DNA of 64,000 bases from a virus, in IMG/VR virus record IMGVR_UViG_3300031673_000014, positions 1-64,000 of that record. The stretch is one strand, 5' to 3'. Made by a program: the position numbers and the translations under genes. The stretch's first letter is position 1. Each line of letters opens with the position of its first letter. The notes beneath the pieces are model-generated. The model was given only the letters and a program-made list of their open reading frames with translations, did no database searches and was not told where the DNA came from. Of the stretch, positions 1 to 64,000 are shown one piece after another.

Positions 1-2
1 CT

Positions 3-1082
3 TATTCTGGGAAAGAAGACCGGGGAGAAAAACAGGCAATCCGGAATGTAATGAAAAAGATTCAAAATGCTTCTTCTATGGAAGAACTTTCACAAATAGT
101 ATCTGAAAACATGTCCCGGTTTAAAGATGATTCTGGGAAGACCTTGCCGATAGTCGCTGATTTCCTGAGTGCTGCCCGGGGAACTACTGCAGGAGAGAAG
201 AAGAAAAAAGAATTTGATGGTCCATCGGCAACCGATCCAGAGCTTGCCAGAACAAGAAAAGTTCATGAAGGTAGAAGTCTATCTATAAACAAAATGAATC
301 TTGAAGAAGCTAAAAACAACCTTAAAGATGAAACCAGACCGGCAATGAAAGAAGCTTTAAAAACCGGGATTAAACAACTTGAAGAAGTAATTGCAGAAAA
401 AGAGAAAAAAAAATCTCCTAAAGCAAAACTTGAAGGTAAGATATATCAATTTGAATTTCCTACTAAAAAAAATGGCAAAGGGAAGTTTGGGGTTGCTATT
501 GGAGCTGATAAACCTATCTCAGAAGAAGATAAAAAGCAATTCGTTCTCGATACAATAAAAGAGGAAATGGGTAAAGAAGGGATTCCCCCGGAAGATTACG
601 ATGTTGACGAAAACTCATTAAAAGCAGAACTCATAGGTCATTATTTGAGAGTAGAAGCTAGTTTTTCTATATCCGACGAGTTAGGAAAGGAGATTCAAGG
701 TGATGCCTGGTCTCCTGATGAGGGCGTATCTCCGGAAACAGTCGCAAATATCGAAAAGTATAAATCTCCAGAAGCTTTAAAAAAACAGATTGATTCTGCA
801 ATTAAATCAAATGGATTAAACGCAAAAACAATGGGGTCCGGCGACTGGGATGATATTACAGATGAAATATTCGGTTCTTATTTTGAAAAGTGGGGAGAAT
901 TTAAGTTCAGCTTTGATGAGGCGACCGCCTATTTAAAAAACTTGTCTACAGGAATTCAAAAATCAAGAATAATCATAAAAGACGGTAGATTGTTAAAAGC
1001 AAAATACATCACTAAAAAAATGATTAATGGTAAGTGGGTCTATAAGTATCAAGAAGACAAGGGATTATCCGGAAAAAAGTAA
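3..1082 (+). CDS. Putative capsid-packaged (internal head) protein, 5'-truncated by window edge
   Basis: Frame is open from base 3 (YSGKEDRGEKQAIRNVMKKIQNAS..), matching the leader domain of ORFs 4434 and 13252; C-terminus has QKSRIIIK and LLKAK motifs. Confidence 0.6.
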   Translation, partial: YSGKEDRGEKQAIRNVMKKIQNASSMEELSQIVSENMSRFKDDSGKTLPIVADFLSAARGTTAGEKKKKEFDGPSATDPELARTRKVHEGRSLSINKMNLEEAKNNLKDETRPAMKEALKTGIKQLEEVIAEKEKKKSPKAKLEGKIYQFEFPTKKNGKGKFGVAIGADKPISEEDKKQFVLDTIKEEMGKEGIPPEDYDVDENSLKAELIGHYLRVEASFSISDELGKEIQGDAWSPDEGVSPETVANIEKYKSPEALKKQIDSAIKSNGLNAKTMGSGDWDDITDEIFGSYFEKWGEFKFSFDEATAYLKNLSTGIQKSRIIIKDGRLLKAKYITKKMINGKWVYKYQEDKGLSGKK

Positions 1083-1090
1083 GATCCCCT

Positions 1091-2662
1091 TTGAGTAAGG
1101 GGATTGAATTTAAAGGGTATTCCTCAATAACCAATCCCCCGGCTGAATACGATAGAAAGTATAAACTTCAGGACCGGATACAATGGAACGGTCTTGATAT
1201 AGCCATTGAAAACAAGAAAGGATCTTACCGGGAAGGAAAAGATAGAAACGGTAAACCATGGAAAACATTTATGAATTTTCCTTATGGCAGGATAACCGGG
1301 TCAAAAGCTGTTGATAATGAGGGCGTAGATTGTGTTTCTCCTGATACTAAAATATTGATGTCAGATTATACGGAAAAAGAGGCACAAGATATTCAAGTAG
1401 GTGATTTTTTGATAGGATCTGAGGAATCCCCTCAAGGTAGGGGTAGCCAAAGAAAGCAGAAAAAAACAGAGGTTACAGCTATAAAATCTGGAATTTCAAA
1501 AATGATGAAAATAACCATGGATGACGGAACCTATATTTCAACGACTCCAGGACATCTTCATTCATACCTGAGAACAAAAGACCAGAGATGGAAAAGGGCT
1601 GATGAGCTTAAAAAAGGTGATATATTAACACAAATATACAAAACGAATGAAAACAAAGAGAATGACAAATATAAAAAAGGATATCTAAATGGGGCATACA
1701 AAGGAGATGGTTGTATTCGCTTTTCTACCGACATAGGAAAAGCAGTCTATTGTAATATATCAAAGGGAATAGCAGGAAGAGAGGTTTTAGATAGAGTTAA
1801 GAGTTATTGGAAGGAATTTGGGATAGAGACTCCAGATATTATTATCTCAAAACCTTATCAAACAAAATCCCCGGTAGACGAAACAGGTCGAATCGTTGTT
1901 TCAACAAGTAATATTGCGAAATTAAATATTACCGGAAAACATAAAGTAGCCAAAGCTCAAACAGTATTGTCAGAGGAAATGATTGATGATTATGATTGGT
2001 GTAGAGGTTTTTTGTCCGGGTTTTATGATACTGATGGACATTTGAATGGAGGCTGGGGAGTTTCTATTTCTCAAGTAAAGGACCAAAAAAATGCATTCTT
2101 AATGGTTTCTAAAGCTCTTAATAATATAGGATTAAAAGCTTCTTTGTATAAATCTAGCCCTGAGATTAGAATTAGCTCAAATAACTGGAAAGGATCTGAT
2201 ATAGCTCCATTAACGTTTGTTATGAGTGTCGCTCCTGCTGTAAAATATAAAAGAGATTTTACAGGAATATCGCTTAGGTTTCAAAAAAGGAAAATAATAA
2301 ACATAGAAGAGTATGATGGTTATTATATAGCTATAGAAACTTCTCTTGGGACATTTATTGCTAATGGCTACTTCACACACAACTGTTATGTTGGACCGGA
2401 TGATTTATCTGATACCGTTTATGTAGTTCATCAAAACGATCCATTGACGGGGCGCTATGATGAAGATAAAGTCCTTATAAATATGGTATCAAAAGAATCG
2501 GCAATAGAAGCTTATCTCTCACAATATGATAATCCTGACTTCCTGGGATCGGTCTCGGAATTCTCCATAGAGGAATTTAAACAAGCTCTTAAAGATAAGA
2601 AAGGAATTATGTTATATCAGTCTCCATTAGAGATGAGAAAAAGAATTATAATAAAGAGGTAA
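1091..2662 (+). CDS. Inorganic-pyrophosphatase-like (polyvalent-protein InPase) domain interrupted by an intein
   Basis: Exteins read GLDIAIENKKGSYREGKD..W...M..PYG.I.GS.AVDNEGVD|CYVGP....VYVVHQ.DP..G.YDEDKV, the InPase family pattern. Confidence 0.8.
   Translation: MSKGIEFKGYSSITNPPAEYDRKYKLQDRIQWNGLDIAIENKKGSYREGKDRNGKPWKTFMNFPYGRITGSKAVDNEGVDCVSPDTKILMSDYTEKEAQDIQVGDFLIGSEESPQGRGSQRKQKKTEVTAIKSGISKMMKITMDDGTYISTTPGHLHSYLRTKDQRWKRADELKKGDILTQIYKTNENKENDKYKKGYLNGAYKGDGCIRFSTDIGKAVYCNISKGIAGREVLDRVKSYWKEFGIETPDIIISKPYQTKSPVDETGRIVVSTSNIAKLNITGKHKVAKAQTVLSEEMIDDYDWCRGFLSGFYDTDGHLNGGWGVSISQVKDQKNAFLMVSKALNNIGLKASLYKSSPEIRISSNNWKGSDIAPLTFVMSVAPAVKYKRDFTGISLRFQKRKIINIEEYDGYYIAIETSLGTFIANGYFTHNCYVGPDDLSDTVYVVHQNDPLTGRYDEDKVLINMVSKESAIEAYLSQYDNPDFLGSVSEFSIEEFKQALKDKKGIMLYQSPLEMRKRIIIKR
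1331..2383 (+). mobile_element. Intein (351 aa) with LAGLIDADG homing endonuclease
   Basis: Starts CVSPDTKILMSD, block B TPGH, LAGLIDADG motifs YLNGAYKGDG and FLSGFYDTDG, ends FIANGYFTHN followed by +1 Cys. Confidence 0.93.
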
Positions 2663-2666
2663 TAAT

Positions 2667-3839
2667 ATGGAAGAAAAATTTACAGACGTAGGGAATCTAC
2701 AAGAATTAGTAAAATTCAATAAGGGGCTTCAGGTCTCTGCCTTTGGGGATCTTTCTATCGCTCAATTTGAACCTCTTGCATCGTGGACTTTTGCTTACAA
2801 TATCAACCCTCTTTTAATCAGACAAGAGATTACATCTACTGGAACTGTAACTAACGACGAGTCTTCGGCTGTTTTAGAAACTGGTGTCGCCGCAGACGGT
2901 AAAGCCAAAATAGAGACTGTAAAATCATCTCGGTACATCCCCGGGATAGGTGGTTTGGCACGATGGACAACGGTTTATGATGAACCGAAAGCTAATAGTA
3001 GGCAAGTTCAAGGTTTAATTAACTCTGTTGATGGTTGGGGTTTTGGGTATGATGGTTTGAAATTTGGAGTTGTCAGAATAAAGGATGATGTTAAATATTG
3101 GATCTATCAAGATGAATGGAATATTGATAAAAAACCAAACTTAAATCAGCAAAAAGGGAATGTTTATCAAGTTTCACACCAATGGCTAGGGTATGGTATC
3201 CAGGTGTTCTCTATGGAAGACGAAATGGGGGTTTTATCGCCTGTTCATGCTATTTATTATGCCAATTATAATGATTATGTTAGTATCTCGAACCCCAACT
3301 TACCACTGTCTGCATGTGTTGAGAATTTAGGAAACACAACAAATATTAAGTTAAAATCTCCTTCTGCTGTAGCTGGATTGTTAGGAAATGCATATAACGA
3401 CTCTTTCGCCGTATATTTAGCTGATGATGTTGAAAAAGCTGTTTCTTCAGGAACATTGATCCCGTTAATATCTTTTAGGCTTGGGGATTTGTACAAAGGG
3501 AAAGAAAATAGACTGTTTGCTCAGGCTATAAGATTGATCGCTGCTACCGACCTCAATAAATCGGCAACTATCCGGGCTTATTCCGGGGGAACAATAACAG
3601 GAGGAGCCTGGAATTATCTTTTTGAAGAAGGGGCTCCCATAGAGAGTAATAAAACATTCACTTCGTATGCCCCTGGGTTATTAGTAGGATCTTTCCCTTT
3701 TAGTAAAGTTGATTCTTATCCAGTAGATTTGGAGAGTTCCAAATTTAAACTTTTCGCCGGTCAAACAGTAACCTTAGTCGTTGACACAACAGGATTAGGA
3801 ACAATTACGGTAGGGACAAATTGGAAAAATTTCATGTAG
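2667..3839 (+). CDS. Beta-rich putative virion structural protein
   Basis: 390 aa, Gly/Thr/Val-rich, lectin-like character (RYIPGIG..WGFGYDG..QWLGYG); no catalytic motif seen. Confidence 0.4.
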   Translation: MEEKFTDVGNLQELVKFNKGLQVSAFGDLSIAQFEPLASWTFAYNINPLLIRQEITSTGTVTNDESSAVLETGVAADGKAKIETVKSSRYIPGIGGLARWTTVYDEPKANSRQVQGLINSVDGWGFGYDGLKFGVVRIKDDVKYWIYQDEWNIDKKPNLNQQKGNVYQVSHQWLGYGIQVFSMEDEMGVLSPVHAIYYANYNDYVSISNPNLPLSACVENLGNTTNIKLKSPSAVAGLLGNAYNDSFAVYLADDVEKAVSSGTLIPLISFRLGDLYKGKENRLFAQAIRLIAATDLNKSATIRAYSGGTITGGAWNYLFEEGAPIESNKTFTSYAPGLLVGSFPFSKVDSYPVDLESSKFKLFAGQTVTLVVDTTGLGTITVGTNWKNFM

Positions 3840-3849
3840 GAGATGATTA

Positions 3850-4437
3850 ATGCCTAGAAATATTATGTTATTAAACCCAGAAGATTATTATACTCAAAGA
3901 AATAATAGGTTTGAACCATACGGGGCTTGTATGAACACCGCGAGGGTAATGTTTTATATTGCAGCCAGGATACCGTATAGCAACCCGACAGGGCTTTCAG
4001 ACGATGATTACTTCTTCACTATGCTGAATACTTCCGACGCAAAAGAATTTGCTTTGAGAAAATATCCTAATTTGTCTGATTACCCACCACAGGAAATACA
4101 CGGAATGTATGGAAGTTATCTTGATAAGGTTTTAACAGGTAAGAGAAGAACTGATTTTAGAACTGATCTTACTTGGAACCGCTTTGTTTTTGAACTTAAA
4201 CATGGTAATCCTGTAATGACTTCCGGAAAATTCCCCGGATTAGACGGCCATGCTTTTGTGTTTGTCGGTTATGACGAGAAGACCGATGAATTGATTGCAG
4301 CCGATCCCTGGGGGAATCCTCACCTCGGATACAAAAGTCCTGAAGGTCAAAAAGGCTATGGAATAAGATATAATAGAAAATATTTCAACGAACATGTTAA
4401 ACCGGGAGAGAACAAATGGGGACATATTCTGCTATGA
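3850..4437 (+). CDS. C39-like cysteine peptidase, probable endolysin
   Basis: YYTQRNN..GAC, GHAFVFVGYD, DPWG catalytic pattern; holin- and spanin-like genes nearby. Confidence 0.7.
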   Translation: MPRNIMLLNPEDYYTQRNNRFEPYGACMNTARVMFYIAARIPYSNPTGLSDDDYFFTMLNTSDAKEFALRKYPNLSDYPPQEIHGMYGSYLDKVLTGKRRTDFRTDLTWNRFVFELKHGNPVMTSGKFPGLDGHAFVFVGYDEKTDELIAADPWGNPHLGYKSPEGQKGYGIRYNRKYFNEHVKPGENKWGHILL

Positions 4438-6323
4438 AAGACTTAAATTACTGGAAGAAAAAAATACTTGATACTTTAAAAAGTGATGTTACCGAAAAGT
4501 CTATTGAAGATATACCCGGAGCCAGACTGGAAAAATCAAGGGGCTTGCCTCCCGGAACAATTCGGGAATGGGGCGGTAAAAAATATAAAAAGCTTTCTTC
4601 CGGAAAGTGGATGAGAACTTATACCGGGACCGGTGAACGTGGAGAACTTCAGGCTAAACGAAATGTAATGAGCAAAATACAGAAAGCCGACTCAATGGAA
4701 GCTTTGCTCAGTGTCGTAAGAGATAACCGGGAAAGGTTTGTTGACGAGTCCGGCCATGCTATCCCTGCAGTAAAAGAATTCCTCGATGCGGCAAGGGCTA
4801 CTCCCCCTGGGGAACGTAAAAAGAAAGTTGTTCCTGTTGAAAAAAGAAATCAGGCAGTTGATGATATAGCCAAAAAAACAGGAATTACACCGGAAAAAGT
4901 CAACGAGATAGTTGATAAGTTTAAAAAAGATAATCCCGGTAAAAAAGTAAATATCGATACTGCATACAGAGCCATTGCAGATCATTTCGGAAGTAAAGCC
5001 GGAGAGCTGGAATCTAAAATACAAACTCTTAAAAAAGATAAACCGGCAAAAAAAGAAAAAGCCAACGATAAATCAGTTCAGAAGATAAGGGATAATTACG
5101 AATCAGGACCATCTTTTACCGGTAATACCGATGATATATATGTCGGAAAAGAAGAAATAGCCGGAACATGGAAACTGGTCGAATCTTCAGCGCCAACTGC
5201 CAGTCATGATGAGAAAACCTTTAATAAGACTGAGAACTTCCCGAAAGGTAAAGACGGGGCTACAATAAACGATAGGGATTATGAGAAAGATAAGGATGCT
5301 CAATTAGCTGTAAACTCCATAGCGAGCCAATTTGACGGCAGGGCGTTAAGTTTTGATTCTCCTGTTGTCGTAACAAAAGACGGTGTTGTTATTTCAGGAA
5401 ATAACCGGACAATGAGCAGTAAAATTGCTGCCCGGAAAGGAACTGACAAGAAATATATCGAAGCATTGAAAAAAAGAGCTGACAGATTCGGGTTTGATCC
5501 CAAAGATATAGACAAATTTAAAAATCCCCGTGTTGTTTTTGAGATAGATTCTAAAGAAGATTATTCAACAGAACAGTTTGCCAAATTCAATGAGACCGGG
5601 ACAAAGGCAATGAGCCCGATTGAGTCTGCAGTAAAAATGTCTAAAATAATCAATGATGATGTAGTCAAAAGTGTTGCCGACAAGATTCAGGAATTCGATA
5701 CCCTGGGGGAACTATATGCAGACAAGAAAGCTTCCAATGATGTTTTCAACTCTCTCCAGAAAGGTGGCATTATAAATGAATTTACCCGTCCTCAGTATGT
5801 GACAGAAGAGGGGATAACCGGAGCCGGAAAAGAATTTCTTGAAACTGTAATGATCGGATCGGTTGTCAGTGAAGCAAATATAAGAGGATTGAACCGTGAA
5901 GGGGCTAAATCTATCCGTAAGAAGTTAGTTAGAGCCATAACACCATTAGTCAGGAATAAGGGCTTAGGTGGCTATTCTGTAACCGATGAGCTTAACCGGG
6001 CAATAGATGTTTCGATGCAAGTGAAGTTACAGAAAGACAAGTTTTCTTCCATAGATGATTTTGCTAATCAGTCTTCTCTTTTCGAGGCGAAAGATGATGT
6101 CGCGATTGAATTTGCTAAAAAACTGGAAATGAAGGAAAAAGACTTTGCTGATTTTATGCAGAAAATGAATGCTAATTTAGAAGTCGGAGCCAGTGGTCAG
6201 GCTGATATGTTCTTCGGAGATGTGGAGACAAAAGAACAAGTTCTTGACCGGATGCTGAAAAAGGCTTTAGATATATTTAACAGAATGAAAAAATCAAGAA
6301 TAGTAATAAGGAGTAGAAAGTGA
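4434..6323 (+). CDS. Putative packaged protein with DdrB-like ParB domain
   Basis: NDRDY...SPVVVTKDGVVISGNNRTM motif; shared N-terminal leader; start placed at the ATGA overlap with the upstream stop (track start 4416). Confidence 0.7.
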   Translation: MKDLNYWKKKILDTLKSDVTEKSIEDIPGARLEKSRGLPPGTIREWGGKKYKKLSSGKWMRTYTGTGERGELQAKRNVMSKIQKADSMEALLSVVRDNRERFVDESGHAIPAVKEFLDAARATPPGERKKKVVPVEKRNQAVDDIAKKTGITPEKVNEIVDKFKKDNPGKKVNIDTAYRAIADHFGSKAGELESKIQTLKKDKPAKKEKANDKSVQKIRDNYESGPSFTGNTDDIYVGKEEIAGTWKLVESSAPTASHDEKTFNKTENFPKGKDGATINDRDYEKDKDAQLAVNSIASQFDGRALSFDSPVVVTKDGVVISGNNRTMSSKIAARKGTDKKYIEALKKRADRFGFDPKDIDKFKNPRVVFEIDSKEDYSTEQFAKFNETGTKAMSPIESAVKMSKIINDDVVKSVADKIQEFDTLGELYADKKASNDVFNSLQKGGIINEFTRPQYVTEEGITGAGKEFLETVMIGSVVSEANIRGLNREGAKSIRKKLVRAITPLVRNKGLGGYSVTDELNRAIDVSMQVKLQKDKFSSIDDFANQSSLFEAKDDVAIEFAKKLEMKEKDFADFMQKMNANLEVGASGQADMFFGDVETKEQVLDRMLKKALDIFNRMKKSRIVIRSRK

Positions 6324-6712
6324 AAAATGTATTATTTGTATGGATACCATTGGTATTATTGGCCTTATCGATATTGGCAATGGCAATTATGACGTTTCCG
6401 GTCCCGATCTCAGGGGCTATCATGTTAGCCGGTTCAAGTGTGGCTCTTTATGTTGGCGGTAAGAGCTTTGGAGTGTATCAGGGAGCAAAACTGCAACCGA
6501 AAGGGCAAGGTGTTGACCAAAAAGTAAAAGATAAGCTTATGGCAATCCTCATAGCAATATATGTAATAATTTTAGAAGCTTTGATTGTTCAATACATAAA
6601 ACCGGATATAATTGTTCCATTGGATGAATTATTTAATATGGCTGCAGTTGCTTCCGGGGCGTGTCTCGGTGGTGGTCAGGCTATAAAATCGGCTGAAAGA
6701 CAGGGTAACTAA
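6320..6712 (+). CDS. Multi-TM membrane protein, holin candidate
   Basis: 130 aa with 3-4 hydrophobic segments, near endolysin. Confidence 0.5.
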   Translation: MKNVLFVWIPLVLLALSILAMAIMTFPVPISGAIMLAGSSVALYVGGKSFGVYQGAKLQPKGQGVDQKVKDKLMAILIAIYVIILEALIVQYIKPDIIVPLDELFNMAAVASGACLGGGQAIKSAERQGN

Positions 6713-6713
6713 T

Positions 6714-7067
6714 ATGGAATGGCTTGAATATAAAGACTTTTTAATAATAACAGGATTATCTTTTCTTCAGGCCGGAACATTAATTTATATCAAAGTTCAG
6801 GCTCAGGTTTATATCTGGGGTAGAATGCTTGATATTTTAAAAGACAATAGATCAAGAAATACCGTGGCTTTATTGTCTACAATTCTATTTACAGTGTTTT
6901 ATCAATATTCATTAACAACAAAAAATCCCACATTTATATTTATGTGGGATTTCCTGAACTGGTTTTCAATGGCAATAATTATTTATGTATTGCTCGGGTT
7001 TAGATTGTTTACCCGGGTAGATTCTATCCTGGATATTAAATTTGGCAAGGATAAAAAAGAGAAATAG
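6714..7067 (+). CDS. 3-TM membrane protein, holin candidate
   Basis: Three hydrophobic segments and a basic C-terminal tail (GKDKKEK). Confidence 0.5.
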   Translation: MEWLEYKDFLIITGLSFLQAGTLIYIKVQAQVYIWGRMLDILKDNRSRNTVALLSTILFTVFYQYSLTTKNPTFIFMWDFLNWFSMAIIIYVLLGFRLFTRVDSILDIKFGKDKKEK

Positions 7068-7069
7068 TT

Positions 7070-7444
7070 TTATTCTGGTATTGTCGGTATTACAGAAATA
7101 TCAAGATACCATTGCTTGTCCTGTTCCCATTCTTTATCTCCAAATATAGGGAAACTTCTTCTCATTTCAAGAATGTACGAATATCTTCCATGAGGAAAAC
7201 AATATTTTTGTTTTTCTGTTAAAGGCATAATTGAAGCATGAAGATAATCTGCAAATTCTTCTATCATAGAATCAACGGTTCCAAATAATACATTCCAAGG
7301 TATTGCAATTAAATCCATGTCACGATTCATAGATCCATGAATTACAAGGTTATATCCATATCTTTTTGCGATTATTTTAAGTTCTTCAAAACAATATGTA
7401 TAAAAACTTGGCTTTACGTGAATAGATTTATCCATATCTTTCAT
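7070..7444 (-). CDS. Minimal nucleotidyltransferase-like phage protein
   Basis: HGSMNRDMDLIAIPW resembles the Pol-beta NTase GS..DxD motif; later YLDISV. Confidence 0.45.
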   Translation of the reverse strand: MKDMDKSIHVKPSFYTYCFEELKIIAKRYGYNLVIHGSMNRDMDLIAIPWNVLFGTVDSMIEEFADYLHASIMPLTEKQKYCFPHGRYSYILEMRRSFPIFGDKEWEQDKQWYLDISVIPTIPE

Positions 7445-7594
7445 TTTATATGACTCGCTTTAAATGTTTTAGAAAAATAATACCCTGTATAATCTTGAAA
7501 ATATGGGTTATTAGGATCATCAACTTTCTTTTGCATTTCTATGGCTTCTTTTTTAGACATCATCCGAAATGAACCTTTAAATGTTTTTTTCAAC

Positions 7595-7891
7595 TCATCC
7601 CCCCTGTTTTTCATCTATTTCCTTTTTCTTCATATCCCTCTCAGGGCGTGACATCTTGAGGTCTTCAGGAGATAGATATCCTTCGTTGCAAGTTTCACAC
7701 CATGTACCCATCTGATCGTATTTGAAAGATACACCTTTCCATGAATGTTCTACGTTTCGGACTTCTTTAATAGCATTATTCCCACACGATGGACATTGTG
7801 TAATCTTTTTAGCCTGTTCTGTGACATCTTCATAAATACCATCTTCTTTCAAGAAATCATCAAAAGATGAACCTATGTTTTTCTTATTCAT
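7595..7891 (-). CDS. YgiT/MqsA-type zinc-finger protein with antitoxin-like N-terminus
   Basis: CPSCG...WCETCNEGYLS; N-terminus IGSSFDDFLKEDG. Confidence 0.6.
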   Translation of the reverse strand: MNKKNIGSSFDDFLKEDGIYEDVTEQAKKITQCPSCGNNAIKEVRNVEHSWKGVSFKYDQMGTWCETCNEGYLSPEDLKMSRPERDMKKKEIDEKQGG

Positions 7892-7911
7892 TTTAATCCC
7901 TTCCTTTTTAA

Positions 7912-8130
7912 TTACAGATTTCCCCTATAGTTACCAACCGCCTGTCTTAGATTATCATAAAACATTTGATTGTATTCTCTTCTAATGGTCTTAAATTCAT
8001 CAAATATAAACTTAGGCAACCATAGTAAATAACCTTCTTCAGTCTTTACCCGGTAAGCTTTCTCAGTCTGAGAATAGAAAGAGAACTCGATATTACATCC
8101 TGTTCCCCCGAATCCTATATACTCAGACAT
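7912..8130 (-). CDS. Hypothetical protein
   Basis: 72 aa with RBS; TEKAY..WLPK motif common in small phage proteins. Confidence 0.5.
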   Translation of the reverse strand: MSEYIGFGGTGCNIEFSFYSQTEKAYRVKTEEGYLLWLPKFIFDEFKTIRREYNQMFYDNLRQAVGNYRGNL

Positions 8131-8134
8131 GATT

Positions 8135-8329
8135 TTACTCCTTTATAGGCAGTCCTAAAGTGTTTAATCTAAAAAATAATAAATCCTGGACATACCCCGG
8201 GGGAACTCTTCTTCCAGTTTCCCATGAGTATAAAGTGTTTTCTGGAATGCCAGTGTTTTTGATTACATACTCCCTAGACCATCCCCTGTTGCCGATATAC
8301 TCTGTCAATTTTTCACTAAAGTCTGTCAA
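8135..8329 (-). CDS. XRE-family HTH regulator
   Basis: TGIPENTLYSWETGRRVPP helix-turn-helix. Confidence 0.8.
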   Translation of the reverse strand: MTDFSEKLTEYIGNRGWSREYVIKNTGIPENTLYSWETGRRVPPGYVQDLLFFRLNTLGLPIKE

Positions 8330-8350
8330 TTTATCCCTCTTGATATTTAC

Positions 8351-8418
8351 ATTGTAAGTTTATTGTATTGTCATTGTCAAGATAAATATTGACAATGTGA
8401 ATACCGAGGCTATATACT
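8351..8418. promoter_or_regulatory. Divergent sigma70-type promoters with palindromic back-to-back -35 boxes
   Basis: CATTGTCAA-N8-TTGACAATG (8372-8397); rightward TTGACA-N18-TATACT; leftward TTGACA-N18-TACAAT. Confidence 0.65.
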
Positions 8419-8440
8419 TGAGTTAATAAAAGGAGAAGAT

Positions 8441-8584
8441 ATGAAGTGCAATAATATATATTGTGAAAGAAATGACAATATTCAAATATCTGGATGTAGA
8501 ATAAAAGAATGCAATACTGATAAATGTATAGTAAACAAAAGATTTAAAGAACGTGAAAGGTTTCCAACCAATAAGACTAAGTAA
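8441..8584 (+). CDS. Small Cys-rich protein (47 aa, not in ORF track)
   Basis: AGGAGA RBS; MKCNNIYCERNDNIQISGCRIKECNTDKC.. Confidence 0.55.
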   Translation: MKCNNIYCERNDNIQISGCRIKECNTDKCIVNKRFKERERFPTNKTK

Positions 8585-8632
8585 TACATTTATAACTGTT
8601 TACTATAATAGAGTTAATAGGAGATAAACAAA

Positions 8633-8836
8633 ATAGCAGTAGAGAATCTGGTGGAAGGATTACACAAAGAGATATTGAGATGTACTGAACTTGTTAAACT
8701 ATATGAAGAAATACCAAATGGAATGTATGGTGCTTTAATGATTAAACATGCAATAAAAGAAGGTAGTGAAGCTCTATACTCTGGTGATGTTATTGAGATG
8801 CTCAGGTGCTTTAAAGAACTAAAAGAGTGTGAATAA
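8633..8836 (+). CDS. Small cassette protein, apparent ATA start
   Basis: RBS AGGAGA is positioned for ATA at 8633, in frame with the track GTG at 8651. Confidence 0.55.
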   Translation: MAVENLVEGLHKEILRCTELVKLYEEIPNGMYGALMIKHAIKEGSEALYSGDVIEMLRCFKELKECE

Positions 8837-9069
8837 CATGAAAGATGAGAATATGTGAAAAAGGAATAGGAAAATGAAGTATATCATAATGTTTGGATCG
8901 TGGGGAATTATGTCAGGCTCTAAATATAAGTATTCAAGAGTTGGATATATACATATCCCTTATATTTTTGGAGGTGTTTCAATACCGATTCCAATTGTAA
9001 AACGTGAAAAAATTGTATAATAAAAAACAACTATTGCAATTATCTAAAATGATGTTATACTTTATGTAT

Positions 9070-9120
9070 CCCTGAAAGGTGCTCGTAACACCGATTAGGG
9101 GAAATCATTTCTTACGAGGG
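9070..9120 (+). promoter_or_regulatory. Leader hairpin/pseudoknot occluding the RBS
   Basis: GGTG-CTCGTAA-CACC hairpin; loop is complementary to TTACGAG (9112-9118), which overlaps the GAGGG RBS. Confidence 0.65.
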
Positions 9121-9125
9121 ACAAT

Positions 9126-9752
9126 GTGAAATCAGATCAATTACAAACATTTAACAATTCAGAGATCGGAGAAATTAGAGGATTCATTAAAGATGGAGAA
9201 CCTTGGTTTTTAGCAGGTCAAGTTTGCCGTACTTTAGGTATAAAAGATGCAAGTACAGCAATTAAAGACATTGAAAATAGATACAGGGCTTCAGGATTAG
9301 AGGATACCATTAGTAGTGGTATCCTTTTAGAGACTAATGGCGGTAAACAAAAAGTTTTAATTATTCCCGAACCTATTCTTTATGAATTAATATTTAAGAG
9401 CCGAAAAGAAAAGGCGTTATTATTTAGAAGATGGGTAACAAGAGAGGTTTTGCCATCTCTTAGAAAGTACGGACAATACAGAATGACAGGGAAACTTATC
9501 CATAGATCATTAACCGATACAATAAAAGAAGACATAATCCCGAACATTGAAAGTGAAATGGGAAAAAGATTTGCATATTCTAATTTTCAGAAGATGATAA
9601 ATAAATCTTTAGACCTGCCGAGCAAAATAGATAAAGACTCAATTGATCCAGAAACACTTGAAAAAATAGCGCACAGAGAGAATCTTGTAAAAGCTATGAT
9701 TGAAGAGGGAAAGGATTATCACAAAATTAAAGAAATTATAGCAAGCTTTTAA
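9126..9752 (+). CDS. Bro-N domain protein (antirepressor-like)
   Basis: GEIRGFIKDGEPWFLAGQVC..LYELIFKSRKEKA..FRRWVTREVLPSLRKYG. Confidence 0.9.
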   Translation: MKSDQLQTFNNSEIGEIRGFIKDGEPWFLAGQVCRTLGIKDASTAIKDIENRYRASGLEDTISSGILLETNGGKQKVLIIPEPILYELIFKSRKEKALLFRRWVTREVLPSLRKYGQYRMTGKLIHRSLTDTIKEDIIPNIESEMGKRFAYSNFQKMINKSLDLPSKIDKDSIDPETLEKIAHRENLVKAMIEEGKDYHKIKEIIASF

Positions 9753-9962
9753 TAATAGGTATCGATAAAAGGAGAGTGAAATGACTGAATTAAAGAAAGA
9801 ACTAATAAGAAGAGAATTGATAGATCTTGTTTATTTATGTTTAAATCATCCCGACATTTATAGAGATGAAATTGAAGAAAATTGCAATGATGCTTTTAAT
9901 AATATAATAAGATTCGTAGGGGATAAATAAAACAGCTACTATAATAAGTTGAATAAGGAGAC

Positions 9963-10166
9963 ATGATGACAAGTCCAGATATATTTAAATTAGTTTCTTT
10001 GATTGAAGATGCAATTTATGAAAGAGTAGATATTGATGATTTTGAAATAATATTGCCAGAGGTTGCAACTGTTTTATACAACCGTTATTGCTCTAATGCT
10101 TGTGATAGCCACATCAACAAAATGAAATACATAAAACAGGCAAATAAAACCACAATAGGCGAATAA
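9963..10166 (+). CDS. Small cassette protein
   Basis: Preceded by the TACTATAATA..AAGGAGAC element. Confidence 0.55.
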   Translation: MMTSPDIFKLVSLIEDAIYERVDIDDFEIILPEVATVLYNRYCSNACDSHINKMKYIKQANKTTIGE

Positions 10167-10176
10167 GGATAAGATT

Positions 10177-10427
10177 ATGTATTGTACAAGATGTGAAGGC
10201 ACTGGATATTTAAACACAGATCAATTACCAGAGGAATTATCTAAATTACTTGACGATCTGGGAGCAGAAGAAACGAAGCAACCGATACAAGGGTTTACAA
10301 TTCAGCTCTCGTTCATGCATATAGACAGGCAATCGAGGACAAATTAAAAGCAGAAGAAAAGATAGAAGAAGATCACCGATTAATATTTGAACAATTCTGG
10401 AAATATATTGAAAAGAAAAAGAAATAG
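10177..10427 (+). pseudogene. Frameshifted or chimeric small gene
   Basis: MYCTRCEGTGYLN.. loses protein-like character near 10270; another frame continues ..AYRQAIEDKLKAEEKIEED..KKKK* without its own start. Confidence 0.4.
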
Positions 10428-10436
10428 GAGAAGATT

Positions 10437-10643
10437 ATGGAAGTTTATTGTAAAGATTGTAAAAATCACATGGTGTGGGAAAACAAGGGGAGTAGAATCC
10501 ATGTATGCAAAAGAGATGTGTACACAGACCAAATAGGTGAAAAGTATTGCCTTGATAGAGAGTATTGCATTAAAACAAATAAAGATTATGATTGTAAAGA
10601 TTTTATCCCAAAATGGTACAAGAAAAGAAAATTAAAAAAATAA
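10437..10643 (+). CDS. Small Cys-rich protein
   Basis: CKDC..C..C..C..C pattern; AGGAGA RBS. Confidence 0.6.
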   Translation: MEVYCKDCKNHMVWENKGSRIHVCKRDVYTDQIGEKYCLDREYCIKTNKDYDCKDFIPKWYKKRKLKK

Positions 10644-10688
10644 CTATTGCAATTATCTAAAATGAAAAAGAAATAGGAGATAAATAAA

Positions 10689-11021
10689 ATGACATGGCAA
10701 TTAATATTAACAATAGGGATAGCCCTGGCTGCTCAGTTCGGAGCGTTTAAGATCCAGAAGACAATAAATGACCATAAGGTGAAAAGGCTCAACTCTGAGA
10801 TCGAAATGAAAGACAATAGAATTGAAGGGCTTGAAAAAGAAAAGGAACAGAGAGACCGGGAACAGGTTGCCGGGGCTGCTCATAGGGAAAGGGTTGTTTT
10901 GTCCAGAAAAGAGAAGAGAGATCTTGAGAAAAAAATAGACAGGGCTTATTCTCCCGAGGAAATAAAAGCCATTTTAAAACTTATAGATGAAGATAATAAC
11001 TTCAAAGTGAGGGAAAAGTGA
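10689..11021 (+). CDS. i-spanin (Rz-like)
   Basis: N-terminal TM followed by coiled coil; overlaps a lipoprotein gene. Confidence 0.65.
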   Translation: MTWQLILTIGIALAAQFGAFKIQKTINDHKVKRLNSEIEMKDNRIEGLEKEKEQRDREQVAGAAHRERVVLSRKEKRDLEKKIDRAYSPEEIKAILKLIDEDNNFKVREK

Positions 11022-11311
11022 AAAGGATATTATTTTTATTCCTTATTTTAATTGCTTTGTCCGGTTGCAAAACGATTGAGTATGTAGAAGTCCCGGTTGT
11101 GGTAAAGCCAAACCTTGAACCTCCTCCTCAAAGAGAGATATTAGATCCGATTCAGGAAAACGAAGATTTATACCAGTTTATGTTAAGAAGAATCAATTAT
11201 TTTTCAGAATTGGTAAATGAATGGGAGTCATGGGGAATCTCTGTTTATGAGTCCGTTGACGTACCTGTTCCTGAAGGTTTATTATTGCCGGAAAAGGATG
11301 GTGAAAAATGA
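11018..11311 (+). CDS. o-spanin (Rz1-like lipoprotein)
   Basis: Signal peptide with lipobox LSGC; Pro-rich segment (PNLEPPP). Confidence 0.7.
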   Translation: MKRILFLFLILIALSGCKTIEYVEVPVVVKPNLEPPPQREILDPIQENEDLYQFMLRRINYFSELVNEWESWGISVYESVDVPVPEGLLLPEKDGEK

Positions 11312-11697
11312 GTTTAAGAAGCTTAATAGAAAAACTTCCGTATATTGCGGAATGTCAGGATGCTGACCGATTTTCAAAAAGAAATCTTATGATGTTTGAT
11401 TATGAGATTGAAAACCCGGGGTCTGTATTTGCTTACAGGGAGTCTGATGTAGAATTAAACAGACTGGCTCCAATGGAGATTCCAGAGGAATACATCGGAA
11501 ATATGAAAATGTACAAAAAATCAGTTTCCAGGGTAAAAATGGCTATGCTTTCTCAGGACAAACATAAAAAAAGAATCTCTGAGAGAGGATTGACGGAACT
11601 TTGTACTTTGTATTCAGGTTCAATGGAAGATATACATATGGATGCTGTAGAAGCTGAATTGACTGCTGATCAGGCGGTAATGGATGTATGGTCATAG
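11308..11697 (+). CDS. Hypothetical protein
   Basis: 129 aa, translationally coupled on both sides. Confidence 0.5.
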   Translation: MSLRSLIEKLPYIAECQDADRFSKRNLMMFDYEIENPGSVFAYRESDVELNRLAPMEIPEEYIGNMKMYKKSVSRVKMAMLSQDKHKKRISERGLTELCTLYSGSMEDIHMDAVEAELTADQAVMDVWS

Positions 11698-12359
11698 ACG
11701 AAAAAAGCAACAATATAATAACAGCTATACTTCTGTTATTTTTTAATATTATAATGTTTTTTTCTGATGATTCACATACTATCGATAGGTATGTGAATCT
11801 TTTGATACCAACAATAGCATTAATTTTTATATATATATTTCGGAATAAGAAACTTTTTTTGTTTTATGCTTTAATCGGTGTCTTGATAACAATATTTGGT
11901 ACATATGGGAATTTCTCTGGATCAATATTTTTCTTTTTTTCTGTTACTGATAACAGAACTATAAAAAACATTTACTTCAATTTATTTCTTTTAATATCAT
12001 CATTATGCGTAAAGATATGTTTTATTGATTATTTTACACCTCATATTTTTTCTATGCTCATAGCGTATTATTTTATTTTATCTCATCTGTATGTTAGGTA
12101 TTGGAATACGTACAAAGAACCAAAGATAAAGAATATAGGCTTAACAGTAGAACAGATCCAAACTGTGAAAATGTTGATCCAGGGGCGCAAGCATCAAAGT
12201 GCAGCCGATTTCCTCAATATAGACAGAAAGACATATTCTGCAAGGGTCTCCAGTCTTAGAAGTAGATATAATGTAGAAACTGACTTTCAGTTAGCAATAA
12301 AACTTATTGAGTCTGATATAATAAGCTTAAATTCAATAGCAAAAGAGAAAATAGACTGA
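11688..12359 (+). CDS. Membrane-anchored LuxR-type HTH regulator
   Basis: About 5 TM segments, then LTVEQIQTVKMLIQGRKHQSAADFLNIDRKTYSARVSSLRSRYNV (LuxR/GerE HTH pattern). Confidence 0.75.
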   Translation: MVIDEKSNNIITAILLLFFNIIMFFSDDSHTIDRYVNLLIPTIALIFIYIFRNKKLFLFYALIGVLITIFGTYGNFSGSIFFFFSVTDNRTIKNIYFNLFLLISSLCVKICFIDYFTPHIFSMLIAYYFILSHLYVRYWNTYKEPKIKNIGLTVEQIQTVKMLIQGRKHQSAADFLNIDRKTYSARVSSLRSRYNVETDFQLAIKLIESDIISLNSIAKEKID

Positions 12360-12559
12360 TAATTGCTTTTCAAATAAAATTTAATCGAATATATTTTAAT
12401 TAAGAGGGGATTTTATGTTAAATATCGCTCATTCCATAGAATTTAATAATCTAATTAATAATATATTTAAAAATAAACGAATAGGTTTTCAAGAATATGT
12501 TGACTGAAAATGGTTTTCTAAACATAATAAGTATAATATCTCATTTCGGAGGAGAGCTT

Positions 12560-13210
12560 GTGGATTGGCTAGAATATATAAAAGATATGATCGGGATGGT
12601 TGGGCTTCCCGGGTTGGTTATTATGGTTTGGGCTATTCTTCCGTTGTTGTTGATAATCCTGATGATCAATTTTGTTAATTCGAATTTCAAACAATCCAAA
12701 ATGAATAATGATGCCATGAAGCAAAATAATGATTTAATGGCAAAGCAAATAGGAAATTTGGCAATAGCCATAAGTAACTTATCTGATAAAGTTCAAAACC
12801 CACCTATGGGAGTTGAAGACTCTCTTGAGTATTTTTATTTAATAATGCATGAACATATAACAAAAAAACTTACTTATTTGGGTGATATATTAAGAAAAAA
12901 TTCAATAGCTGCCCGTAAAACTCAGATTCAGAAAAACATAGAGAATGAATTTCGGGCCATAACAACTAAAGGGGCTACTAAATTGAGCCGGAAAAGATCT
13001 GTTTGCGGTGATATGGGAAAGATCCTACAGGAAAATTTAGACTGGCAAGTATTTCTGGGAGATGTTTATAATGCTTTTTTTGTTTCAAGAGATAAAAACT
13101 GTGATGATTGTGATCATTTTAAGATTCAGGACATAAAGACGATTATGTATGGAAAAGTAGATATTATAGCGAAAATAATTGAAGAAAACGGTGTTCATAA
13201 TAATTCTTGA
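12560..13210 (+). CDS. N-terminally membrane-anchored protein (holin/antiholin-like candidate)
   Basis: GGAGGA RBS favours GTG 12560 (track start 12497); one TM, coiled coil, soluble domain. Confidence 0.45.
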   Translation: MDWLEYIKDMIGMVGLPGLVIMVWAILPLLLIILMINFVNSNFKQSKMNNDAMKQNNDLMAKQIGNLAIAISNLSDKVQNPPMGVEDSLEYFYLIMHEHITKKLTYLGDILRKNSIAARKTQIQKNIENEFRAITTKGATKLSRKRSVCGDMGKILQENLDWQVFLGDVYNAFFVSRDKNCDDCDHFKIQDIKTIMYGKVDIIAKIIEENGVHNNS

Positions 13211-13251
13211 TAAAGACAGGATAAAATAGTATCATAGACCAGAGGTGATAT

Positions 13252-16200
13252 ATGTTAAATCTTCCAGTCTTTAAAATAATTCCGCTAATTGAATCATATT
13301 ACATAGAACAAATCGGGAACAGAAGAATTTCTGTAAAAGAATATAGATCCGTTTCAAAATCAATAAAAAGACTGAAAAAAAGCACATCTGCTCCTCTGGC
13401 GTGGATATTCATAAAAACAGAAAATAAGGAGACTCCTATTCTTTTAAAGAAATCAGGAGAACATCATATCTTCTTAACCGGGGCTCTCCGGTTGAAAAAA
13501 GCCAAAACAGAAAAAGACTTAGAATATTGGAAAAAGAAATTCTCTGATATATTAAAGCTCGATGAATTAGAAAAATCATTAGAAGATATATTGTTCCCGG
13601 GACAACTTGTAAAATCACTTCCTGAAAATGTTCAAGATATGCTTATTAAAGCAAAGGGTTTCCCTGTAGGAACTAAACGAACATGGAGAGGTAAGGAATA
13701 TAAAAAAGTTCCCGGTAATTCTGGCAAGGGTAAATGGGTCCGGACATATTCGGAGACTGAATCCCGTGGAGCAAAACAAGCTATAAGAAATGTTCAACGT
13801 AAAATAATGGAAGCTTCTACCATGGAAGACCTTATGCAGATTGTCCGGGAAAATGCTTCTAGGTTCAAAGATGATAAGGGGCAAATGCTTCCAATAGTAA
13901 AAGAATTTATTACGGCTGCCAGAGAAGTTTCCCCGAAAGATATTAAATTAGAGCCTGAGATTGAAATATCTTCAATTGAAGAAGAAGCAATGAAATATGA
14001 TAGTCCAGAAGAATTTATGAATAATAGAATTCCTATGAATATCTCAATTGATAAAATAAACCCAACAGAAGGGCATACTGCAGAAAATACAATTGGGAAA
14101 CATGAGCCAAGAAATCCGGACGAACCAATTAGGGTAAGCATCGGCAATGAAGGTAGAATAAATATTGAAGATGGAAATCACAGATATTTTAATGCAATAA
14201 AAAACGGAGATAAAAGCATTAACGTTTTATTTGGAACGCAGCTTGATTTTTCAGAAAAGAAATATATAACCGAAATATGGAATAGTGTTAAATCGGATGC
14301 CCCCGGAAAAGTGAAAATTGAAGAGATAAAAGCAGAAGTTGAGTCTGCTCCCGAAGAGCCAATAAGCCGAGTAAAAGAACTTCAAAACTTAATTGAAGAA
14401 TCTGGTCAAACCTATAACGCGGATATAAACAAATTGATGAATTCTGTTATAGAAGGTGATTTATCGTTGAGAGCCGGGAAATATATGGGTAGGAAATTAA
14501 CAAAAGAACATAAGGAAGCCATTGAGAGGTCGGTATCAGAAACAACAGAAAGATTAAAAGTGATGTTGGGTGAAATCACTAAGCCAATCATTTCAGATCT
14601 TCCAGATGAAAGCGATAAACGGAAAAGACAATTTGCTACCGGATCATTTGAAATGGAAGCCGAAGAAGCCGAAACACTCTCTGATAATCTAAATGAAAAA
14701 ATATCTATAACCGGAGTTGAATTCACGTTCACAGAAGATGATGGTGAAATCACATTTTATGCAGAAATAGACAGAGATAATTCTACTGAAAATATAATAA
14801 TAAATCCTTATGATTTAATGGAAATGGACAAACCTGGGATTGAAGACTTATTTTCTATCGAAAACAAAGATATCCCGAAAGAAACTCCAAAGACAGATTA
14901 TGAGGAAATGGCAGTAGAAAAAGAAAAGAGGACTCCAATTAAGCCCGATACTCCTGCCGTGACTGGTGAGGATGCTCAGAAATCAATCGAAGAAGCCAAC
15001 CCGGACAATCGGCAAGAAAAAACATTAGAGGTAGCTGGTACTCTTCCTGAGCCAAGGACAGAAGACGAGGTTTTGGTGTCACAAGAGGTAGAAAATATAA
15101 AACCGATACCGTTTACAAGAGATATAACTTTAAACACAAGCAATGAAGGAATGGTATCCGGTAAAATATCAGGGATAGATACTTCCGTGATTGATCATAG
15201 AGAAATTTTACTTACTTCATATAAGTCTATACAAAAAGCAGGGGAAAATTGGAAAGATGTAAAGCCGGATTGGATTCCTGAAATAGATTACGATCAGTTT
15301 AACAAGAATAGCAATTCGATTATATTTACAAAACTGTCAGATGGAAAATATCTTGTTCCTATTTCTCAGAAATACAAGCCACACGGATCAAAGAGAAAAT
15401 ATAAATACGCACAAGGACCATGGATTGAGGAAATTGCTGATAATCTCGAAGGGACAAAATACGCAATAATGAGTCTAGGACAGGTGGCTGCTACTCAGGA
15501 CTTCTACCGGAAAGTATCAAAATCTATAATAGATGTACGATATCAAGAGAGAGTTGATTATTATGAAAAACAGGGATATGCAGGAAAGCCCAAGAAATCC
15601 AGAATAAAAGTTATGGCTTCAAATAAAATGCTTTATGATCATACATATCTTTATAGAGAAGTCAATAATGCCGAAAACATGAAAGATGCATGGAAGTCTC
15701 ACAATGAGCTTCAAGATTCTTTAAAACAGAAAACAATTGATATGGACCTTATGAAAGAAGAAGTGGATAACGCTTTTTCCAAAGGAAATGAGACTTCATA
15801 CGGAGATTCTAACACTTCTGATGCCCTTCAAAGGGACTACGGAATTAAAATCAAAAGACAGGATGGATCGGACATTTCCACTGAAGATCAAAAATATCTT
15901 TCTGATGCAATGAGTTCTATCCAGAATACATTCGGAGAAAGGAATTCTATGAATGAAAAGTTCGGTCTTAAATTAAGTTTCGCAAAAGGTACGGCTATGC
16001 ACGCAAGAAAAGCGGTTGGATTGTTTGTCCCTTCACAGCATGCAATAGGAATTTCAGACGGAAAAGGATTAAAGAAAAAAGATCCTTTTACCGGAGAGAT
16101 GAGAACGGTAGATTATGGAGATGAAAACTTCGGAGGTTTTGTCTTGTCTCACGAATACGCTCATATGATGGATTATTATCTAGGGAGTAAAACCGGGGAA

Positions 16201-16503
16201 TGGTATGCTTCCGATGATGGAAACTCTACTGCCGGGCAAATAGCCGATGTCTTTAGAACAAATATGAATATGAAGTCTAAATCAGATTACATAAACAGAA
16301 CTTGTGAGTGTTTTGCAAGAGCATTAGAGCAGTACCACGCTATTGAAACTGCCGGAGAGGATGCAATGTCTTTTAATACTGAATATGTCAGCACTGGTCA
16401 ATATGTGAGCAAAGAAGTATATGATACAAACATGAAACCATTGATAGAAAAATTCTTTCAGGAAAACGATAAATTATTGAAATCAATAGATGTTATTTGG
16501 TGA
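13252..16503 (+). CDS. Large polyvalent-type protein: shared leader + ParB-like domain + acidic linker + HEXXH zincin/LPD1-like domain
   Basis: PIRV..IEDGNHRY (ParB/Srx); LSHEYAHMMDYYLG..ECFARALEQY; LxKS/KA motifs at both ends. Confidence 0.75.
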   Translation: MLNLPVFKIIPLIESYYIEQIGNRRISVKEYRSVSKSIKRLKKSTSAPLAWIFIKTENKETPILLKKSGEHHIFLTGALRLKKAKTEKDLEYWKKKFSDILKLDELEKSLEDILFPGQLVKSLPENVQDMLIKAKGFPVGTKRTWRGKEYKKVPGNSGKGKWVRTYSETESRGAKQAIRNVQRKIMEASTMEDLMQIVRENASRFKDDKGQMLPIVKEFITAAREVSPKDIKLEPEIEISSIEEEAMKYDSPEEFMNNRIPMNISIDKINPTEGHTAENTIGKHEPRNPDEPIRVSIGNEGRINIEDGNHRYFNAIKNGDKSINVLFGTQLDFSEKKYITEIWNSVKSDAPGKVKIEEIKAEVESAPEEPISRVKELQNLIEESGQTYNADINKLMNSVIEGDLSLRAGKYMGRKLTKEHKEAIERSVSETTERLKVMLGEITKPIISDLPDESDKRKRQFATGSFEMEAEEAETLSDNLNEKISITGVEFTFTEDDGEITFYAEIDRDNSTENIIINPYDLMEMDKPGIEDLFSIENKDIPKETPKTDYEEMAVEKEKRTPIKPDTPAVTGEDAQKSIEEANPDNRQEKTLEVAGTLPEPRTEDEVLVSQEVENIKPIPFTRDITLNTSNEGMVSGKISGIDTSVIDHREILLTSYKSIQKAGENWKDVKPDWIPEIDYDQFNKNSNSIIFTKLSDGKYLVPISQKYKPHGSKRKYKYAQGPWIEEIADNLEGTKYAIMSLGQVAATQDFYRKVSKSIIDVRYQERVDYYEKQGYAGKPKKSRIKVMASNKMLYDHTYLYREVNNAENMKDAWKSHNELQDSLKQKTIDMDLMKEEVDNAFSKGNETSYGDSNTSDALQRDYGIKIKRQDGSDISTEDQKYLSDAMSSIQNTFGERNSMNEKFGLKLSFAKGTAMHARKAVGLFVPSQHAIGISDGKGLKKKDPFTGEMRTVDYGDENFGGFVLSHEYAHMMDYYLGSKTGEWYASDDGNSTAGQIADVFRTNMNMKSKSDYINRTCECFARALEQYHAIETAGEDAMSFNTEYVSTGQYVSKEVYDTNMKPLIEKFFQENDKLLKSIDVIW

Positions 16504-16690
16504 TTGATTTTATCTATTTTAAATGGTATGTTTAATGAAGATCGTTGATATATATTTTATTTCAGGAGTTCACCCCTCTATTGAAAGAAAATATCAAACA
16601 CTTTAGACCTATTGGTCAGAGGTTGGGAATTTCCGCTGTTTGAGGATTTTTCCAGGGTGAGCCTCTGACTGATAGGTTTTTTTGTTTTTA
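16504..16690 (+). promoter_or_regulatory. Promoter plus two-site structured leader/attenuator
   Basis: TTGATT-N17-TATGTT; long stem 16605-16679 plus T tract; TCACCC/GGGTGA and TCAAACA/TGTTTGA complementary pairs. Confidence 0.7.
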
Positions 16691-16699
16691 GGGGTAAAT

Positions 16700-17332
16700 A
16701 TGGAAGACAATAAAAGTTTAAGTTTATTTTCAGATGGGTTTTTAAAGGGAATTAAAGAGGGTATAGAAAAAATGTCTGTCCGTGAGATTTCAATTTCTCT
16801 TGATACTCCAGAGCGTACAATCCACAATTCTATTGATAGGGTTTTCCCGGGATTAAAGAAAAATGGAATAAAGACAGAACTAGACGAATATCAGGTATCT
16901 TTAATATCTGAAGATCTTAAAAAAGCACATAATACCGACCTTGCCAGTACCCGCAAGGTTGCTACAACAGACATAGAGCTACTTCTACAGTCTGAAAAAC
17001 TTCTTTCCGCTTTGAGTCTCAGACTTATGGATGCAAAGAAAGAAATTGAGATTCTTACTCCTAAAGCTGAATTTTACGACCGGGTAACTGAATCAAATGA
17101 TACTTTCGGTATGGGTGCAGTTGCAAAAATCCTGAATATCAAAGGGTTCGGTCGGAATAATCTTATTAAATATTTGAAAGATGAAAAAATTATCATGAAA
17201 TCTAATGAACCATATCAAAAATATCTACATTATTTTAAAGCTGTAGAGGTTGAAACAAGTGTTGGATTAAAATTAAAACCAGTAGCTTTTCAGAAAGGTG
17301 TAGATTTTATTTTAAAAAGAATAGGGAAATAA
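16700..17332 (+). CDS. Antirepressor with KilA-C/ANT domain
   Basis: PKAEFYDRV..GAVAKIL..GRNNLIKYL..NEPYQKY..KGVDFI; ATG 16700 follows an AGGGG RBS. Confidence 0.85.
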   Translation: MEDNKSLSLFSDGFLKGIKEGIEKMSVREISISLDTPERTIHNSIDRVFPGLKKNGIKTELDEYQVSLISEDLKKAHNTDLASTRKVATTDIELLLQSEKLLSALSLRLMDAKKEIEILTPKAEFYDRVTESNDTFGMGAVAKILNIKGFGRNNLIKYLKDEKIIMKSNEPYQKYLHYFKAVEVETSVGLKLKPVAFQKGVDFILKRIGK

Positions 17333-17396
17333 AATTAATTCCTCTTGACAACCTATCTAATCGGGTGTAGATTTTAGGTATATTCAAGGGGGAATT

Positions 17397-18170
17397 ATGA
17401 AGGAAATACGCTTAGTTGGAAGAGCTAAAAATAACATTTTTCTATCTATCTGTGAGAAAAAAGGATTATTCACAAATAGGGTGATAGCTGATTACTTTGG
17501 TATACCGGAAGGTAAAATAGGAAAGATTATTAATCTGGCTAAAGGCTCTGTTTTAAACTCAAAAGGGGATTACTTAGAGTCATCGAAGATTATAGCAAAA
17601 AAGCTAAATCTACTTGAAGAAGATTTGTTTCCATTTTCATTATACAGCATTGAAGAGACCAAATTTAACCTAGAGATGAACATTGAAGACAGGGTTAAAA
17701 TTTTAGACGATTCTTATATATTTGACAGGATAGAAAGCAATCAATTAAAAAAATCTTTAAACGATATACTTGATACAATCCCACCGAGGGAAAAGCTTGC
17801 AATCGAACACAAATACGGTCTTAACGGAGAAGAACCTAAAACCTTAGAAGCCGTCGGAATGATCCTTAATGTTTCCAAAGAAAGATGCCGACAAATAATA
17901 TGTAAGGGCGAAAGGAGACTAAGACATCCTAAAAGAGTATCCAAACTAATACAATTTATGGATTTCGAGCCTACCGACGGGGATGGAATAGGCTCTAGTG
18001 TTATTAAGATAAAAAGATTAAAAGAAGAAATAAAAGATCTTTATAGAAAGGTTTCTTCTGGGGAAATATCCCGAAAGGAATATAGAGACTTTAATAGTCG
18101 TTTAAATTGTTTACAGATTATGCTCAATCGAGAGATATTAGAACTTAAAACAAAAAAGGGGGAATTATGA
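17397..18170 (+). CDS. HTH plus sigma-70 region 4 domain protein
   Basis: LDTIPPREKLAIEHKYGLNGEEPKTLEAVGMILNVSKERCRQIICKGERRLRHP resembles the RpoD C-terminus; no region 2 seen. Confidence 0.85.
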   Translation: MKEIRLVGRAKNNIFLSICEKKGLFTNRVIADYFGIPEGKIGKIINLAKGSVLNSKGDYLESSKIIAKKLNLLEEDLFPFSLYSIEETKFNLEMNIEDRVKILDDSYIFDRIESNQLKKSLNDILDTIPPREKLAIEHKYGLNGEEPKTLEAVGMILNVSKERCRQIICKGERRLRHPKRVSKLIQFMDFEPTDGDGIGSSVIKIKRLKEEIKDLYRKVSSGEISRKEYRDFNSRLNCLQIMLNREILELKTKKGEL

Positions 18171-18321
18171 TAGATATGGCACAGGAATGGAAAAAGAAAA
18201 TAGACCAGTTAGACGAGAAGATTCGGAACACTGAATCCGGTAAAGATGGAAGATTAAGACAATTAAGTGGCTGGAAAGCTAATATCCAATTAGCATATTT
18301 AAGATGTTTGGTGGCTAAAGT

Positions 18322-18753
18322 ATGAAAGTAGTTTTTACTCAAGGGCTCCAAGGAAGCGGCAAAAGTACTTGGGCTAAAATGAAGGCAATGGATCCAGAGT
18401 GGAAAAGAGTTAATAGAGATGATCTCCGACTCATGTTGGATAACGAGAGGTTTAATCCTAAGAATGAAAATTTCATCACTGTTGTGGAAGATCAAATAAT
18501 AGCTTCGGCAATAGCTTCGGGATATAATATCATCATTGATTCAATGAATTTGAATACACAAAGAATCAGAGAAAGGTTTGCTCAGATCTCAAGATACATT
18601 CCTTCGGTTGTTTGCGAAATTAAAAGTTTTAGAGATGTACCATTAGAAGAGTGTTTAAAAAGAGATTCTGTTCGTGAATTTCCTGTTGGAGAGTTTGTGA
18701 TAAGGAAAACGTATAATAAACATTTTGATATTACAACGGGGGAATTGTTATGA
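18322..18753 (+). CDS. Polynucleotide kinase-like P-loop protein (AAA_33, kinase domain only)
   Basis: GLQGSGKST, VNRDDLR, IIDSMN, LEECLKRD. Confidence 0.85.
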   Translation: MKVVFTQGLQGSGKSTWAKMKAMDPEWKRVNRDDLRLMLDNERFNPKNENFITVVEDQIIASAIASGYNIIIDSMNLNTQRIRERFAQISRYIPSVVCEIKSFRDVPLEECLKRDSVREFPVGEFVIRKTYNKHFDITTGELL

Positions 18754-18909
18754 ATGGCACAAGCCGCAACTGTTTTAATTATTCAAATATTGATCGAATT
18801 CTTCCAACAAAAGAAGAAGTTGACTTTCTCTGTAAAGATATCAAAATTATAGATAAAGTTGCTGAGAACGCCATCCTAAGCGGTGATTTAGAGACAAAAA
18901 TAAATCCTG

Positions 18910-18938
18910 TTGACAAATAAATATTAAAGACTTAAAAT
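18910..18938 (+). promoter_or_regulatory. Sigma70-type promoter of the head operon
   Basis: TTGACA-N17-TAAAAT. Confidence 0.7.
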
Positions 18939-18970
18939 CATAACATAAATCTAACGGGAGTTCGATAACG

Positions 18971-19004
18971 AGACCTGTTCCTTAACTGGGACAGGTCTTT
19001 TTTT
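18971..19004 (+). terminator. Intrinsic terminator-like hairpin directly before the protease gene
   Basis: AGACCTGTTCC-TTAACT-GGGACAGGTCT followed by a T run. Confidence 0.7.
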
Positions 19005-20498
19005 ATGCTTATGATAGAAAACGATTATATTTACACAGAAGCAAGAATCTCGAAAAGCATTGTCGGCGAACAATGGGAAACTGATAAGGCCGGAAATCCT
19101 ATTATAATAATCGAGGCTTCTAATGAGGATCTTGACTATGAGGGCGAACGGGTCCTGAGATCTGCTCTATTAAACAGTAGAGATTACTTTCTTCAAAACG
19201 GCGTTATTTCTTATGATCACAAACATCTACCTTCCTCAGACAATCACTCATGGGATCCTGAATGGAATTCCGAGAAATATGTAATAGGGAAACCTATAGA
19301 TGCATGGGAAGGAAAAGACGATAACGGAAAAAAAGTAGTTCTTGTAAAAGCTGTCCTTTCCCGGTCAAATGCTATTGCCAAAGAGATAATTGGAAAACTT
19401 CGCGACGGACTAGAAACTGTTAAAGCTTCCGTTGGCGGTCGTAAAGTGAAAAAAGCGTTTAAAATGGATACGAACACATATAAAGAAGTACCTACCATTA
19501 TGGCGGTAGACTGGGATGAAGTCGCTTTGACTTACAAGCCAGTTAATCAGTCTCTTGGAGCTACAACTTTATGTCCGAAGGAATTTGTGAAATCTCTTAC
19601 TGCCGGTTCAAGTGCGAATCCTGCAGAGATGTCCGGGGGAAATGCCTTACAAGTGCAATCCTTAGAGGGGTCTCCTGTTAGATCCTTAATGACTAAGTTA
19701 AGAAATAAAGAGATAAGCAAAAGTAGTGATGCAATTAATCATCTTGTGAATCTTGGTTACTCGACAGAGAAAGCCGGGAATGTCCTCAAGGTGATATTGA
19801 AAAAATATTTAGGAGATATTGTTATGGCAAAAAACGACAACGTTAATGACATCATCGATTCCTCCACCGATGAGCTTTTAAAAGCCCTGGAAGACCTTGA
19901 GGGCGGTGGTGATGTTCTTATCAAAGGTATTGATAAGATGAAAGATGATGGCGTGTACAAAAACCGTGGTGGTCACATGTACATGAAAAAAGCCGATGGA
20001 AAATATGAGAAGATGGATGAAGATTCACCTGATTATGACGGCGAAGATGATGATGATGATGACAATGATGAAGACGACATGGGTAAATCCCTTGGCGAAG
20101 AAGTCATTGATGCAACTGAAGTCATCGAAAGTATGGAAAAATCAATCAAAAAACTTGTTGGAATGGTTGAATCCCTTTCGACAACTGTTGAAAAACAGAG
20201 TTCTTTGATGAAATCTATTGGGGCTGTTACTGCCGAAGATTCTGTTTTGATTAAATCAATTGCAGGAACTCCGCAACCGAGACAGACAACCAATGGGTTA
20301 AAAGTTGAACCAAGATTTCAAAAATCTCAGGTAGACGCGCTGATGAAAGTAACAACTGAATCGTTGATCAAATCAATGATTGATGCAGATATTGATGGAA
20401 ACACAATGGCTGCGGCAAACCTTGCTTTCAGAAAAGGCGGAATTCAGGCTGTTGTGGCCAACGTTCCCCGAGTTGCTGAACTGCTGGTGAAGGAGTAA
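19005..20498 (+). CDS. Prohead protease with in-frame scaffold domain
   Basis: ASNEDLDYEGE..ISYDH..ASVGG..ALT..PVN (HK97/herpes-type protease pattern); acidic C-terminal half; internal AGGAGA plus ATG at 19824. Confidence 0.8.
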   Translation: MLMIENDYIYTEARISKSIVGEQWETDKAGNPIIIIEASNEDLDYEGERVLRSALLNSRDYFLQNGVISYDHKHLPSSDNHSWDPEWNSEKYVIGKPIDAWEGKDDNGKKVVLVKAVLSRSNAIAKEIIGKLRDGLETVKASVGGRKVKKAFKMDTNTYKEVPTIMAVDWDEVALTYKPVNQSLGATTLCPKEFVKSLTAGSSANPAEMSGGNALQVQSLEGSPVRSLMTKLRNKEISKSSDAINHLVNLGYSTEKAGNVLKVILKKYLGDIVMAKNDNVNDIIDSSTDELLKALEDLEGGGDVLIKGIDKMKDDGVYKNRGGHMYMKKADGKYEKMDEDSPDYDGEDDDDDDNDEDDMGKSLGEEVIDATEVIESMEKSIKKLVGMVESLSTTVEKQSSLMKSIGAVTAEDSVLIKSIAGTPQPRQTTNGLKVEPRFQKSQVDALMKVTTESLIKSMIDADIDGNTMAAANLAFRKGGIQAVVANVPRVAELLVKE

Positions 20499-20502
20499 TA
20501 AG

Positions 20503-21936
20503 ATGGATGTAAACAATTTTGCAACAAGCAATTACGGGTTTGGCGGTGGCGTAGGAGTTGGTAATATTGATGCTGAAGCATTGAATAAAGCTCTTACTGC
20601 CGGTGATTCTGCTAATCCTGCCGCAATGGGAACTGGTGGTAATACCCTTCAGTTCGAGTCACTTGAATCTCAGCTTATTTCGGCTCTTGCTGAAAGAGTA
20701 GAAGATTTTAAACTGATGAAGATGCAACCTAAAAACAAGGTCGGATCTACTGTTCATCAGTACACACAGGCAACTAACTCAGGAGAGTATGAAGGGCTCG
20801 GTACTGCCGAACTTGGCGATCCCATTGAGTCAACGTCTGTATTCGCTAGAAATACTCGTAATGTGAAGTATTTCCAGACAAAAAGAGAAGTTTCAATTCA
20901 GGCTCAGTCATTAAGCCCTGTAATCGGCGGTGCGGCTGAAGCAACCGAAGAAAGACTTGGAACACATGTTATGTTGAAAGGTACAGAGTACTATTGTTTC
21001 CATGGAAACGAAGCGGTTTCTCCAAACCTTCCAAGTGGGTATCCTGCACAGATTAGAGCTGAAGCTCCAAACAATGTTTTTAACATGAATGGACTGAAAG
21101 TTTCTGACGCTGGCGGTGAGGCTGTTATAGAAGCTGCAATCGGTTCTATTTATGAGCTCGGTGGTGAAGTATCAGATATGTTCTTCCCCCCTTCCATTGC
21201 TAATGACTGGCAGAATCTTTTAAAAGACAGATACCGATACAATTCTGGTGACAAAACAGCCGGAACAAAATTGACTACTTTTCAGTCAATGTACGGTCGA
21301 GACATTTGGATCTCTGGTAGAGCCGGAATCGACAAAATGTATAAGATCAAAACAAGGCCTGTAGCGTCTTCTTTGACGACTTTAAGACCTACAGCTCCGA
21401 CTTTCGCTCTCGCTGCTCAGGCTTTAACGGCTCCCGGAACTCCCGGTTTTGTAACTGCTACTGCAGGAACTTACCGATATACAGTTTTTGCTGTTGATGC
21501 AAGTGGTCTAGTTTCTGCCGCCGCTGCCGAGGCGAATCTCGCTCTTACTGCCGGTCAGGAAGCAAAAATAACAATCACTCCCGGTATTGCTCCTTTGGCA
21601 ACTGGTTATATTGTTTGTCGTGGAAAGAAAGACGTTACTACAGGAACTGATGTTCGTGAAATGTATAGAGTCGCTGATAGTGGTGCTGCTACTACTGTAA
21701 CTCTTGATCAGAATGCTGAACTTCCGGGAACTGCAGAAATGCTTCTTCTTTCTTCTGAAGGCGTTGAAAACTCTTATCAGTGGGATTCGTTCCTTGATCT
21801 TAGAAGATTCAACCTTGGGCCAACAAGAGCGTCAATTCCTTTCCTACTCTTATGGTATGGAACACCTGACCTGAAGATCGCCAACTTTAACGGGATCATC
21901 AAAAACGTCGGACACAGTGGTATTGACTGGTTCTAA
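20503..21936 (+). CDS. Major capsid protein (SPO1/Herelleviridae-like)
   Basis: LNKALTAG..GGNTLQFESLE..STVHQY..R....VKY..EYYCFHG; YRYTVFAV Ig-like insertion; follows the scaffold. Confidence 0.88.
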   Translation: MDVNNFATSNYGFGGGVGVGNIDAEALNKALTAGDSANPAAMGTGGNTLQFESLESQLISALAERVEDFKLMKMQPKNKVGSTVHQYTQATNSGEYEGLGTAELGDPIESTSVFARNTRNVKYFQTKREVSIQAQSLSPVIGGAAEATEERLGTHVMLKGTEYYCFHGNEAVSPNLPSGYPAQIRAEAPNNVFNMNGLKVSDAGGEAVIEAAIGSIYELGGEVSDMFFPPSIANDWQNLLKDRYRYNSGDKTAGTKLTTFQSMYGRDIWISGRAGIDKMYKIKTRPVASSLTTLRPTAPTFALAAQALTAPGTPGFVTATAGTYRYTVFAVDASGLVSAAAAEANLALTAGQEAKITITPGIAPLATGYIVCRGKKDVTTGTDVREMYRVADSGAATTVTLDQNAELPGTAEMLLLSSEGVENSYQWDSFLDLRRFNLGPTRASIPFLLLWYGTPDLKIANFNGIIKNVGHSGIDWF

Positions 21937-21943
21937 AAATAAC

Positions 21944-21965
21944 AAGAGCCCTTCGGGGCTCTTTT
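21944..21965 (+). terminator. Intrinsic terminator after capsid gene
   Basis: AAGAGCCC-TTCG-GGGCTCTTTT. Confidence 0.85.
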
Positions 21966-21977
21966 AGGAGAAAAATA

Positions 21978-22469
21978 ATGAGTTACAAAGATAAACTTAT
22001 AAAAGCTTTTCCCGTATTCAGTCATTTATTGAAAAACCCTCTCATAAAATCAGCTACTATAGCTGGTGGAGCTGCAGGGGCTTTGACTGTAACCGGGATT
22101 AAGAAAGACGATGAGATCGTAAGTGTTGTGAACGTAAGCGGAAATACTCAGGTTCTTGCCGCTGGTGGTGCTGCCGGAGATTTAACGGCGACTGGAGTCT
22201 CTGCTGGTGATGTTCTAAAGAGTGTTATTAATTTAACAGATTTAACAGATGTTACCTCCGAGTTCTCAATCACAGCGGATGATACGATAAATAACACTGG
22301 CGGAACAGCTACAACGGGAGACGTTCTACTGGTTGTTTTTGAAAAAGCAAAATCTGACTTGGCTTCTGAATTTATTGTTACTGCGGATAATACCGTAAAC
22401 AATACCGGGGGAACTGCTACAACTGGCATGACTCTGCTCGTAACATGGCTCCAATGGGCTATAAGATAG
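21978..22469 (+). CDS. Head decoration-like protein with internal duplication
   Basis: Repeated AGGAAGxLT and SEF..TAD.T.NNTGGTATTG units; LIKA/LIKS motifs at N-terminus. Confidence 0.55.
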   Translation: MSYKDKLIKAFPVFSHLLKNPLIKSATIAGGAAGALTVTGIKKDDEIVSVVNVSGNTQVLAAGGAAGDLTATGVSAGDVLKSVINLTDLTDVTSEFSITADDTINNTGGTATTGDVLLVVFEKAKSDLASEFIVTADNTVNNTGGTATTGMTLLVTWLQWAIR

Positions 22470-22480
22470 AATAGGGGGAA

Positions 22481-22828
22481 ATGATGGATTTAAAAGTATT
22501 GAGTATTGATGAAATGAAATCTTTAGCTGATGATTTTAAAATTAAATATCATCCGGCTATCGGAGAAGATAAACTTCTTGAGAAACTCGAAAGACATGTT
22601 GAGGAAAACCCCGGATGCCTCGGAGAAGATGAAGAGGTAAAAGCTAAACCGATTGAGCCAGTGAAAACACCGGCAAAAAAAGGTAAAGTTAAAATCAAGT
22701 CTCAATTTTTTGGAAAAATATCTTCTTCTTTCGGAGTGATAGACTTCGGAGAAGACGGGATTGCAGAAGTTGAACCGGAAGTAGCAGAACATTTCTGTAG
22801 TCTTCCAGTAGGATATGAAAAATGTTAA
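22481..22828 (+). CDS. Small head-associated or nucleic-acid-binding protein
   Basis: LSIDEMKSLADDFKIKYHPAIGEDKL (Rho-N/HeH-like) plus C-terminal FGEDGIAEV; position after capsid. Confidence 0.5.
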   Translation: MMDLKVLSIDEMKSLADDFKIKYHPAIGEDKLLEKLERHVEENPGCLGEDEEVKAKPIEPVKTPAKKGKVKIKSQFFGKISSSFGVIDFGEDGIAEVEPEVAEHFCSLPVGYEKC

Positions 22829-23886
22829 TAGCTACAAAAAGTGGCACAAACATAATTTTAAAAATCTCAAATGCAGTATCTTTCGTATTATCTCGAAAGG
22901 TTAATACTGGATCGTGGGAAGACTGGGACGGCTCCTCATGGGGAGGCGTTCCCGTTTCTTTATCCATAACAAATTTTACAGATTACGATTTGTCAGATGG
23001 AATCTATCAGTATAGATATACAACAACAGAAATCGTTTATTCAAACTGTATAGCCATAGGCTCTGATGCTGTTGGTTGGACTTTTGAAAACTATATAGTA
23101 CCTGATGGTCAATTCGGTGAAATCCTGACTGCAGATGATGTTAAATACTCATTTATGTGGGGACAGGCTTTTCTTGCTTCCAACGGTGATGTATGGAGTG
23201 ATGCTCAGACTAGAACGATGATCAAGTGGGCTGTAAAACAATTAGAAAAGAAATTAAACATAGATATATTCCCACGTGAGTATTTCTGTGATGACATAAC
23301 AAACGACGCTATAGATGAGTCAGAATACGTTAAAAAAGAATTTCCATATCCTAACAGGAGAAAAAGGAAATACACTATTGTATCGCGACATAGGCCGGTC
23401 AGGGAAGTTACCCGGCTCGATATGTACGCTCCGACTGACGATAAAATATTAAATCTTCTCCAGTGGTTAAGAATAGACCGAAGAAACGGGAAATTCAGAA
23501 TATATCCAAGGCAGGGGAAAATACAGAGTTTTACTTCAAATTCCTATCCATGGATGAGACTGCTCGATATGTATGATTATCCCGATGCTTTTCATATAGA
23601 CTATACTACTGGCTACAAAACAGCCGATCTTATCCCGGATGATTTAAGGGATATAATTGGAAAGATAGCAACTCTTAAAATGTTAAATGTGATCGGTGAC
23701 GGTTTATTAGCTGGTTTTTCTTCATCTTCACTGTCTTTAGACGGAATGAGCGAATCTTTTAGTTCTACTCAGTCGGCAACGTCGGCCTATTATGGGGCAA
23801 GGCTGGCTGTGTATAAAAAAGAAGTGGAAGAATACATCGACGAAAATAAAAACAAATACGGAAATTTCTTAATAGGTAGTTTCTAA
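22822..23886 (+). CDS. Head-tail adaptor
   Basis: IDYTTGY..IPDDLRDIIGKIA..SSSLSLDGMSES; synteny. Confidence 0.7.
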   Translation: MLIATKSGTNIILKISNAVSFVLSRKVNTGSWEDWDGSSWGGVPVSLSITNFTDYDLSDGIYQYRYTTTEIVYSNCIAIGSDAVGWTFENYIVPDGQFGEILTADDVKYSFMWGQAFLASNGDVWSDAQTRTMIKWAVKQLEKKLNIDIFPREYFCDDITNDAIDESEYVKKEFPYPNRRKRKYTIVSRHRPVREVTRLDMYAPTDDKILNLLQWLRIDRRNGKFRIYPRQGKIQSFTSNSYPWMRLLDMYDYPDAFHIDYTTGYKTADLIPDDLRDIIGKIATLKMLNVIGDGLLAGFSSSSLSLDGMSESFSSTQSATSAYYGARLAVYKKEVEEYIDENKNKYGNFLIGSF

Positions 23887-24967
23887 TGGCTAATGCAGGA
23901 CTCGGAGAAATAACACCAGTAAAACTTCAACTCTCAAGAGAAAACTTTAACGCTTTAATAGGTCGTCATTCACAGCCTATACGGTGGCTTATTTCAGAAA
24001 AATGTCCTTGTGTACAGAATAACCTTAAAGTTGACGAGAACTGCCCTTTATGTAAAGGGAACAGCGTTATTTACAACAATCCAACGGGATCATTAAGAGT
24101 TGAATCTTTAAAAGCTCCCATTGACGGCGTAATTGATCAAACGAATATTATATGGGTCCGGGACTTTTCCGGAAATGATTATCCGGTAACAACTCAAGAT
24201 TGTATGGCTTATGTTACAGGGGTTAAAAAAGGGCAGGTTTATCAGGTTAAATATACCGAAGAAGTGAATTTGTCCGGTTCAGGAATAGCCGAATATATCG
24301 CGGATAAATTATATAAAATAGATATTCCGACATTGGTAGAGTTCGATACTGTCCAGGGATCTATTTTGTCAGTGAGTGCCGTTGCTAATGGGTCTCCATT
24401 AACAGTGTCAACAATCTTTAGAAATTGCTTTGAGATAACCGATACAATTTTACCGGCTGATGAAGTGACGGTCACTTATGAATATATCAATCCCTTCAAG
24501 TTTGCTTTGATTCAAAATAATTTTACTAAAACAGACCAGAAATTTCTCTCAGATATAGGGGGAGATGGAATATTGATATTCCCTCAGAGATGGGAAGTAT
24601 ACGAAAAGGATATTATAGTTGCTCTTAATGCAAGCCAAATAAAAAAGACTGTTTTCAGGTCCACAGGGGTAATTGATACATTGCCCTCTTTTTATCCTTA
24701 CGAACTTAAGAGCGCTTATGTTCTCCGGGCAGGGGTGAAATACCCATTTGAGCCGGGTGTTGATTTTGTTTTATATAGTGGAAATAAAATAAAATGGATC
24801 GGGGACGCTCCGACTGATAAAGAACAAGTAAGTATTTCATATTCATATAATGTTGTTTACAGAGTCATGAGTGAATCTCCTGCTCCAAGAACAAGCGAAG
24901 ATAACAGGTTTCCAAGAAAGGTTGCCCTTAAATTAGTTACCGATTTTAACGGCCGGGAGGGTTTCTG
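23886..24967 (+). CDS. Head closure/neck protein
   Basis: W....CPC..CPLCKG motif; VSISY..VYRV; synteny. Confidence 0.6.
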
Positions 24968-25822
24968 ATGATGACATTGTCAATTGTCCCTACCGATCCA
25001 GTTTTAATTGAATTGATAGGCGCTCTCGGAGGAATTGGATCAAACGGTGGTCTTAGGTATACCGAAAGGGCTGTAGAAAAACTATCCTCAAATATTGCCT
25101 GGGCTTGGCAGCAAACCGTAGGATCTAAACATGTGATCGAAAAAAAGAAACTTACTCCATTTTCTCATGCTGTATTTTCCCGAGATGATGTTGTTCATTG
25201 GTTAGAATATGGACTTAAGCCATTTGATATGAAAATGACTCACCCTTTCGGAAAGAAGTCGAGAGTTGTTAAACCCCGTAAAGGATCAGGCGGAAAGGTA
25301 ATATCATCATGGACTCAGACCAGAAAAGACGGAAGTACTTATACTGTCCATGCCGGAGATCCTTATTTAATAATCCCTATGAGACATAAAACTGCAGGAC
25401 AAAAGAATAAAGAGGGAGATACAACAAGCCCTAGAACATTGTCTGATGTATATTCAAAAGTTCAAAAAGGAATGAAAGATCCTTCTTTTGAGAGAAGTTT
25501 CGTTACTACTTCTCCAAGTAAAAGCGATAAAATAGAGCCAAATTATTGGAAAGTGGCCGTAAATAGAGCTAAATATTCTTGGGGTACAAGATTCTCATTC
25601 CCGGAAGATGATACTTTTAAAAACCTACGAGGTATGGTTGTAATGGGAGAGAAAGGGGATAGTCAGTTTATGACCTTTAGAGTTGTTTCTGTGAACTCTC
25701 CGTCAAGTGCATGGATGCACCCCGGAATTAAAGCAAGGCATAACCTTGCCAATATTCTTGAGCGAGGCCGGGAAACAATGCAGGGAGTTATTGAAGATGC
25801 TCTGCGGAGGGATTTTAGATGA
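24968..25822 (+). CDS. Neck/tail-completion protein
   Basis: LEYG..PFDMK..YLIIPMRH..FMTFRVVS.NS..AWMHPG. Confidence 0.65.
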   Translation: MMTLSIVPTDPVLIELIGALGGIGSNGGLRYTERAVEKLSSNIAWAWQQTVGSKHVIEKKKLTPFSHAVFSRDDVVHWLEYGLKPFDMKMTHPFGKKSRVVKPRKGSGGKVISSWTQTRKDGSTYTVHAGDPYLIIPMRHKTAGQKNKEGDTTSPRTLSDVYSKVQKGMKDPSFERSFVTTSPSKSDKIEPNYWKVAVNRAKYSWGTRFSFPEDDTFKNLRGMVVMGEKGDSQFMTFRVVSVNSPSSAWMHPGIKARHNLANILERGRETMQGVIEDALRRDFR

Positions 25823-26562
25823 TCGTAGCATATAGTTATATTCCAGTAATAGAAGAGATATTAATCGAAAGACTCACGAAATTCTTAATGGAAGATTGTA
25901 AATGGGCTGATCAGTTCCCGAATTTCCCACAAGTAAGGATTTCCAATGAGTACCCATGGGTGCCTTATATGGCTTCGGAAGAATTTTTTACTAATGGGTG
26001 GCTGGATCTTAATAAAGTATCTGAGACTCTTTTCCCGAGTGCGACTATTGTTACAAGTGCCGATTCTAAGTCTCCACAGTTATATGTTTCAATGAAGCCG
26101 ACTACATTGGAAAAAACAGAAGTCACCGCTTTTAAAGCTCAGGCTGCTTTAGATGGATATTTGATATCTCCTGCGGCTTTAACTGAGATAGATACTCATT
26201 TTGTGACAAACGATTCTTTGAATGGTGTAAACATTGTATATCAGCGACGAGATACAATAAATATTGATATTACAACCGACGATCAGACAAATATTAAGAA
26301 TAGATTGTACGATTTGATCAGTCTCTTTCTTATAGGTCATGGAAATGTAGAGCTGAAAACTGATCTTGATATTGCCATTATTGAAAGTAGTGTAAATGGA
26401 TCCCGGTCTGGTGTATATAATAATGATTTTGGTAGAGTCTTGAGAGGTGCGTCAATTCAGTTCAATGTGGATTATAAAATCTCTCAAGTTTTTTATAATA
26501 CTGATTCTGGATTAATTGACAGTGTTTTAATCGATCATGAAGTTTCAGTCGTTGGAGGATGA
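25819..26562 (+). CDS. Tail terminator-like protein
   Basis: Synteny just before the sheath gene. Confidence 0.5.
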   Translation: MIVAYSYIPVIEEILIERLTKFLMEDCKWADQFPNFPQVRISNEYPWVPYMASEEFFTNGWLDLNKVSETLFPSATIVTSADSKSPQLYVSMKPTTLEKTEVTAFKAQAALDGYLISPAALTEIDTHFVTNDSLNGVNIVYQRRDTINIDITTDDQTNIKNRLYDLISLFLIGHGNVELKTDLDIAIIESSVNGSRSGVYNNDFGRVLRGASIQFNVDYKISQVFYNTDSGLIDSVLIDHEVSVVGG

Positions 26563-26748
26563 ATTGAAAGAAGATAAAAAAGATCCTGTAAAGGATCTAA
26601 GAACGTATCCCGTTAAGGAGTATTTAAAAACTACTACCCGAAAGGATGCTGTTAAAAAGATGATGATGGATCTTTTCATCGGTCAATCAAGAACGATGGA
26701 AGAATGGGCAATTGCAGACAAACATATAAATGAAGGGAGGTGCTAAAA

Positions 26749-28458
26749 ATGGGCGTTAATCCTGCGACCTTTTCAAGTGCTGGTCAAATTAGTCAGCATT
26801 ACATACCTGGGGCTTACTCCAGAAGAAATTTTGTTTCAAATGAGGGCGGTGGAGTTTCTGCCGGAAACATTTGTATTTTAGGTTATGCAGAACTAGGGAA
26901 ACCACAAGTTTTACAGGTTTTTGATTCTGCTAATGAGGCAAGGGCGGTCTTAAGCTCAGGAGAGGGACTTGAGGGTGTTATTCAGGCTTTTGCTCCGGGC
27001 AACGATCTTACTCCTCAGCAAGTCGGGTTTATCCGAGTCAACCCCGGGACACAATCTTCTCGTGTACTTCAAAAGTCTGCCGTTGATGTTTTTACAGTAA
27101 AATCATTCTCATACGGTGTCCCAATGAACCAATTGAGATTGAAATATTCTGCCGGAACTGTTGTCGGATCATATAAGGTTCAAACAGAGTTCAAAGGGAA
27201 TACCAGCGAGACTGACAATATTGAAAGAGATTCTTTGTCGATTCAGTATATTGGTGCCGGTTCAGCCACAACGATGACTATCAATGCGACAACTCTGGCA
27301 ACCACAGTTACAGGAGGTCCGGGTTCAGAAGATTTGTCTTTAACTCTTTTAGACTTCCCGACAATAAGCGAACTTGTCCAGTACATTGATAATCAGGCTG
27401 CTTATAGCTGTTCTGTTTTAACTGATGCTCCGACTCAATTATCTTCCCAGTTAGACTATGTAACTGCTCAGAATATTTTGACGGCTGCATATTCAGCAAA
27501 ATCAGACTACCAAGCAGTTTACGAGGCTCTTGTTGCTGATGTTTATATTGATTCTGTTGTAAAAAACGGCGTCATAAGAAATGCTCCCGATGTCGATCTG
27601 GACTATGTTTATCTCTCAGGTGCAACTTCAGGGGCTTATACAACTGCAGAGTTTACGGATTCCTTAACAGTTCTTGAACAAGAAGATGTTCAATTAATAG
27701 CTACTCCGTCAACACTAGAGTCTGTACATATCTTGATGAAAAATCATTGTGTGATTATGAACTCTGTTGAAGGTAGGAGAGAAAGACAGTTCTATGTCGG
27801 TGGTGCTTTAGGGGAAGATGAAACGGCGGTAGCTGCAAGGGCTGTTGTTCTTAATTCTTCTTTTGGGTCTCTTTGTTCTCCCGGGTATTACCAGTTTAAC
27901 GATTCAGGAATAGAAACTTTATATGCTCCGTCTTATTATGCTTGTAAACAGGTTGGTATGGTATCAGCTCTATCTCTGAACAATCCCACAACTTCAAAGG
28001 CAGTTAATGTTACGAAATGGGAAAAAGACTATACAAGAGCTAATATGAACACTCTTATTAAAGCCGGTGTTTTGATTGGCGGTAAAGATCAGGACGGATC
28101 TTATATCACTATAAGATCGATTACAACTTACCAGGGATCTCTTTTACAGCAAAATGAAGCTTCCATTATGAGAGAATCTCTTTATCAAAGTGCTGATCTT
28201 AGAAGAAGACTTGAAAAAGCTTTGATTGGTACTCCAAATGTTGGTCAGGCTCAGTTGGCTACTGTTGACTCAATTTTCGAGAGAACTATTCAAGATTGGA
28301 AGGGGCAGGGAATAATCGTTGCAAACGGCGGTATACTTTATTCTGGGTATACTCGTAAAATTGTTGCAGATCAGATTGTTGTTGAATATAACACGTGGAA
28401 TACAGCGCCTACAAACTTTGTATTCGTAACTCATAACATTTCACTGTTGGTACAGTAA
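26749..28458 (+). CDS. Contractile tail sheath
   Basis: IPGAYS, ILGYAELG, LSGATSG, LIKAGV..IRSITTY; about 570 aa. Confidence 0.9.
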   Translation: MGVNPATFSSAGQISQHYIPGAYSRRNFVSNEGGGVSAGNICILGYAELGKPQVLQVFDSANEARAVLSSGEGLEGVIQAFAPGNDLTPQQVGFIRVNPGTQSSRVLQKSAVDVFTVKSFSYGVPMNQLRLKYSAGTVVGSYKVQTEFKGNTSETDNIERDSLSIQYIGAGSATTMTINATTLATTVTGGPGSEDLSLTLLDFPTISELVQYIDNQAAYSCSVLTDAPTQLSSQLDYVTAQNILTAAYSAKSDYQAVYEALVADVYIDSVVKNGVIRNAPDVDLDYVYLSGATSGAYTTAEFTDSLTVLEQEDVQLIATPSTLESVHILMKNHCVIMNSVEGRRERQFYVGGALGEDETAVAARAVVLNSSFGSLCSPGYYQFNDSGIETLYAPSYYACKQVGMVSALSLNNPTTSKAVNVTKWEKDYTRANMNTLIKAGVLIGGKDQDGSYITIRSITTYQGSLLQQNEASIMRESLYQSADLRRRLEKALIGTPNVGQAQLATVDSIFERTIQDWKGQGIIVANGGILYSGYTRKIVADQIVVEYNTWNTAPTNFVFVTHNISLLVQ

Positions 28459-28469
28459 GGAGGTAGGAA

Positions 28470-28955
28470 ATGCCATTACCAAACGCGAGCGAAAAATTAA
28501 TCCAACAGGGATCGTTTTGTAACGTTGTAATTTATGATGCAACGGCAAACCGGCAGACATTAGGATTAGTACAAAATGCTTCTTTTAATGAGGACTTCAA
28601 CGTTGTAACTGCTCAGGTAATAGGATTCTTTGGTCCAGTTTCTCTGGATTCTCAGAACTATTCTTGTACGTTGACGTTGGGAACTTATGTTGCATTAAGG
28701 CCTAGAGAAGATATTGTAATTCCATACCTTGACGGAGGGGAGACAACTATTCAGAAATTGTTGAAAACGAGATCTGAAATAGCTCTTACCGGAAAAGGGA
28801 CGGTTCTTAGTCAGATAGACTTTGTTGATCTTCAGGCTGGAGTAGTATACAATTCCTTTAACCAGTGTGTAATATCCACAAACGGTGTTACTATTGGGGT
28901 TGCTGCTTATGTAACAGCAAATATTCAACTAATGTGTATCGAAAGAACACTATAG
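28470..28955 (+). CDS. Tail tube protein
   Basis: LGLVQNASFNEDF..VIG..P; 161 aa after sheath. Confidence 0.8.
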   Translation: MPLPNASEKLIQQGSFCNVVIYDATANRQTLGLVQNASFNEDFNVVTAQVIGFFGPVSLDSQNYSCTLTLGTYVALRPREDIVIPYLDGGETTIQKLLKTRSEIALTGKGTVLSQIDFVDLQAGVVYNSFNQCVISTNGVTIGVAAYVTANIQLMCIERTL

Positions 28956-28964
28956 GAGTAGTTA

Positions 28965-29351
28965 ATGTTTGAAGAGAATACCATTGTAGGTAAAATTGCA
29001 AAGGGGGAATTCCCGGAAGAAAGTGTTAAAACTAAATACGGTGAATTTGTAATAAAATTTCCTTCAGGAGAAGATTTCATGATCATTTCCAGAAAGAAAG
29101 CGACTTATTTTGGCGGGCTTCCCATTAATTCGTTTGATATCAGAGTACAAAACGTGGCTGAGAGGGATGCAACTCTCTCAGTCATTATTAATCAATATCC
29201 TGAAAAATTCCCCGAGAAGTGGGAAGGGGACGGTTTTATAAACTTCCCGGATGAGGAGGTGAAGAACACCATTTATAAGGCGTTCAATACCTTTTACAGT
29301 AAAACTCAGGACCGAATATCAGGAAGGGGTCGAGGAAAAGATAAAGAATGA
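28965..29351 (+). CDS. Tail assembly chaperone
   Basis: Located between tube and tape measure genes. Confidence 0.7.
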   Translation: MFEENTIVGKIAKGEFPEESVKTKYGEFVIKFPSGEDFMIISRKKATYFGGLPINSFDIRVQNVAERDATLSVIINQYPEKFPEKWEGDGFINFPDEEVKNTIYKAFNTFYSKTQDRISGRGRGKDKE

Positions 29352-29640
29352 GGATCCAGAATTAACAGTTAGAATCTGGTATATGGATCGTTATTCACTT
29401 ACTCCATTCGACAAAAGGTATTTAAAACTACCCTATGAATGGATGGAGTATTCTTATCTTAGATTTATGAGTAAAAATGGCTTTGAAGAAATTCGAGATT
29501 ATCATCTTAAAACGATGTTTGAAGCTGAAAAAAACAAAAAGTACGACGAAGAGTTGAAAGAGCAAATGGAACAGTATGGTGATGGATTTAGTCCGGCCAT
29601 GATGGAAGACGTTATGAAAGCTTTTAAGGATGCAAAATGA
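29293..29640 (+). CDS. Tail assembly chaperone, probable +1 frameshift extension
   Basis: +1 frame open from 29263, overlapping the upstream ORF; ACC TTT TAC at 29289-29297; track ATG 29383 lacks a clear RBS. Confidence 0.5.
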   Translation, partial: FTVKLRTEYQEGVEEKIKNEDPELTVRIWYMDRYSLTPFDKRYLKLPYEWMEYSYLRFMSKNGFEEIRDYHLKTMFEAEKNKKYDEELKEQMEQYGDGFSPAMMEDVMKAFKDAK

Positions 29641-31451
29641 TTGAAACGGGAACGATAATAACGGTTCAAGACAATGCCAGCGCTAGTGCGAAGAGAATAT
29701 CTGAAGAACTTCAGGGCGTTGCTAGAAGTGCTGATAACGTCAACTCTTCTTTTGATTCGAGAGTCTTAGACGAATATGATAAAAAGCTTACCCAGATAGG
29801 GGAAAACTTTTCTAAACTTCAACAAAAACAGCAAAATGTAAACAGAATGCAAGTGCAGAGAGGACATCAAATACAAGGGATGACTTCTTCTGCAGTGTCT
29901 ACCTTAACACAGGCCGGAAGGGGAGATGTCGGAGGGGCTACTGATACTGCCGGGAAGGGCTTATCTGGTCTTGCTTCTCTTATGGGCGGCTCAGGAGCTT
30001 TACTTGCAGGAATGGCGGTTGCCGGTGTCGCGGTTGCCGGAACAAACGCTTTAGCCAACCAATATGAACCAAGAAGCGGACCGGCTACAAAACTGGCCGG
30101 GTTACAGGGTGATTTTGGAACCGACATGGAAGCCAATACGAAGGCTTTGCGTGAAGCAATGGCTTCTACCGTAGAATCAGTGTCTAAATTCGGTATTACG
30201 TTTGAAGAAGGAGCCAAAGCTCAAGAGGCATTCTTAATGGCCGGTGGTACTGATTTTCCGGGAAGTCGTGCCGGTGATTATGCTATGGCTGGAAGGGGCT
30301 CAATAGGGCAATTGTCTGCTACTTCGGGTTTATTCCAAAGATATGGACAGACAGGAGTATTAGATACTGCAGAAAAATTAAGAAAGTCCCAGGGTTTAGA
30401 GGTTGCTCAATACGGGGAACTTTTAACAGGAATAGAAAGTGCTTTTACTTCTGCCCTTTCCCGGGGTGTAATCAGAGATCCTAACGATATAGCAATAACT
30501 CAGGCTTTTATGGCAAGGGGCGGAGAAACATTTCAGGGTGCTTTAGGTGCTCAGAAAGTTGCTGGTATGGATCAGGCAACCGCTAATGCCGGGAATCTGC
30601 AAAGTCAAGAAGATATCTTTTTATATAGAGCAGGTCAAAAACTTAAAGCCAATAAAAGTGGTGGTTTAATAGAAACTCAAATGTTACTTGAACAAGGGCT
30701 TTCTCCTGAGTTATTAAATAACTTATTCGGGGAATATGAAGCTTATGGCTATGGCGAAACAGAGCAAATAAAGAAACTTCAATCTGCTTTTGGTCTTAGT
30801 GTTACCGATGCCAGCAAGATATACGGTATGGATCGAGCAAACATGACTCAAAATGATCTTGATAACTATACCGGAGTAAAATCAGGAACCGGACAAACAA
30901 TAGAAACACAATATACTGAGAATATAGAGAACCTAAGACAAACTATTGCCGGGGAAATGGGAGCTGTTGCTTTTGATATAAGGGCGAAATTTGTAGAAGG
31001 TGGCACAGAGCTTTTAGATAAATTTAAATCGTGGTTTTCTGAACTTGGAGATTCAAAAACTGCCGAGGCAATTCATACCAGAACAATTGTTGCTTCTTCT
31101 ATTCAAATAAATGAAAACATGGCTACCGATACTTTTGGGGCTGAGGTATATTTGCCAGCGGTAAATATGGGAAAATCAAGGGCTGGGTACTCGGAGCTTG
31201 TTACAAAAATAGATGAAGCTAGGGCAGATGGAGCGACAGAAGCACAGCTTTCCGGAATAACCGGAAGATATATGGAATATACTAAAAAAGACTCTGTTGG
31301 AGGCGTAGACATTGCCCCTACAGAGCTTGCAGTTCTTAATATGATGATCGATGCTATTACCGCTTCTAATCAAAAAGTAATAGAGGCTATAAACAGCCCT
31401 ATGCAAGTTTACGGCAGAACTAGAGGCGTTGACCTGGGAGAAACTCCGTAA
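29637..31451 (+). CDS. Tape measure protein
   Basis: Ala/Gly-rich, N-terminal IITVQDNAS plus coiled coil; synteny. Confidence 0.8.
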   Translation: MIETGTIITVQDNASASAKRISEELQGVARSADNVNSSFDSRVLDEYDKKLTQIGENFSKLQQKQQNVNRMQVQRGHQIQGMTSSAVSTLTQAGRGDVGGATDTAGKGLSGLASLMGGSGALLAGMAVAGVAVAGTNALANQYEPRSGPATKLAGLQGDFGTDMEANTKALREAMASTVESVSKFGITFEEGAKAQEAFLMAGGTDFPGSRAGDYAMAGRGSIGQLSATSGLFQRYGQTGVLDTAEKLRKSQGLEVAQYGELLTGIESAFTSALSRGVIRDPNDIAITQAFMARGGETFQGALGAQKVAGMDQATANAGNLQSQEDIFLYRAGQKLKANKSGGLIETQMLLEQGLSPELLNNLFGEYEAYGYGETEQIKKLQSAFGLSVTDASKIYGMDRANMTQNDLDNYTGVKSGTGQTIETQYTENIENLRQTIAGEMGAVAFDIRAKFVEGGTELLDKFKSWFSELGDSKTAEAIHTRTIVASSIQINENMATDTFGAEVYLPAVNMGKSRAGYSELVTKIDEARADGATEAQLSGITGRYMEYTKKDSVGGVDIAPTELAVLNMMIDAITASNQKVIEAINSPMQVYGRTRGVDLGETP

Positions 31452-32908
31452 TGAATAACACGTATTACAGAAATCCCGAGTGGATTGTAAAAGTACAAAG
31501 ACCTGATTATACAAAATCGACAATAACCTATAAGACTGTCCCGGAGTGGTCTCAAACTGGGTACCAAGTTTCTAAAGTGGAATTCTCATCATCTTTAGAC
31601 AAAACTAATTATCTATACGGAAACACTGATTTAATCGGATATGAATATGAAGAATCAATAGGCAGTCCTGGAAACCCGTTTTCATTGACGCTTGTGCCTA
31701 TCGAAGATAAAAAAGGACATACCTGGAAAGATAAAATAAAAGCCAGAGATGTTGTTTCAATTATAGAATTCGGGAAAGTACGATATATAGGAATTGTAAA
31801 ATCAACCGGCTATTCTTCATCAATGGATAATAACGGCAACCCGATAAGGTCAATTGTTATATCAGGGGAATCGTTAGGGGGGATGATAAGCAGTTTTAAT
31901 TTGCCGATGAACTTATATCTTTGGTATAATGTCGGAGCTGATGCTGCAAACCGAAAACTTTTTGAAGACCTAAATTCAGTTGCTGCAAAAGGTCAATCTA
32001 TAGGTGAAGTTTTTAGGAAAATAAAAGAAGATTTTTTTGAAGTTGTATTTGGCGCTGATTTTGGGGGATTTATAGCCGTACTAGATGCGTATTTTTCTCT
32101 TGATATTGATAAATTGGAAGCTTACTATCCGATGAACTTGAAACCATTCCAGATCGATACTAATAATTTATGGGAAATATTCAGGCAGATTGCGCCTACT
32201 CCCATATATGAACTGTTTGGAAGATTTGAGAAAGATAAATACCGTCTAATATGCCGGGAAACTCCGTTTGATACTCAAGATTGGAATAAGCTAAAGAGAA
32301 CAGAAATAAATACATTATATTTAATAAGTCAAAACTTGAGTGATTCAGACGGCCAAGTCTATACTCATTATTTTTCACAGATGCCAAATTCTGCATTAAC
32401 CGAGGCAGAAATTTGGGTAAATAGTTCCTTGAGTGAGATATCTGTTTTCGACAAAGATAAACTTCCTATTTACGGTTACAACCAATTAAAGGCGACATTT
32501 CCATTTTTTGATTTAGATAAAGGAAGGGCAGAATCTTCTATAAACTTTTTGAAAAACAATTCTGCAAGAATGTATGCATGGTATAAAAATAATGTCGATT
32601 TTCTTTCTGGTAAAATTGAGATGATGACCGTACCAGATAAAGAGAATAATTATATTTCTATTGGAGAACGGATATCCCATTTCCAAGGATCAAACAATTC
32701 GATTGAATTTTATGTGGAAGCGGTTAAAAGAAAGATGGATTATCCCGGGACAATGACATCGGAATACTCTGTTACACGAGGGTATGAGTACGGGTATGCG
32801 TCGGTAACGGTTGAAGGCGTAACTTTGAGCACACCCCAGGTAAAAAGGATTTCCCAACAAGGTAGAAAGATGATACAATCTGAGAAAGATATAACAGGAG
32901 GGAGATAA
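31451..32908 (+). CDS. Baseplate hub
   Basis: FSLTLVP, RETPFD, YG, YVEAV..TRG pattern; follows tape measure. Confidence 0.7.
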   Translation: MNNTYYRNPEWIVKVQRPDYTKSTITYKTVPEWSQTGYQVSKVEFSSSLDKTNYLYGNTDLIGYEYEESIGSPGNPFSLTLVPIEDKKGHTWKDKIKARDVVSIIEFGKVRYIGIVKSTGYSSSMDNNGNPIRSIVISGESLGGMISSFNLPMNLYLWYNVGADAANRKLFEDLNSVAAKGQSIGEVFRKIKEDFFEVVFGADFGGFIAVLDAYFSLDIDKLEAYYPMNLKPFQIDTNNLWEIFRQIAPTPIYELFGRFEKDKYRLICRETPFDTQDWNKLKRTEINTLYLISQNLSDSDGQVYTHYFSQMPNSALTEAEIWVNSSLSEISVFDKDKLPIYGYNQLKATFPFFDLDKGRAESSINFLKNNSARMYAWYKNNVDFLSGKIEMMTVPDKENNYISIGERISHFQGSNNSIEFYVEAVKRKMDYPGTMTSEYSVTRGYEYGYASVTVEGVTLSTPQVKRISQQGRKMIQSEKDITGGR

Positions 32909-33523
32909 TTGAAAGTATTAAAATTTAATAATTCGCCCCGCCCGATCAATCAAACCAATTCAAGATCTTCATTTTTTTCAAAATCACTATCGGTAACATA
33001 TGGAAGTATAGATAGTAATAATACCGACAGTACTTGTAATGTTCTTTTAAAGAGTGGATTCGTAGCTACAAATATCAGACTTTTATCAACGGTATTTCCT
33101 TCAAAAGATCCGACTTATGGCGGTGTTAATTATCCTCAAATAGAAGCTGAGGTTTTAATCATTCATCCTGAAGGAGACTTGAGTTCGGGGTTTATAATTC
33201 CTTCTCCTCTCGATGTAAGAGATGATACCGTTAAAACTGACCTATTTGATCAGGGAGACATAACGTTGCTCCCTGGGGGCTGGAAACATCTATATGATAA
33301 AGAAACTGGCAAAGCACAATTCTTACATGGAGACTTTTTTAGTCTTATAGCAGATCCCGATACTGAAAAGGTTACTTTTGTGGATTTTAAACAAAATAAA
33401 ATCACGACTGATACCAATGGAATGCTTTTGGAAGATCTAAATGGAAACACCATAAGCATGGAAGCGGCAACTCCGACAACAAAAAAAGTCTTAATAAATG
33501 GTAATTTGGAGATATTACAGTAA
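32909..33523 (+). CDS. Baseplate central spike (gpV/gp45-like)
   Basis: OB-fold-like YPQIEAEVLI plus C-terminal beta repeats. Confidence 0.65.
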   Translation: MKVLKFNNSPRPINQTNSRSSFFSKSLSVTYGSIDSNNTDSTCNVLLKSGFVATNIRLLSTVFPSKDPTYGGVNYPQIEAEVLIIHPEGDLSSGFIIPSPLDVRDDTVKTDLFDQGDITLLPGGWKHLYDKETGKAQFLHGDFFSLIADPDTEKVTFVDFKQNKITTDTNGMLLEDLNGNTISMEAATPTTKKVLINGNLEILQ

Positions 33524-33915
33524 TGGCTAGAAAACTTTTAGCAGTAGAAGGATTAACAATATCTCACAGTTCAGGTTCGGCGGTTTCCGGTGGGACTTTC
33601 ACTATTACAAGTGCTCCCTCTTTAAAATATGCTGTTAAAAATGTCACTTTTAAAAAGGTATACAGAGGAACTTTAACTTTTACCTTTACCGGAGGTAGTC
33701 ACTCTTCCGGGACTTCTGGTTCAGCTACAGGGGCAGGGACCATAAATTTTACAGCTACAAAAAATAAGATTGACGGACAGTTTGTTTTAAGAGTAGAGGA
33801 TACCGGGACTTTAACAGGAGTTTATATTCCCCCAAGTGTCCCACCGCCTACTGTGGCGTTTACTTCTAATGTAGAGATATCAGATGCCGGACAGTCTAAG
33901 GCTTTAGGAGAATAG
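33523..33915 (+). CDS. Spike-tip (PAAR-like) protein
   Basis: K.KIDGQFVLRVED..VEISDAGQSK; small and G/T/S-rich. Confidence 0.55.
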   Translation: MARKLLAVEGLTISHSSGSAVSGGTFTITSAPSLKYAVKNVTFKKVYRGTLTFTFTGGSHSSGTSGSATGAGTINFTATKNKIDGQFVLRVEDTGTLTGVYIPPSVPPPTVAFTSNVEISDAGQSKALGE

Positions 33916-33916
33916 A

Positions 33917-35602
33917 ATGGCTTATACAGATTTATATAAAAAATCAATATTTTTTGAAATACTTTCTGTTGATTCAAATGGGCAGCCGTTGGTTACTGTA
34001 GAGTCTTTCGCTTTTACAATACCGCCGTCTAGTTTGGAGATTGTTCAAACTCAGAGAGTTACAAAAACAGCTACTCCCGGAGGATTCTTTATTGATAACT
34101 ACGGAATGGGCAGCGCCAATATAACAATAAGTGGAGAAACTGGAAACGAAGAGAAGCGATTGTCTATTTTAGGACCGGGCAAAACCCCCCGATCTCTTAC
34201 CGGTCAAGAATGTTTCTTTTATTTCAGAGATAAAATAGCAAGATATTCACAGAAAAATCAAAACTATGTTATGAGGTTTTATGATCTTACCCATAAAGGA
34301 GGTAAGAATATTTTCAACCGTTTGTCGTTCGGCGGCAATTCTCAGTTTTCAGAGGCATGGGAAGTTGTTTTAGATGAATCGGCAATGAGAAGAACTTCAG
34401 CAAAACCTTTCTTTTATCCATATACAATCAATCTAACTGGACTAAGGCCACTGGGAACTTATAATTCTGGTGCTGTTGGGAAAGTTATTGGATTTTTAAG
34501 CGATATAAAAAATAAAATTGATGCTGTAGTAGCGGCCATTGAAGAATTCAAAACAAACATAACTTTCTTACTTGATAATGCTTTTGAGTTTGTTTCTGAT
34601 GTAGCCAGTATCTTGACTTCTGTAAATTCGTTTGTTTCTCAGCTCACAAGTTTTACGGGTCTGGTTTTAGAGTATGAAAAGAAACTAGGCGGTCTATTTG
34701 ATGATGTAATCTCAGAGACCAGCCAATTCATATCATCAGGATTGCAATTAATATCATTTCCTTACGATGTATTAGAAACGGCCAGACTTGAAGCTTTAGA
34801 TGTAGTGGATAAAACAAACCAGTTAATTAGCAGCGCAAAAACGGCAGGAAAAAATGTTTTAAATAAATATGACTGGACAGAAAATATCGATCCTGTCTCT
34901 AATATCGGGTTGTCCCTTATAGCGATAGAAGAAAAATTTAATGTTATTGTATTGTTGGCAAAACAGGATTCGTCTTTTGAACCGATAGGAGGAATAATTT
35001 TAAACGGAATTGTTACTCCGGTCTATGGTCAAGTTTCATATGTCGTACAAGAAAATACACGGCTAGATAAATTAGCGAGGGATATTTACGGAGATCCGGA
35101 CCTTAAAGATGTCATTGCTGGTATAAACGGAATATATTCAAATGATGAATTGACAGCTTCGACCATATTGAGTCTTCCAATTTTATCCCCCGATATAAGA
35201 TATGCAAATAACGCCGTCTATAACACTCCGGATAATAGAAATGATGTGTTAGGTAAAGACGCTCACGTTGTCGAGGGAGTTTTTGATTTAAACTCAGAAG
35301 ATTATGCTATTACGGCAGGGGAAGGAACAATTTTACAGGCTATTTCATTTAGACTGACAGAAAAAAAAGGCCGTCAAATTCGTGATGGATCATATGGGAT
35401 TGTGGCTCAGATAGGTACAGCTTTAAATAGTGATGCTCCTTTTGAGTATTTAAGCGTATCGTTGGCCGAGACATTGATCCAAGATCCGAGAATAACCGCC
35501 GTTTATGGATTGAACTTCTTAGGTGACGGAGATAAACTATATCAGGAATTTAAAGTGGATACTTTATCTAAACCAGCTATAACATACCGGGAGGGACTAT
35601 GA
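33917..35602 (+). CDS. Baseplate protein: tube-initiator-like + LysM-like + gp25-like wedge domain
   Basis: TPGGFFIDNYGMG..ITISGETG; LDKLARDIYGD; QAISFRLT..YG..LIQDPRI. Confidence 0.7.
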   Translation: MAYTDLYKKSIFFEILSVDSNGQPLVTVESFAFTIPPSSLEIVQTQRVTKTATPGGFFIDNYGMGSANITISGETGNEEKRLSILGPGKTPRSLTGQECFFYFRDKIARYSQKNQNYVMRFYDLTHKGGKNIFNRLSFGGNSQFSEAWEVVLDESAMRRTSAKPFFYPYTINLTGLRPLGTYNSGAVGKVIGFLSDIKNKIDAVVAAIEEFKTNITFLLDNAFEFVSDVASILTSVNSFVSQLTSFTGLVLEYEKKLGGLFDDVISETSQFISSGLQLISFPYDVLETARLEALDVVDKTNQLISSAKTAGKNVLNKYDWTENIDPVSNIGLSLIAIEEKFNVIVLLAKQDSSFEPIGGIILNGIVTPVYGQVSYVVQENTRLDKLARDIYGDPDLKDVIAGINGIYSNDELTASTILSLPILSPDIRYANNAVYNTPDNRNDVLGKDAHVVEGVFDLNSEDYAITAGEGTILQAISFRLTEKKGRQIRDGSYGIVAQIGTALNSDAPFEYLSVSLAETLIQDPRITAVYGLNFLGDGDKLYQEFKVDTLSKPAITYREGL

Positions 35603-36687
35603 GCGAAATATTAACGCAAAAAGATTTCTACGAAGCAATGAAGTCTTATCTCGTTGCTAATCAGGATAGAGTTACAGACTTTAATAAAGGATCTACTTTA
35701 GATACTCAGTTAAATGCAATTGCTACTCAGTTAAATCAGGCTATGGTAAAGGCAAGTGGAGGGTTTAAGGTCCAGTTTGAACAAATTCCTTACCAAGTTT
35801 TTGACTTTAATAGAAAAACACCGAATACAGCTTCAGGAACAGTCATATTCTCTCGCCAGACTCCCGATGCTGTACAAATAACAATTCCTATAGGAACTTT
35901 GGTAGGAACTGTTAGCGGTCTTTTATATGCTACTCAGGCAGAGGCAATCATCCTATCGGGTAATCTAAATTCTTCCGTTGTATCTATAATCGCAAACGAT
36001 ATAGGAACGGCTTACAATGCGGTTATCGGAGATGTGAACCAGATAAACTCATCAGTCCCCGGGATAAACTCAGTTACGAATAATACTGCGGTTGCCGGTG
36101 GTACTGATAAAGAAAATAACTCATCGTATTTTACCAGGTTCACTAATTTTATACTTGGGTTGGCGGGTTCTAATCGGTTTGGAATATTAACCGCTGCTAC
36201 TTCTGTTGAAACTATTCAATCTGGATATGTTGAAGATCATTTCCCCCCGGAATCGGGGCTTTATAATTACACTATTTATGTTGATGATGGCTCTGGAAGT
36301 GTCCCTCAATTAAAACTGGACGAAATAGAACTTGTTATATATGGAAATGATACATCTATTTACAAAGGGTATAATGCAGCCGGAATTAATTTTCGTGTAT
36401 TATCTGCCGGGCTTATATCTATAGCCGTCGCGTATACGGTCGAAGTGGATGTCGTTAGTTATGATCTTGATGCTACCGAAACGCAAATACAAGAAACCAT
36501 ATTAGGCTATGTGAATTCATTATGGGTTGGAGCAGAGGTAATCAGAGCTGAGATAATAAAACTGATCCAGGGACTTGATGCTGTTTTGAACACTACCGTT
36601 TTAACTCTGAACGGAGGAGTAATTGATATTGCGGTTCTTCCAGCTCAGGTAGCAAGAATCAGTACAATTGTAGGTACACTGTCATGA
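35599..36687 (+). CDS. Baseplate J-like wedge protein
   Basis: TDFNKGS, IPIGTLV, GTAYN, VTN...AGGTDKE, AAGI. Confidence 0.9.
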   Translation: MSEILTQKDFYEAMKSYLVANQDRVTDFNKGSTLDTQLNAIATQLNQAMVKASGGFKVQFEQIPYQVFDFNRKTPNTASGTVIFSRQTPDAVQITIPIGTLVGTVSGLLYATQAEAIILSGNLNSSVVSIIANDIGTAYNAVIGDVNQINSSVPGINSVTNNTAVAGGTDKENNSSYFTRFTNFILGLAGSNRFGILTAATSVETIQSGYVEDHFPPESGLYNYTIYVDDGSGSVPQLKLDEIELVIYGNDTSIYKGYNAAGINFRVLSAGLISIAVAYTVEVDVVSYDLDATETQIQETILGYVNSLWVGAEVIRAEIIKLIQGLDAVLNTTVLTLNGGVIDIAVLPAQVARISTIVGTLS

Positions 36688-37772
36688 GTCAAATTACAGA
36701 GCTTAATGAACAGATATTAGAAGCCATACTGAAAACAGATCCTTTCTATGAAGCTCTTTATGGAAAAGTAAACTTTTTACCAGAAACCACAATCACCGGT
36801 CCGAATGATTTTAACTGTGGAGCGATAGCAAACGGACTGGAATATCTTTATCAGTTCGTAAGAGAACTCACAGAACCGGAAATTGCCAACTTGAAAGCTC
36901 CTTATATTGATATAGTAGTTTTCTTCTTTACCGGGCTTAAGCGATTCGTTGATGAGACAACAGTTAAGTTTTTAAACAGAATGCAATCTCTTACAGTAAG
37001 AGAGTGTGGTGGTTGGAGCGCTGACAAATTAGGTACTCCATGGGATATTTTAAATGTTTTATGTTATTATTTAGACCGAGAATTGTTATATTATATCCCT
37101 AATCATGTTTTGACTAATCTGATGGTAAATGGGGACTTTGAAACGGCTTTGGGCGCTGAGTGGGTTACTGCAGGAGCAAGGACGATAAGTGATGCATTTT
37201 CCGGAGACTGGAAGATGGACTTTTCAACTTTTAGTTCTCTGGCTCAGACTATAGCGGTGACGGCAGGATCTTTTATTATGAATTGTTTCATAAACCCTGC
37301 AGTTGATCCCGTTGGAGATACGGACATCTTTTCATTTAAAATACAAAGGTCTTCGGATAGTAAATATTTCAATACTTCTACCCTGGTATGGCAAGTTGCG
37401 GATCCTTTAAATGTTCATTCAACAGATAAAGCAGGGTATAGCCTGGCTGAATATTTTGTAATAGTCGATGGAAGTTATAATATAACGATAACTTTTACAA
37501 AAGTTGTTTCATTTATGTTAGATCATGTTGAATTCGGGGAGAAACTTTACCCCGCTTTTGAGATAATTTATGTAGATAGTGGGTTTGCGGATAGTTTTGC
37601 TGCGACCTGGTTAGATGGTACAGTCAGCCCCGAAAACGCTTCTTATATCGAGCAAGACTTTATGTTTTCCAGTTCAACGAGTGTGTATTCGGATGTTTAT
37701 TTCCAGTCGCTTATCGATACGGTAAAAGCTTCCGGAGTCAAAGGAATTTTTAATAGAGAGGTTAGATCATGA
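36684..37772 (+). CDS. Baseplate wedge (gpI-like) with carbohydrate-binding-like insert
   Basis: GLKRFVDET, NLMVNGDFE..W, VKASGV. Confidence 0.65.
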   Translation: MSQITELNEQILEAILKTDPFYEALYGKVNFLPETTITGPNDFNCGAIANGLEYLYQFVRELTEPEIANLKAPYIDIVVFFFTGLKRFVDETTVKFLNRMQSLTVRECGGWSADKLGTPWDILNVLCYYLDRELLYYIPNHVLTNLMVNGDFETALGAEWVTAGARTISDAFSGDWKMDFSTFSSLAQTIAVTAGSFIMNCFINPAVDPVGDTDIFSFKIQRSSDSKYFNTSTLVWQVADPLNVHSTDKAGYSLAEYFVIVDGSYNITITFTKVVSFMLDHVEFGEKLYPAFEIIYVDSGFADSFAATWLDGTVSPENASYIEQDFMFSSSTSVYSDVYFQSLIDTVKASGVKGIFNREVRS

Positions 37773-39985
37773 AAAGAGCTAGATGGGAAGGAAACGAAAT
37801 AATATTAACTGATGACATGGAAAACAACTCTATTAGTCTGGTAGAGAATAACGATGAATCTTTCGAGATAATCGGGGCTACTACCATAATGAGGGGCTTC
37901 CAGTGTACTCAATCGGTAACTCCGGGCATGAGTGCCATTATTCCTTATGGGATAGCATACGATGAGACCTTAAAGAAGCTACTTGTCAATCTCGCTTCTG
38001 TAACCGCGACATTTACGGCGGCTGACCCGGTATCTGCAAGAAGAGATATTGTCGAAATAAGAAGACTTGAATTTGAAACTACCTTAGCAAACAGACAGTT
38101 TAAAAATGCAGGAACCGGGGCTATTTCTACTTCTCCGATTAATACAGAGACCGAATACAATATAGAAGTAAAAGTCGTTGCCGGATCTCCCGGGGGAAGT
38201 GCTCCTTCGGTAGAAGCTGGATGGATAAAGATAGCAGAAGTTTTGATCCCGGCTGCCTCTTCAACTGTTGTTAATGCGAATATTTTTAATGTAAATTCGG
38301 TTGCTACCGGGCTTTCTAATACTTCATGGACAACAGATATAACATCAATTCACAGAAACGGTTCGTTAAGTGAGATGAAAACTCAGCTTTATGGACTAAC
38401 TCAATCAATAACAACAATTTCTCTTACGGTAACAGGACTTACGGCTACAGCAACCTTAACCTCAACAGGACAAACCATACTTGCAAGAGATGGTGGTCAG
38501 GTACTGGTTTCAGGACATTCAGGGACAACTTATAACCTCGGAGTAAAAACTGTAGCAGGGAATGCACTAGCTCTGGGAAATGCGACAGGTAACGGTGATA
38601 TATTCTTAGATTTTACAAACTCAGTAACAGCTGTTAGAGCTAGGATTGCCAGTAAAAACGAAACAACGGCAGATTTAGACTTTTATACAGGTGGGAACAT
38701 TACTACACCCAAACTGTCTATTCTTAATAGTGGTAACGTCCTAATAGGAACACCTACTGACTCAACAATTGGAATCCTTCAATTAGAAACAGACTCAGTT
38801 AATACTTTGAATATAAGGAACTCAACAGGAACTGTTAACAAAAGAAGTTATGGATTTTATGCTGCGAATGACTTTCTAAGGTTAAGATCATTTGATGATG
38901 CTGGAGCATCAGCATTTAGTGCAATTATGGAATGGACACACGGAGGAAATGTCTTAATCAGGGGTGGAGCAGACACAGGCGAAGGTCTACATGTCGGTTC
39001 AGGTGGGATGAGGGTTACTGGGACAAATGGTTCTATAATAATTCAATCAACAGGCGACACTTTCCAAATGACTAGAAACTCTACAAATTTTTTATGGGCT
39101 ACTGGCTCTATTGCAACGGTAGCTATTGGTACAGGGCCAACAGTAACGCTTACAGATGCAAACCTGATTTGTAACGCCGATCAATCAGTAACAGTAAATA
39201 CAACTTTACTTGTAGACACAATAAGCGAGAAGACAGCAAGTGCAGGTGTAACTATTGATGGTTTACTCATTAAAGATTCTGGAATTGGAGCATCTCTTAC
39301 TATAACCGGTTCTTTAACTGCTACAACTTCTTTGATTACTAATACTATTTCAGAAAGAACAACTGCTTCTGGAGTTACAATAGACTCTGTATTATTAAAA
39401 GATAATAGTGTTACAGCTACAAGCATTTTTACAGGCACAATAAGCGAGAAGACAGCAAGTGCAGGTATAACATTTAATAATATTGTAAAAGTAGACACAA
39501 TAAGCGAGAAGACAGCAAGTGCAGGTATAACATTTAATAATATTGTAAAAGTAGGCACAATCAGCGAGAAGACTGCAAGTGCAGGGGTGACTTTTAATAA
39601 TGTTGTAAAAGTAGACACAATCAGCGAGAAGACTGCAAGTGCAGGGGTTAGTGTTCAGGCTTCAAGTGGAGAGCAGTTATTAACAAAGATTATTCCTATT
39701 GGTGATTGGGATATGACAACCACCAATAGTTTATCAGTAGCTCATACTATTCCTGATTATTCAAAAATAAGAACAGTATACGTTCTGGTGAGAAGGGATT
39801 CGGATGCTGCAACACCTCAAGTTACACGACTTGATTATGATGACAACATTGTTTCTGGATATTATACAAATATAGGGGTCACGAACATGTTATTAGTTGC
39901 TATCTCCGGAGGGATTTTTGACAATATTAACTATAATCAAACCAGCTACAACCGAGGTTGGATCACAATCACCTATGAAGTGTAG
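37769..39985 (+). CDS. Tail fibre / receptor-binding protein
   Basis: ADPVSARRDIV N-terminal anchor, GNVLIG fibre motifs, TISEKTASAG repeats. Confidence 0.85.
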   Translation: MKRARWEGNEIILTDDMENNSISLVENNDESFEIIGATTIMRGFQCTQSVTPGMSAIIPYGIAYDETLKKLLVNLASVTATFTAADPVSARRDIVEIRRLEFETTLANRQFKNAGTGAISTSPINTETEYNIEVKVVAGSPGGSAPSVEAGWIKIAEVLIPAASSTVVNANIFNVNSVATGLSNTSWTTDITSIHRNGSLSEMKTQLYGLTQSITTISLTVTGLTATATLTSTGQTILARDGGQVLVSGHSGTTYNLGVKTVAGNALALGNATGNGDIFLDFTNSVTAVRARIASKNETTADLDFYTGGNITTPKLSILNSGNVLIGTPTDSTIGILQLETDSVNTLNIRNSTGTVNKRSYGFYAANDFLRLRSFDDAGASAFSAIMEWTHGGNVLIRGGADTGEGLHVGSGGMRVTGTNGSIIIQSTGDTFQMTRNSTNFLWATGSIATVAIGTGPTVTLTDANLICNADQSVTVNTTLLVDTISEKTASAGVTIDGLLIKDSGIGASLTITGSLTATTSLITNTISERTTASGVTIDSVLLKDNSVTATSIFTGTISEKTASAGITFNNIVKVDTISEKTASAGITFNNIVKVGTISEKTASAGVTFNNVVKVDTISEKTASAGVSVQASSGEQLLTKIIPIGDWDMTTTNSLSVAHTIPDYSKIRTVYVLVRRDSDAATPQVTRLDYDDNIVSGYYTNIGVTNMLLVAISGGIFDNINYNQTSYNRGWITITYEV
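39433..39648 (+). repeat. 60-bp tandem repeat (about 3.6 copies) in the tail fibre gene, plus dispersed copies
   Basis: CACAATMAGCGAGAAGACWGCAAGTGCAGG recurs at 60-bp period; another copy at about 39212-39247. Confidence 0.95.
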
Positions 39986-40011
39986 AAGGTGGTGGTTTTA
40001 AAACATAAAAA

Positions 40012-40362
40012 TTATTTATTCGGATAAATTTGAATAAAGGTGTAATAGTAAGATGCTTCATACTCAGTTATTTTATTTCCTGTGTATGCACTATATAACT
40101 GACCATCAAGGACAACAACTGCATGGTCAGTTATTCCCCCAATTCCAACGGATCTCTGTCTATAAGGTGTACAGTAAACAGAAGCATACCCAAAATCAAC
40201 ACCCAATGAAAAATGTGCAATATTCATAAAAAGAAGAGCGTGGGTCACACAATTCCCTTTCCCAATTATAGATGGAAATGTTGGACTAGTTGGAAATGTA
40301 ACAGTTTCTTGGTGAGAAAAATTTATATTGTTACAATACTTGCTGGGGATACTGCCTTTGTT
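40012..40362 (-). pseudogene. 5'-degraded transglutaminase-like cysteine protease gene
   Basis: Frame is open upstream of the track GTG: ..FP..IIGKGNCVTHALLF...DHAVV; no proper start or RBS. Confidence 0.4.
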
Positions 40363-40383
40363 TCATGTACAAGGATGACATAG

Positions 40384-40779
40384 TTATTTAAGTCTCCTGG
40401 TATCAAAGTTAATATATATTTTATCATACTGATCAAAGTACCCATAACTCCTATCAATGTTATGGGTACAGAGATGCTGATACCCTATTTCCAATATCCA
40501 TAGATTGATTCCTGCTGTTACATAATACTTTTCTTTATATGGTGAAAAATAAAATGATCTTGATTTTGTAATATCTACTTCTTGATTTACATCAACGAAC
40601 AGAAACTTCCATGCTATGCCTATCCCTATATTTGTTGAAAAATACATGTTCTCATCATTTGTAAATCTATCCTCTTTCATAGGATAATAAGCAAACTCCC
40701 CAAATGAATAGAAACTAAAATCACTTGCATATAAATAACTGCTCAATAATAACATCAATAAAACTATAATCTTTTTCAT
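40384..40779 (-). CDS. Secreted, outer-membrane beta-strand protein
   Basis: Signal peptide MKKIIVLLMLLLSSYLYA; alternating aromatic strands; own promoter. Confidence 0.55.
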   Translation of the reverse strand: MKKIIVLLMLLLSSYLYASDFSFYSFGEFAYYPMKEDRFTNDENMYFSTNIGIGIAWKFLFVDVNQEVDITKSRSFYFSPYKEKYYVTAGINLWILEIGYQHLCTHNIDRSYGYFDQYDKIYINFDTRRLK

Positions 40780-40836
40780 AAATTCCCCCTACTTTTAATT
40801 ATACATACGATTAGAATAAAAGCAAGGGAAATCGCT

Positions 40837-41262
40837 TTATTCCCCGATCATTCCTAATTTATCAAAAACAGATAGATCAGAAAGAGATAGAACAGCTTTT
40901 TCGTCTTTCATCTCTTTCATCAAAGCTTTGAACGTTTCTTTTTTCAGGACCGGGAAATCCAGTTTTACAGGAACCGGAGAATTCAGGAACAATTCAGTTT
41001 CAGTAAGGTTTGATTCTTGCTCGTCTGCAGAGTTATAACCACCGGGATTGAATTGTGTTATTCTTTTTTCTGCCATTTTTCCATACTTCAAAGCAATAGA
41101 ATTTGATCCTTTTGTGAACAATTCATCAACTTTGACGAAATCCTGCTTTAATTTAGCAACCATGATAGATTCTTCCCAGTCCGGAAACCCTGGAAGTTCA
41201 AAAAGTTTTGTCATAGCAACTCTACTCTCTCTGAAATCTTTAAAAGTAAACTCTTCTTTCAT
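40837..41262 (-). CDS. Hypothetical helical protein
   Basis: 141 aa with GAGG RBS. Confidence 0.55.
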   Translation of the reverse strand: MKEEFTFKDFRESRVAMTKLFELPGFPDWEESIMVAKLKQDFVKVDELFTKGSNSIALKYGKMAEKRITQFNPGGYNSADEQESNLTETELFLNSPVPVKLDFPVLKKETFKALMKEMKDEKAVLSLSDLSVFDKLGMIGE

Positions 41263-41314
41263 ATTATCCTCTCTTGAATTTATTTAAGGTGAATTAAATT
41301 CCCCCTGATTCCTA

Positions 41315-42811
41315 TTATACTTTCTTGGCTGTAAGAGTCAAGATGATGTTTCTTGCAGTCTCCATTTCACTCATATTCATTTCTTTTAATTGACACTTCC
41401 GGCCAATAGCGACATATATCTTCATCCATAAGATATTCCTTCTCCGGAAACTTTCGGTATGGATTATTCTCTTTTTACCGTCCAGTTCCTTTACTGATTG
41501 CTCACCTACGTACCGATTGATCATTGCGTTAATTTCTTCACGGAAAGATTTTTCTTTCATTGACGGGGTAATATGAGCGTTTCCAGAGATTATCTCAAGT
41601 TCTGGTTTATGCTGTCCCGGGAGACCTTTTCCTCCGTCTTTTTTTTCTTTATATTCAAGAGCCCTGTCTTGTTCCCATATCCAATTCTTGAAAAAAGATA
41701 TGAAGTCCGGATCTGCCGGTGCTGTGATATAAGCGAAGTCTTTGTATGTTTTGAATCTTGTCGCTCGATTCAGGCATTGGATTAACCATGGCTCAGAGCG
41801 GTATATGTGCAGAATGATCATAAATGCTGTATTCGGGGCATCTAATCCTTCTGAAGCTTGATTACAGCTACTTAAGACAGGGAATTCACCTTTTCTATAA
41901 CTTTTTATTATACCAAGAGAATCTTTCATTTGAGAGTCAACGGATTTACATTTACACCACTTATGATTTACATGTCTGGAATACTCTCTGGCTAGTTCAA
42001 TGTCAGCTCCAACAATAATCATTTGAGCCCAAGGATTATTTCTTCTATATTCCATAAATTCAGACATTGCATTGTCTATTACTTGAAAAGCATAATCACT
42101 TCGAACGGCTGCATTAAGATGTTCTCTGTCCATAGAGTCATATTCAATAATCTTTTCACCTTTTTTATATTCCCCGGATCCGTCTATAAGATTTAATTTT
42201 ACAGGAATAATGGCATCTTCTCTGAGGGCATCTTCCCGGGTATATGTTACCCATCGTATATTTTTAGTTTCTGTTTTATCCAGCATATTATTTTTATATG
42301 GGAAAAATGAGATCTTATCCCCGGTGTGACGAAAGGCGGTCCCGGTCATAAAAACACAAAGTTTTGCTAATTTTACCAACTCAAGAAAAGGCTTCTCCCA
42401 GCTCCCATCACTGGAAACGTGATGATGTTCATCAGCAATAAGAATATAATTATATTTTTTGAAATCTTCTATTATATTGTCGGCATTACTGGCAATGGCT
42501 TGAAAAGTTATCCCGAATCCGTCTAATCCCCTTGATGGATCTTTTCCGTTATCCGCAACCCTTATTGTTTTCCCGGAATCAAAGAAAGGATCAATCATAC
42601 TTTCTTCAATTTGGTATACTAACGATAACCGGGGCGCGACATGCATAATTTTATCAAAGCCATTACCAATTAGATGTTTTGCAAATAGAATAGAATCTCC
42701 GCTTTTACCGGATCCCGGATGAGCATCTATAAATATTTTATTTATTGGTTCACCTTCAATAATTTCGTTACATATAGAAATTACTTCAGATTGATGTTTT
42801 CTCCAAGCCAT
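41315..42811 (-). CDS. Superfamily 2 (DExH) helicase
   Basis: PGSGKS, DEHHH, TGTAFR, SEGLDAP, QCLNRATR. Confidence 0.9.
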   Translation of the reverse strand: MAWRKHQSEVISICNEIIEGEPINKIFIDAHPGSGKSGDSILFAKHLIGNGFDKIMHVAPRLSLVYQIEESMIDPFFDSGKTIRVADNGKDPSRGLDGFGITFQAIASNADNIIEDFKKYNYILIADEHHHVSSDGSWEKPFLELVKLAKLCVFMTGTAFRHTGDKISFFPYKNNMLDKTETKNIRWVTYTREDALREDAIIPVKLNLIDGSGEYKKGEKIIEYDSMDREHLNAAVRSDYAFQVIDNAMSEFMEYRRNNPWAQMIIVGADIELAREYSRHVNHKWCKCKSVDSQMKDSLGIIKSYRKGEFPVLSSCNQASEGLDAPNTAFMIILHIYRSEPWLIQCLNRATRFKTYKDFAYITAPADPDFISFFKNWIWEQDRALEYKEKKDGGKGLPGQHKPELEIISGNAHITPSMKEKSFREEINAMINRYVGEQSVKELDGKKRIIHTESFRRRNILWMKIYVAIGRKCQLKEMNMSEMETARNIILTLTAKKV

Positions 42812-42895
42812 TATTTATTATCCTTTCTGCAAAATAATACGCGATGATCATAATCTTGCACCGTTAAATAAGATAGGTCGAAATCCTGTCCGATC

Positions 42896-43519
42896 TTATT
42901 TATTCTCTTTAATATATTTCTTCCTGAAATTATCTATGTTCTGCATTGTCATAACTGCTTGAGGGTAGTTTCTACTCTCGGAGACGTTTGTTCTAAGAGT
43001 CAATAATCCAAGATTTAAAGATTTTTGAGAGGGTATATTTTTCCCGGTCAACAACCCATTATCTCTCATAATGTCAAATATTTCTGTTTGGCTTAACCCT
43101 AAATGTTTGCCAGCATCACGAATAGAATAATGTTTTGATTCATCTCTCAGGGCAGCATCAGCAAGTGCAGCTTTTGGTTTTAGAATTGCATTTTCTTCCT
43201 CTAGTTTCTTATACCTCTGAATAGCGAGCTCATAACCTTTTACGATCATCAAAGCTTCTTCTGCCTGTGTTGTTGGCAACTTCCTACGATCATCGGAAGT
43301 GATTAAAGAACTATTTTCCTTAATTCTCATTGAAACTGCCGTTACTTCATATTCGTTCAAATAAGTAATCTTACCATTCTTAACTTTATCAGGAAAAATC
43401 TCATTAACCCTTTTTATTACAAGGGCATAACTTACTCCTAATGAATCTGCAACTTCTTTTATGGTCATTGTTTTTTCTGGAAAATCTTCTTGTGGAAATA
43501 ATGCAAGATCTCTGTTCAT
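42896..43519 (-). CDS. Antirepressor with KilA-C/ANT domain
   Basis: MTIKEVADSLGVS HTH; LKPKAALAD..SIRDAGKHLG; N-terminal half resembles ORF 16700; ATG 43519 follows AAGGAG. Confidence 0.8.
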   Translation of the reverse strand: MNRDLALFPQEDFPEKTMTIKEVADSLGVSYALVIKRVNEIFPDKVKNGKITYLNEYEVTAVSMRIKENSSLITSDDRRKLPTTQAEEALMIVKGYELAIQRYKKLEEENAILKPKAALADAALRDESKHYSIRDAGKHLGLSQTEIFDIMRDNGLLTGKNIPSQKSLNLGLLTLRTNVSESRNYPQAVMTMQNIDNFRKKYIKENK

Positions 43520-43689
43520 AAAAAACTCCTTAAGTCTTCCTGTAGCGACCACTAAAAAGCTAGTTCGGAAAACTTTATAGGGCAGGAAGACTTAAGGAGT
43601 CTTTCAAATCCCAAACTAATATAACTCTCCGCTAAAAGAGCAGATCAACGATCTTCCATAATAATACAGACATTAAAGAACATTGTCAA
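43520..43689 (-). promoter_or_regulatory. Promoter plus two-site structured leader sequestering the RBS
   Basis: TTGACA-N17-TATTAT; perfect 18-bp inverted repeat 43525-43542/43583-43600. Confidence 0.75.
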
Positions 43690-43751
43690 ACAATATAAAA
43701 TAAACTAGACATACGATTATTATTGTGCTACTGTTTAGTTCAGGGGGATAT

Positions 43752-44783
43752 ATGAACTATACCGAATATCTAAAAAGAATTGATGTTTTAAAAAAACAGA
43801 ACATCAAAGTAGGAAGTTTTGACTTTAATGGTCAAATGCCGATTGAATTCCTTAAGATTGAAATAATTGAGGAAGAAGTGACCGATTCTGCTTTTCATTG
43901 GCAGGACAAGTGGTCAAATAATGGGGGGAAATGGGTAAAAGAAAAATCTATCGTTGACTGGGATAAAAACTACATTCTTATGCTTGGCGGTTTGTGTGGG
44001 ATCGAGTCTGATCACTCTAAAAGCGAAAAAATGGGAAAATACTCATATCTTTCAAAGTCTACCTGTTATCGTGTTCTTCCTTCGGGGAAAAAAGAGTATG
44101 AGTCTGCAGAATATGAATTTGATGCTGAGGTCAGGGCTGAAGAAGTAGTTTTGAAAAATGAGATTAAAGCCATGGAGTATGAGGAGAAAAAAGCTTCTAA
44201 TTCTCTACGGCAGAATGACAGAGAAGTTTCCCGGAAATACAAAAGTGATTTTGAGAAACAATTAGTCGTTGTTGAAATGGCTAAATTCGGCAGACAGAGG
44301 GCTGACACTGGGGCTCACAAGAGAGCAATACAAAAGATGATAAAATTACCGTCTGCAAACGAATCGTTGATTGGTACTCATTTATTCTGTTTTCAGTGTG
44401 TTCCTGATTTTTCTAATAAAAATGTTCGTCAAAAGTATCTTGAAACTGACAGTCCCGGTTCTTCTGTTTTCGGACAAATAGAACATAGAGATTCTGATGT
44501 TATTGATCAGAAAGATACTGAACCATCGGCAATGTTCCAGATAGCAGAAAAAAAAGGATCGTTAAAATCAAATGCTGTTTTATACAAGTTGGCAGGATTT
44601 GTACTTGAGTCTGAGGCACACGCTGAAGGTTTTCTGGATCTTTTAAAGGGGTATAATGAGATTGAAGATAAAACTTCAAAGTTGATATTCTGGGTAGATC
44701 TATTTGAATCAATAGATCCTATTATTAAAAATGGCACTATCGGTGCTAAAAAAGATTACTTAAAAAACTGGGGGAATAAATGA
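43752..44783 (+). CDS. Hypothetical protein, possible recombination/annealing protein
   Basis: QRADTGAHKRAI motif; upstream of SbcCD; ATG 43752 follows a GGGGG RBS. Confidence 0.4.
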   Translation: MNYTEYLKRIDVLKKQNIKVGSFDFNGQMPIEFLKIEIIEEEVTDSAFHWQDKWSNNGGKWVKEKSIVDWDKNYILMLGGLCGIESDHSKSEKMGKYSYLSKSTCYRVLPSGKKEYESAEYEFDAEVRAEEVVLKNEIKAMEYEEKKASNSLRQNDREVSRKYKSDFEKQLVVVEMAKFGRQRADTGAHKRAIQKMIKLPSANESLIGTHLFCFQCVPDFSNKNVRQKYLETDSPGSSVFGQIEHRDSDVIDQKDTEPSAMFQIAEKKGSLKSNAVLYKLAGFVLESEAHAEGFLDLLKGYNEIEDKTSKLIFWVDLFESIDPIIKNGTIGAKKDYLKNWGNK

Positions 44784-44910
44784 AAAGTTTACTTAACAAC
44801 GTTATCATACTGACAAGTATAATGGCCGGATTTATACTGACCTTTGTATGGTTTGGATGGAAAATGGCTATAGTATTATTATTATTAACACAATTCGCAG
44901 GGGGAATAGA

Positions 44911-45165
44911 ATGAAAATATCTATAGAAATGGAAATACCGGACAATGTTTTAAAAGGAATGTTCGGTGTTGCGGATGTGAACATAAAAATGGTTGAAGAC
45001 ATGGTAAGAATATCTTTTTATCAAGAGGTTGCCTCTAAACATGGCGATATTGATAGTGTATTGGATTGGATTGCATCGGATGATGTTTCAGAAGTTGAAA
45101 GAAGATTCCGTAAAAACCTTATTGAAATGACAAGAAAGTTCAATCAAAAGAGGAAATCTAAATGA
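44911..45165 (+). CDS. Hypothetical protein
   Basis: GGGGG RBS before ATG 44911 (track start 44848). Confidence 0.5.
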   Translation: MKISIEMEIPDNVLKGMFGVADVNIKMVEDMVRISFYQEVASKHGDIDSVLDWIASDDVSEVERRFRKNLIEMTRKFNQKRKSK

Positions 45166-48100
45166 AAACAGCGCATATAGCAGACTTACACCATAGTCCA
45201 GAGAGACATAAAAAAGTAATGAGAATCTTGGATCAGGTTATTGAGATCCTTCCAGATGTTGATTTATTGACAAATTCCGGTGAGAATTTCAATAATCCTT
45301 ACAATATTGGAGAGGTTTACAATCAGCTGCTTGATAAGTGGGGAGAGGCTACAGCGATTAAACCGGTGGCTACAATAGATGCTACTCAAGGAAAGCACGA
45401 ACGGGAAGGAATGCTAAGAGGTCTCAAAAGTGCTGGTATAGTTATTATAAAGCCCGGAATGGCTTATGGGTATGGAGCAGGACAGATCTATCCTAAAATT
45501 GATGGGCTTGAGCCAGAAATGCTATTATTCGGCGTTCCTCATGCTCATAAGGGAAAAATCGTGATGGGTGAAATGTCCAGAGATGAAGCCAATGCTAAAG
45601 TAAATCAGGAAATGGCAAAACTGTATTCTTTTTATGGTGCATTGAGAGCGAATAATCCCGATATACCAGCCCTTGCCGTTGGTCATGGAGTCGTACAGGG
45701 TAAGAATACCAGAGATTTACATGCTATTAAGAACAGTTCTATTTATTCAACTGAAGCTGAATTAAAACAAATGGGCTGTGATTTTTACGCATGGGGACAT
45801 TATCATGTCCCTACAGAGTTTGAATTAATCAAGGGCGGTTATCTCGGTTCGTTTGCCTGGGATTGGAACGAATTGAACTATAAACCGGCAATTACTATCA
45901 TGGACTGGGATACAATGGAAGTTACCAGACATGAGCTTGATATCAATACAAGAAAAAAACTTGTTATGTTTCCAGGGGATAAAATACCAGACCTGACCGG
46001 TTGTGATGTTCATTTGATCAATAATGAAACTGAATGGACTGAATCTGACTGCAGAGATGCCGGAGCCGGACAGATAAAAATAACAACAGAGGTTGAACTT
46101 GAAAACAAGATAAGATCTCAGGCAGTAGTCGAAGCCGTTTCTTATCCGGAAAAATTCAAAGCGGTTTATCCCGATGCAACCGATAGGCAATTACAGGTTT
46201 GTGATGAAATGTGGGAAGCTGACAAAGCAGAGGGTAAGATACCCGAAGAAAAGGTCATAACTCCTCTATACCTGACTGTCCATGGATCAAAGAACTTCCT
46301 AGAAAGAATAGGCAGGGAAACAATAAAGATTGATTTTAGAGACCATGACGGCCTTGTAATGCTTATCGGTGACGGTGGACTCGGAAAGACAACGTTGTTT
46401 GATTATGCTAATCCGTTTCCGCTGCTTTTCGCTCAGGGGAATTCATTACTTTCTACTTTCGAGATGGAAGATTCTTTTATTGAGCAGGGATGGGATATAA
46501 ACGGGGAAGTTTTTATTATAAAGAAATTTTTCAAACCTACTTTAAAAAGTCCTAAAGCCGAATATTATGCTTTTAAAGAAAATGGCGAAAAGATATCCGG
46601 TCTGGATTCTGGGAATGTTGGACCGTATAGTGATTGGTGTCTGTCTATGTTTGGATCTCCCCGAAGATATTCTTCTTCTGTTTTCAATACTCAGTTTGAC
46701 GACAATCCTGCGACATTCTCAGGGCAAAAGATAAATCCTTCCATATTTCAGGCAAATAATATTGAGTTAAAATCATTATTTCATGAGCTGGCAGGAACAG
46801 ATTTGAAACATCTTGAGCTGCAATGTAAAGCAAAAGCCGACGAATTCAAAGATATGGCTGAGAATGAGCTTATGAAAAAGTCCGGTGTAGAAGAAAGTAT
46901 TCCCGATACTGCGGTATTTATGGAAAGGATGTCAGAAATAAATCACGAAATTGCTGATAAGAGTATTGTGTTAGGGGCAATAGACAGTGAAATATTATCC
47001 TGCAAAGTAAAAATCAAAGATATAGAGAAGATTGAAGAGGGAAATAGAGACATTGATACAACAGTCTTTATTCTTAACGGACAGATTGGTACGGAAACTG
47101 CGAACAGGAATACCCTTAACCATGAGCTGTCAGGGCTTAATAATGTCGACATTGATACTGTTACCAAGGTTTTAGAAAAGATGGATTCTGACAAGGTTAT
47201 ATACGATTCTCGCTTAAAAGAACTTCCAGAGATCAAAAGACATAATGTTGATATTCAACAAACATTTATGAAAGCTCTTGAAAATTGGAATACTGATAAC
47301 CTGGGAATTGTAGAGCATAACAACAGTGTTTCATCTATTAAAAAAGAGATTGAAACTGCCATGTTGAATAAAACAAGGGCAATTACAAGAAAAAAAGATA
47401 AACAGGTCAGAGCTGAACAGGATCAAAAAAACCAGAACATAAACATTGAAAATGAATATGGAAGACTTAAGGTAGGGATTGAACAATCCATATCCACTTT
47501 GAATGAACAGATCAAAACCGGAAAGGAAATGGTTGAAAATATCGTTGCCTGTCCTAAGTGTGGATATCAGGATGAAGATTCTCTCAAAAAGAAGTCTGAC
47601 TATGAAGCAAGAATAAAGCTGAGAGAGACCGAACTTGATGGTAAAGTGAAAGAACTTCTTGAATTGGTAGAGCCGGAAAAAGTAACCGTAAAGGCTGATT
47701 GTTCGGAAGAAGATAAAGAAATTGTCGAATATGATGAGATAATCAATCAGGTAGTACCAGAGATAAAGCCAGTCCCCGATAAACCGATTGAACCGGTTTA
47801 CTTGAATGAAGATCTCCCGGTGTTTGATTTTGACAAATATTCTTCTTTGAAAGACCAGATTTCTTCTTATTCTGAATCAAAAATAACAGAACTGCAGACA
47901 AGAATTTCAGAGTGTACAAAGAGAATAGCTGATTTACAGAATCAAAAAGAGTCTAAAATAAAGACCGAAATTGATTATTCTCCTGTTGATCAATTGAAGG
48001 CTGCCGAAGAAAAACTGAAAACTATTGAAAAAGAGATCCAACAATTAAACAATGAGATTTCTTTAAAAGAGTCTAAGATATCTGATATCAATAAGATGAG

Positions 48101-48650
48101 AGAATCACTTGTTGAATACGACAACCGGATAGAGAAGTATAATGAGGAATTTACTTTCTGGGCTGATATGAAAGAGAAATGGGGTCCTAAAGGGATACCG
48201 GCCAGAATACTTGAGCATACAGGACCTTATGTTGATCAGGAGGCGAACAGGATACTCGCGAAATATTACCCATTGTATAAAGTTCACTCAGAGACTACAA
48301 AAATGTCCAGTGATGGTAAAAAAGAGCTGGAAGTGTTTAATATCTCAGTAGTGAATCAAGAGACTACCAGAACAAAGCCGTTGAACTGTATAAGTGGAGA
48401 AGAGAGAAACTTCATTAATGAGGCTCTACGGTATGCTTTCAGGAAAGTAAACGAACAGAATTCACTTGTCCGGTATAATGTTATGTTTGAGGACGAGCCC
48501 GACTCACATGTTTCTAGTGCTCAATTACATACGTTTTGGGATTTATTAACCGATATATCAGAAGATCGATTATCTTTTTGTATATCTCATTCTCCGGAAG
48601 TGAAACATAGATCAGCGACAACAATAGATATAATAGATTTGGAGGGGTAA
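45162..48650 (+). CDS. Fused SbcD(Mre11)-SbcC(Rad50) nuclease-ATPase
   Basis: HIADLH, GKHE, GHG, GHYH nuclease motifs; GDGGLGKT Walker A, CPKC zinc hook within coiled coils, ISGEE, FEDEP, ISH. Confidence 0.9.
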   Translation: MKTAHIADLHHSPERHKKVMRILDQVIEILPDVDLLTNSGENFNNPYNIGEVYNQLLDKWGEATAIKPVATIDATQGKHEREGMLRGLKSAGIVIIKPGMAYGYGAGQIYPKIDGLEPEMLLFGVPHAHKGKIVMGEMSRDEANAKVNQEMAKLYSFYGALRANNPDIPALAVGHGVVQGKNTRDLHAIKNSSIYSTEAELKQMGCDFYAWGHYHVPTEFELIKGGYLGSFAWDWNELNYKPAITIMDWDTMEVTRHELDINTRKKLVMFPGDKIPDLTGCDVHLINNETEWTESDCRDAGAGQIKITTEVELENKIRSQAVVEAVSYPEKFKAVYPDATDRQLQVCDEMWEADKAEGKIPEEKVITPLYLTVHGSKNFLERIGRETIKIDFRDHDGLVMLIGDGGLGKTTLFDYANPFPLLFAQGNSLLSTFEMEDSFIEQGWDINGEVFIIKKFFKPTLKSPKAEYYAFKENGEKISGLDSGNVGPYSDWCLSMFGSPRRYSSSVFNTQFDDNPATFSGQKINPSIFQANNIELKSLFHELAGTDLKHLELQCKAKADEFKDMAENELMKKSGVEESIPDTAVFMERMSEINHEIADKSIVLGAIDSEILSCKVKIKDIEKIEEGNRDIDTTVFILNGQIGTETANRNTLNHELSGLNNVDIDTVTKVLEKMDSDKVIYDSRLKELPEIKRHNVDIQQTFMKALENWNTDNLGIVEHNNSVSSIKKEIETAMLNKTRAITRKKDKQVRAEQDQKNQNINIENEYGRLKVGIEQSISTLNEQIKTGKEMVENIVACPKCGYQDEDSLKKKSDYEARIKLRETELDGKVKELLELVEPEKVTVKADCSEEDKEIVEYDEIINQVVPEIKPVPDKPIEPVYLNEDLPVFDFDKYSSLKDQISSYSESKITELQTRISECTKRIADLQNQKESKIKTEIDYSPVDQLKAAEEKLKTIEKEIQQLNNEISLKESKISDINKMRESLVEYDNRIEKYNEEFTFWADMKEKWGPKGIPARILEHTGPYVDQEANRILAKYYPLYKVHSETTKMSSDGKKELEVFNISVVNQETTRTKPLNCISGEERNFINEALRYAFRKVNEQNSLVRYNVMFEDEPDSHVSSAQLHTFWDLLTDISEDRLSFCISHSPEVKHRSATTIDIIDLEG

Positions 48651-48652
48651 TT

Positions 48653-48988
48653 GTGGGAAGACCAGCAAAAAAATATGGAGGAGATGCTCGAAAAGAGTAT
48701 CTCGATGTAGCAAAAAAACTTTTCATAAAGAAAGGTTTTGCAAATACTTACATAAGAGAAATAGGCCGGTTGTCAGGGTATAATGAGAGTAATCTTTACA
48801 CTTATTGGAAAACAAAAGAGGATCTTTTTAATGAAATTACAGCTTGTGTTTCTGATATGGATTTGGATTCTGCTTGCCAATTTCCTATAGAGTATGCAAT
48901 TATGGTAGAGAAGATGCTTTCTGAAGAAGGAACTTTGATTACTAAGTTATCAGAATTAAGCCCGGAACTTTTAGTTTCAATGCTATAA
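48653..48988 (+). CDS. TetR-family HTH regulator
   Basis: AKKLFIKKGFANTYIREI..NLYTYWKTKEDLF. Confidence 0.85.
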   Translation: MGRPAKKYGGDARKEYLDVAKKLFIKKGFANTYIREIGRLSGYNESNLYTYWKTKEDLFNEITACVSDMDLDSACQFPIEYAIMVEKMLSEEGTLITKLSELSPELLVSML

Positions 48989-48990
48989 AT

Positions 48991-49638
48991 ATGAGGGGGA
49001 GAAATCCCCCGGTATCAAGAGAGGAAACTTTGAAAAACGTAATTATTTATTTATCTGTTATTTTTTGTTTTATAATATTAGGGATTTTGATCGGTCGTTA
49101 TATAATCCCTAGGGATCCTGTAGTGATTGAAAAAGTGGTCGAAAAAATTGTTTATTTGGAAAAGCCGAAAATAGAAAAAGTGTTCAATTATATAAATCCT
49201 ATCCATGAAGAAGACTATATTAAATTAAGCAGTCCATACGGTCTAAGAGAAATTCCGAAAGGGATCTATACCGGGGGAGCATTAGACCGGGATCATGAGG
49301 CACTTGATTTATATGGTACTTGGCAAGCCCGGATTGTGGCCGTCGCTGATGGTGTTGTTAAAGAAAAATGGTATGTTCCTAATGAATATAAAGGCTATAA
49401 AGGACATCCGATTTATGGCGGATATATTGTAATACTTCATTCAGACGGAAGCGAGACAGGTTACGGACATCTTAGCTGGATAAGCTCAGAGGTCCATGAG
49501 GGAGACTTTGTTTCTCAGGGTCAAGTAATTGCCCGGCAGGGTGACACGGGACTGTCAGACGGCGGACATCTTGATTTTTCCGTTAAGATAAATGGAGAAT
49601 ATGTAAATCCGTTAAAATATGTTGACATAGAAGAATAG
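48991..49638 (+). CDS. Membrane-anchored M23 peptidase
   Basis: TM anchor, HEALD, YGHL, GHLDF, VNPL. Confidence 0.85.
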   Translation: MRGRNPPVSREETLKNVIIYLSVIFCFIILGILIGRYIIPRDPVVIEKVVEKIVYLEKPKIEKVFNYINPIHEEDYIKLSSPYGLREIPKGIYTGGALDRDHEALDLYGTWQARIVAVADGVVKEKWYVPNEYKGYKGHPIYGGYIVILHSDGSETGYGHLSWISSEVHEGDFVSQGQVIARQGDTGLSDGGHLDFSVKINGEYVNPLKYVDIEE

Positions 49639-49685
49639 TATTGACATCTATCTAATCGCATGTATAATTAAGTGCAGGGGGAAAT

Positions 49686-49985
49686 GTGAAAAAATCTAAA
49701 GTATATTTTGAAGAATTAAAAGAAGCTCTCGAATCTAAAAATGAAGAATCTATTAATAAAAAAATAGTTTCTGTTTTCAATGATATTTTCATAAAGGAAA
49801 TACCTGAGATAATTGAAATGAGAAGGGCTGAGTCTGATTCTGCAATGAAGGCTATTTTTAGGGAACAAAACCAGAAGTGGAATTCTATCTGTAATAAGTG
49901 TGAATCTATTGGATGTAATGTCTTAAAAAGAGATGCAATAAAAAATATTGTTGAAAAAGATGTTCTCCATGGTGAAGCATTGTGA
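49686..49985 (+). CDS. Hypothetical protein
   Basis: Own promoter TTGACA-N16-TATAAT and RBS. Confidence 0.55.
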   Translation: MKKSKVYFEELKEALESKNEESINKKIVSVFNDIFIKEIPEIIEMRRAESDSAMKAIFREQNQKWNSICNKCESIGCNVLKRDAIKNIVEKDVLHGEAL

Positions 49986-50509
49986 GAATTAAAGTCAATC
50001 AAGTTATGCCTAAAGACGGATTTAAACAGCCATGGTTAAAAGCTATCATTCTCGATGGTGAGATAAAAGAACAATCAGTCTACGAATTAATATTGATTGA
50101 CGAACAAACTGATCAGCAAAGAAAATTGTTTAATCCTTTATGCCGGTTGTATTTCGATTCTCTATGTTATCAGAGGGTTGCTGTCGATTGGCTTGATCTC
50201 CGGGACCAGATAAAACTTAAGCTTGGAGCCGGGTATGAAACTATTCGGTTTACAACTTCTGATTATGCTATCCATGAGATACCGTACAAAGAGAAAAACG
50301 ACATTCCTAAAGATGTTATAGAAGATTACCGGAAAGGCAATGAGGCCAGAGTACAGCTCATTTTAAAGTCTATGAGGGACTACTCAAAGAAAGAAATGAC
50401 CGATATAACTGATTCGCTTATTCGCGAGATGATTACTGCAGGAGTCGGTCAATCCAGCAAGGCAAAAAGATTTAATGAGATCCTGGAAAAGATAAAATTT
50501 CAGGAATAG
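49982..50509 (+). CDS. NinB/Orf-like recombination protein
   Basis: TDQQRKLF..KSMRDYSKKEMTDITD pattern; near NinG. Confidence 0.45.
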   Translation: MRIKVNQVMPKDGFKQPWLKAIILDGEIKEQSVYELILIDEQTDQQRKLFNPLCRLYFDSLCYQRVAVDWLDLRDQIKLKLGAGYETIRFTTSDYAIHEIPYKEKNDIPKDVIEDYRKGNEARVQLILKSMRDYSKKEMTDITDSLIREMITAGVGQSSKAKRFNEILEKIKFQE

Positions 50510-50517
50510 GGGGAATT

Positions 50518-50868
50518 GTGAAAAGATGCGAAATACTTGCACGTGTTATTTGTGATATTCAAAAAAGTTTTATATCTTCTTCTTTTTATGATGATGGTGA
50601 TAGAACCCATAGCAATGTCTCTCAGATAGGATTTATTAAAGAATATAGTGGATCTTATGGATCAATCGGAGCTCTTTGTGGATTATCTGTTACTGAAGAA
50701 GACGCTAAAGAAGAGGGGCTAGATTTAAAATATTCGGGGGAGTATTCAGGAAGGGTAGAGATCTTTACATACAATAATGTTAGGGTTAAAGCGATGCTTC
50801 TTAGCCAAAGCGGCCCTTACAGCTACGCCGGACCGATGATATTGTTTTATAAAATTAAGGGGGAATAA
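50518..50868 (+). CDS. Hypothetical protein
   Basis: ORF with RBS within operon. Confidence 0.5.
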   Translation: MKRCEILARVICDIQKSFISSSFYDDGDRTHSNVSQIGFIKEYSGSYGSIGALCGLSVTEEDAKEEGLDLKYSGEYSGRVEIFTYNNVRVKAMLLSQSGPYSYAGPMILFYKIKGE

Positions 50869-51432
50869 ATGAAGGTAGAAGTTTTTAGAGAAGTAGAAGA
50901 GATCGATTCTAATGAGTCCGGATATGTTCAGTTTTCGAGAGAAAGATATAATTCTGAATATTTCGGGGGAATGCCGGAAGCTGTTGATTTTTCAAGAGAG
51001 CAATACAAAGTCAGGACGGTTGCTCAGGTTAGAGCTTTACCGACAACAATCAATAGAGAACACGTCCTTAGAGAAAAAACAAAACTCCTGCAGGATGGTT
51101 TTAAGGAAAGAGACCGAACCGGATATGAAGATCCCAGGCTTATACTTTTTGACAAAAGAAAGGATTTTGTTATTGCTGATAAAATGATCGATTCTTATAT
51201 CGGAAGCATGTCAGAAGAAGATCCAGAAATTCTCGACAAAAGAGGAATGAATCTTCTTTTAATTGATCTTGTCTGTGAGGTAAATAAGCAAAAGACAGAT
51301 CTTGAATCTAAAAAAGAGCTTATCGGGAATTATAGAGCAGAATATCTTAGGTTGCAAAACAGCCATAGATATCTGAAATCCAGAAATATTTTTCAGAGAA
51401 TATTTTTATGGAAAAAATCGATAAAGGAATAG
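50869..51432 (+). CDS. Hypothetical coiled-coil protein, partial paralog of 62323-62724
   Basis: C-terminus KSRNIFQRIFLWKK. Confidence 0.55.
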   Translation: MKVEVFREVEEIDSNESGYVQFSRERYNSEYFGGMPEAVDFSREQYKVRTVAQVRALPTTINREHVLREKTKLLQDGFKERDRTGYEDPRLILFDKRKDFVIADKMIDSYIGSMSEEDPEILDKRGMNLLLIDLVCEVNKQKTDLESKKELIGNYRAEYLRLQNSHRYLKSRNIFQRIFLWKKSIKE

Positions 51433-51433
51433 T

Positions 51434-51826
51434 ATGAAACCGAACGAAAAGAAAGCTAAAGAGATATTTTCCAGATATGTAAGGGTCCGGGATTGTGTTA
51501 AGACTTCTGGCACCCCTCATATTGGAAAATGTTTTACTTGTGGGAGAGTATTCACTTATGATGAGCTTCATTGTGGCCATTTTGTAAGCGGTAGAGGGAA
51601 TTCTTTATTCTTTGAAGAACATAATTCTACTATTCAGTGTGGGACTTGTAATACATCTCTGGGAGGCAATCCAGAGGTTTACCGTAAAAAGATGATCAAT
51701 AAGTATGGAATAGAAGAGGTTGAACGACTTGAATCTCTCAGGCATGTTCCTGTAAAAATAAGAGAGTCGGAGTTTAAAGAATTGAGTATTAAATTTGACA
51801 TTAAATTTAAGAATATGTTAGATTAA
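51434..51826 (+). CDS. ninG: NinG/Rap-family recombination endonuclease
   Basis: FSRYVRVRD, CFTCG, HCGHF, N...QC..CN..LGGN..Y. Confidence 0.88.
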   Translation: MKPNEKKAKEIFSRYVRVRDCVKTSGTPHIGKCFTCGRVFTYDELHCGHFVSGRGNSLFFEEHNSTIQCGTCNTSLGGNPEVYRKKMINKYGIEEVERLESLRHVPVKIRESEFKELSIKFDIKFKNMLD

Positions 51827-51845
51827 ATTTAACAGGGGGAAAATT

Positions 51846-52559
51846 ATGGATATAAAGAAATTAGTAGATGATCAGACAACAAAATTTATAGAGTCTGGCG
51901 AATTGGAAAAATTGATCACTGAGAATGTGCAGAAGTCTATAGAAAAGGTAATTACCGAAAAATTTGGAGGATATTCTTTTCAGAGAGATTTAGAAAAAAA
52001 ACTATCTGAAGAAATTGAGCCGTTACTAGGAGAAATCTCTTTTTCCGGATATAGAAATGTGATTATTGACAGGATAAAAGCTATTCTTACCGGCCTTGTA
52101 GATTCTGAATTGGTTGAAAAAGTGGAGGAAGCATATAAAGATATTTTTATCTCTTCTTCAGAGCCATTAAAGATGTCAGATTTTTTCAAAATAGTTCGAG
52201 ATTGCTATCTTGATGAAGACGGACAATCTTACGGGGAATTTTTTAAAATAGAAATTTCTGATGACGAAGGCTCAGATCCCACCTTTAGACATATAGAAAT
52301 TTCATTTTCGGAAGATGAAGGCGACTGTCGATGCACAAACAGCTTTAGAATGATGTCTTATAAACAGGAATTATTCACTATCTACTCTTTAAAAACAGAG
52401 CATTTATCTTATGAGAAAGATTCTAAGACATTATTAAAAGTGAAATATCTTGATAAATTCGAAAGAATTCTTTTGAATGCTTATATAAACGATCAGAAAA
52501 TAATCTTTGATATTGAAGAGGATGATATTGATCGATCAAAATTTGAAGGTGACTATTAA
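51846..52559 (+). CDS. Hypothetical acidic protein
   Basis: 237-aa ORF with RBS. Confidence 0.55.
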   Translation: MDIKKLVDDQTTKFIESGELEKLITENVQKSIEKVITEKFGGYSFQRDLEKKLSEEIEPLLGEISFSGYRNVIIDRIKAILTGLVDSELVEKVEEAYKDIFISSSEPLKMSDFFKIVRDCYLDEDGQSYGEFFKIEISDDEGSDPTFRHIEISFSEDEGDCRCTNSFRMMSYKQELFTIYSLKTEHLSYEKDSKTLLKVKYLDKFERILLNAYINDQKIIFDIEEDDIDRSKFEGDY

Positions 52560-53308
52560 TGGGAGCGGCTTTTAATACTGCAAAAAACAAGTATTTTGAT
52601 AAAACAAAGAATCATACAATCTTTACACCGCCAACGGTCTGTAATTGGTTATATGAAATATTGCAACCGGAACTGGAAGATGTTAAGACTGTATTTGACC
52701 CGGCCTGTGGCTCAGGTAATCTACTGATGCCGTTTAAACAAAATCCTGATATTGTAACAATGGGATGTGATATCGAAGATTTTGGAGCAGATATAGATCA
52801 TTTGTTCAAAGACGATTTCCTGACATGGAAAGGGGAATTCCCGGAAATTGACTTATGTATGATTAATCCGCCGTTTAATCATACCCCGGAGTCCCGGAAG
52901 AAATGGGGAAAAACGAATCTTCTCCCGGAGCTATTTATTCAAAAATGCTTTGATTTATTCGGGAAAGATGTAAAAGCGGTTTTGTTTACTCCAATGGGGT
53001 TTAGGTTGAATACTAGATGTTATACTGAGAAGCAGGGCAGCCGATACCGGAATATAAGAGATAATATGGGGAAAATTACTTCTATAGTCTCTATTCCTCT
53101 TGATATGTTTCCAAATCCTGATTTTGATGAAAGACTTCCAGAGCAGAGGAAAAATCCAAGGTTAAAAATTCCGAACTCCAATATCAAGCGAAAAGAGATT
53201 CAACAGGAAATAATTTTCTTTAATATGCCGAAGCTGGATCCTCATTATTGTCTTCCGGATTCAGTCATTGAAGACCTGAGAGAGATGGACCGGGAGACCT
53301 GGGGATGA
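52559..53308 (+). CDS. N6-adenine DNA methyltransferase (gamma motif order)
   Basis: FTP, FDPACGSG, NPPF. Confidence 0.85.
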   Translation: MGAAFNTAKNKYFDKTKNHTIFTPPTVCNWLYEILQPELEDVKTVFDPACGSGNLLMPFKQNPDIVTMGCDIEDFGADIDHLFKDDFLTWKGEFPEIDLCMINPPFNHTPESRKKWGKTNLLPELFIQKCFDLFGKDVKAVLFTPMGFRLNTRCYTEKQGSRYRNIRDNMGKITSIVSIPLDMFPNPDFDERLPEQRKNPRLKIPNSNIKRKEIQQEIIFFNMPKLDPHYCLPDSVIEDLREMDRETWG

Positions 53309-53920
53309 ATATCTTTTGTGAGGAGTTAATATCTCTTGAAATTAAGAAAAAACTCGATGATAAAGAAGCTATAACCGAATACTGGGAAAATATTGCTATA
53401 GAAGCATTTGAGGCAGGAGAAGAAAATGACAATTGAAATGTTTATGAAAATACCAGTAGATCAGCTATCGAATTTCAAGACAAATTTAATCTATGCTTAT
53501 TTGAATCAATTCTCTGATCCTATTGGACAAGTTGTGAAGGTCAAGGATGAGGCAGGAGAGGGTATTTATAGATGTGATGTATTTGTCTATCAGAATCATG
53601 AAAAAGAAGTCCTGGAAGCCATGGCGAAGGAAGTAGGGCGATTATCTAATGGTAATTGAGTTACAAGTTAAGATTTCTCCCTATACGAGATATTTACATA
53701 TTACACCGGTTTACGTTGAAGGTAGGGAAGTAGGGTTTATAGATGAAATAATTTCTCATTTAGACGGGGATGTATTTCTGTGCTCTATTGTTTTGAATAA
53801 AGAGTCAGAGAAAATGATAAAGGATAGGCGTTAATTTTTTTTGCTCAAATAATATTATATAGTTGTAATAAGAATAATATGAGTATAATATAGATAAATT
53901 AAGAGATAAGGAGTTGTTAT

Positions 53921-54067
53921 ATGTGGTTGACTGTAAAAGAATATGCTGAAAAGCATGGTATAACCGATCAGGCAGTAAGAAAGCGAATGAAAGCAGGGCA
54001 TATCCCTGAAATTAGAATCAGAAAAAACGACGGGGGAAAGATTGAGATAAAAGAGAGGGAATCATGA
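53921..54067 (+). CDS. Small excisionase/Cro-like HTH protein (48 aa, not in track)
   Basis: AAGGAG RBS; MWLTVKEYAEKHGITDQAVRKRMKAG. Confidence 0.75.
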   Translation: MWLTVKEYAEKHGITDQAVRKRMKAGHIPEIRIRKNDGGKIEIKERES

Positions 54068-54771
54068 CTATAAAAGAAATTTCAGATTTTACCGGGAAAG
54101 AGATAAGAACTATAAGAAGATGGATTGCCAAAGCAGGTGACAAAGTGTCACAGGTGCCCCATGACAAAATGTCACAGGGTATTCCTTTCGATTATTCAAT
54201 AGATGATGTTGAATGCATATTGCAGTCAGGATCAATGTCTAAAGATGCCGTAACTATTGTTATGAGTAATGCAAGAAACAATAATAAAACATCGGACACT
54301 TTGGCAGACAATACGTCCGGCGGTGATATTGTTGTGTATAATGCACATAATCAAACAGAATTGTTTTTAAGATTTTTTGATAAAATACAAAAAGATAATT
54401 TAAATGCAATTGATAGAATGCAAAAAGACAATCAAATATTCATGCAAAATATTATTGCTGAGATCAGGTTGCAAAATGCAACCCAATCAAAACCTAATAA
54501 TCAGTTACAAATAGAAGATATACCAGAAAAGCCATTAAGAGAGGCATATAAAGAGAAAATGAGAGAATATGCCTTCAAGTCTGGTAAAGATTTTGGAACA
54601 GCGTATCGATATGTTTATGATGAAATCGGTTCTATATATGGGATTAGGGTAATGGCAAGAGCTAAAAATAGAAAATGCACCGGAGTTGATATACTTGAAT
54701 CTGACGGATATCTGAATAAAGGAATCTCTGTAATCATAAAGCTGATCAAAACATTAGAAGAGGGAGTTTAA
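54064..54771 (+). CDS. HTH antirepressor-like protein
   Basis: MTIKEISDFTGKEIRTIRRWI; C-terminal ARAKNR..GVDILE (ORF6C-like). Confidence 0.6.
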   Translation: MTIKEISDFTGKEIRTIRRWIAKAGDKVSQVPHDKMSQGIPFDYSIDDVECILQSGSMSKDAVTIVMSNARNNNKTSDTLADNTSGGDIVVYNAHNQTELFLRFFDKIQKDNLNAIDRMQKDNQIFMQNIIAEIRLQNATQSKPNNQLQIEDIPEKPLREAYKEKMREYAFKSGKDFGTAYRYVYDEIGSIYGIRVMARAKNRKCTGVDILESDGYLNKGISVIIKLIKTLEEGV

Positions 54772-55478
54772 TGGCCGAGCGTAGAATGTTTGCAAAGACA
54801 ATAATAGATTCTGATATATTTCTTGATATGCCTCAGACAACACAAAATCTATATTTCCATTTGAATATGAGAGCTGATGATGAGGGGTTTGTCAACTCTC
54901 CTAAAAAGATTATGAGAATGGTCGGGTCTAATCAAAACGATTTAGAAATATTATTGGCGAAACGTTATTTAATAGCGTTTGAATCCGGTGTAATCGTAAT
55001 TAAACACTTTAAATTACATAATACAATCAGAAAAGACAGGATGAAGGAAACTCTTTATCTTGAGGAAAAATCAAAATTAAGAGAGAAAGTAAATGGGTCG
55101 TATACAGAGGTTCAACCAGATGACAACCAAATGTCAACCAAGTGTACTCCTAGTGTATTAGATTGTAGTATAGTTAAGTCTAGTATAGATGAGATTAATA
55201 CGGCAGAGCCGAAATCTAAAAAACCTACAAAAGAGATAAAAAATAAACATGGTGAATATGGAAGAGTTTTTTTAACTGAAAAACAATTTGATAAGTTAGT
55301 AGTAGATTATGGAGAGTCTAAAGCAAAAGGCATGATTGAAAACATTGATACATATTTTCAAGAACACCAGAGTAAAATTAAAAACTTTTCAGATCACAAC
55401 TTGACAATGCGGAAATGGGCCGGTGCTCCTGCAGAAAAACAGAAAGACGGTGAAAAAGAGGATCTCATATGGAATTAA
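54771..55478 (+). CDS. Phage replication initiator (replisome organizer type)
   Basis: MAERRMFAKTIIDSDIFLDMP..Q.LYFHL.MRADDEGFV; C-terminal YG.VFLT..F.KL..DYG. Confidence 0.85.
   Translation: MAERRMFAKTIIDSDIFLDMPQTTQNLYFHLNMRADDEGFVNSPKKIMRMVGSNQNDLEILLAKRYLIAFESGVIVIKHFKLHNTIRKDRMKETLYLEEKSKLREKVNGSYTEVQPDDNQMSTKCTPSVLDCSIVKSSIDEINTAEPKSKKPTKEIKNKHGEYGRVFLTEKQFDKLVVDYGESKAKGMIENIDTYFQEHQSKIKNFSDHNLTMRKWAGAPAEKQKDGEKEDLIWN
55112..55188 (+). repeat. Iteron-like repeats / probable origin inside the initiator gene
   Basis: Three 11-bp units WCAACCARRTG followed by TAGTRTA repeats at 15-bp period. Confidence 0.6.
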
Positions 55479-56161
55479 AAACAATAACGCTATTAAACGG
55501 AAAAGAGATCCAACTGAATCAGGCTTTCAATATGGATTGCCTTCAGTTTATGAAAATGCTTCCTGACAAATGTATTGATTTAGTTTTGACTGATCCTCCT
55601 TATGGGATTGGTGCTGATAAGGGTGTTGGAGGTGGTTCAAAGCGTGGAGATGTTAAAAAGTTTTCAGGAGATTGGGATTCAAAAATACCAGAAAAAGAAC
55701 TATTTGAACAGATATTCCGGATATCAAAAAATCAAATAATTTGGGGTGGTAACTATTTTACGGAATATTTAAAACCAACATCATCATGGATAATATGGGA
55801 TAAGAGAGAAGGACTTCCGGAAAGAACATTTGCAGATTGTGAGATGGCTTGGAATAGCATCAAAAGCCCTGCAAGAATATTTCGCCACAAGTGGGACGGT
55901 ATGATTCAAGAGAACATGAAAGACAAAGATATTAGAATACATCCAACTCAAAAACCTGTAAAACTTTTTAAATGGTGTATAGAAAAATATGTAACAAATG
56001 AGAAAATAATATTTGATCCATTTTTAGGATCTTTTTCTTCTTCTATTGCATGTAATTCTTACGGGTTAAATTGGTTAGGTTGTGAATTATCGGAGGAGTT
56101 TTATACGTCAGGCTATCACCGATACGAACAAGAAACAAAGCAGATGTTAATGGAGTTTTAA
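55469..56161 (+). CDS. N4/N6 DNA methyltransferase (beta motif order)
   Basis: TDPPY, HPTQKP, DPFLGS. Confidence 0.92.
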   Translation: MELKTITLLNGKEIQLNQAFNMDCLQFMKMLPDKCIDLVLTDPPYGIGADKGVGGGSKRGDVKKFSGDWDSKIPEKELFEQIFRISKNQIIWGGNYFTEYLKPTSSWIIWDKREGLPERTFADCEMAWNSIKSPARIFRHKWDGMIQENMKDKDIRIHPTQKPVKLFKWCIEKYVTNEKIIFDPFLGSFSSSIACNSYGLNWLGCELSEEFYTSGYHRYEQETKQMLMEF

Positions 56162-56164
56162 AAT

Positions 56165-56626
56165 ATGGAACTGAGAGAGCTAGAGGACAAGATTGTTAAA
56201 TATTATGACATTCATAAAAGCAAATATGTCCAGAGTGTTGTTATGGCTTATGTAAAATCTCATTATGACAAAAAAAATTACGATTCCCTCCTTCAGTCAA
56301 TAATAAGATCACATCCGTTTAATTTTGGTTTTCCTGATGTATGTGCCATAGAAGACGCTCAGGATAAACTTTATATCAGAGATAAAAAGTCACTAAGAAA
56401 GAGCCAGACTTCTTCGGATTGGAAAATTCCAATAAAACCATTGACAGAAGAAGAGAGAAAAGAAGCCGAACCAATGTGGAAAGATTGGAAGAAATTTGTC
56501 GGTAAAATATCCTATAAGGCAAAAGATAAATTATCCTGTTCAACTTGTACTTACTTAAAACCAACGAAAACAGGGATATGTGAAAAGTGTATAGATTTTT
56601 CAAAACATGAAACGGGGGAAAAATGA
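56165..56626 (+). CDS. Hypothetical protein with C-terminal Cys cluster
   Basis: CSTC..CEKC; lies in the replication operon. Confidence 0.5.
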   Translation: MELRELEDKIVKYYDIHKSKYVQSVVMAYVKSHYDKKNYDSLLQSIIRSHPFNFGFPDVCAIEDAQDKLYIRDKKSLRKSQTSSDWKIPIKPLTEEERKEAEPMWKDWKKFVGKISYKAKDKLSCSTCTYLKPTKTGICEKCIDFSKHETGEK

Positions 56627-56964
56627 CAGATAGCAAATTTAGAATATTTTGGACACTTCCTGAAAGTGATAGTAGTGGTTTTGATTACTTCAAAGCCGGT
56701 GAGATTTATTTTCAATCAGATCCTAATCAAGAATTTGACGAGTTAGAGCAATTTGTAGGAGTTAGTGATAAAAATGGGAAAGATTATTTCATCGGAGATA
56801 AAGGTCGCTTTGATAACGGAGATACTTTCGTCTTAAAAATGGAAGATAACTGTTTACAAGTATATGTTGATTGGATAGGCGATCCAGAATGTGAAGATCA
56901 GGCAAGAGATTTATACAGAATCTCAAAAGCTGAAATAGTAGGTAATATACACGAGGGGGAATAA
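56623..56964 (+). CDS. YopX-family protein
   Basis: KFRIF..QFVGVSDKNGK.YFIGD..EIVGNIHE. Confidence 0.85.
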   Translation: MTDSKFRIFWTLPESDSSGFDYFKAGEIYFQSDPNQEFDELEQFVGVSDKNGKDYFIGDKGRFDNGDTFVLKMEDNCLQVYVDWIGDPECEDQARDLYRISKAEIVGNIHEGE

Positions 56965-57206
56965 TGAAAGAGAGGCCGATAATTTTTAATACTTCACTTG
57001 AAATAACTGATGTCAGAGTTGAAATGGTTCAGGAGATAGACAACGATTCTGCAATAAAAGAGGGAATTATTGTTGAATCAGGGCTTGAAAATGGGATAAA
57101 TAACCTTGCAAAGGCTAGATTTGCTGATTTATGGGATTCTATCTACAAAAACTGGGATAAGAGCCCATGGGTATGGGTAATTGAGTTTAAAAGGATCGAA
57201 AGATGA
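56964..57206 (+). pseudogene. Internally deleted member of the MKERPI..NPWVWVIEF phage family
   Basis: N-terminal MKERPIIFN joined directly to C-terminal LEITDVRVE..WDSI..PWVWVIEF. Confidence 0.5.
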
Positions 57207-57408
57207 AAATCTCATATACCGATGGAATGTTTGAAGTAGACTCTCCGAATATCTGCTATGGAAGATTTGAAAATATGTATCATTCTGGTGATGGTGTTGG
57301 TCTACAGGTTAATAATGAGTCCCGGAGAGAAGAAATTGAAAAGAAATGTGATGAAATATACAAATTGGTTGTCGAGCTGGATAATCTAACAAAAGAGGAG
57401 GTTTTTTA

Positions 57409-57630
57409 ATGCAACCAGAATCAGTAAATATGTTTTTTCGCGAAGTAAAAGATGAATTGAGGATAAGAAAATTAAAACAAGGGGCTTTTGCTGAAAAAAT
57501 TGGATTGTCCCCGACTTCTATGAGCTGTTACATGAAAAGGAAAAAGACTCCTTCACTTAAAACTCTTGAGGACATTGCTGAGGGCTTAGGAATGAATGTT
57601 ATAGTTTGTTTGGGGGATAAGGATGATTGA
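57409..57630 (+). CDS. XRE-family HTH protein
   Basis: LKQGAFAEKIGLS..PSLKTLEDIAEGLG. Confidence 0.85.
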   Translation: MQPESVNMFFREVKDELRIRKLKQGAFAEKIGLSPTSMSCYMKRKKTPSLKTLEDIAEGLGMNVIVCLGDKDD

Positions 57631-57931
57631 TTTTTTAAATGATGCTGAGTGTAAGATTATATGGGATGCCTGGATGAAATGGCACAGTGTTGAAGGTTCA
57701 AGCTTTGATGCTTTATGGTTTGGATATTCTGATTTGTCGGACCAGACCAGAATTGATGTAAAAAAACTTAAGAAGTTTATAAAAGTACTGAGAGATGGAA
57801 ATATTGCTTATTCATCTTCTTTGTGGAGTGAAGAGGGAATGTTGAGAGGCAAAGGCAATTTTATCCATGATAAGTATCTGTATAAGCCCTGGGATGAAAT
57901 AAAAATAATTCTTGATAAGGATAAAATATGA
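57623..57931 (+). CDS. Hypothetical (winged-helix-like) protein
   Basis: Translationally coupled ORF. Confidence 0.45.
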   Translation: MIDFLNDAECKIIWDAWMKWHSVEGSSFDALWFGYSDLSDQTRIDVKKLKKFIKVLRDGNIAYSSSLWSEEGMLRGKGNFIHDKYLYKPWDEIKIILDKDKI

Positions 57932-58152
57932 GTATTGTCATTCATAATAAAACCGGGAAATTTTATATTCTTATTAAATTATTTGCTATAGATTCCACAA
58001 ATGGGAAACATAGATATTTTTCTGTTTACAAGAGACCTTTCGGAAAGCATGTTTTTGTAAGAAGAACTCATGAGTTTTGTATGAAATTTACTCATTGGAA
58101 AGACTGGGACTTTAAAAACAGAAGAAGAAAAATAATTCTTGATAAAGATTGA
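57928..58152 (+). CDS. DUF1653-like small protein
   Basis: HNKTGKFY..VYK..VFVR...EF..KF. Confidence 0.55.
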   Translation: MSIVIHNKTGKFYILIKLFAIDSTNGKHRYFSVYKRPFGKHVFVRRTHEFCMKFTHWKDWDFKNRRRKIILDKD

Positions 58153-58320
58153 ATCATGGATTATAGTTGATTTATCAGTTTAGAACCTGACTATACGAAC
58201 AATAATCTAAATTAGATTATGAGACTGGTAATAGTTTTCAGAGGAATAATACAATATGGCCGTTGTTCGTGGTTTGTATCATTCGTTCTAACTCGGGAAA
58301 CTATTGCTGGTCTTTTTTTA
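58139..58320 (+). promoter_or_regulatory. Promoter plus two-site structured leader/attenuator
   Basis: TTGATA-N17-TATAGT; stem 58222-58313 plus T run; TTAGAAC/GTTCTAA and ACGAACAA/TTGTTCGT pairs. Confidence 0.7.
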
Positions 58321-58333
58321 TTTGGAGGATTTT

Positions 58334-59032
58334 ATGAACGATTTAATTAAGATTGAAAACAAGAACGGAATTGAGACCGTCAACGCAAGAGAACTTCACG
58401 AGTTTTTAGAGAGTAAACAGGATTTTTCTACATGGGTAAAAGGTAGAATTAAAAAGTATGATTTTTCTGCAAACATCGATTTTATTTGCTTCCATAAAAA
58501 AATGGAAGCCAACAATGCAACCATAATAGACTATCATATCTCACTTGATATGGCTAAAGAACTCTCCATGGTTGAAAATAACGAAAAGGGAAGAGAAGCC
58601 AGAAGATACTTTATTGAGTGTGAGAAAAAGGCTAAAGGCTTTGTTACTCAAAATATAAACAGTTCTGATGTAATTATACAACTGCTACAGCAAAACCAGA
58701 TAATCATGAAATCACTTATTGAAAGAGTTGATAAGGTAGAGAGTAATTCTTTTATTGTTTCTTCCGGGAAAAAGCAAAAATATAAACTTCCCCCGGCGAA
58801 ACAAATGGAATTCCAGAGTATTGGAGAAGATTATTACACAATAGCAGCTTACCAGAAGATCAGGAAAATTTCTCTTTACGATACGTCTTCACATGGGAAA
58901 ATTCTTACTGGAATATGCAATCGGGAAGGAATACAGATAAGTTCTGTTAAAAGCACTACTTTCGGGATAGTAAATTCTTATCCTGAATCAGTTCTTAAGA
59001 AATATTTTGATTCTATGGTGGTCGGGAAGTAA
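58334..59032 (+). CDS. AntA/AntB-family antirepressor
   Basis: VNARELHEFL..DFSTW..RI..Y.F..DY.ISLDMAKELSMVE..KGREARRYFIECE; ATG 58334 follows GGAGG. Confidence 0.9.
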   Translation: MNDLIKIENKNGIETVNARELHEFLESKQDFSTWVKGRIKKYDFSANIDFICFHKKMEANNATIIDYHISLDMAKELSMVENNEKGREARRYFIECEKKAKGFVTQNINSSDVIIQLLQQNQIIMKSLIERVDKVESNSFIVSSGKKQKYKLPPAKQMEFQSIGEDYYTIAAYQKIRKISLYDTSSHGKILTGICNREGIQISSVKSTTFGIVNSYPESVLKKYFDSMVVGK

Positions 59033-59105
59033 TGAAATATGTTTTATTTGCTTTAATAATTGTTCTTATTCTGGTTGTGTTCTGGTTAGTTTCGGGAGAT
59101 GGTAA

Positions 59106-59357
59106 ATGACTGTAGAAGATTTAATTGAACAGCTCAAGGTTTCACTTGAAATGGGAGTTATTGATAAAAACGATATTGTTTCTATAACTACAAATACTGG
59201 AAAAGGCTGGAATACGGAATTTGTTAGATCAATAACAGCTCCGACTATGAGATATCCAGCTCCTAAAGAACAGAGAGCAATACATCAAATATCTTTTGTA
59301 AAGTTTATAGAAATAGAAGACGAGAAAAACCAGATAAAAATGAATTTTTTAATTTGA
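59106..59357 (+). CDS. Hypothetical protein
   Basis: MTVEDLIEQL phage N-terminal motif. Confidence 0.55.
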   Translation: MTVEDLIEQLKVSLEMGVIDKNDIVSITTNTGKGWNTEFVRSITAPTMRYPAPKEQRAIHQISFVKFIEIEDEKNQIKMNFLI

Positions 59358-59382
59358 TTAATAACAGAATAAGAGTTATTAT
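59354..59382 (+). promoter_or_regulatory. Promoter for non-coding transcript
   Basis: TTGATT-N17-TATTAT. Confidence 0.6.
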
Positions 59383-59388
59383 TTTAAT

Positions 59389-59985
59389 ATCGGGGGATAT
59401 GAGAAAATTCCCCTTTAAATCTTTTCCGTATGGAGAAGAAAATTATACCTAATTAAAAGTATCTAAAAATTAGGTCCCGATTTTATAGCAATGTAGTAGT
59501 AGTGGTAGGATCGAAAAGGAGGGAACTACCTGTAGGTTAAAGTATCGATGAAAAGATTCTGCCGTGGAACTGTCAAAGGTTTTCGGCGGTAAATTAACGT
59601 AGATGGTTAAGGCTATCCGTTTATGTTATACTGAAATAAATGCAATTCGATTTTACAGGTCTTATTGTGTTTTAACGATCTTGCCCGTATGGGCTGATCT
59701 AAACAAGGGATAGTAACTGGTCCCGAAAACAATTGATTATATTTTCCCTCACACGAGGGGTTCTTCGGGGACGGTCAAGGGTCCCCGGAGATAAATACTT
59801 GTGTTAATGTTGATAGTGTTGCAAGTGCTAATGTTGATCAAGTAGAGACTGAAATCAGGCAGTCTTTAAAGAAATCTGTGATACCACGGGAGGTAAAAGA
59901 TAAATCCCTATACCAGCGGAAAAGCTGTGATTTCCTAAAAGTCCAGGTTGTTTGAGATATTTCAACTGTAAAAGAAATACTCGTC
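59389..59985 (+). ncRNA. Large structured ncRNA candidate
   Basis: No credible ORF; more than 10 hairpins and nested long-range stems with G-U pairs favouring the + strand. Confidence 0.6.
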
Positions 59986-59987
59986 AA

Positions 59988-60060
59988 TGGGAGCTGGTGA
60001 AATATGGGATCACGGCAATACAAGTTATGGCAATATGCGGTTCAAGTCCGTGGCTTCCAA
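59988..60060 (+). tRNA. tRNA-like element with non-canonical anticodon arm
   Basis: Acceptor TGGGAGC/GCTTCCA, D stem GTGA/TCAC, T arm TGCGG-TTCAAGT-CCGTG; anticodon loop ACAAGTT lacks U33; no CCA. Confidence 0.65.
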
Positions 60061-60158
60061 TTGCCTCGCATGAGGTAAAACATAAAAGAAATATTAAGAA
60101 GTGTTTTGAATTAGAACAAACAGGTTTCTGACGGTTTCTTATTATGTAATTCTCCTTA

Positions 60159-60203
60159 GCCGGATCGATGAAGAGGCACTTCGGTGATCCGGCGTTTTTA
60201 TTT
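60159..60203 (+). terminator. Terminator-like hairpin closing the RNA locus
   Basis: GCCGGATC...GATCCGGC followed by GTTTTTATTT. Confidence 0.65.
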
Positions 60204-60220
60204 CCAGAATCGGGGGATCT

Positions 60221-60715
60221 ATGGAATGTGAAAAATGTAACTATATGGACAAAACCTGTACCATAGAGAGTCTTTATGGCATAGATCAATTAAAGTCATG
60301 CCCTTTCTTGAATGAGCCAGTGCTGAACGAATACGGTTGGCTTATGAATCCGCCATTTACAGAGAAGTACCAATTATCTTCAGGTCATGTTTTTCTTATC
60401 CCGGAAAAGATAGATTCTAAATGGATTGTTCATTGGAGTTTATTTAAAGATGGGGCTGGAAGCTGCGGAAGATCAGAAATAGATTTATTTATCCTGGCAT
60501 ATAAAAAAGCAATAAAAGATTTATTGTCAACTTATAGGTTGACAGATATTGACCGGGAAGAAATACAATATATATCTGATAATAAATTTGATAACAGAAG
60601 ATCGTTTCTTCCGAGAGAAAACAAAATAGAAGAAATCCCCGAAAAAATTGAATACATAAGCCCGTTTTCGGATATGGAATTTGGGGAAATAGGAGATCAA
60701 CTAGAATTGTTTTAA
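60221..60715 (+). CDS. Hypothetical protein
   Basis: CEKC..C..CP N-terminus; ends QLELF. Confidence 0.55.
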   Translation: MECEKCNYMDKTCTIESLYGIDQLKSCPFLNEPVLNEYGWLMNPPFTEKYQLSSGHVFLIPEKIDSKWIVHWSLFKDGAGSCGRSEIDLFILAYKKAIKDLLSTYRLTDIDREEIQYISDNKFDNRRSFLPRENKIEEIPEKIEYISPFSDMEFGEIGDQLELF

Positions 60716-60757
60716 TTAGACTATTTACTATAATAAGGTATATTAAATTAAGGAGAC

Positions 60758-61189
60758 ATGAAGATGAAGAAAACAATTTACATTATTATTGATGGGTGTT
60801 ATTCAGACTGGTTTATACATGGATATTTTAATGATATAGAAAAAGCTGAAAAATATGTTGTTTGGTATAATGCCAATCATAATGGGTATGGTGATGAGGC
60901 ATACATTCAGGAACATGAACTACTTGAACCTGAAATAGATTACAATGCTATTAAAGTTCTTAGGAATCACAAGGTTGTTTTTGATAAGCGTGGCAACTCA
61001 TGGAACATGAGGAATGAACCTGATAGATATGATATATATACAGGAGTTAAAAAAAAGACTGTTTCTGGACTTTGGGCACATAAAAAACAGATATATCATG
61101 TTGAAGTAACAACACACGAAAGAAAAAAAGCTGAAAAAATAGCACAGGATTTGTTATACAAATGGCTTGCTGAATCTAATGGACTATAA
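60758..61189 (+). CDS. Hypothetical cassette protein
   Basis: G.YSDW.I.GYF...EKAEKY motif. Confidence 0.6.
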   Translation: MKMKKTIYIIIDGCYSDWFIHGYFNDIEKAEKYVVWYNANHNGYGDEAYIQEHELLEPEIDYNAIKVLRNHKVVFDKRGNSWNMRNEPDRYDIYTGVKKKTVSGLWAHKKQIYHVEVTTHERKKAEKIAQDLLYKWLAESNGL

Positions 61190-61238
61190 AAATAAGACTA
61201 TTTACTATAATAAGGTATATTAAATTAAGGAGACAATA

Positions 61239-61442
61239 ATGAAATATCCGTACATACATAGCACATCAAAATTAAGGAAACATAAAGGGTTATGCAAAAT
61301 ATGCTTAGAGCCAAAATCTGACACAAGGGTTGATGTTGCTTTTAATGTATTTAGAGGTGATGATAGTGTTTATACAGTACATAGAGATTGTTTGTATAAT
61401 ATTGGTAAAAAAGAATTTATTGAAAGATTATTTGTTAAATAA
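61239..61442 (+). CDS. Small Zn-binding-like cassette protein
   Basis: CKIC..HRDC. Confidence 0.55.
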   Translation: MKYPYIHSTSKLRKHKGLCKICLEPKSDTRVDVAFNVFRGDDSVYTVHRDCLYNIGKKEFIERLFVK

Positions 61443-61478
61443 AACAGCTACTATAATAAATAAAAGGAGACATACAAA

Positions 61479-61652
61479 ATAAGTAGAACTTACAAAGATA
61501 GACTTCCTAAAAAGTACAGGAAAGGATATTGCTGGCTTTCGGACTCATATAATAATAAAATTCTTAGGAGGCGCATTGAAAGAAGTGATATACAAAATGG
61601 TTCATCTTTTAAAAAACTAGCGAATAAATTAGATGAATATGCAGGAATGTAG
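61479..61652 (+). CDS. 57-aa basic cassette protein with ATA in the start position (not in track)
   Basis: AGGAGA-N8-ATA, then SRTYKDRLPKKYRKG..NNKILRRRI..NGSSFKK. Confidence 0.5.
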   Translation: MSRTYKDRLPKKYRKGYCWLSDSYNNKILRRRIERSDIQNGSSFKKLANKLDEYAGM

Positions 61653-61690
61653 GACAAGTCTATTTACTATAATAAATAAAAGGAGACAAT

Positions 61691-61927
61691 ATGATTTGTG
61701 ATAGAAATAGTGAAGACATAATTAAATGTCATGCTTACAATAATGGTGAGTGCATGAACAGTGTTACGTGCGGTGGAATTATGGCTACTTCTCCAATTAA
61801 AACCATTCATAACAGAGTTTTTTACAGTTCTATAATAGATCCAACGTTATATCATTGCGAACATTCTACTGCAAAAATAAGCAAATATCCCTACTGCCCT
61901 TTTTGTGGCGAGAAAATAGATAAATAA
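61691..61927 (+). CDS. Small Cys-rich cassette protein
   Basis: YCPFCGEKI. Confidence 0.6.
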   Translation: MICDRNSEDIIKCHAYNNGECMNSVTCGGIMATSPIKTIHNRVFYSSIIDPTLYHCEHSTAKISKYPYCPFCGEKIDK

Positions 61928-62322
61928 AAAACCCCGTCCGGTTAACAACACGAACGAGGTTTTAATCTTAAGAGTTATCCAACGTTTGTCTATTTCATAA
62001 TTCCCCCTATAAGATATTTTTTAAACCGATTACTAATCTACCGGATAACATCCGATTTATGTATAAAGTTAATCCCTTTAAATTGAGCTGTCAAGAACAA
62101 AAAATAAAAATAACCATTGATTAATACATGAAACGAGTATAAACTATGTACAAAAGACAAAAAGGGGTAAGAAGTGAATGTAAAGACAGAATGCTATGGA
62201 GAAGTTGAAAAACTACTCATAGCACACCAGAAGAAGTATTTCTCGCATATAAAATCTACAGGGGCGTACTTGGTTGAAATGGCAAGGCAAAGAGCCGAAA
62301 AAGACATGAAGGGAGAATAGAA

Positions 62323-62724
62323 ATGGAAGTGGAAATCTATAAATATGACAGCAAAGTAGAAATACCAAAATTTATGAATACTGGAAAAGAAAGGACTTCG
62401 ATCCAATTTGAATTAAAAACCGGAGGGACTATTCGTTTTGAGATAAATAATATTCTTCAAAAAGAAAACTTTCTTGTATCATCGACTAATGCAAGAGAAA
62501 AAAGGACAGAGCTTGCAACTAATAATTTTTTGCTGGTCAAAGAATCTTTGGGTAGGGAGTTCTGGGAGAAAAATAGATATTATTGTATAGCCGATAAAAA
62601 AATAAATGCAATACAAACGGAATCGGTTTTTAATAGCTATAAAGATGAAGCAATTTACAAAATTAAATCTCTTAACCTGTTTCAGAGAATATTTATGTGG
62701 AAGAAATACACAAAGGGGGAATAG
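62323..62724 (+). CDS. Hypothetical protein, partial paralog of 50869-51432
   Basis: C-terminus KSLNLFQRIFMWKK. Confidence 0.55.
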   Translation: MEVEIYKYDSKVEIPKFMNTGKERTSIQFELKTGGTIRFEINNILQKENFLVSSTNAREKRTELATNNFLLVKESLGREFWEKNRYYCIADKKINAIQTESVFNSYKDEAIYKIKSLNLFQRIFMWKKYTKGE

Positions 62725-63482
62725 TGAATCAGGACCAATTAAAAATAAAACTTGATAGTTTTACAGAACATAAAGACTTCCAGGTTATCTTCTCCGGGAA
62801 GCACAGTACTAAAGTTGATGGAATATATAATCCCGAAAAACATGAAATAATAATTCACAACAAAAACTTTAGCGAAGAAAACGGATTAATGTATACAGCG
62901 ATACACGAGCTGGCTCACCACATTGATTTTAAAGACAACCGGGAGAAAACTACCCGGAACGCACACGGGGGAGAGTTTAGAACAATATTCCATTTTTTAC
63001 TTGAAAAAGCTATTGAGTCCGGAGACTACAAAGAATTTGAAGATCCCTTTCTTGATCAGGTAGTCGCGATAAACAAAGAGCATACCGTTTTCTTGAAAAA
63101 GTTCGGAAAAGCTTTGATTGCATTACTGGAAAAATGCCAGCAATCATTCAATTTAAGCTATTTTGAAGACATTGTGGATCGTAAATTGTCTTTAAAATAC
63201 GGACAGGCAAAAGAGATTATGGCCGTTTATGCAATGGATATATCCGAAGAGATCGGCGGGGAGTTCTCGAAAAAGGTAGCAAAGATAAAAGATCCTGCTG
63301 AGAGAAGAGAAGCCGAAGAAAAAGGTGAAATTCCTGTAAAGATAAAAACTGTTCTTTCCGGTCCGGAAAGCGAACTAGCTGAAGCTGAAAAAGCTCTGAG
63401 AAGAATTGAGAAGGCAATAGAAAACCTGGAAAGGAAAAGACAGGTCTATTTAGATCAAATTGAGGGGTATGAACATGAGTGA
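62697..63482 (+). CDS. SprT-like zinc metalloprotease
   Basis: TAIHELAHH..HGGEF; C-terminal coiled coil. Confidence 0.8.
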   Translation: MEEIHKGGIVNQDQLKIKLDSFTEHKDFQVIFSGKHSTKVDGIYNPEKHEIIIHNKNFSEENGLMYTAIHELAHHIDFKDNREKTTRNAHGGEFRTIFHFLLEKAIESGDYKEFEDPFLDQVVAINKEHTVFLKKFGKALIALLEKCQQSFNLSYFEDIVDRKLSLKYGQAKEIMAVYAMDISEEIGGEFSKKVAKIKDPAERREAEEKGEIPVKIKTVLSGPESELAEAEKALRRIEKAIENLERKRQVYLDQIEGYEHE

Positions 63483-63617
63483 TCAAGAAAAAAAAGCCAG
63501 AGAATATCTTAAAAAAAGAGAAGAAAGACTGTCCCAGAAAACAGGTACAATATTTCAATATAGTGGATATGAAGAGAATTTGATAATTCAGTCTTACATT
63601 TCCGGAATGGAGGCCAA

Positions 63618-63875
63618 GTGAAAGATAATAGCTTGGAAGCAAAGACAGCAGCCGAAACAATAATGTCAATATGCACTGATTATCTCATGGGAGGGCAAAA
63701 TACAGAGTCTTTCAAAAGAAATATAAGAATGTATAGCAAGTTTCTAAACCATGGAAAACACGCAATATCAAGAATTGAAAACATTTTCATTGATGGGTGG
63801 GAAAATGATGATAGTGGAAATCATTATGACATGCTGAAAAGCATTTCTGAGATAATAAAAGAGGGCAAAAGTTAA
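63618..63875 (+). CDS. Hypothetical protein
   Basis: 85-aa ORF after GGAGG. Confidence 0.5.
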   Translation: MKDNSLEAKTAAETIMSICTDYLMGGQNTESFKRNIRMYSKFLNHGKHAISRIENIFIDGWENDDSGNHYDMLKSISEIIKEGKS

Positions 63876-64000
63876 AATGAAAGATCTAAAATATTACGAA
63901 GAAAAACAGAAAAATCTACTTGAAAACACAATTAAGCTGGATCTCTTGAGGGGACCAGTTCCTATAACAGTGGATTGCACGATTGAAACAGAAGAAGATC

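What the first reader, a model, noticed from the sequence alone, without database searches (positions are those of the whole stretch)
3..16503. Modular capsid-cargo system: different enzyme domains behind one shared N-terminal leader
Seen: three large ORFs share a leader. ORF 4434 reads KDLNYWKKK..EKSIEDI..LEKSRGLPPGTIREWGGKKYKK..GKWMRTY..RGELQAKRNV..DSMEALL..RF.DE.G..IP.VKEFL.AAR. ORF 13252 reads KDLEYWKKK..EKSLEDI..LIKAKGFPVGTKRTWRGKEYKK..GKWVRTY..RGAKQAIRNV..STMEDL..RFKDDKG..LP.VKEFI.AAR. The truncated first ORF reads RGEKQAIRNV..SSMEEL..RFKDDSG..LP.VADFL.AAR. After the leader the proteins diverge completely (unknown domain; DdrB-like ParB; ParB plus HEXXH). The leader contains the LxK|S/A motif also present in the scaffold and capsid protein. 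Known: ddrB-ParB, InPase and LPD1/MPTase are polyvalent-protein domains, and P1 DarA/DarB/DdrB are packaged and injected proteins. Inference: a swappable packaging module (protease-removed propeptide plus a basic WxGKxYKK domain) loads different effectors into the head for co-injection. If so it could be engineered for protein delivery.
Basis: partly seen in the sequence, partly recalled or inferred. Interest (0 to 1): 0.85.

Follow-up and report, generated by a model that had tools for sequence, protein, structure and literature searches.

The report
Shared head-loading module on phage effectors
Three genes of an uncultured 81-kb tailed phage start their effector parts with the same ~135-residue uncatalogued module. 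It carries sequence marks that look like cutting sites of the phage's head-maturation protease, so it is probably a loading and processing tag for proteins packed into the capsid and injected with the DNA.

Summary
ORFs 3-1082 (cut by the contig end), 4416-6323 and 13252-16503 share a ~135-aa basic module (49-54% identity, E 9e-31 and 3e-17), then diverge.

The module has no match in Pfam, PHROGs, NCBIfam or the PDB, but it is widespread: 494 clusters at 50% identity. It heads units carrying ddrB-ParB, InPase, ART, PBECR, LPD1/3, Zeta, RadC, methylase-helicase and other polyvalent-protein domains.

It is not strictly an N-terminal leader:
- 135 copies are N-terminal, 40 internal and 2 C-terminal.
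- 22 proteins carry 2-4 copies, each opening a unit.

- [LIVMF]-x-K-[SA] occurs 13-14 times against ~2 expected in the protease-scaffold protein of three related phages, at conserved positions.
- It occurs exactly once in the capsid protein, at residues 27-30.
- It is invariant in the module, just before the beta-hairpin (K 100%, next residue A/G/S).
- It lies just upstream of 29 of 33 internal module copies.

Best reading: this is a split polyvalent "polyprotein", whose unit-head module has a protease-removed helix and linker followed by a retained basic domain. Packaging, cleavage and injection are inferred, not shown.

I rate it a new variant of a known kind (T4/P1 capsid-targeting signals, SPN3US propeptides). 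The scan's other notes on this genome had flagged the C-terminal RIII tag and the intein.

The parts
3..1082 (+). First module-bearing gene, 5'-truncated by the contig end. It holds the C-terminal half of the module (nt 3-185), a ~260-aa unknown domain, then a junction motif IQK|SRIII (954-977) and a hairpin-only mini-module (999-1049).
1073..1105 (+). Candidate -1 frameshift signal. The in-frame slippery heptamer A_AAA_AAG (1073-1079) abuts the stop codon, and a 9-bp stem-loop lies at 1083-1105. The -1 frame runs into the InPase ORF.
1091..2662 (+). InPase (polyvalent-protein pyrophosphatase) interrupted by an intein with a LAGLIDADG endonuclease. It has no module and ends with the junction-like RKRIIIKR.
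2667..3839 (+). phrog_1645 'virion structural protein'. It has no module.
3850..4437 (+). Papain-like (Peptidase_C39_2) peptidase whose end overlaps the start of the next gene. It is conserved at the same place in the related phage L004.
4416..6323 (+). Module (aa 7-135, nt 4434-4820) followed by a ddrB-like ParB domain (aa 247-371). The conserved LEK|S lies at nt 4527-4538 and the beta-hairpin starts at nt 4554. The C-terminus carries the junction motif KKSRIVIRSRK (6288-6320).
13252..16503 (+). A 78-aa conserved extension, then the module (aa 79-232, nt 13486-13947), a DGNHR region (nt 14170) and a large C-terminal domain (phrog_22901) with HEYAH (nt 16150-16164). There are seven PhixK[SA] sites in aa 1-136, the last being LIK|A at nt 13642-13653.
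19005..20498 (+). Prohead protease-scaffold fusion (phrog_1028). It has 13 PhixK[SA] sites, including FVK|SLTAG (nt 19584-19607), and an acidic tract (nt 20043-20078).
20503..21936 (+). Major capsid protein (phrog_752). It has a single PhixK[SA] site, LNK|ALTAG, at aa 27-30 (nt 20581-20604). The site is followed by a 27-aa block shared with the scaffold protein.

Best explanation
The shared sequence is an uncatalogued, widespread ~135-aa 'unit-head' module of phage polyvalent (virion-delivered effector) proteins.

Anatomy, in order:
- a junction strand (three or four hydrophobic residues, then K-[S/A]);
- an amphipathic helix (LxY[F/W]KKxLLxxL);
- a variable disordered linker ending in an invariant Phi-x-K-[A/G/S];
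- a basic three-stranded hairpin (GT.R.W.G..Y.K...GKW);
- a four-helix bundle;
- then a variable effector.

Each effector unit starts with this module, whether the units are separate genes (three in this phage) or fused in tandem in one protein of up to 2,300 aa.

The proposed mechanism is inferred. The units are recruited into the prohead through the module. The prohead protease then cuts after Lys in Phi-x-K|S/A, the same rule by which it would trim the capsid protein and shred the scaffold. This removes the helix and linker (in ORF 13252 the whole first ~134 residues) and separates fused units. Mature effectors remain that begin with the basic hairpin domain, and they leave the capsid with the DNA.

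Shown here: the module, its distribution and partners, the head-gene context and the motif statistics. Inferred: packaging, cleavage and injection.
For: Module is real and old:
- 49-54% identity among the three copies, E 9e-31 and 3e-17.
- 494 clusters at 50% identity match the profile at E<=1e-3, and 348 at <=1e-10.

Partners among 139 members:
- ddrB-ParB 22, PBECR1-3 10, LPD1 9, InPase 8, DUF5661 6, LPD3 6, ART-PolyVal 5.
- Also Zeta toxin, RadC, DarA_C, MuF_C, Eco57I methylase, SNF2 helicase and Gln amidase.
- No Pfam family covers the module.
- These partners are the polyvalent-protein repertoire that PMC5512222 argues is packaged.

Unit syntax: 135 copies are N-terminal, 40 internal and 2 C-terminal. 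22 proteins have 2-4 copies.

Context: the genes follow terminase and portal and precede the protease-scaffold and capsid genes. This holds in this phage, in a related 87.8-kb contig, in L005 and in an 84-kb Spirochaetaceae MAG contig. A distant phage (L014) has a tandem array of module-headed genes.

Cleavage motif:
- [LIVMF].K[SA] is the most enriched of 80 ORFs in the protease-scaffold protein. It occurs 13 times against 2.1 expected, with none of 20,000 shuffles reaching that count.
- The two orthologues show 13 against 2.3 and 14 against 2.0, with many positions conserved.
- R, E, D or Q in place of K gives 0-4 sites.
- The capsid protein has exactly one site, at aa 27-30.

In the module family:
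- Position 38 is hydrophobic in 99%, position 40 is K in 100%, and position 41 is A, G or S in 100%.
- This site lies in a predicted disordered segment just before the hairpin.
- The motif lies within 18 aa upstream of 29 of 33 internal module copies, against a 6.8% background (binomial 4e-30).
- ORF 13252 has 7 sites in aa 1-136 against 0.85 expected, and 3 against 2.85 in the rest. The positions are conserved in seven orthologues at <=50% identity.

Precedent: this matches the multiply-cut long propeptides of SPN3US ejection proteins (PMC10052503).
Against: - There are no virion proteomics, no cultured relative and no experimental cleavage data. tblastn against 50,697 phage records found nothing.
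K-[SA] after a hydrophobic residue could reflect amphipathic helix or strand periodicity in scaffold-like sequence rather than cleavage.
- The residue after the small one (P2') is usually hydrophobic in scaffold and capsid sites but basic (R/K) at the module's invariant site.
- Internal and C-terminal copies show that N-terminal placement is not required.
- Neighbouring cargo-like genes lack the module.
- The 33 internal copies fall into roughly a dozen subfamilies, so the counts are not fully independent.
- The structure model is only moderate (pLDDT 66), and no fold relative gives functional support.
- Co-occurrence of the module with a PhixK[SA]-rich scaffold could be checked only in three closely related phages.
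Confidence: 0.55

Rival explanations
1. The module is a nucleic-acid-binding or 'escort' or spacer domain of polyvalent proteins, with no role in capsid targeting and no cleavage. The conserved K-[AGS]-[RK]-G-[YF]-P-[VI]-G-T segment is a structural or binding loop of the hairpin. The junction strands are folding elements.
For: - The module is basic (pI 9.6-9.9).
- W, Y, K and R residues are conserved in a small beta-meander, as in many DNA/RNA-binding mini-domains.
- Hairpin-only copies exist without the helix.
- Internal and C-terminal placements occur.
- P2' at the invariant site is basic, unlike the scaffold sites.
Against: - This does not explain why the same PhixK[SA] form is enriched six-fold in the protease-scaffold proteins and sits once at the capsid propeptide junction.
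- It does not explain why the region upstream of the hairpin in ORF 13252 and its orthologues carries 4-7 conserved copies while the rest of the protein has the expected number.
- The two roles are not exclusive. The retained hairpin-helical part may well bind DNA or the acidic scaffold tract.
Confidence: 0.22
2. The units are processed, but by the cluster's own papain-like (C39-like) peptidase (3850-4437), or by the zincin-like HEYAH domain of ORF 13252, as PMC5512222 proposed for polyvalent proteins. The prohead protease is not involved.
For: - A C39-like peptidase gene overlaps the start of the module-ddrB-ParB gene and is conserved at that place in the related phage.
- An HExxH domain is present in ORF 13252.
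- PMC5512222 argues that MPTase domains release units of polyvalent proteins.
Against: - The motif's strongest enrichment is in the protease-scaffold protein itself and at the capsid propeptide junction. These are classical prohead-protease substrates.
- Most module-bearing proteins have neither peptidase domain in the same polypeptide.
Confidence: 0.12
3. The shared leader is only a recent local duplication or a compositional (Lys-rich) coincidence, with no wider meaning.
For: The genome is AT-rich and the proteins are Lys-rich.
Against: - E-values of 9e-31 and 3e-17.
- 494 clusters in other genomes.
- Invariant G47, G54 and K59, and near-invariant W52 and W65, across 109 sequences.
- The copies are only ~50% identical, so the duplication is old.
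Confidence: 0.01

Closest known systems
Polyvalent proteins of phages and conjugative elements (Iyer et al. 2017, PMC5512222)
   Same: The effector repertoire is the same: ddrB-ParB, InPase, ART-PolyVal, PBECR, LPD1/3, DarA_C, methylase-helicase and zincin-like domain. The head-gene neighbourhood is also the same. Fused relatives with 2-4 units reach 2,321 aa.
   Different: - In this phage the units are separate genes.
- Each unit is headed by a module that no Pfam LPD or other family matches.
- Unit boundaries carry a motif that looks like the prohead protease site. That suggests processing by the prohead protease rather than by the MPTase domain proposed in that paper.
- Whether the module equals one of the LPDs that never entered Pfam could not be checked.
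Capsid targeting sequences of T4 internal proteins (IPIII) and of P1 DarB (N-terminal 30 residues; PMC9024508)
   Same: These are N-terminal signals that load non-structural proteins into the prohead for injection. The T4 signals are removed by the prohead protease at a consensus shared with the capsid and scaffold proteins.
   Different: - Those signals are 10-30 residues long. This module is ~135 residues, and most of it is predicted to stay on the mature protein.
- It also occurs internally and in several copies.
- The P1 residue of the proposed site is Lys, not Glu.
- No experimental packaging data exist here.
Long, multiply-cut propeptides of giant-phage ejection proteins (SPN3US gp53/gp54; PMC10052503)
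   Same: Paralogous ejected head proteins carry ~125-137-aa N-terminal propeptides containing several copies of the protease motif. ORF 13252 has 7 motif copies in its first 136 aa.
   Different: The phage type (81-kb myovirus), the protease motif (PhixK|S/A rather than AxE|) and the sequence family all differ. Here the element is coupled to interchangeable effector domains.
MuF polymorphic toxins of temperate phages (PMC5576092)
   Same: A constant N-terminal head-associated domain is followed by variable C-terminal toxin or effector domains.
   Different: No Phage_Mu_F domain was found in 139 module-bearing proteins (one MuF_C only). The constant part here is an unrelated module.

Membership tests
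Polyvalent proteins (Iyer 2017) | Contains signature effector domains of the polyvalent repertoire | tested here: met
   ddrB-ParB is present in ORF 4416 and InPase in ORF 1091. Family-wide, ddrB-ParB, LPD1, LPD3, InPase, ART-PolyVal, PBECR1-3 and DarA_C are found.
Polyvalent proteins (Iyer 2017) | Two to fifteen such domains in one polypeptide | tested here: inconclusive
   In this phage each gene carries the module plus one or two domains. Relatives fuse 2-4 units in one protein. A candidate -1 frameshift could fuse ORF 3-1082 to InPase.
Polyvalent proteins (Iyer 2017) | Encoded next to portal-terminase and head genes (phage type) | tested here: met
   Terminase and portal lie at the contig tail, and protease-scaffold and capsid genes at 19-22 kb. 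The order is the same in L004/L006, L005 and L007.
T4/P1-type capsid targeting sequence | Located at the extreme N-terminus of the cargo | tested here: inconclusive
   135 copies are N-terminal, 40 internal and 2 C-terminal. ORF 13252 has 78 aa in front. Internal copies would become N-terminal only if the junctions are cleaved.
T4/P1-type capsid targeting sequence | Removed by the prohead protease at the motif also used in capsid and scaffold proteins | tested here: inconclusive
   The motif statistics are strongly consistent with this. Cleavage itself was not observed.
T4/P1-type capsid targeting sequence | Sufficient to load a foreign protein into the capsid; cargo present in virions | not testable with these tools
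   The phage is uncultured, and no relative was found among 50,697 deposited phage genomes.
MuF polymorphic toxins | N-terminal Phage_Mu_F domain | tested here: not met
   No Phage_Mu_F hit in the three proteins or in 139 family members.
Any catalogued domain family for the module itself | Significant match of the module to Pfam, PHROGs, NCBIfam, PDB sequences or PDB/BFVD folds | tested here: not met
   - Pfam at E<=0.1, PHROGs at E<=0.01 and NCBIfam at E<=0.1 give no hit in the module region.
- The PDB profile search gives a best E of 0.11.
- Foldseek against PDB gives a best E of 0.39. BFVD returns only an unnamed 745-aa homologue.
- VIA wide gives a best Z of 6.7 to generic helical proteins, which is inconclusive for fold.

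The most novel reading that the evidence does not exclude
Phage polyvalent effector proteins are polyproteins with a common punctuation. Every effector unit is opened by this module, and unit boundaries are prohead-protease sites. The capsid maturation protease, not the effectors' own peptidases, would therefore release a set of mature effectors inside the head. The module would then be a portable tag sufficient to load and process any protein in phages of this type.
Probability: 0.4. Interest if true: 0.75.

Novelty: new variant of a known kind. Interest (0 to 1): 0.62.

Why it matters
- Polyvalent proteins are thought to be the phage's first-strike counter-defence payload, but how they get into the head and how they are cut into working units is not known.
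- A conserved unit-head module with protease-type punctuation gives a concrete, testable rule for both steps.
- It defines a domain family of about 500 clusters that is missing from the standard libraries, so it would improve the annotation of many uncultured phages.
- If the module proves sufficient for loading, it would be a ready-made tag for packaging chosen proteins into capsids of laboratory phages, as is already done with the T4 and P1 signals.

Tried and rejected
- Chance or local duplication is rejected.
- A known domain for the module was not found. Pfam, PHROGs, NCBIfam, PDB sequence search, Foldseek against PDB and BFVD, and VIA wide gave nothing convincing.
- Pfam support for 'ParB' or 'LPD1' in ORF 13252 was not found, even on sub-regions at E<=1. 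A phmmer search of the protein against PDB sequences also gave nothing.
- A MuF assignment for the 367-aa protein after the portal was not confirmed by Pfam or PHROGs.
- Cultured or deposited relatives: tblastn of the module and of two distant members (P0146, P0110) against phage records, and of the module against plasmid records, found no match.
- A megablast of the first 20 kb against phage records found no match.
- A genome-collection scan gave one Spirochaetaceae MAG contig. 3 of 301 genomes of that phylum had a match.
The two distant viral loci I could fetch (L014, L015) did not include scaffold genes.
- The protein Atlas was closed or did not hold the sequences.
- A loose regular expression for the C-terminal 'RIII' tag was not specific enough. 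14 of 75 control ORFs matched, so I do not claim a statistic for it.
- A deeper alignment (109 sequences) did not improve the structure model (pLDDT 66.4 against 65.7).


Full report
WHAT IS THERE

The window is the first 64 kb of an 81,145-bp linear IMG/VR virus contig that CheckV rates about 92% complete. It encodes a tail sheath, so the phage is a contractile-tailed myovirus.

The gene order is as follows.
- The large terminase and the portal lie at the contig tail.
- A 367-aa protein conserved after the portal follows them.
- Next comes the cluster under study, at 3-6323 and 13252-16503.
- It precedes a protease-scaffold fusion (19005-20498, phrog_1028) and the major capsid protein (20503-21936, phrog_752).

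- A tblastn of the 4416-6323 protein on its own genome gives 49% identity over 157 aa (E 8.9e-31) to ORF 13252.
- It gives 54% identity over 72 aa (E 3e-17) to the truncated first ORF.
- Beyond the module the proteins do not align.
- ORF 4416 carries a ddrB-like ParB domain (PF18763, E 1.7e-10).
- ORF 13252 has a DGNHR motif and an HEYAH motif, and matches phrog_22901. Pfam confirms neither ParB nor LPD1 in it.
- The first ORF's domain is unknown.

THE MODULE IS A WIDESPREAD, UNCATALOGUED DOMAIN

I built a profile from 11 module sequences (alignment A2) and searched 1.84 billion cluster representatives with it. It matched 494 clusters at E<=1e-3 and 348 at E<=1e-10, in proteins of 100 to 2,321 residues.

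No known family or fold covers the module.
- Pfam, PHROGs and NCBIfam have no model for it.
- A profile search of PDB sequences gave nothing.
- Two AlphaFold2 models (pLDDT 66) agree on the layout: a helix at 10-25, a disordered segment at 25-42, a three-stranded beta-meander at 49-68 and a four-helix bundle at 75-128.
- Foldseek and VIA-align found no convincing fold relative. The best Z was 6.7, to generic helical proteins.

Across 109 sequences, G47, G54 and K59 are invariant and W52 and W65 are 99% conserved. The module is basic, with pI 9.6-9.9.

IT HEADS UNITS; IT IS NOT SIMPLY A LEADER

I retrieved 163 family proteins and mapped the module on them.
- 135 copies start within 35 residues of the N-terminus.
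- 40 copies are internal, 2 are C-terminal and 11 are partial.
- 22 proteins have two to four copies, each opening a new stretch of roughly 400-600 residues.

Examples:
- one protein is module-ddrB-ParB-module-unknown;
- one is DUF5661-InPase-module-ddrB-ParB;
- one is ART-PolyVal followed by the module at the C-terminus.

ORF 13252 belongs to a subfamily with a conserved 78-aa extension in front of the module.

Pfam scans of 139 members list the partner domains:
- ddrB-ParB (22), PBECR1-3 (10), LPD1 (9), InPase (8), DUF5661 (6), LPD3 (6) and ART-PolyVal (5);
- also Zeta toxin, RadC, DarA_C, MuF_C, an Eco57I-type methylase with SNF2 helicase, glutamine deamidase and others.

This is the repertoire of 'polyvalent proteins', which Iyer et al. 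argued are packaged in heads and delivered with the DNA (PMC5512222).

The phage here therefore carries a polyvalent protein split into several genes, each keeping the module. A distant phage contig (L014) shows the same tandem array of module-headed genes.

THE PROTEASE-SITE IDEA

I tested [LIVMF]-x-K-[SA] on all 80 ORFs of the genome against composition-preserving shuffles.

In the head-assembly proteins:
- The protease-scaffold protein ranks first, with 13 sites against 2.1 expected. None of 20,000 shuffles reached that count.
- ORF 13252 ranks second.
- The protease-scaffold orthologues in the related 87.8-kb contig and in an 84-kb Spirochaetaceae MAG contig have 13 against 2.3 and 14 against 2.0. 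Many sites are at conserved alignment positions.
- Replacing K by R, E, D or Q gives 0-4 sites.
- The capsid protein has exactly one site, at residues 27-30. It is followed by a 27-residue block also present after FVK|S in the scaffold protein.

From my own knowledge, not tested here: HK97 cuts its capsid protein between Lys103 and Ser104. A Lys-specific prohead protease therefore has precedent.

In the module family:
- The residue three before the small residue (position 38) is hydrophobic in 99%. Position 40 is Lys in 100%, and position 41 is A, G or S in 100%.
- This site lies at the end of the predicted disordered linker, just before the hairpin.
- A second copy of the motif forms the junction strand in front of the helix. 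It is found within 18 residues upstream of 29 of 33 internal module copies and of 72 of 116 N-terminal copies, against 6.8% of background windows (binomial 4e-30).
- ORF 13252 has seven sites in its first 136 residues (0.85 expected) and only the expected number afterwards. The positions are conserved in seven orthologues.
- That pattern resembles the 125-137-residue, multiply-cut propeptides of SPN3US ejection proteins (PMC10052503).

MECHANISM PROPOSED

The units enter the prohead. The prohead protease removes the junction, helix and linker, and separates fused units. Mature effectors begin with the basic hairpin-helical domain.

That domain may hold them to the acidic tract of the scaffold (aa 347-358 of the protease-scaffold protein) or to DNA. 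This last point is speculation.

Packaging, cleavage and ejection are inferences. They rest on gene context, on the established biology of the partner domains (P1 Dar proteins; PMC9024508), and on the motif statistics.

CAVEATS

- The motif is short and was suggested before I tested it.
- P2' is basic at the module site but mostly hydrophobic in scaffold sites.
- The family counts are not phylogenetically independent.
- InPase, the phrog_1645 protein and the C39-like peptidase in the same cluster have no module.
- The C39-like peptidase and the HEYAH domain remain alternative processing enzymes.

COMPARISON WITH WHAT IS KNOWN, AND NOVELTY

The concept of a constant loading element with variable cargo is known from four systems:
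- T4 capsid-targeting sequences;
- the DarB N-terminal 30 residues of P1;
- giant-phage propeptides;
- MuF polymorphic toxins (PMC5576092).

The polyvalent-protein framework is also known.

What is new here:
- a specific, large and uncatalogued module family;
- its unit-head syntax in both split and fused forms;
- the indication that unit boundaries are prohead-protease sites rather than targets of the effectors' own metallopeptidase.

I class it as a new variant of a known kind.

SIDE OBSERVATION BEARING ON THE 'SPLIT POLYPROTEIN' READING

The first ORF ends with GG A_AAA_AAG TAA. This is a dnaX-type slippery heptamer, in frame and abutting the stop codon.
- The -1 frame runs without a stop into the InPase ORF.
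- That ORF's only listed start is a TTG at 1091 with no evident ribosome-binding site.
- A 9-bp stem-loop follows the heptamer after 3-4 nt.
- Only 8 in-frame A_AAA_AAG sites exist on the + strand of the genome. This is the only one at a stop codon whose -1 frame opens a long ORF.
- A -1 frameshift would re-fuse two units. This is unproven.

Noticed in passing
window 1073-1105: Candidate programmed -1 frameshift. The in-frame A_AAA_AAG abuts the stop of ORF 3-1082, and a 9-bp stem-loop follows 3-4 nt downstream (MFE of 1066-1125 is -18.1 kcal/mol, z -2.3). The -1 frame stays open for 527 codons into the InPase ORF, whose only listed start is a TTG without a clear RBS. Termination-reinitiation is the alternative.
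   Followed up: partly
window 1091-2662: The InPase domain (PF18823) is split by an intein with a LAGLIDADG endonuclease (Intein_splicing, LAGLIDADG_3 and Hom_end_hint hits). The protein ends in RKRIIIKR.
   Followed up: partly
window 19593-19673 and 20590-20670: A ~27-residue block ([S/A]LTAG.SANPA.M.GG..LQ..SLE) is shared by the protease-scaffold protein (aa 197-223) and the capsid protein (aa 30-56). In both it comes directly after the putative K|S/A cut, and it is conserved in two related phages.
   Followed up: partly
window 954-1049, and N-termini of relatives (P0016, P0039, L005:5429): A hairpin-only mini-version of the module ((K)AKY.K+..G..W.YKY after a junction strand) occurs on its own. 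It sits at the C-terminus of the first ORF and at the N-terminus or unit starts of other polyvalent proteins. One 2,224-aa protein has four such copies.
   Followed up: partly
window 2632-2659 and 6288-6320; C-termini of many relatives: Proteins of the family often end in K/R-S-R-(I/L/V)3-R/K-R-K and begin with M-(I/L/V)3-K-K-S. In fused forms one such element sits at the junction, so both halves keep a copy when the genes are split. The N-terminal enrichment is 59 of 162, against 3 of 75 control ORFs. My C-terminal regular expression was not specific enough to give a statistic.
   Followed up: partly
G000 contig tail, L013:17012-17143 (genome 81012-81143): A 3'-open ORF starts with a junction strand and a DUF5661-like sequence (KGKGDKF.LEKI.EKHKVS). 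It is probably the missing N-terminus of the first window ORF, so the contig ends fall inside one gene.
   Followed up: no
window 21978-22469: A 163-aa ORF right after the capsid gene, with no family match, is also enriched in PhixK[SA] (4 sites against 0.56 expected, p about 0.001). It is possibly another protease substrate.
   Followed up: no
window 24959-24965: The slippery-type heptamer G_GGT_TTC lies in frame at the end of ORF 23886-24968. The -1 frame is open through ORF 24968-25822. It may only be an ordinary overlapping stop/start.
   Followed up: no
window 20043-20078: There is an acidic tract (EDDDDDDNDEDD) in the scaffold part of the protease-scaffold protein. It could be an electrostatic partner for the basic hairpin of the module.
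   Followed up: no
L014 (IMGVR_UViG_3300031760_005519) 1065-10687: A distant phage carries at least three consecutive module-headed genes (769 aa, 2,116 aa and more than 229 aa). The tandem arrangement is therefore conserved far beyond this phage.
   Followed up: partly
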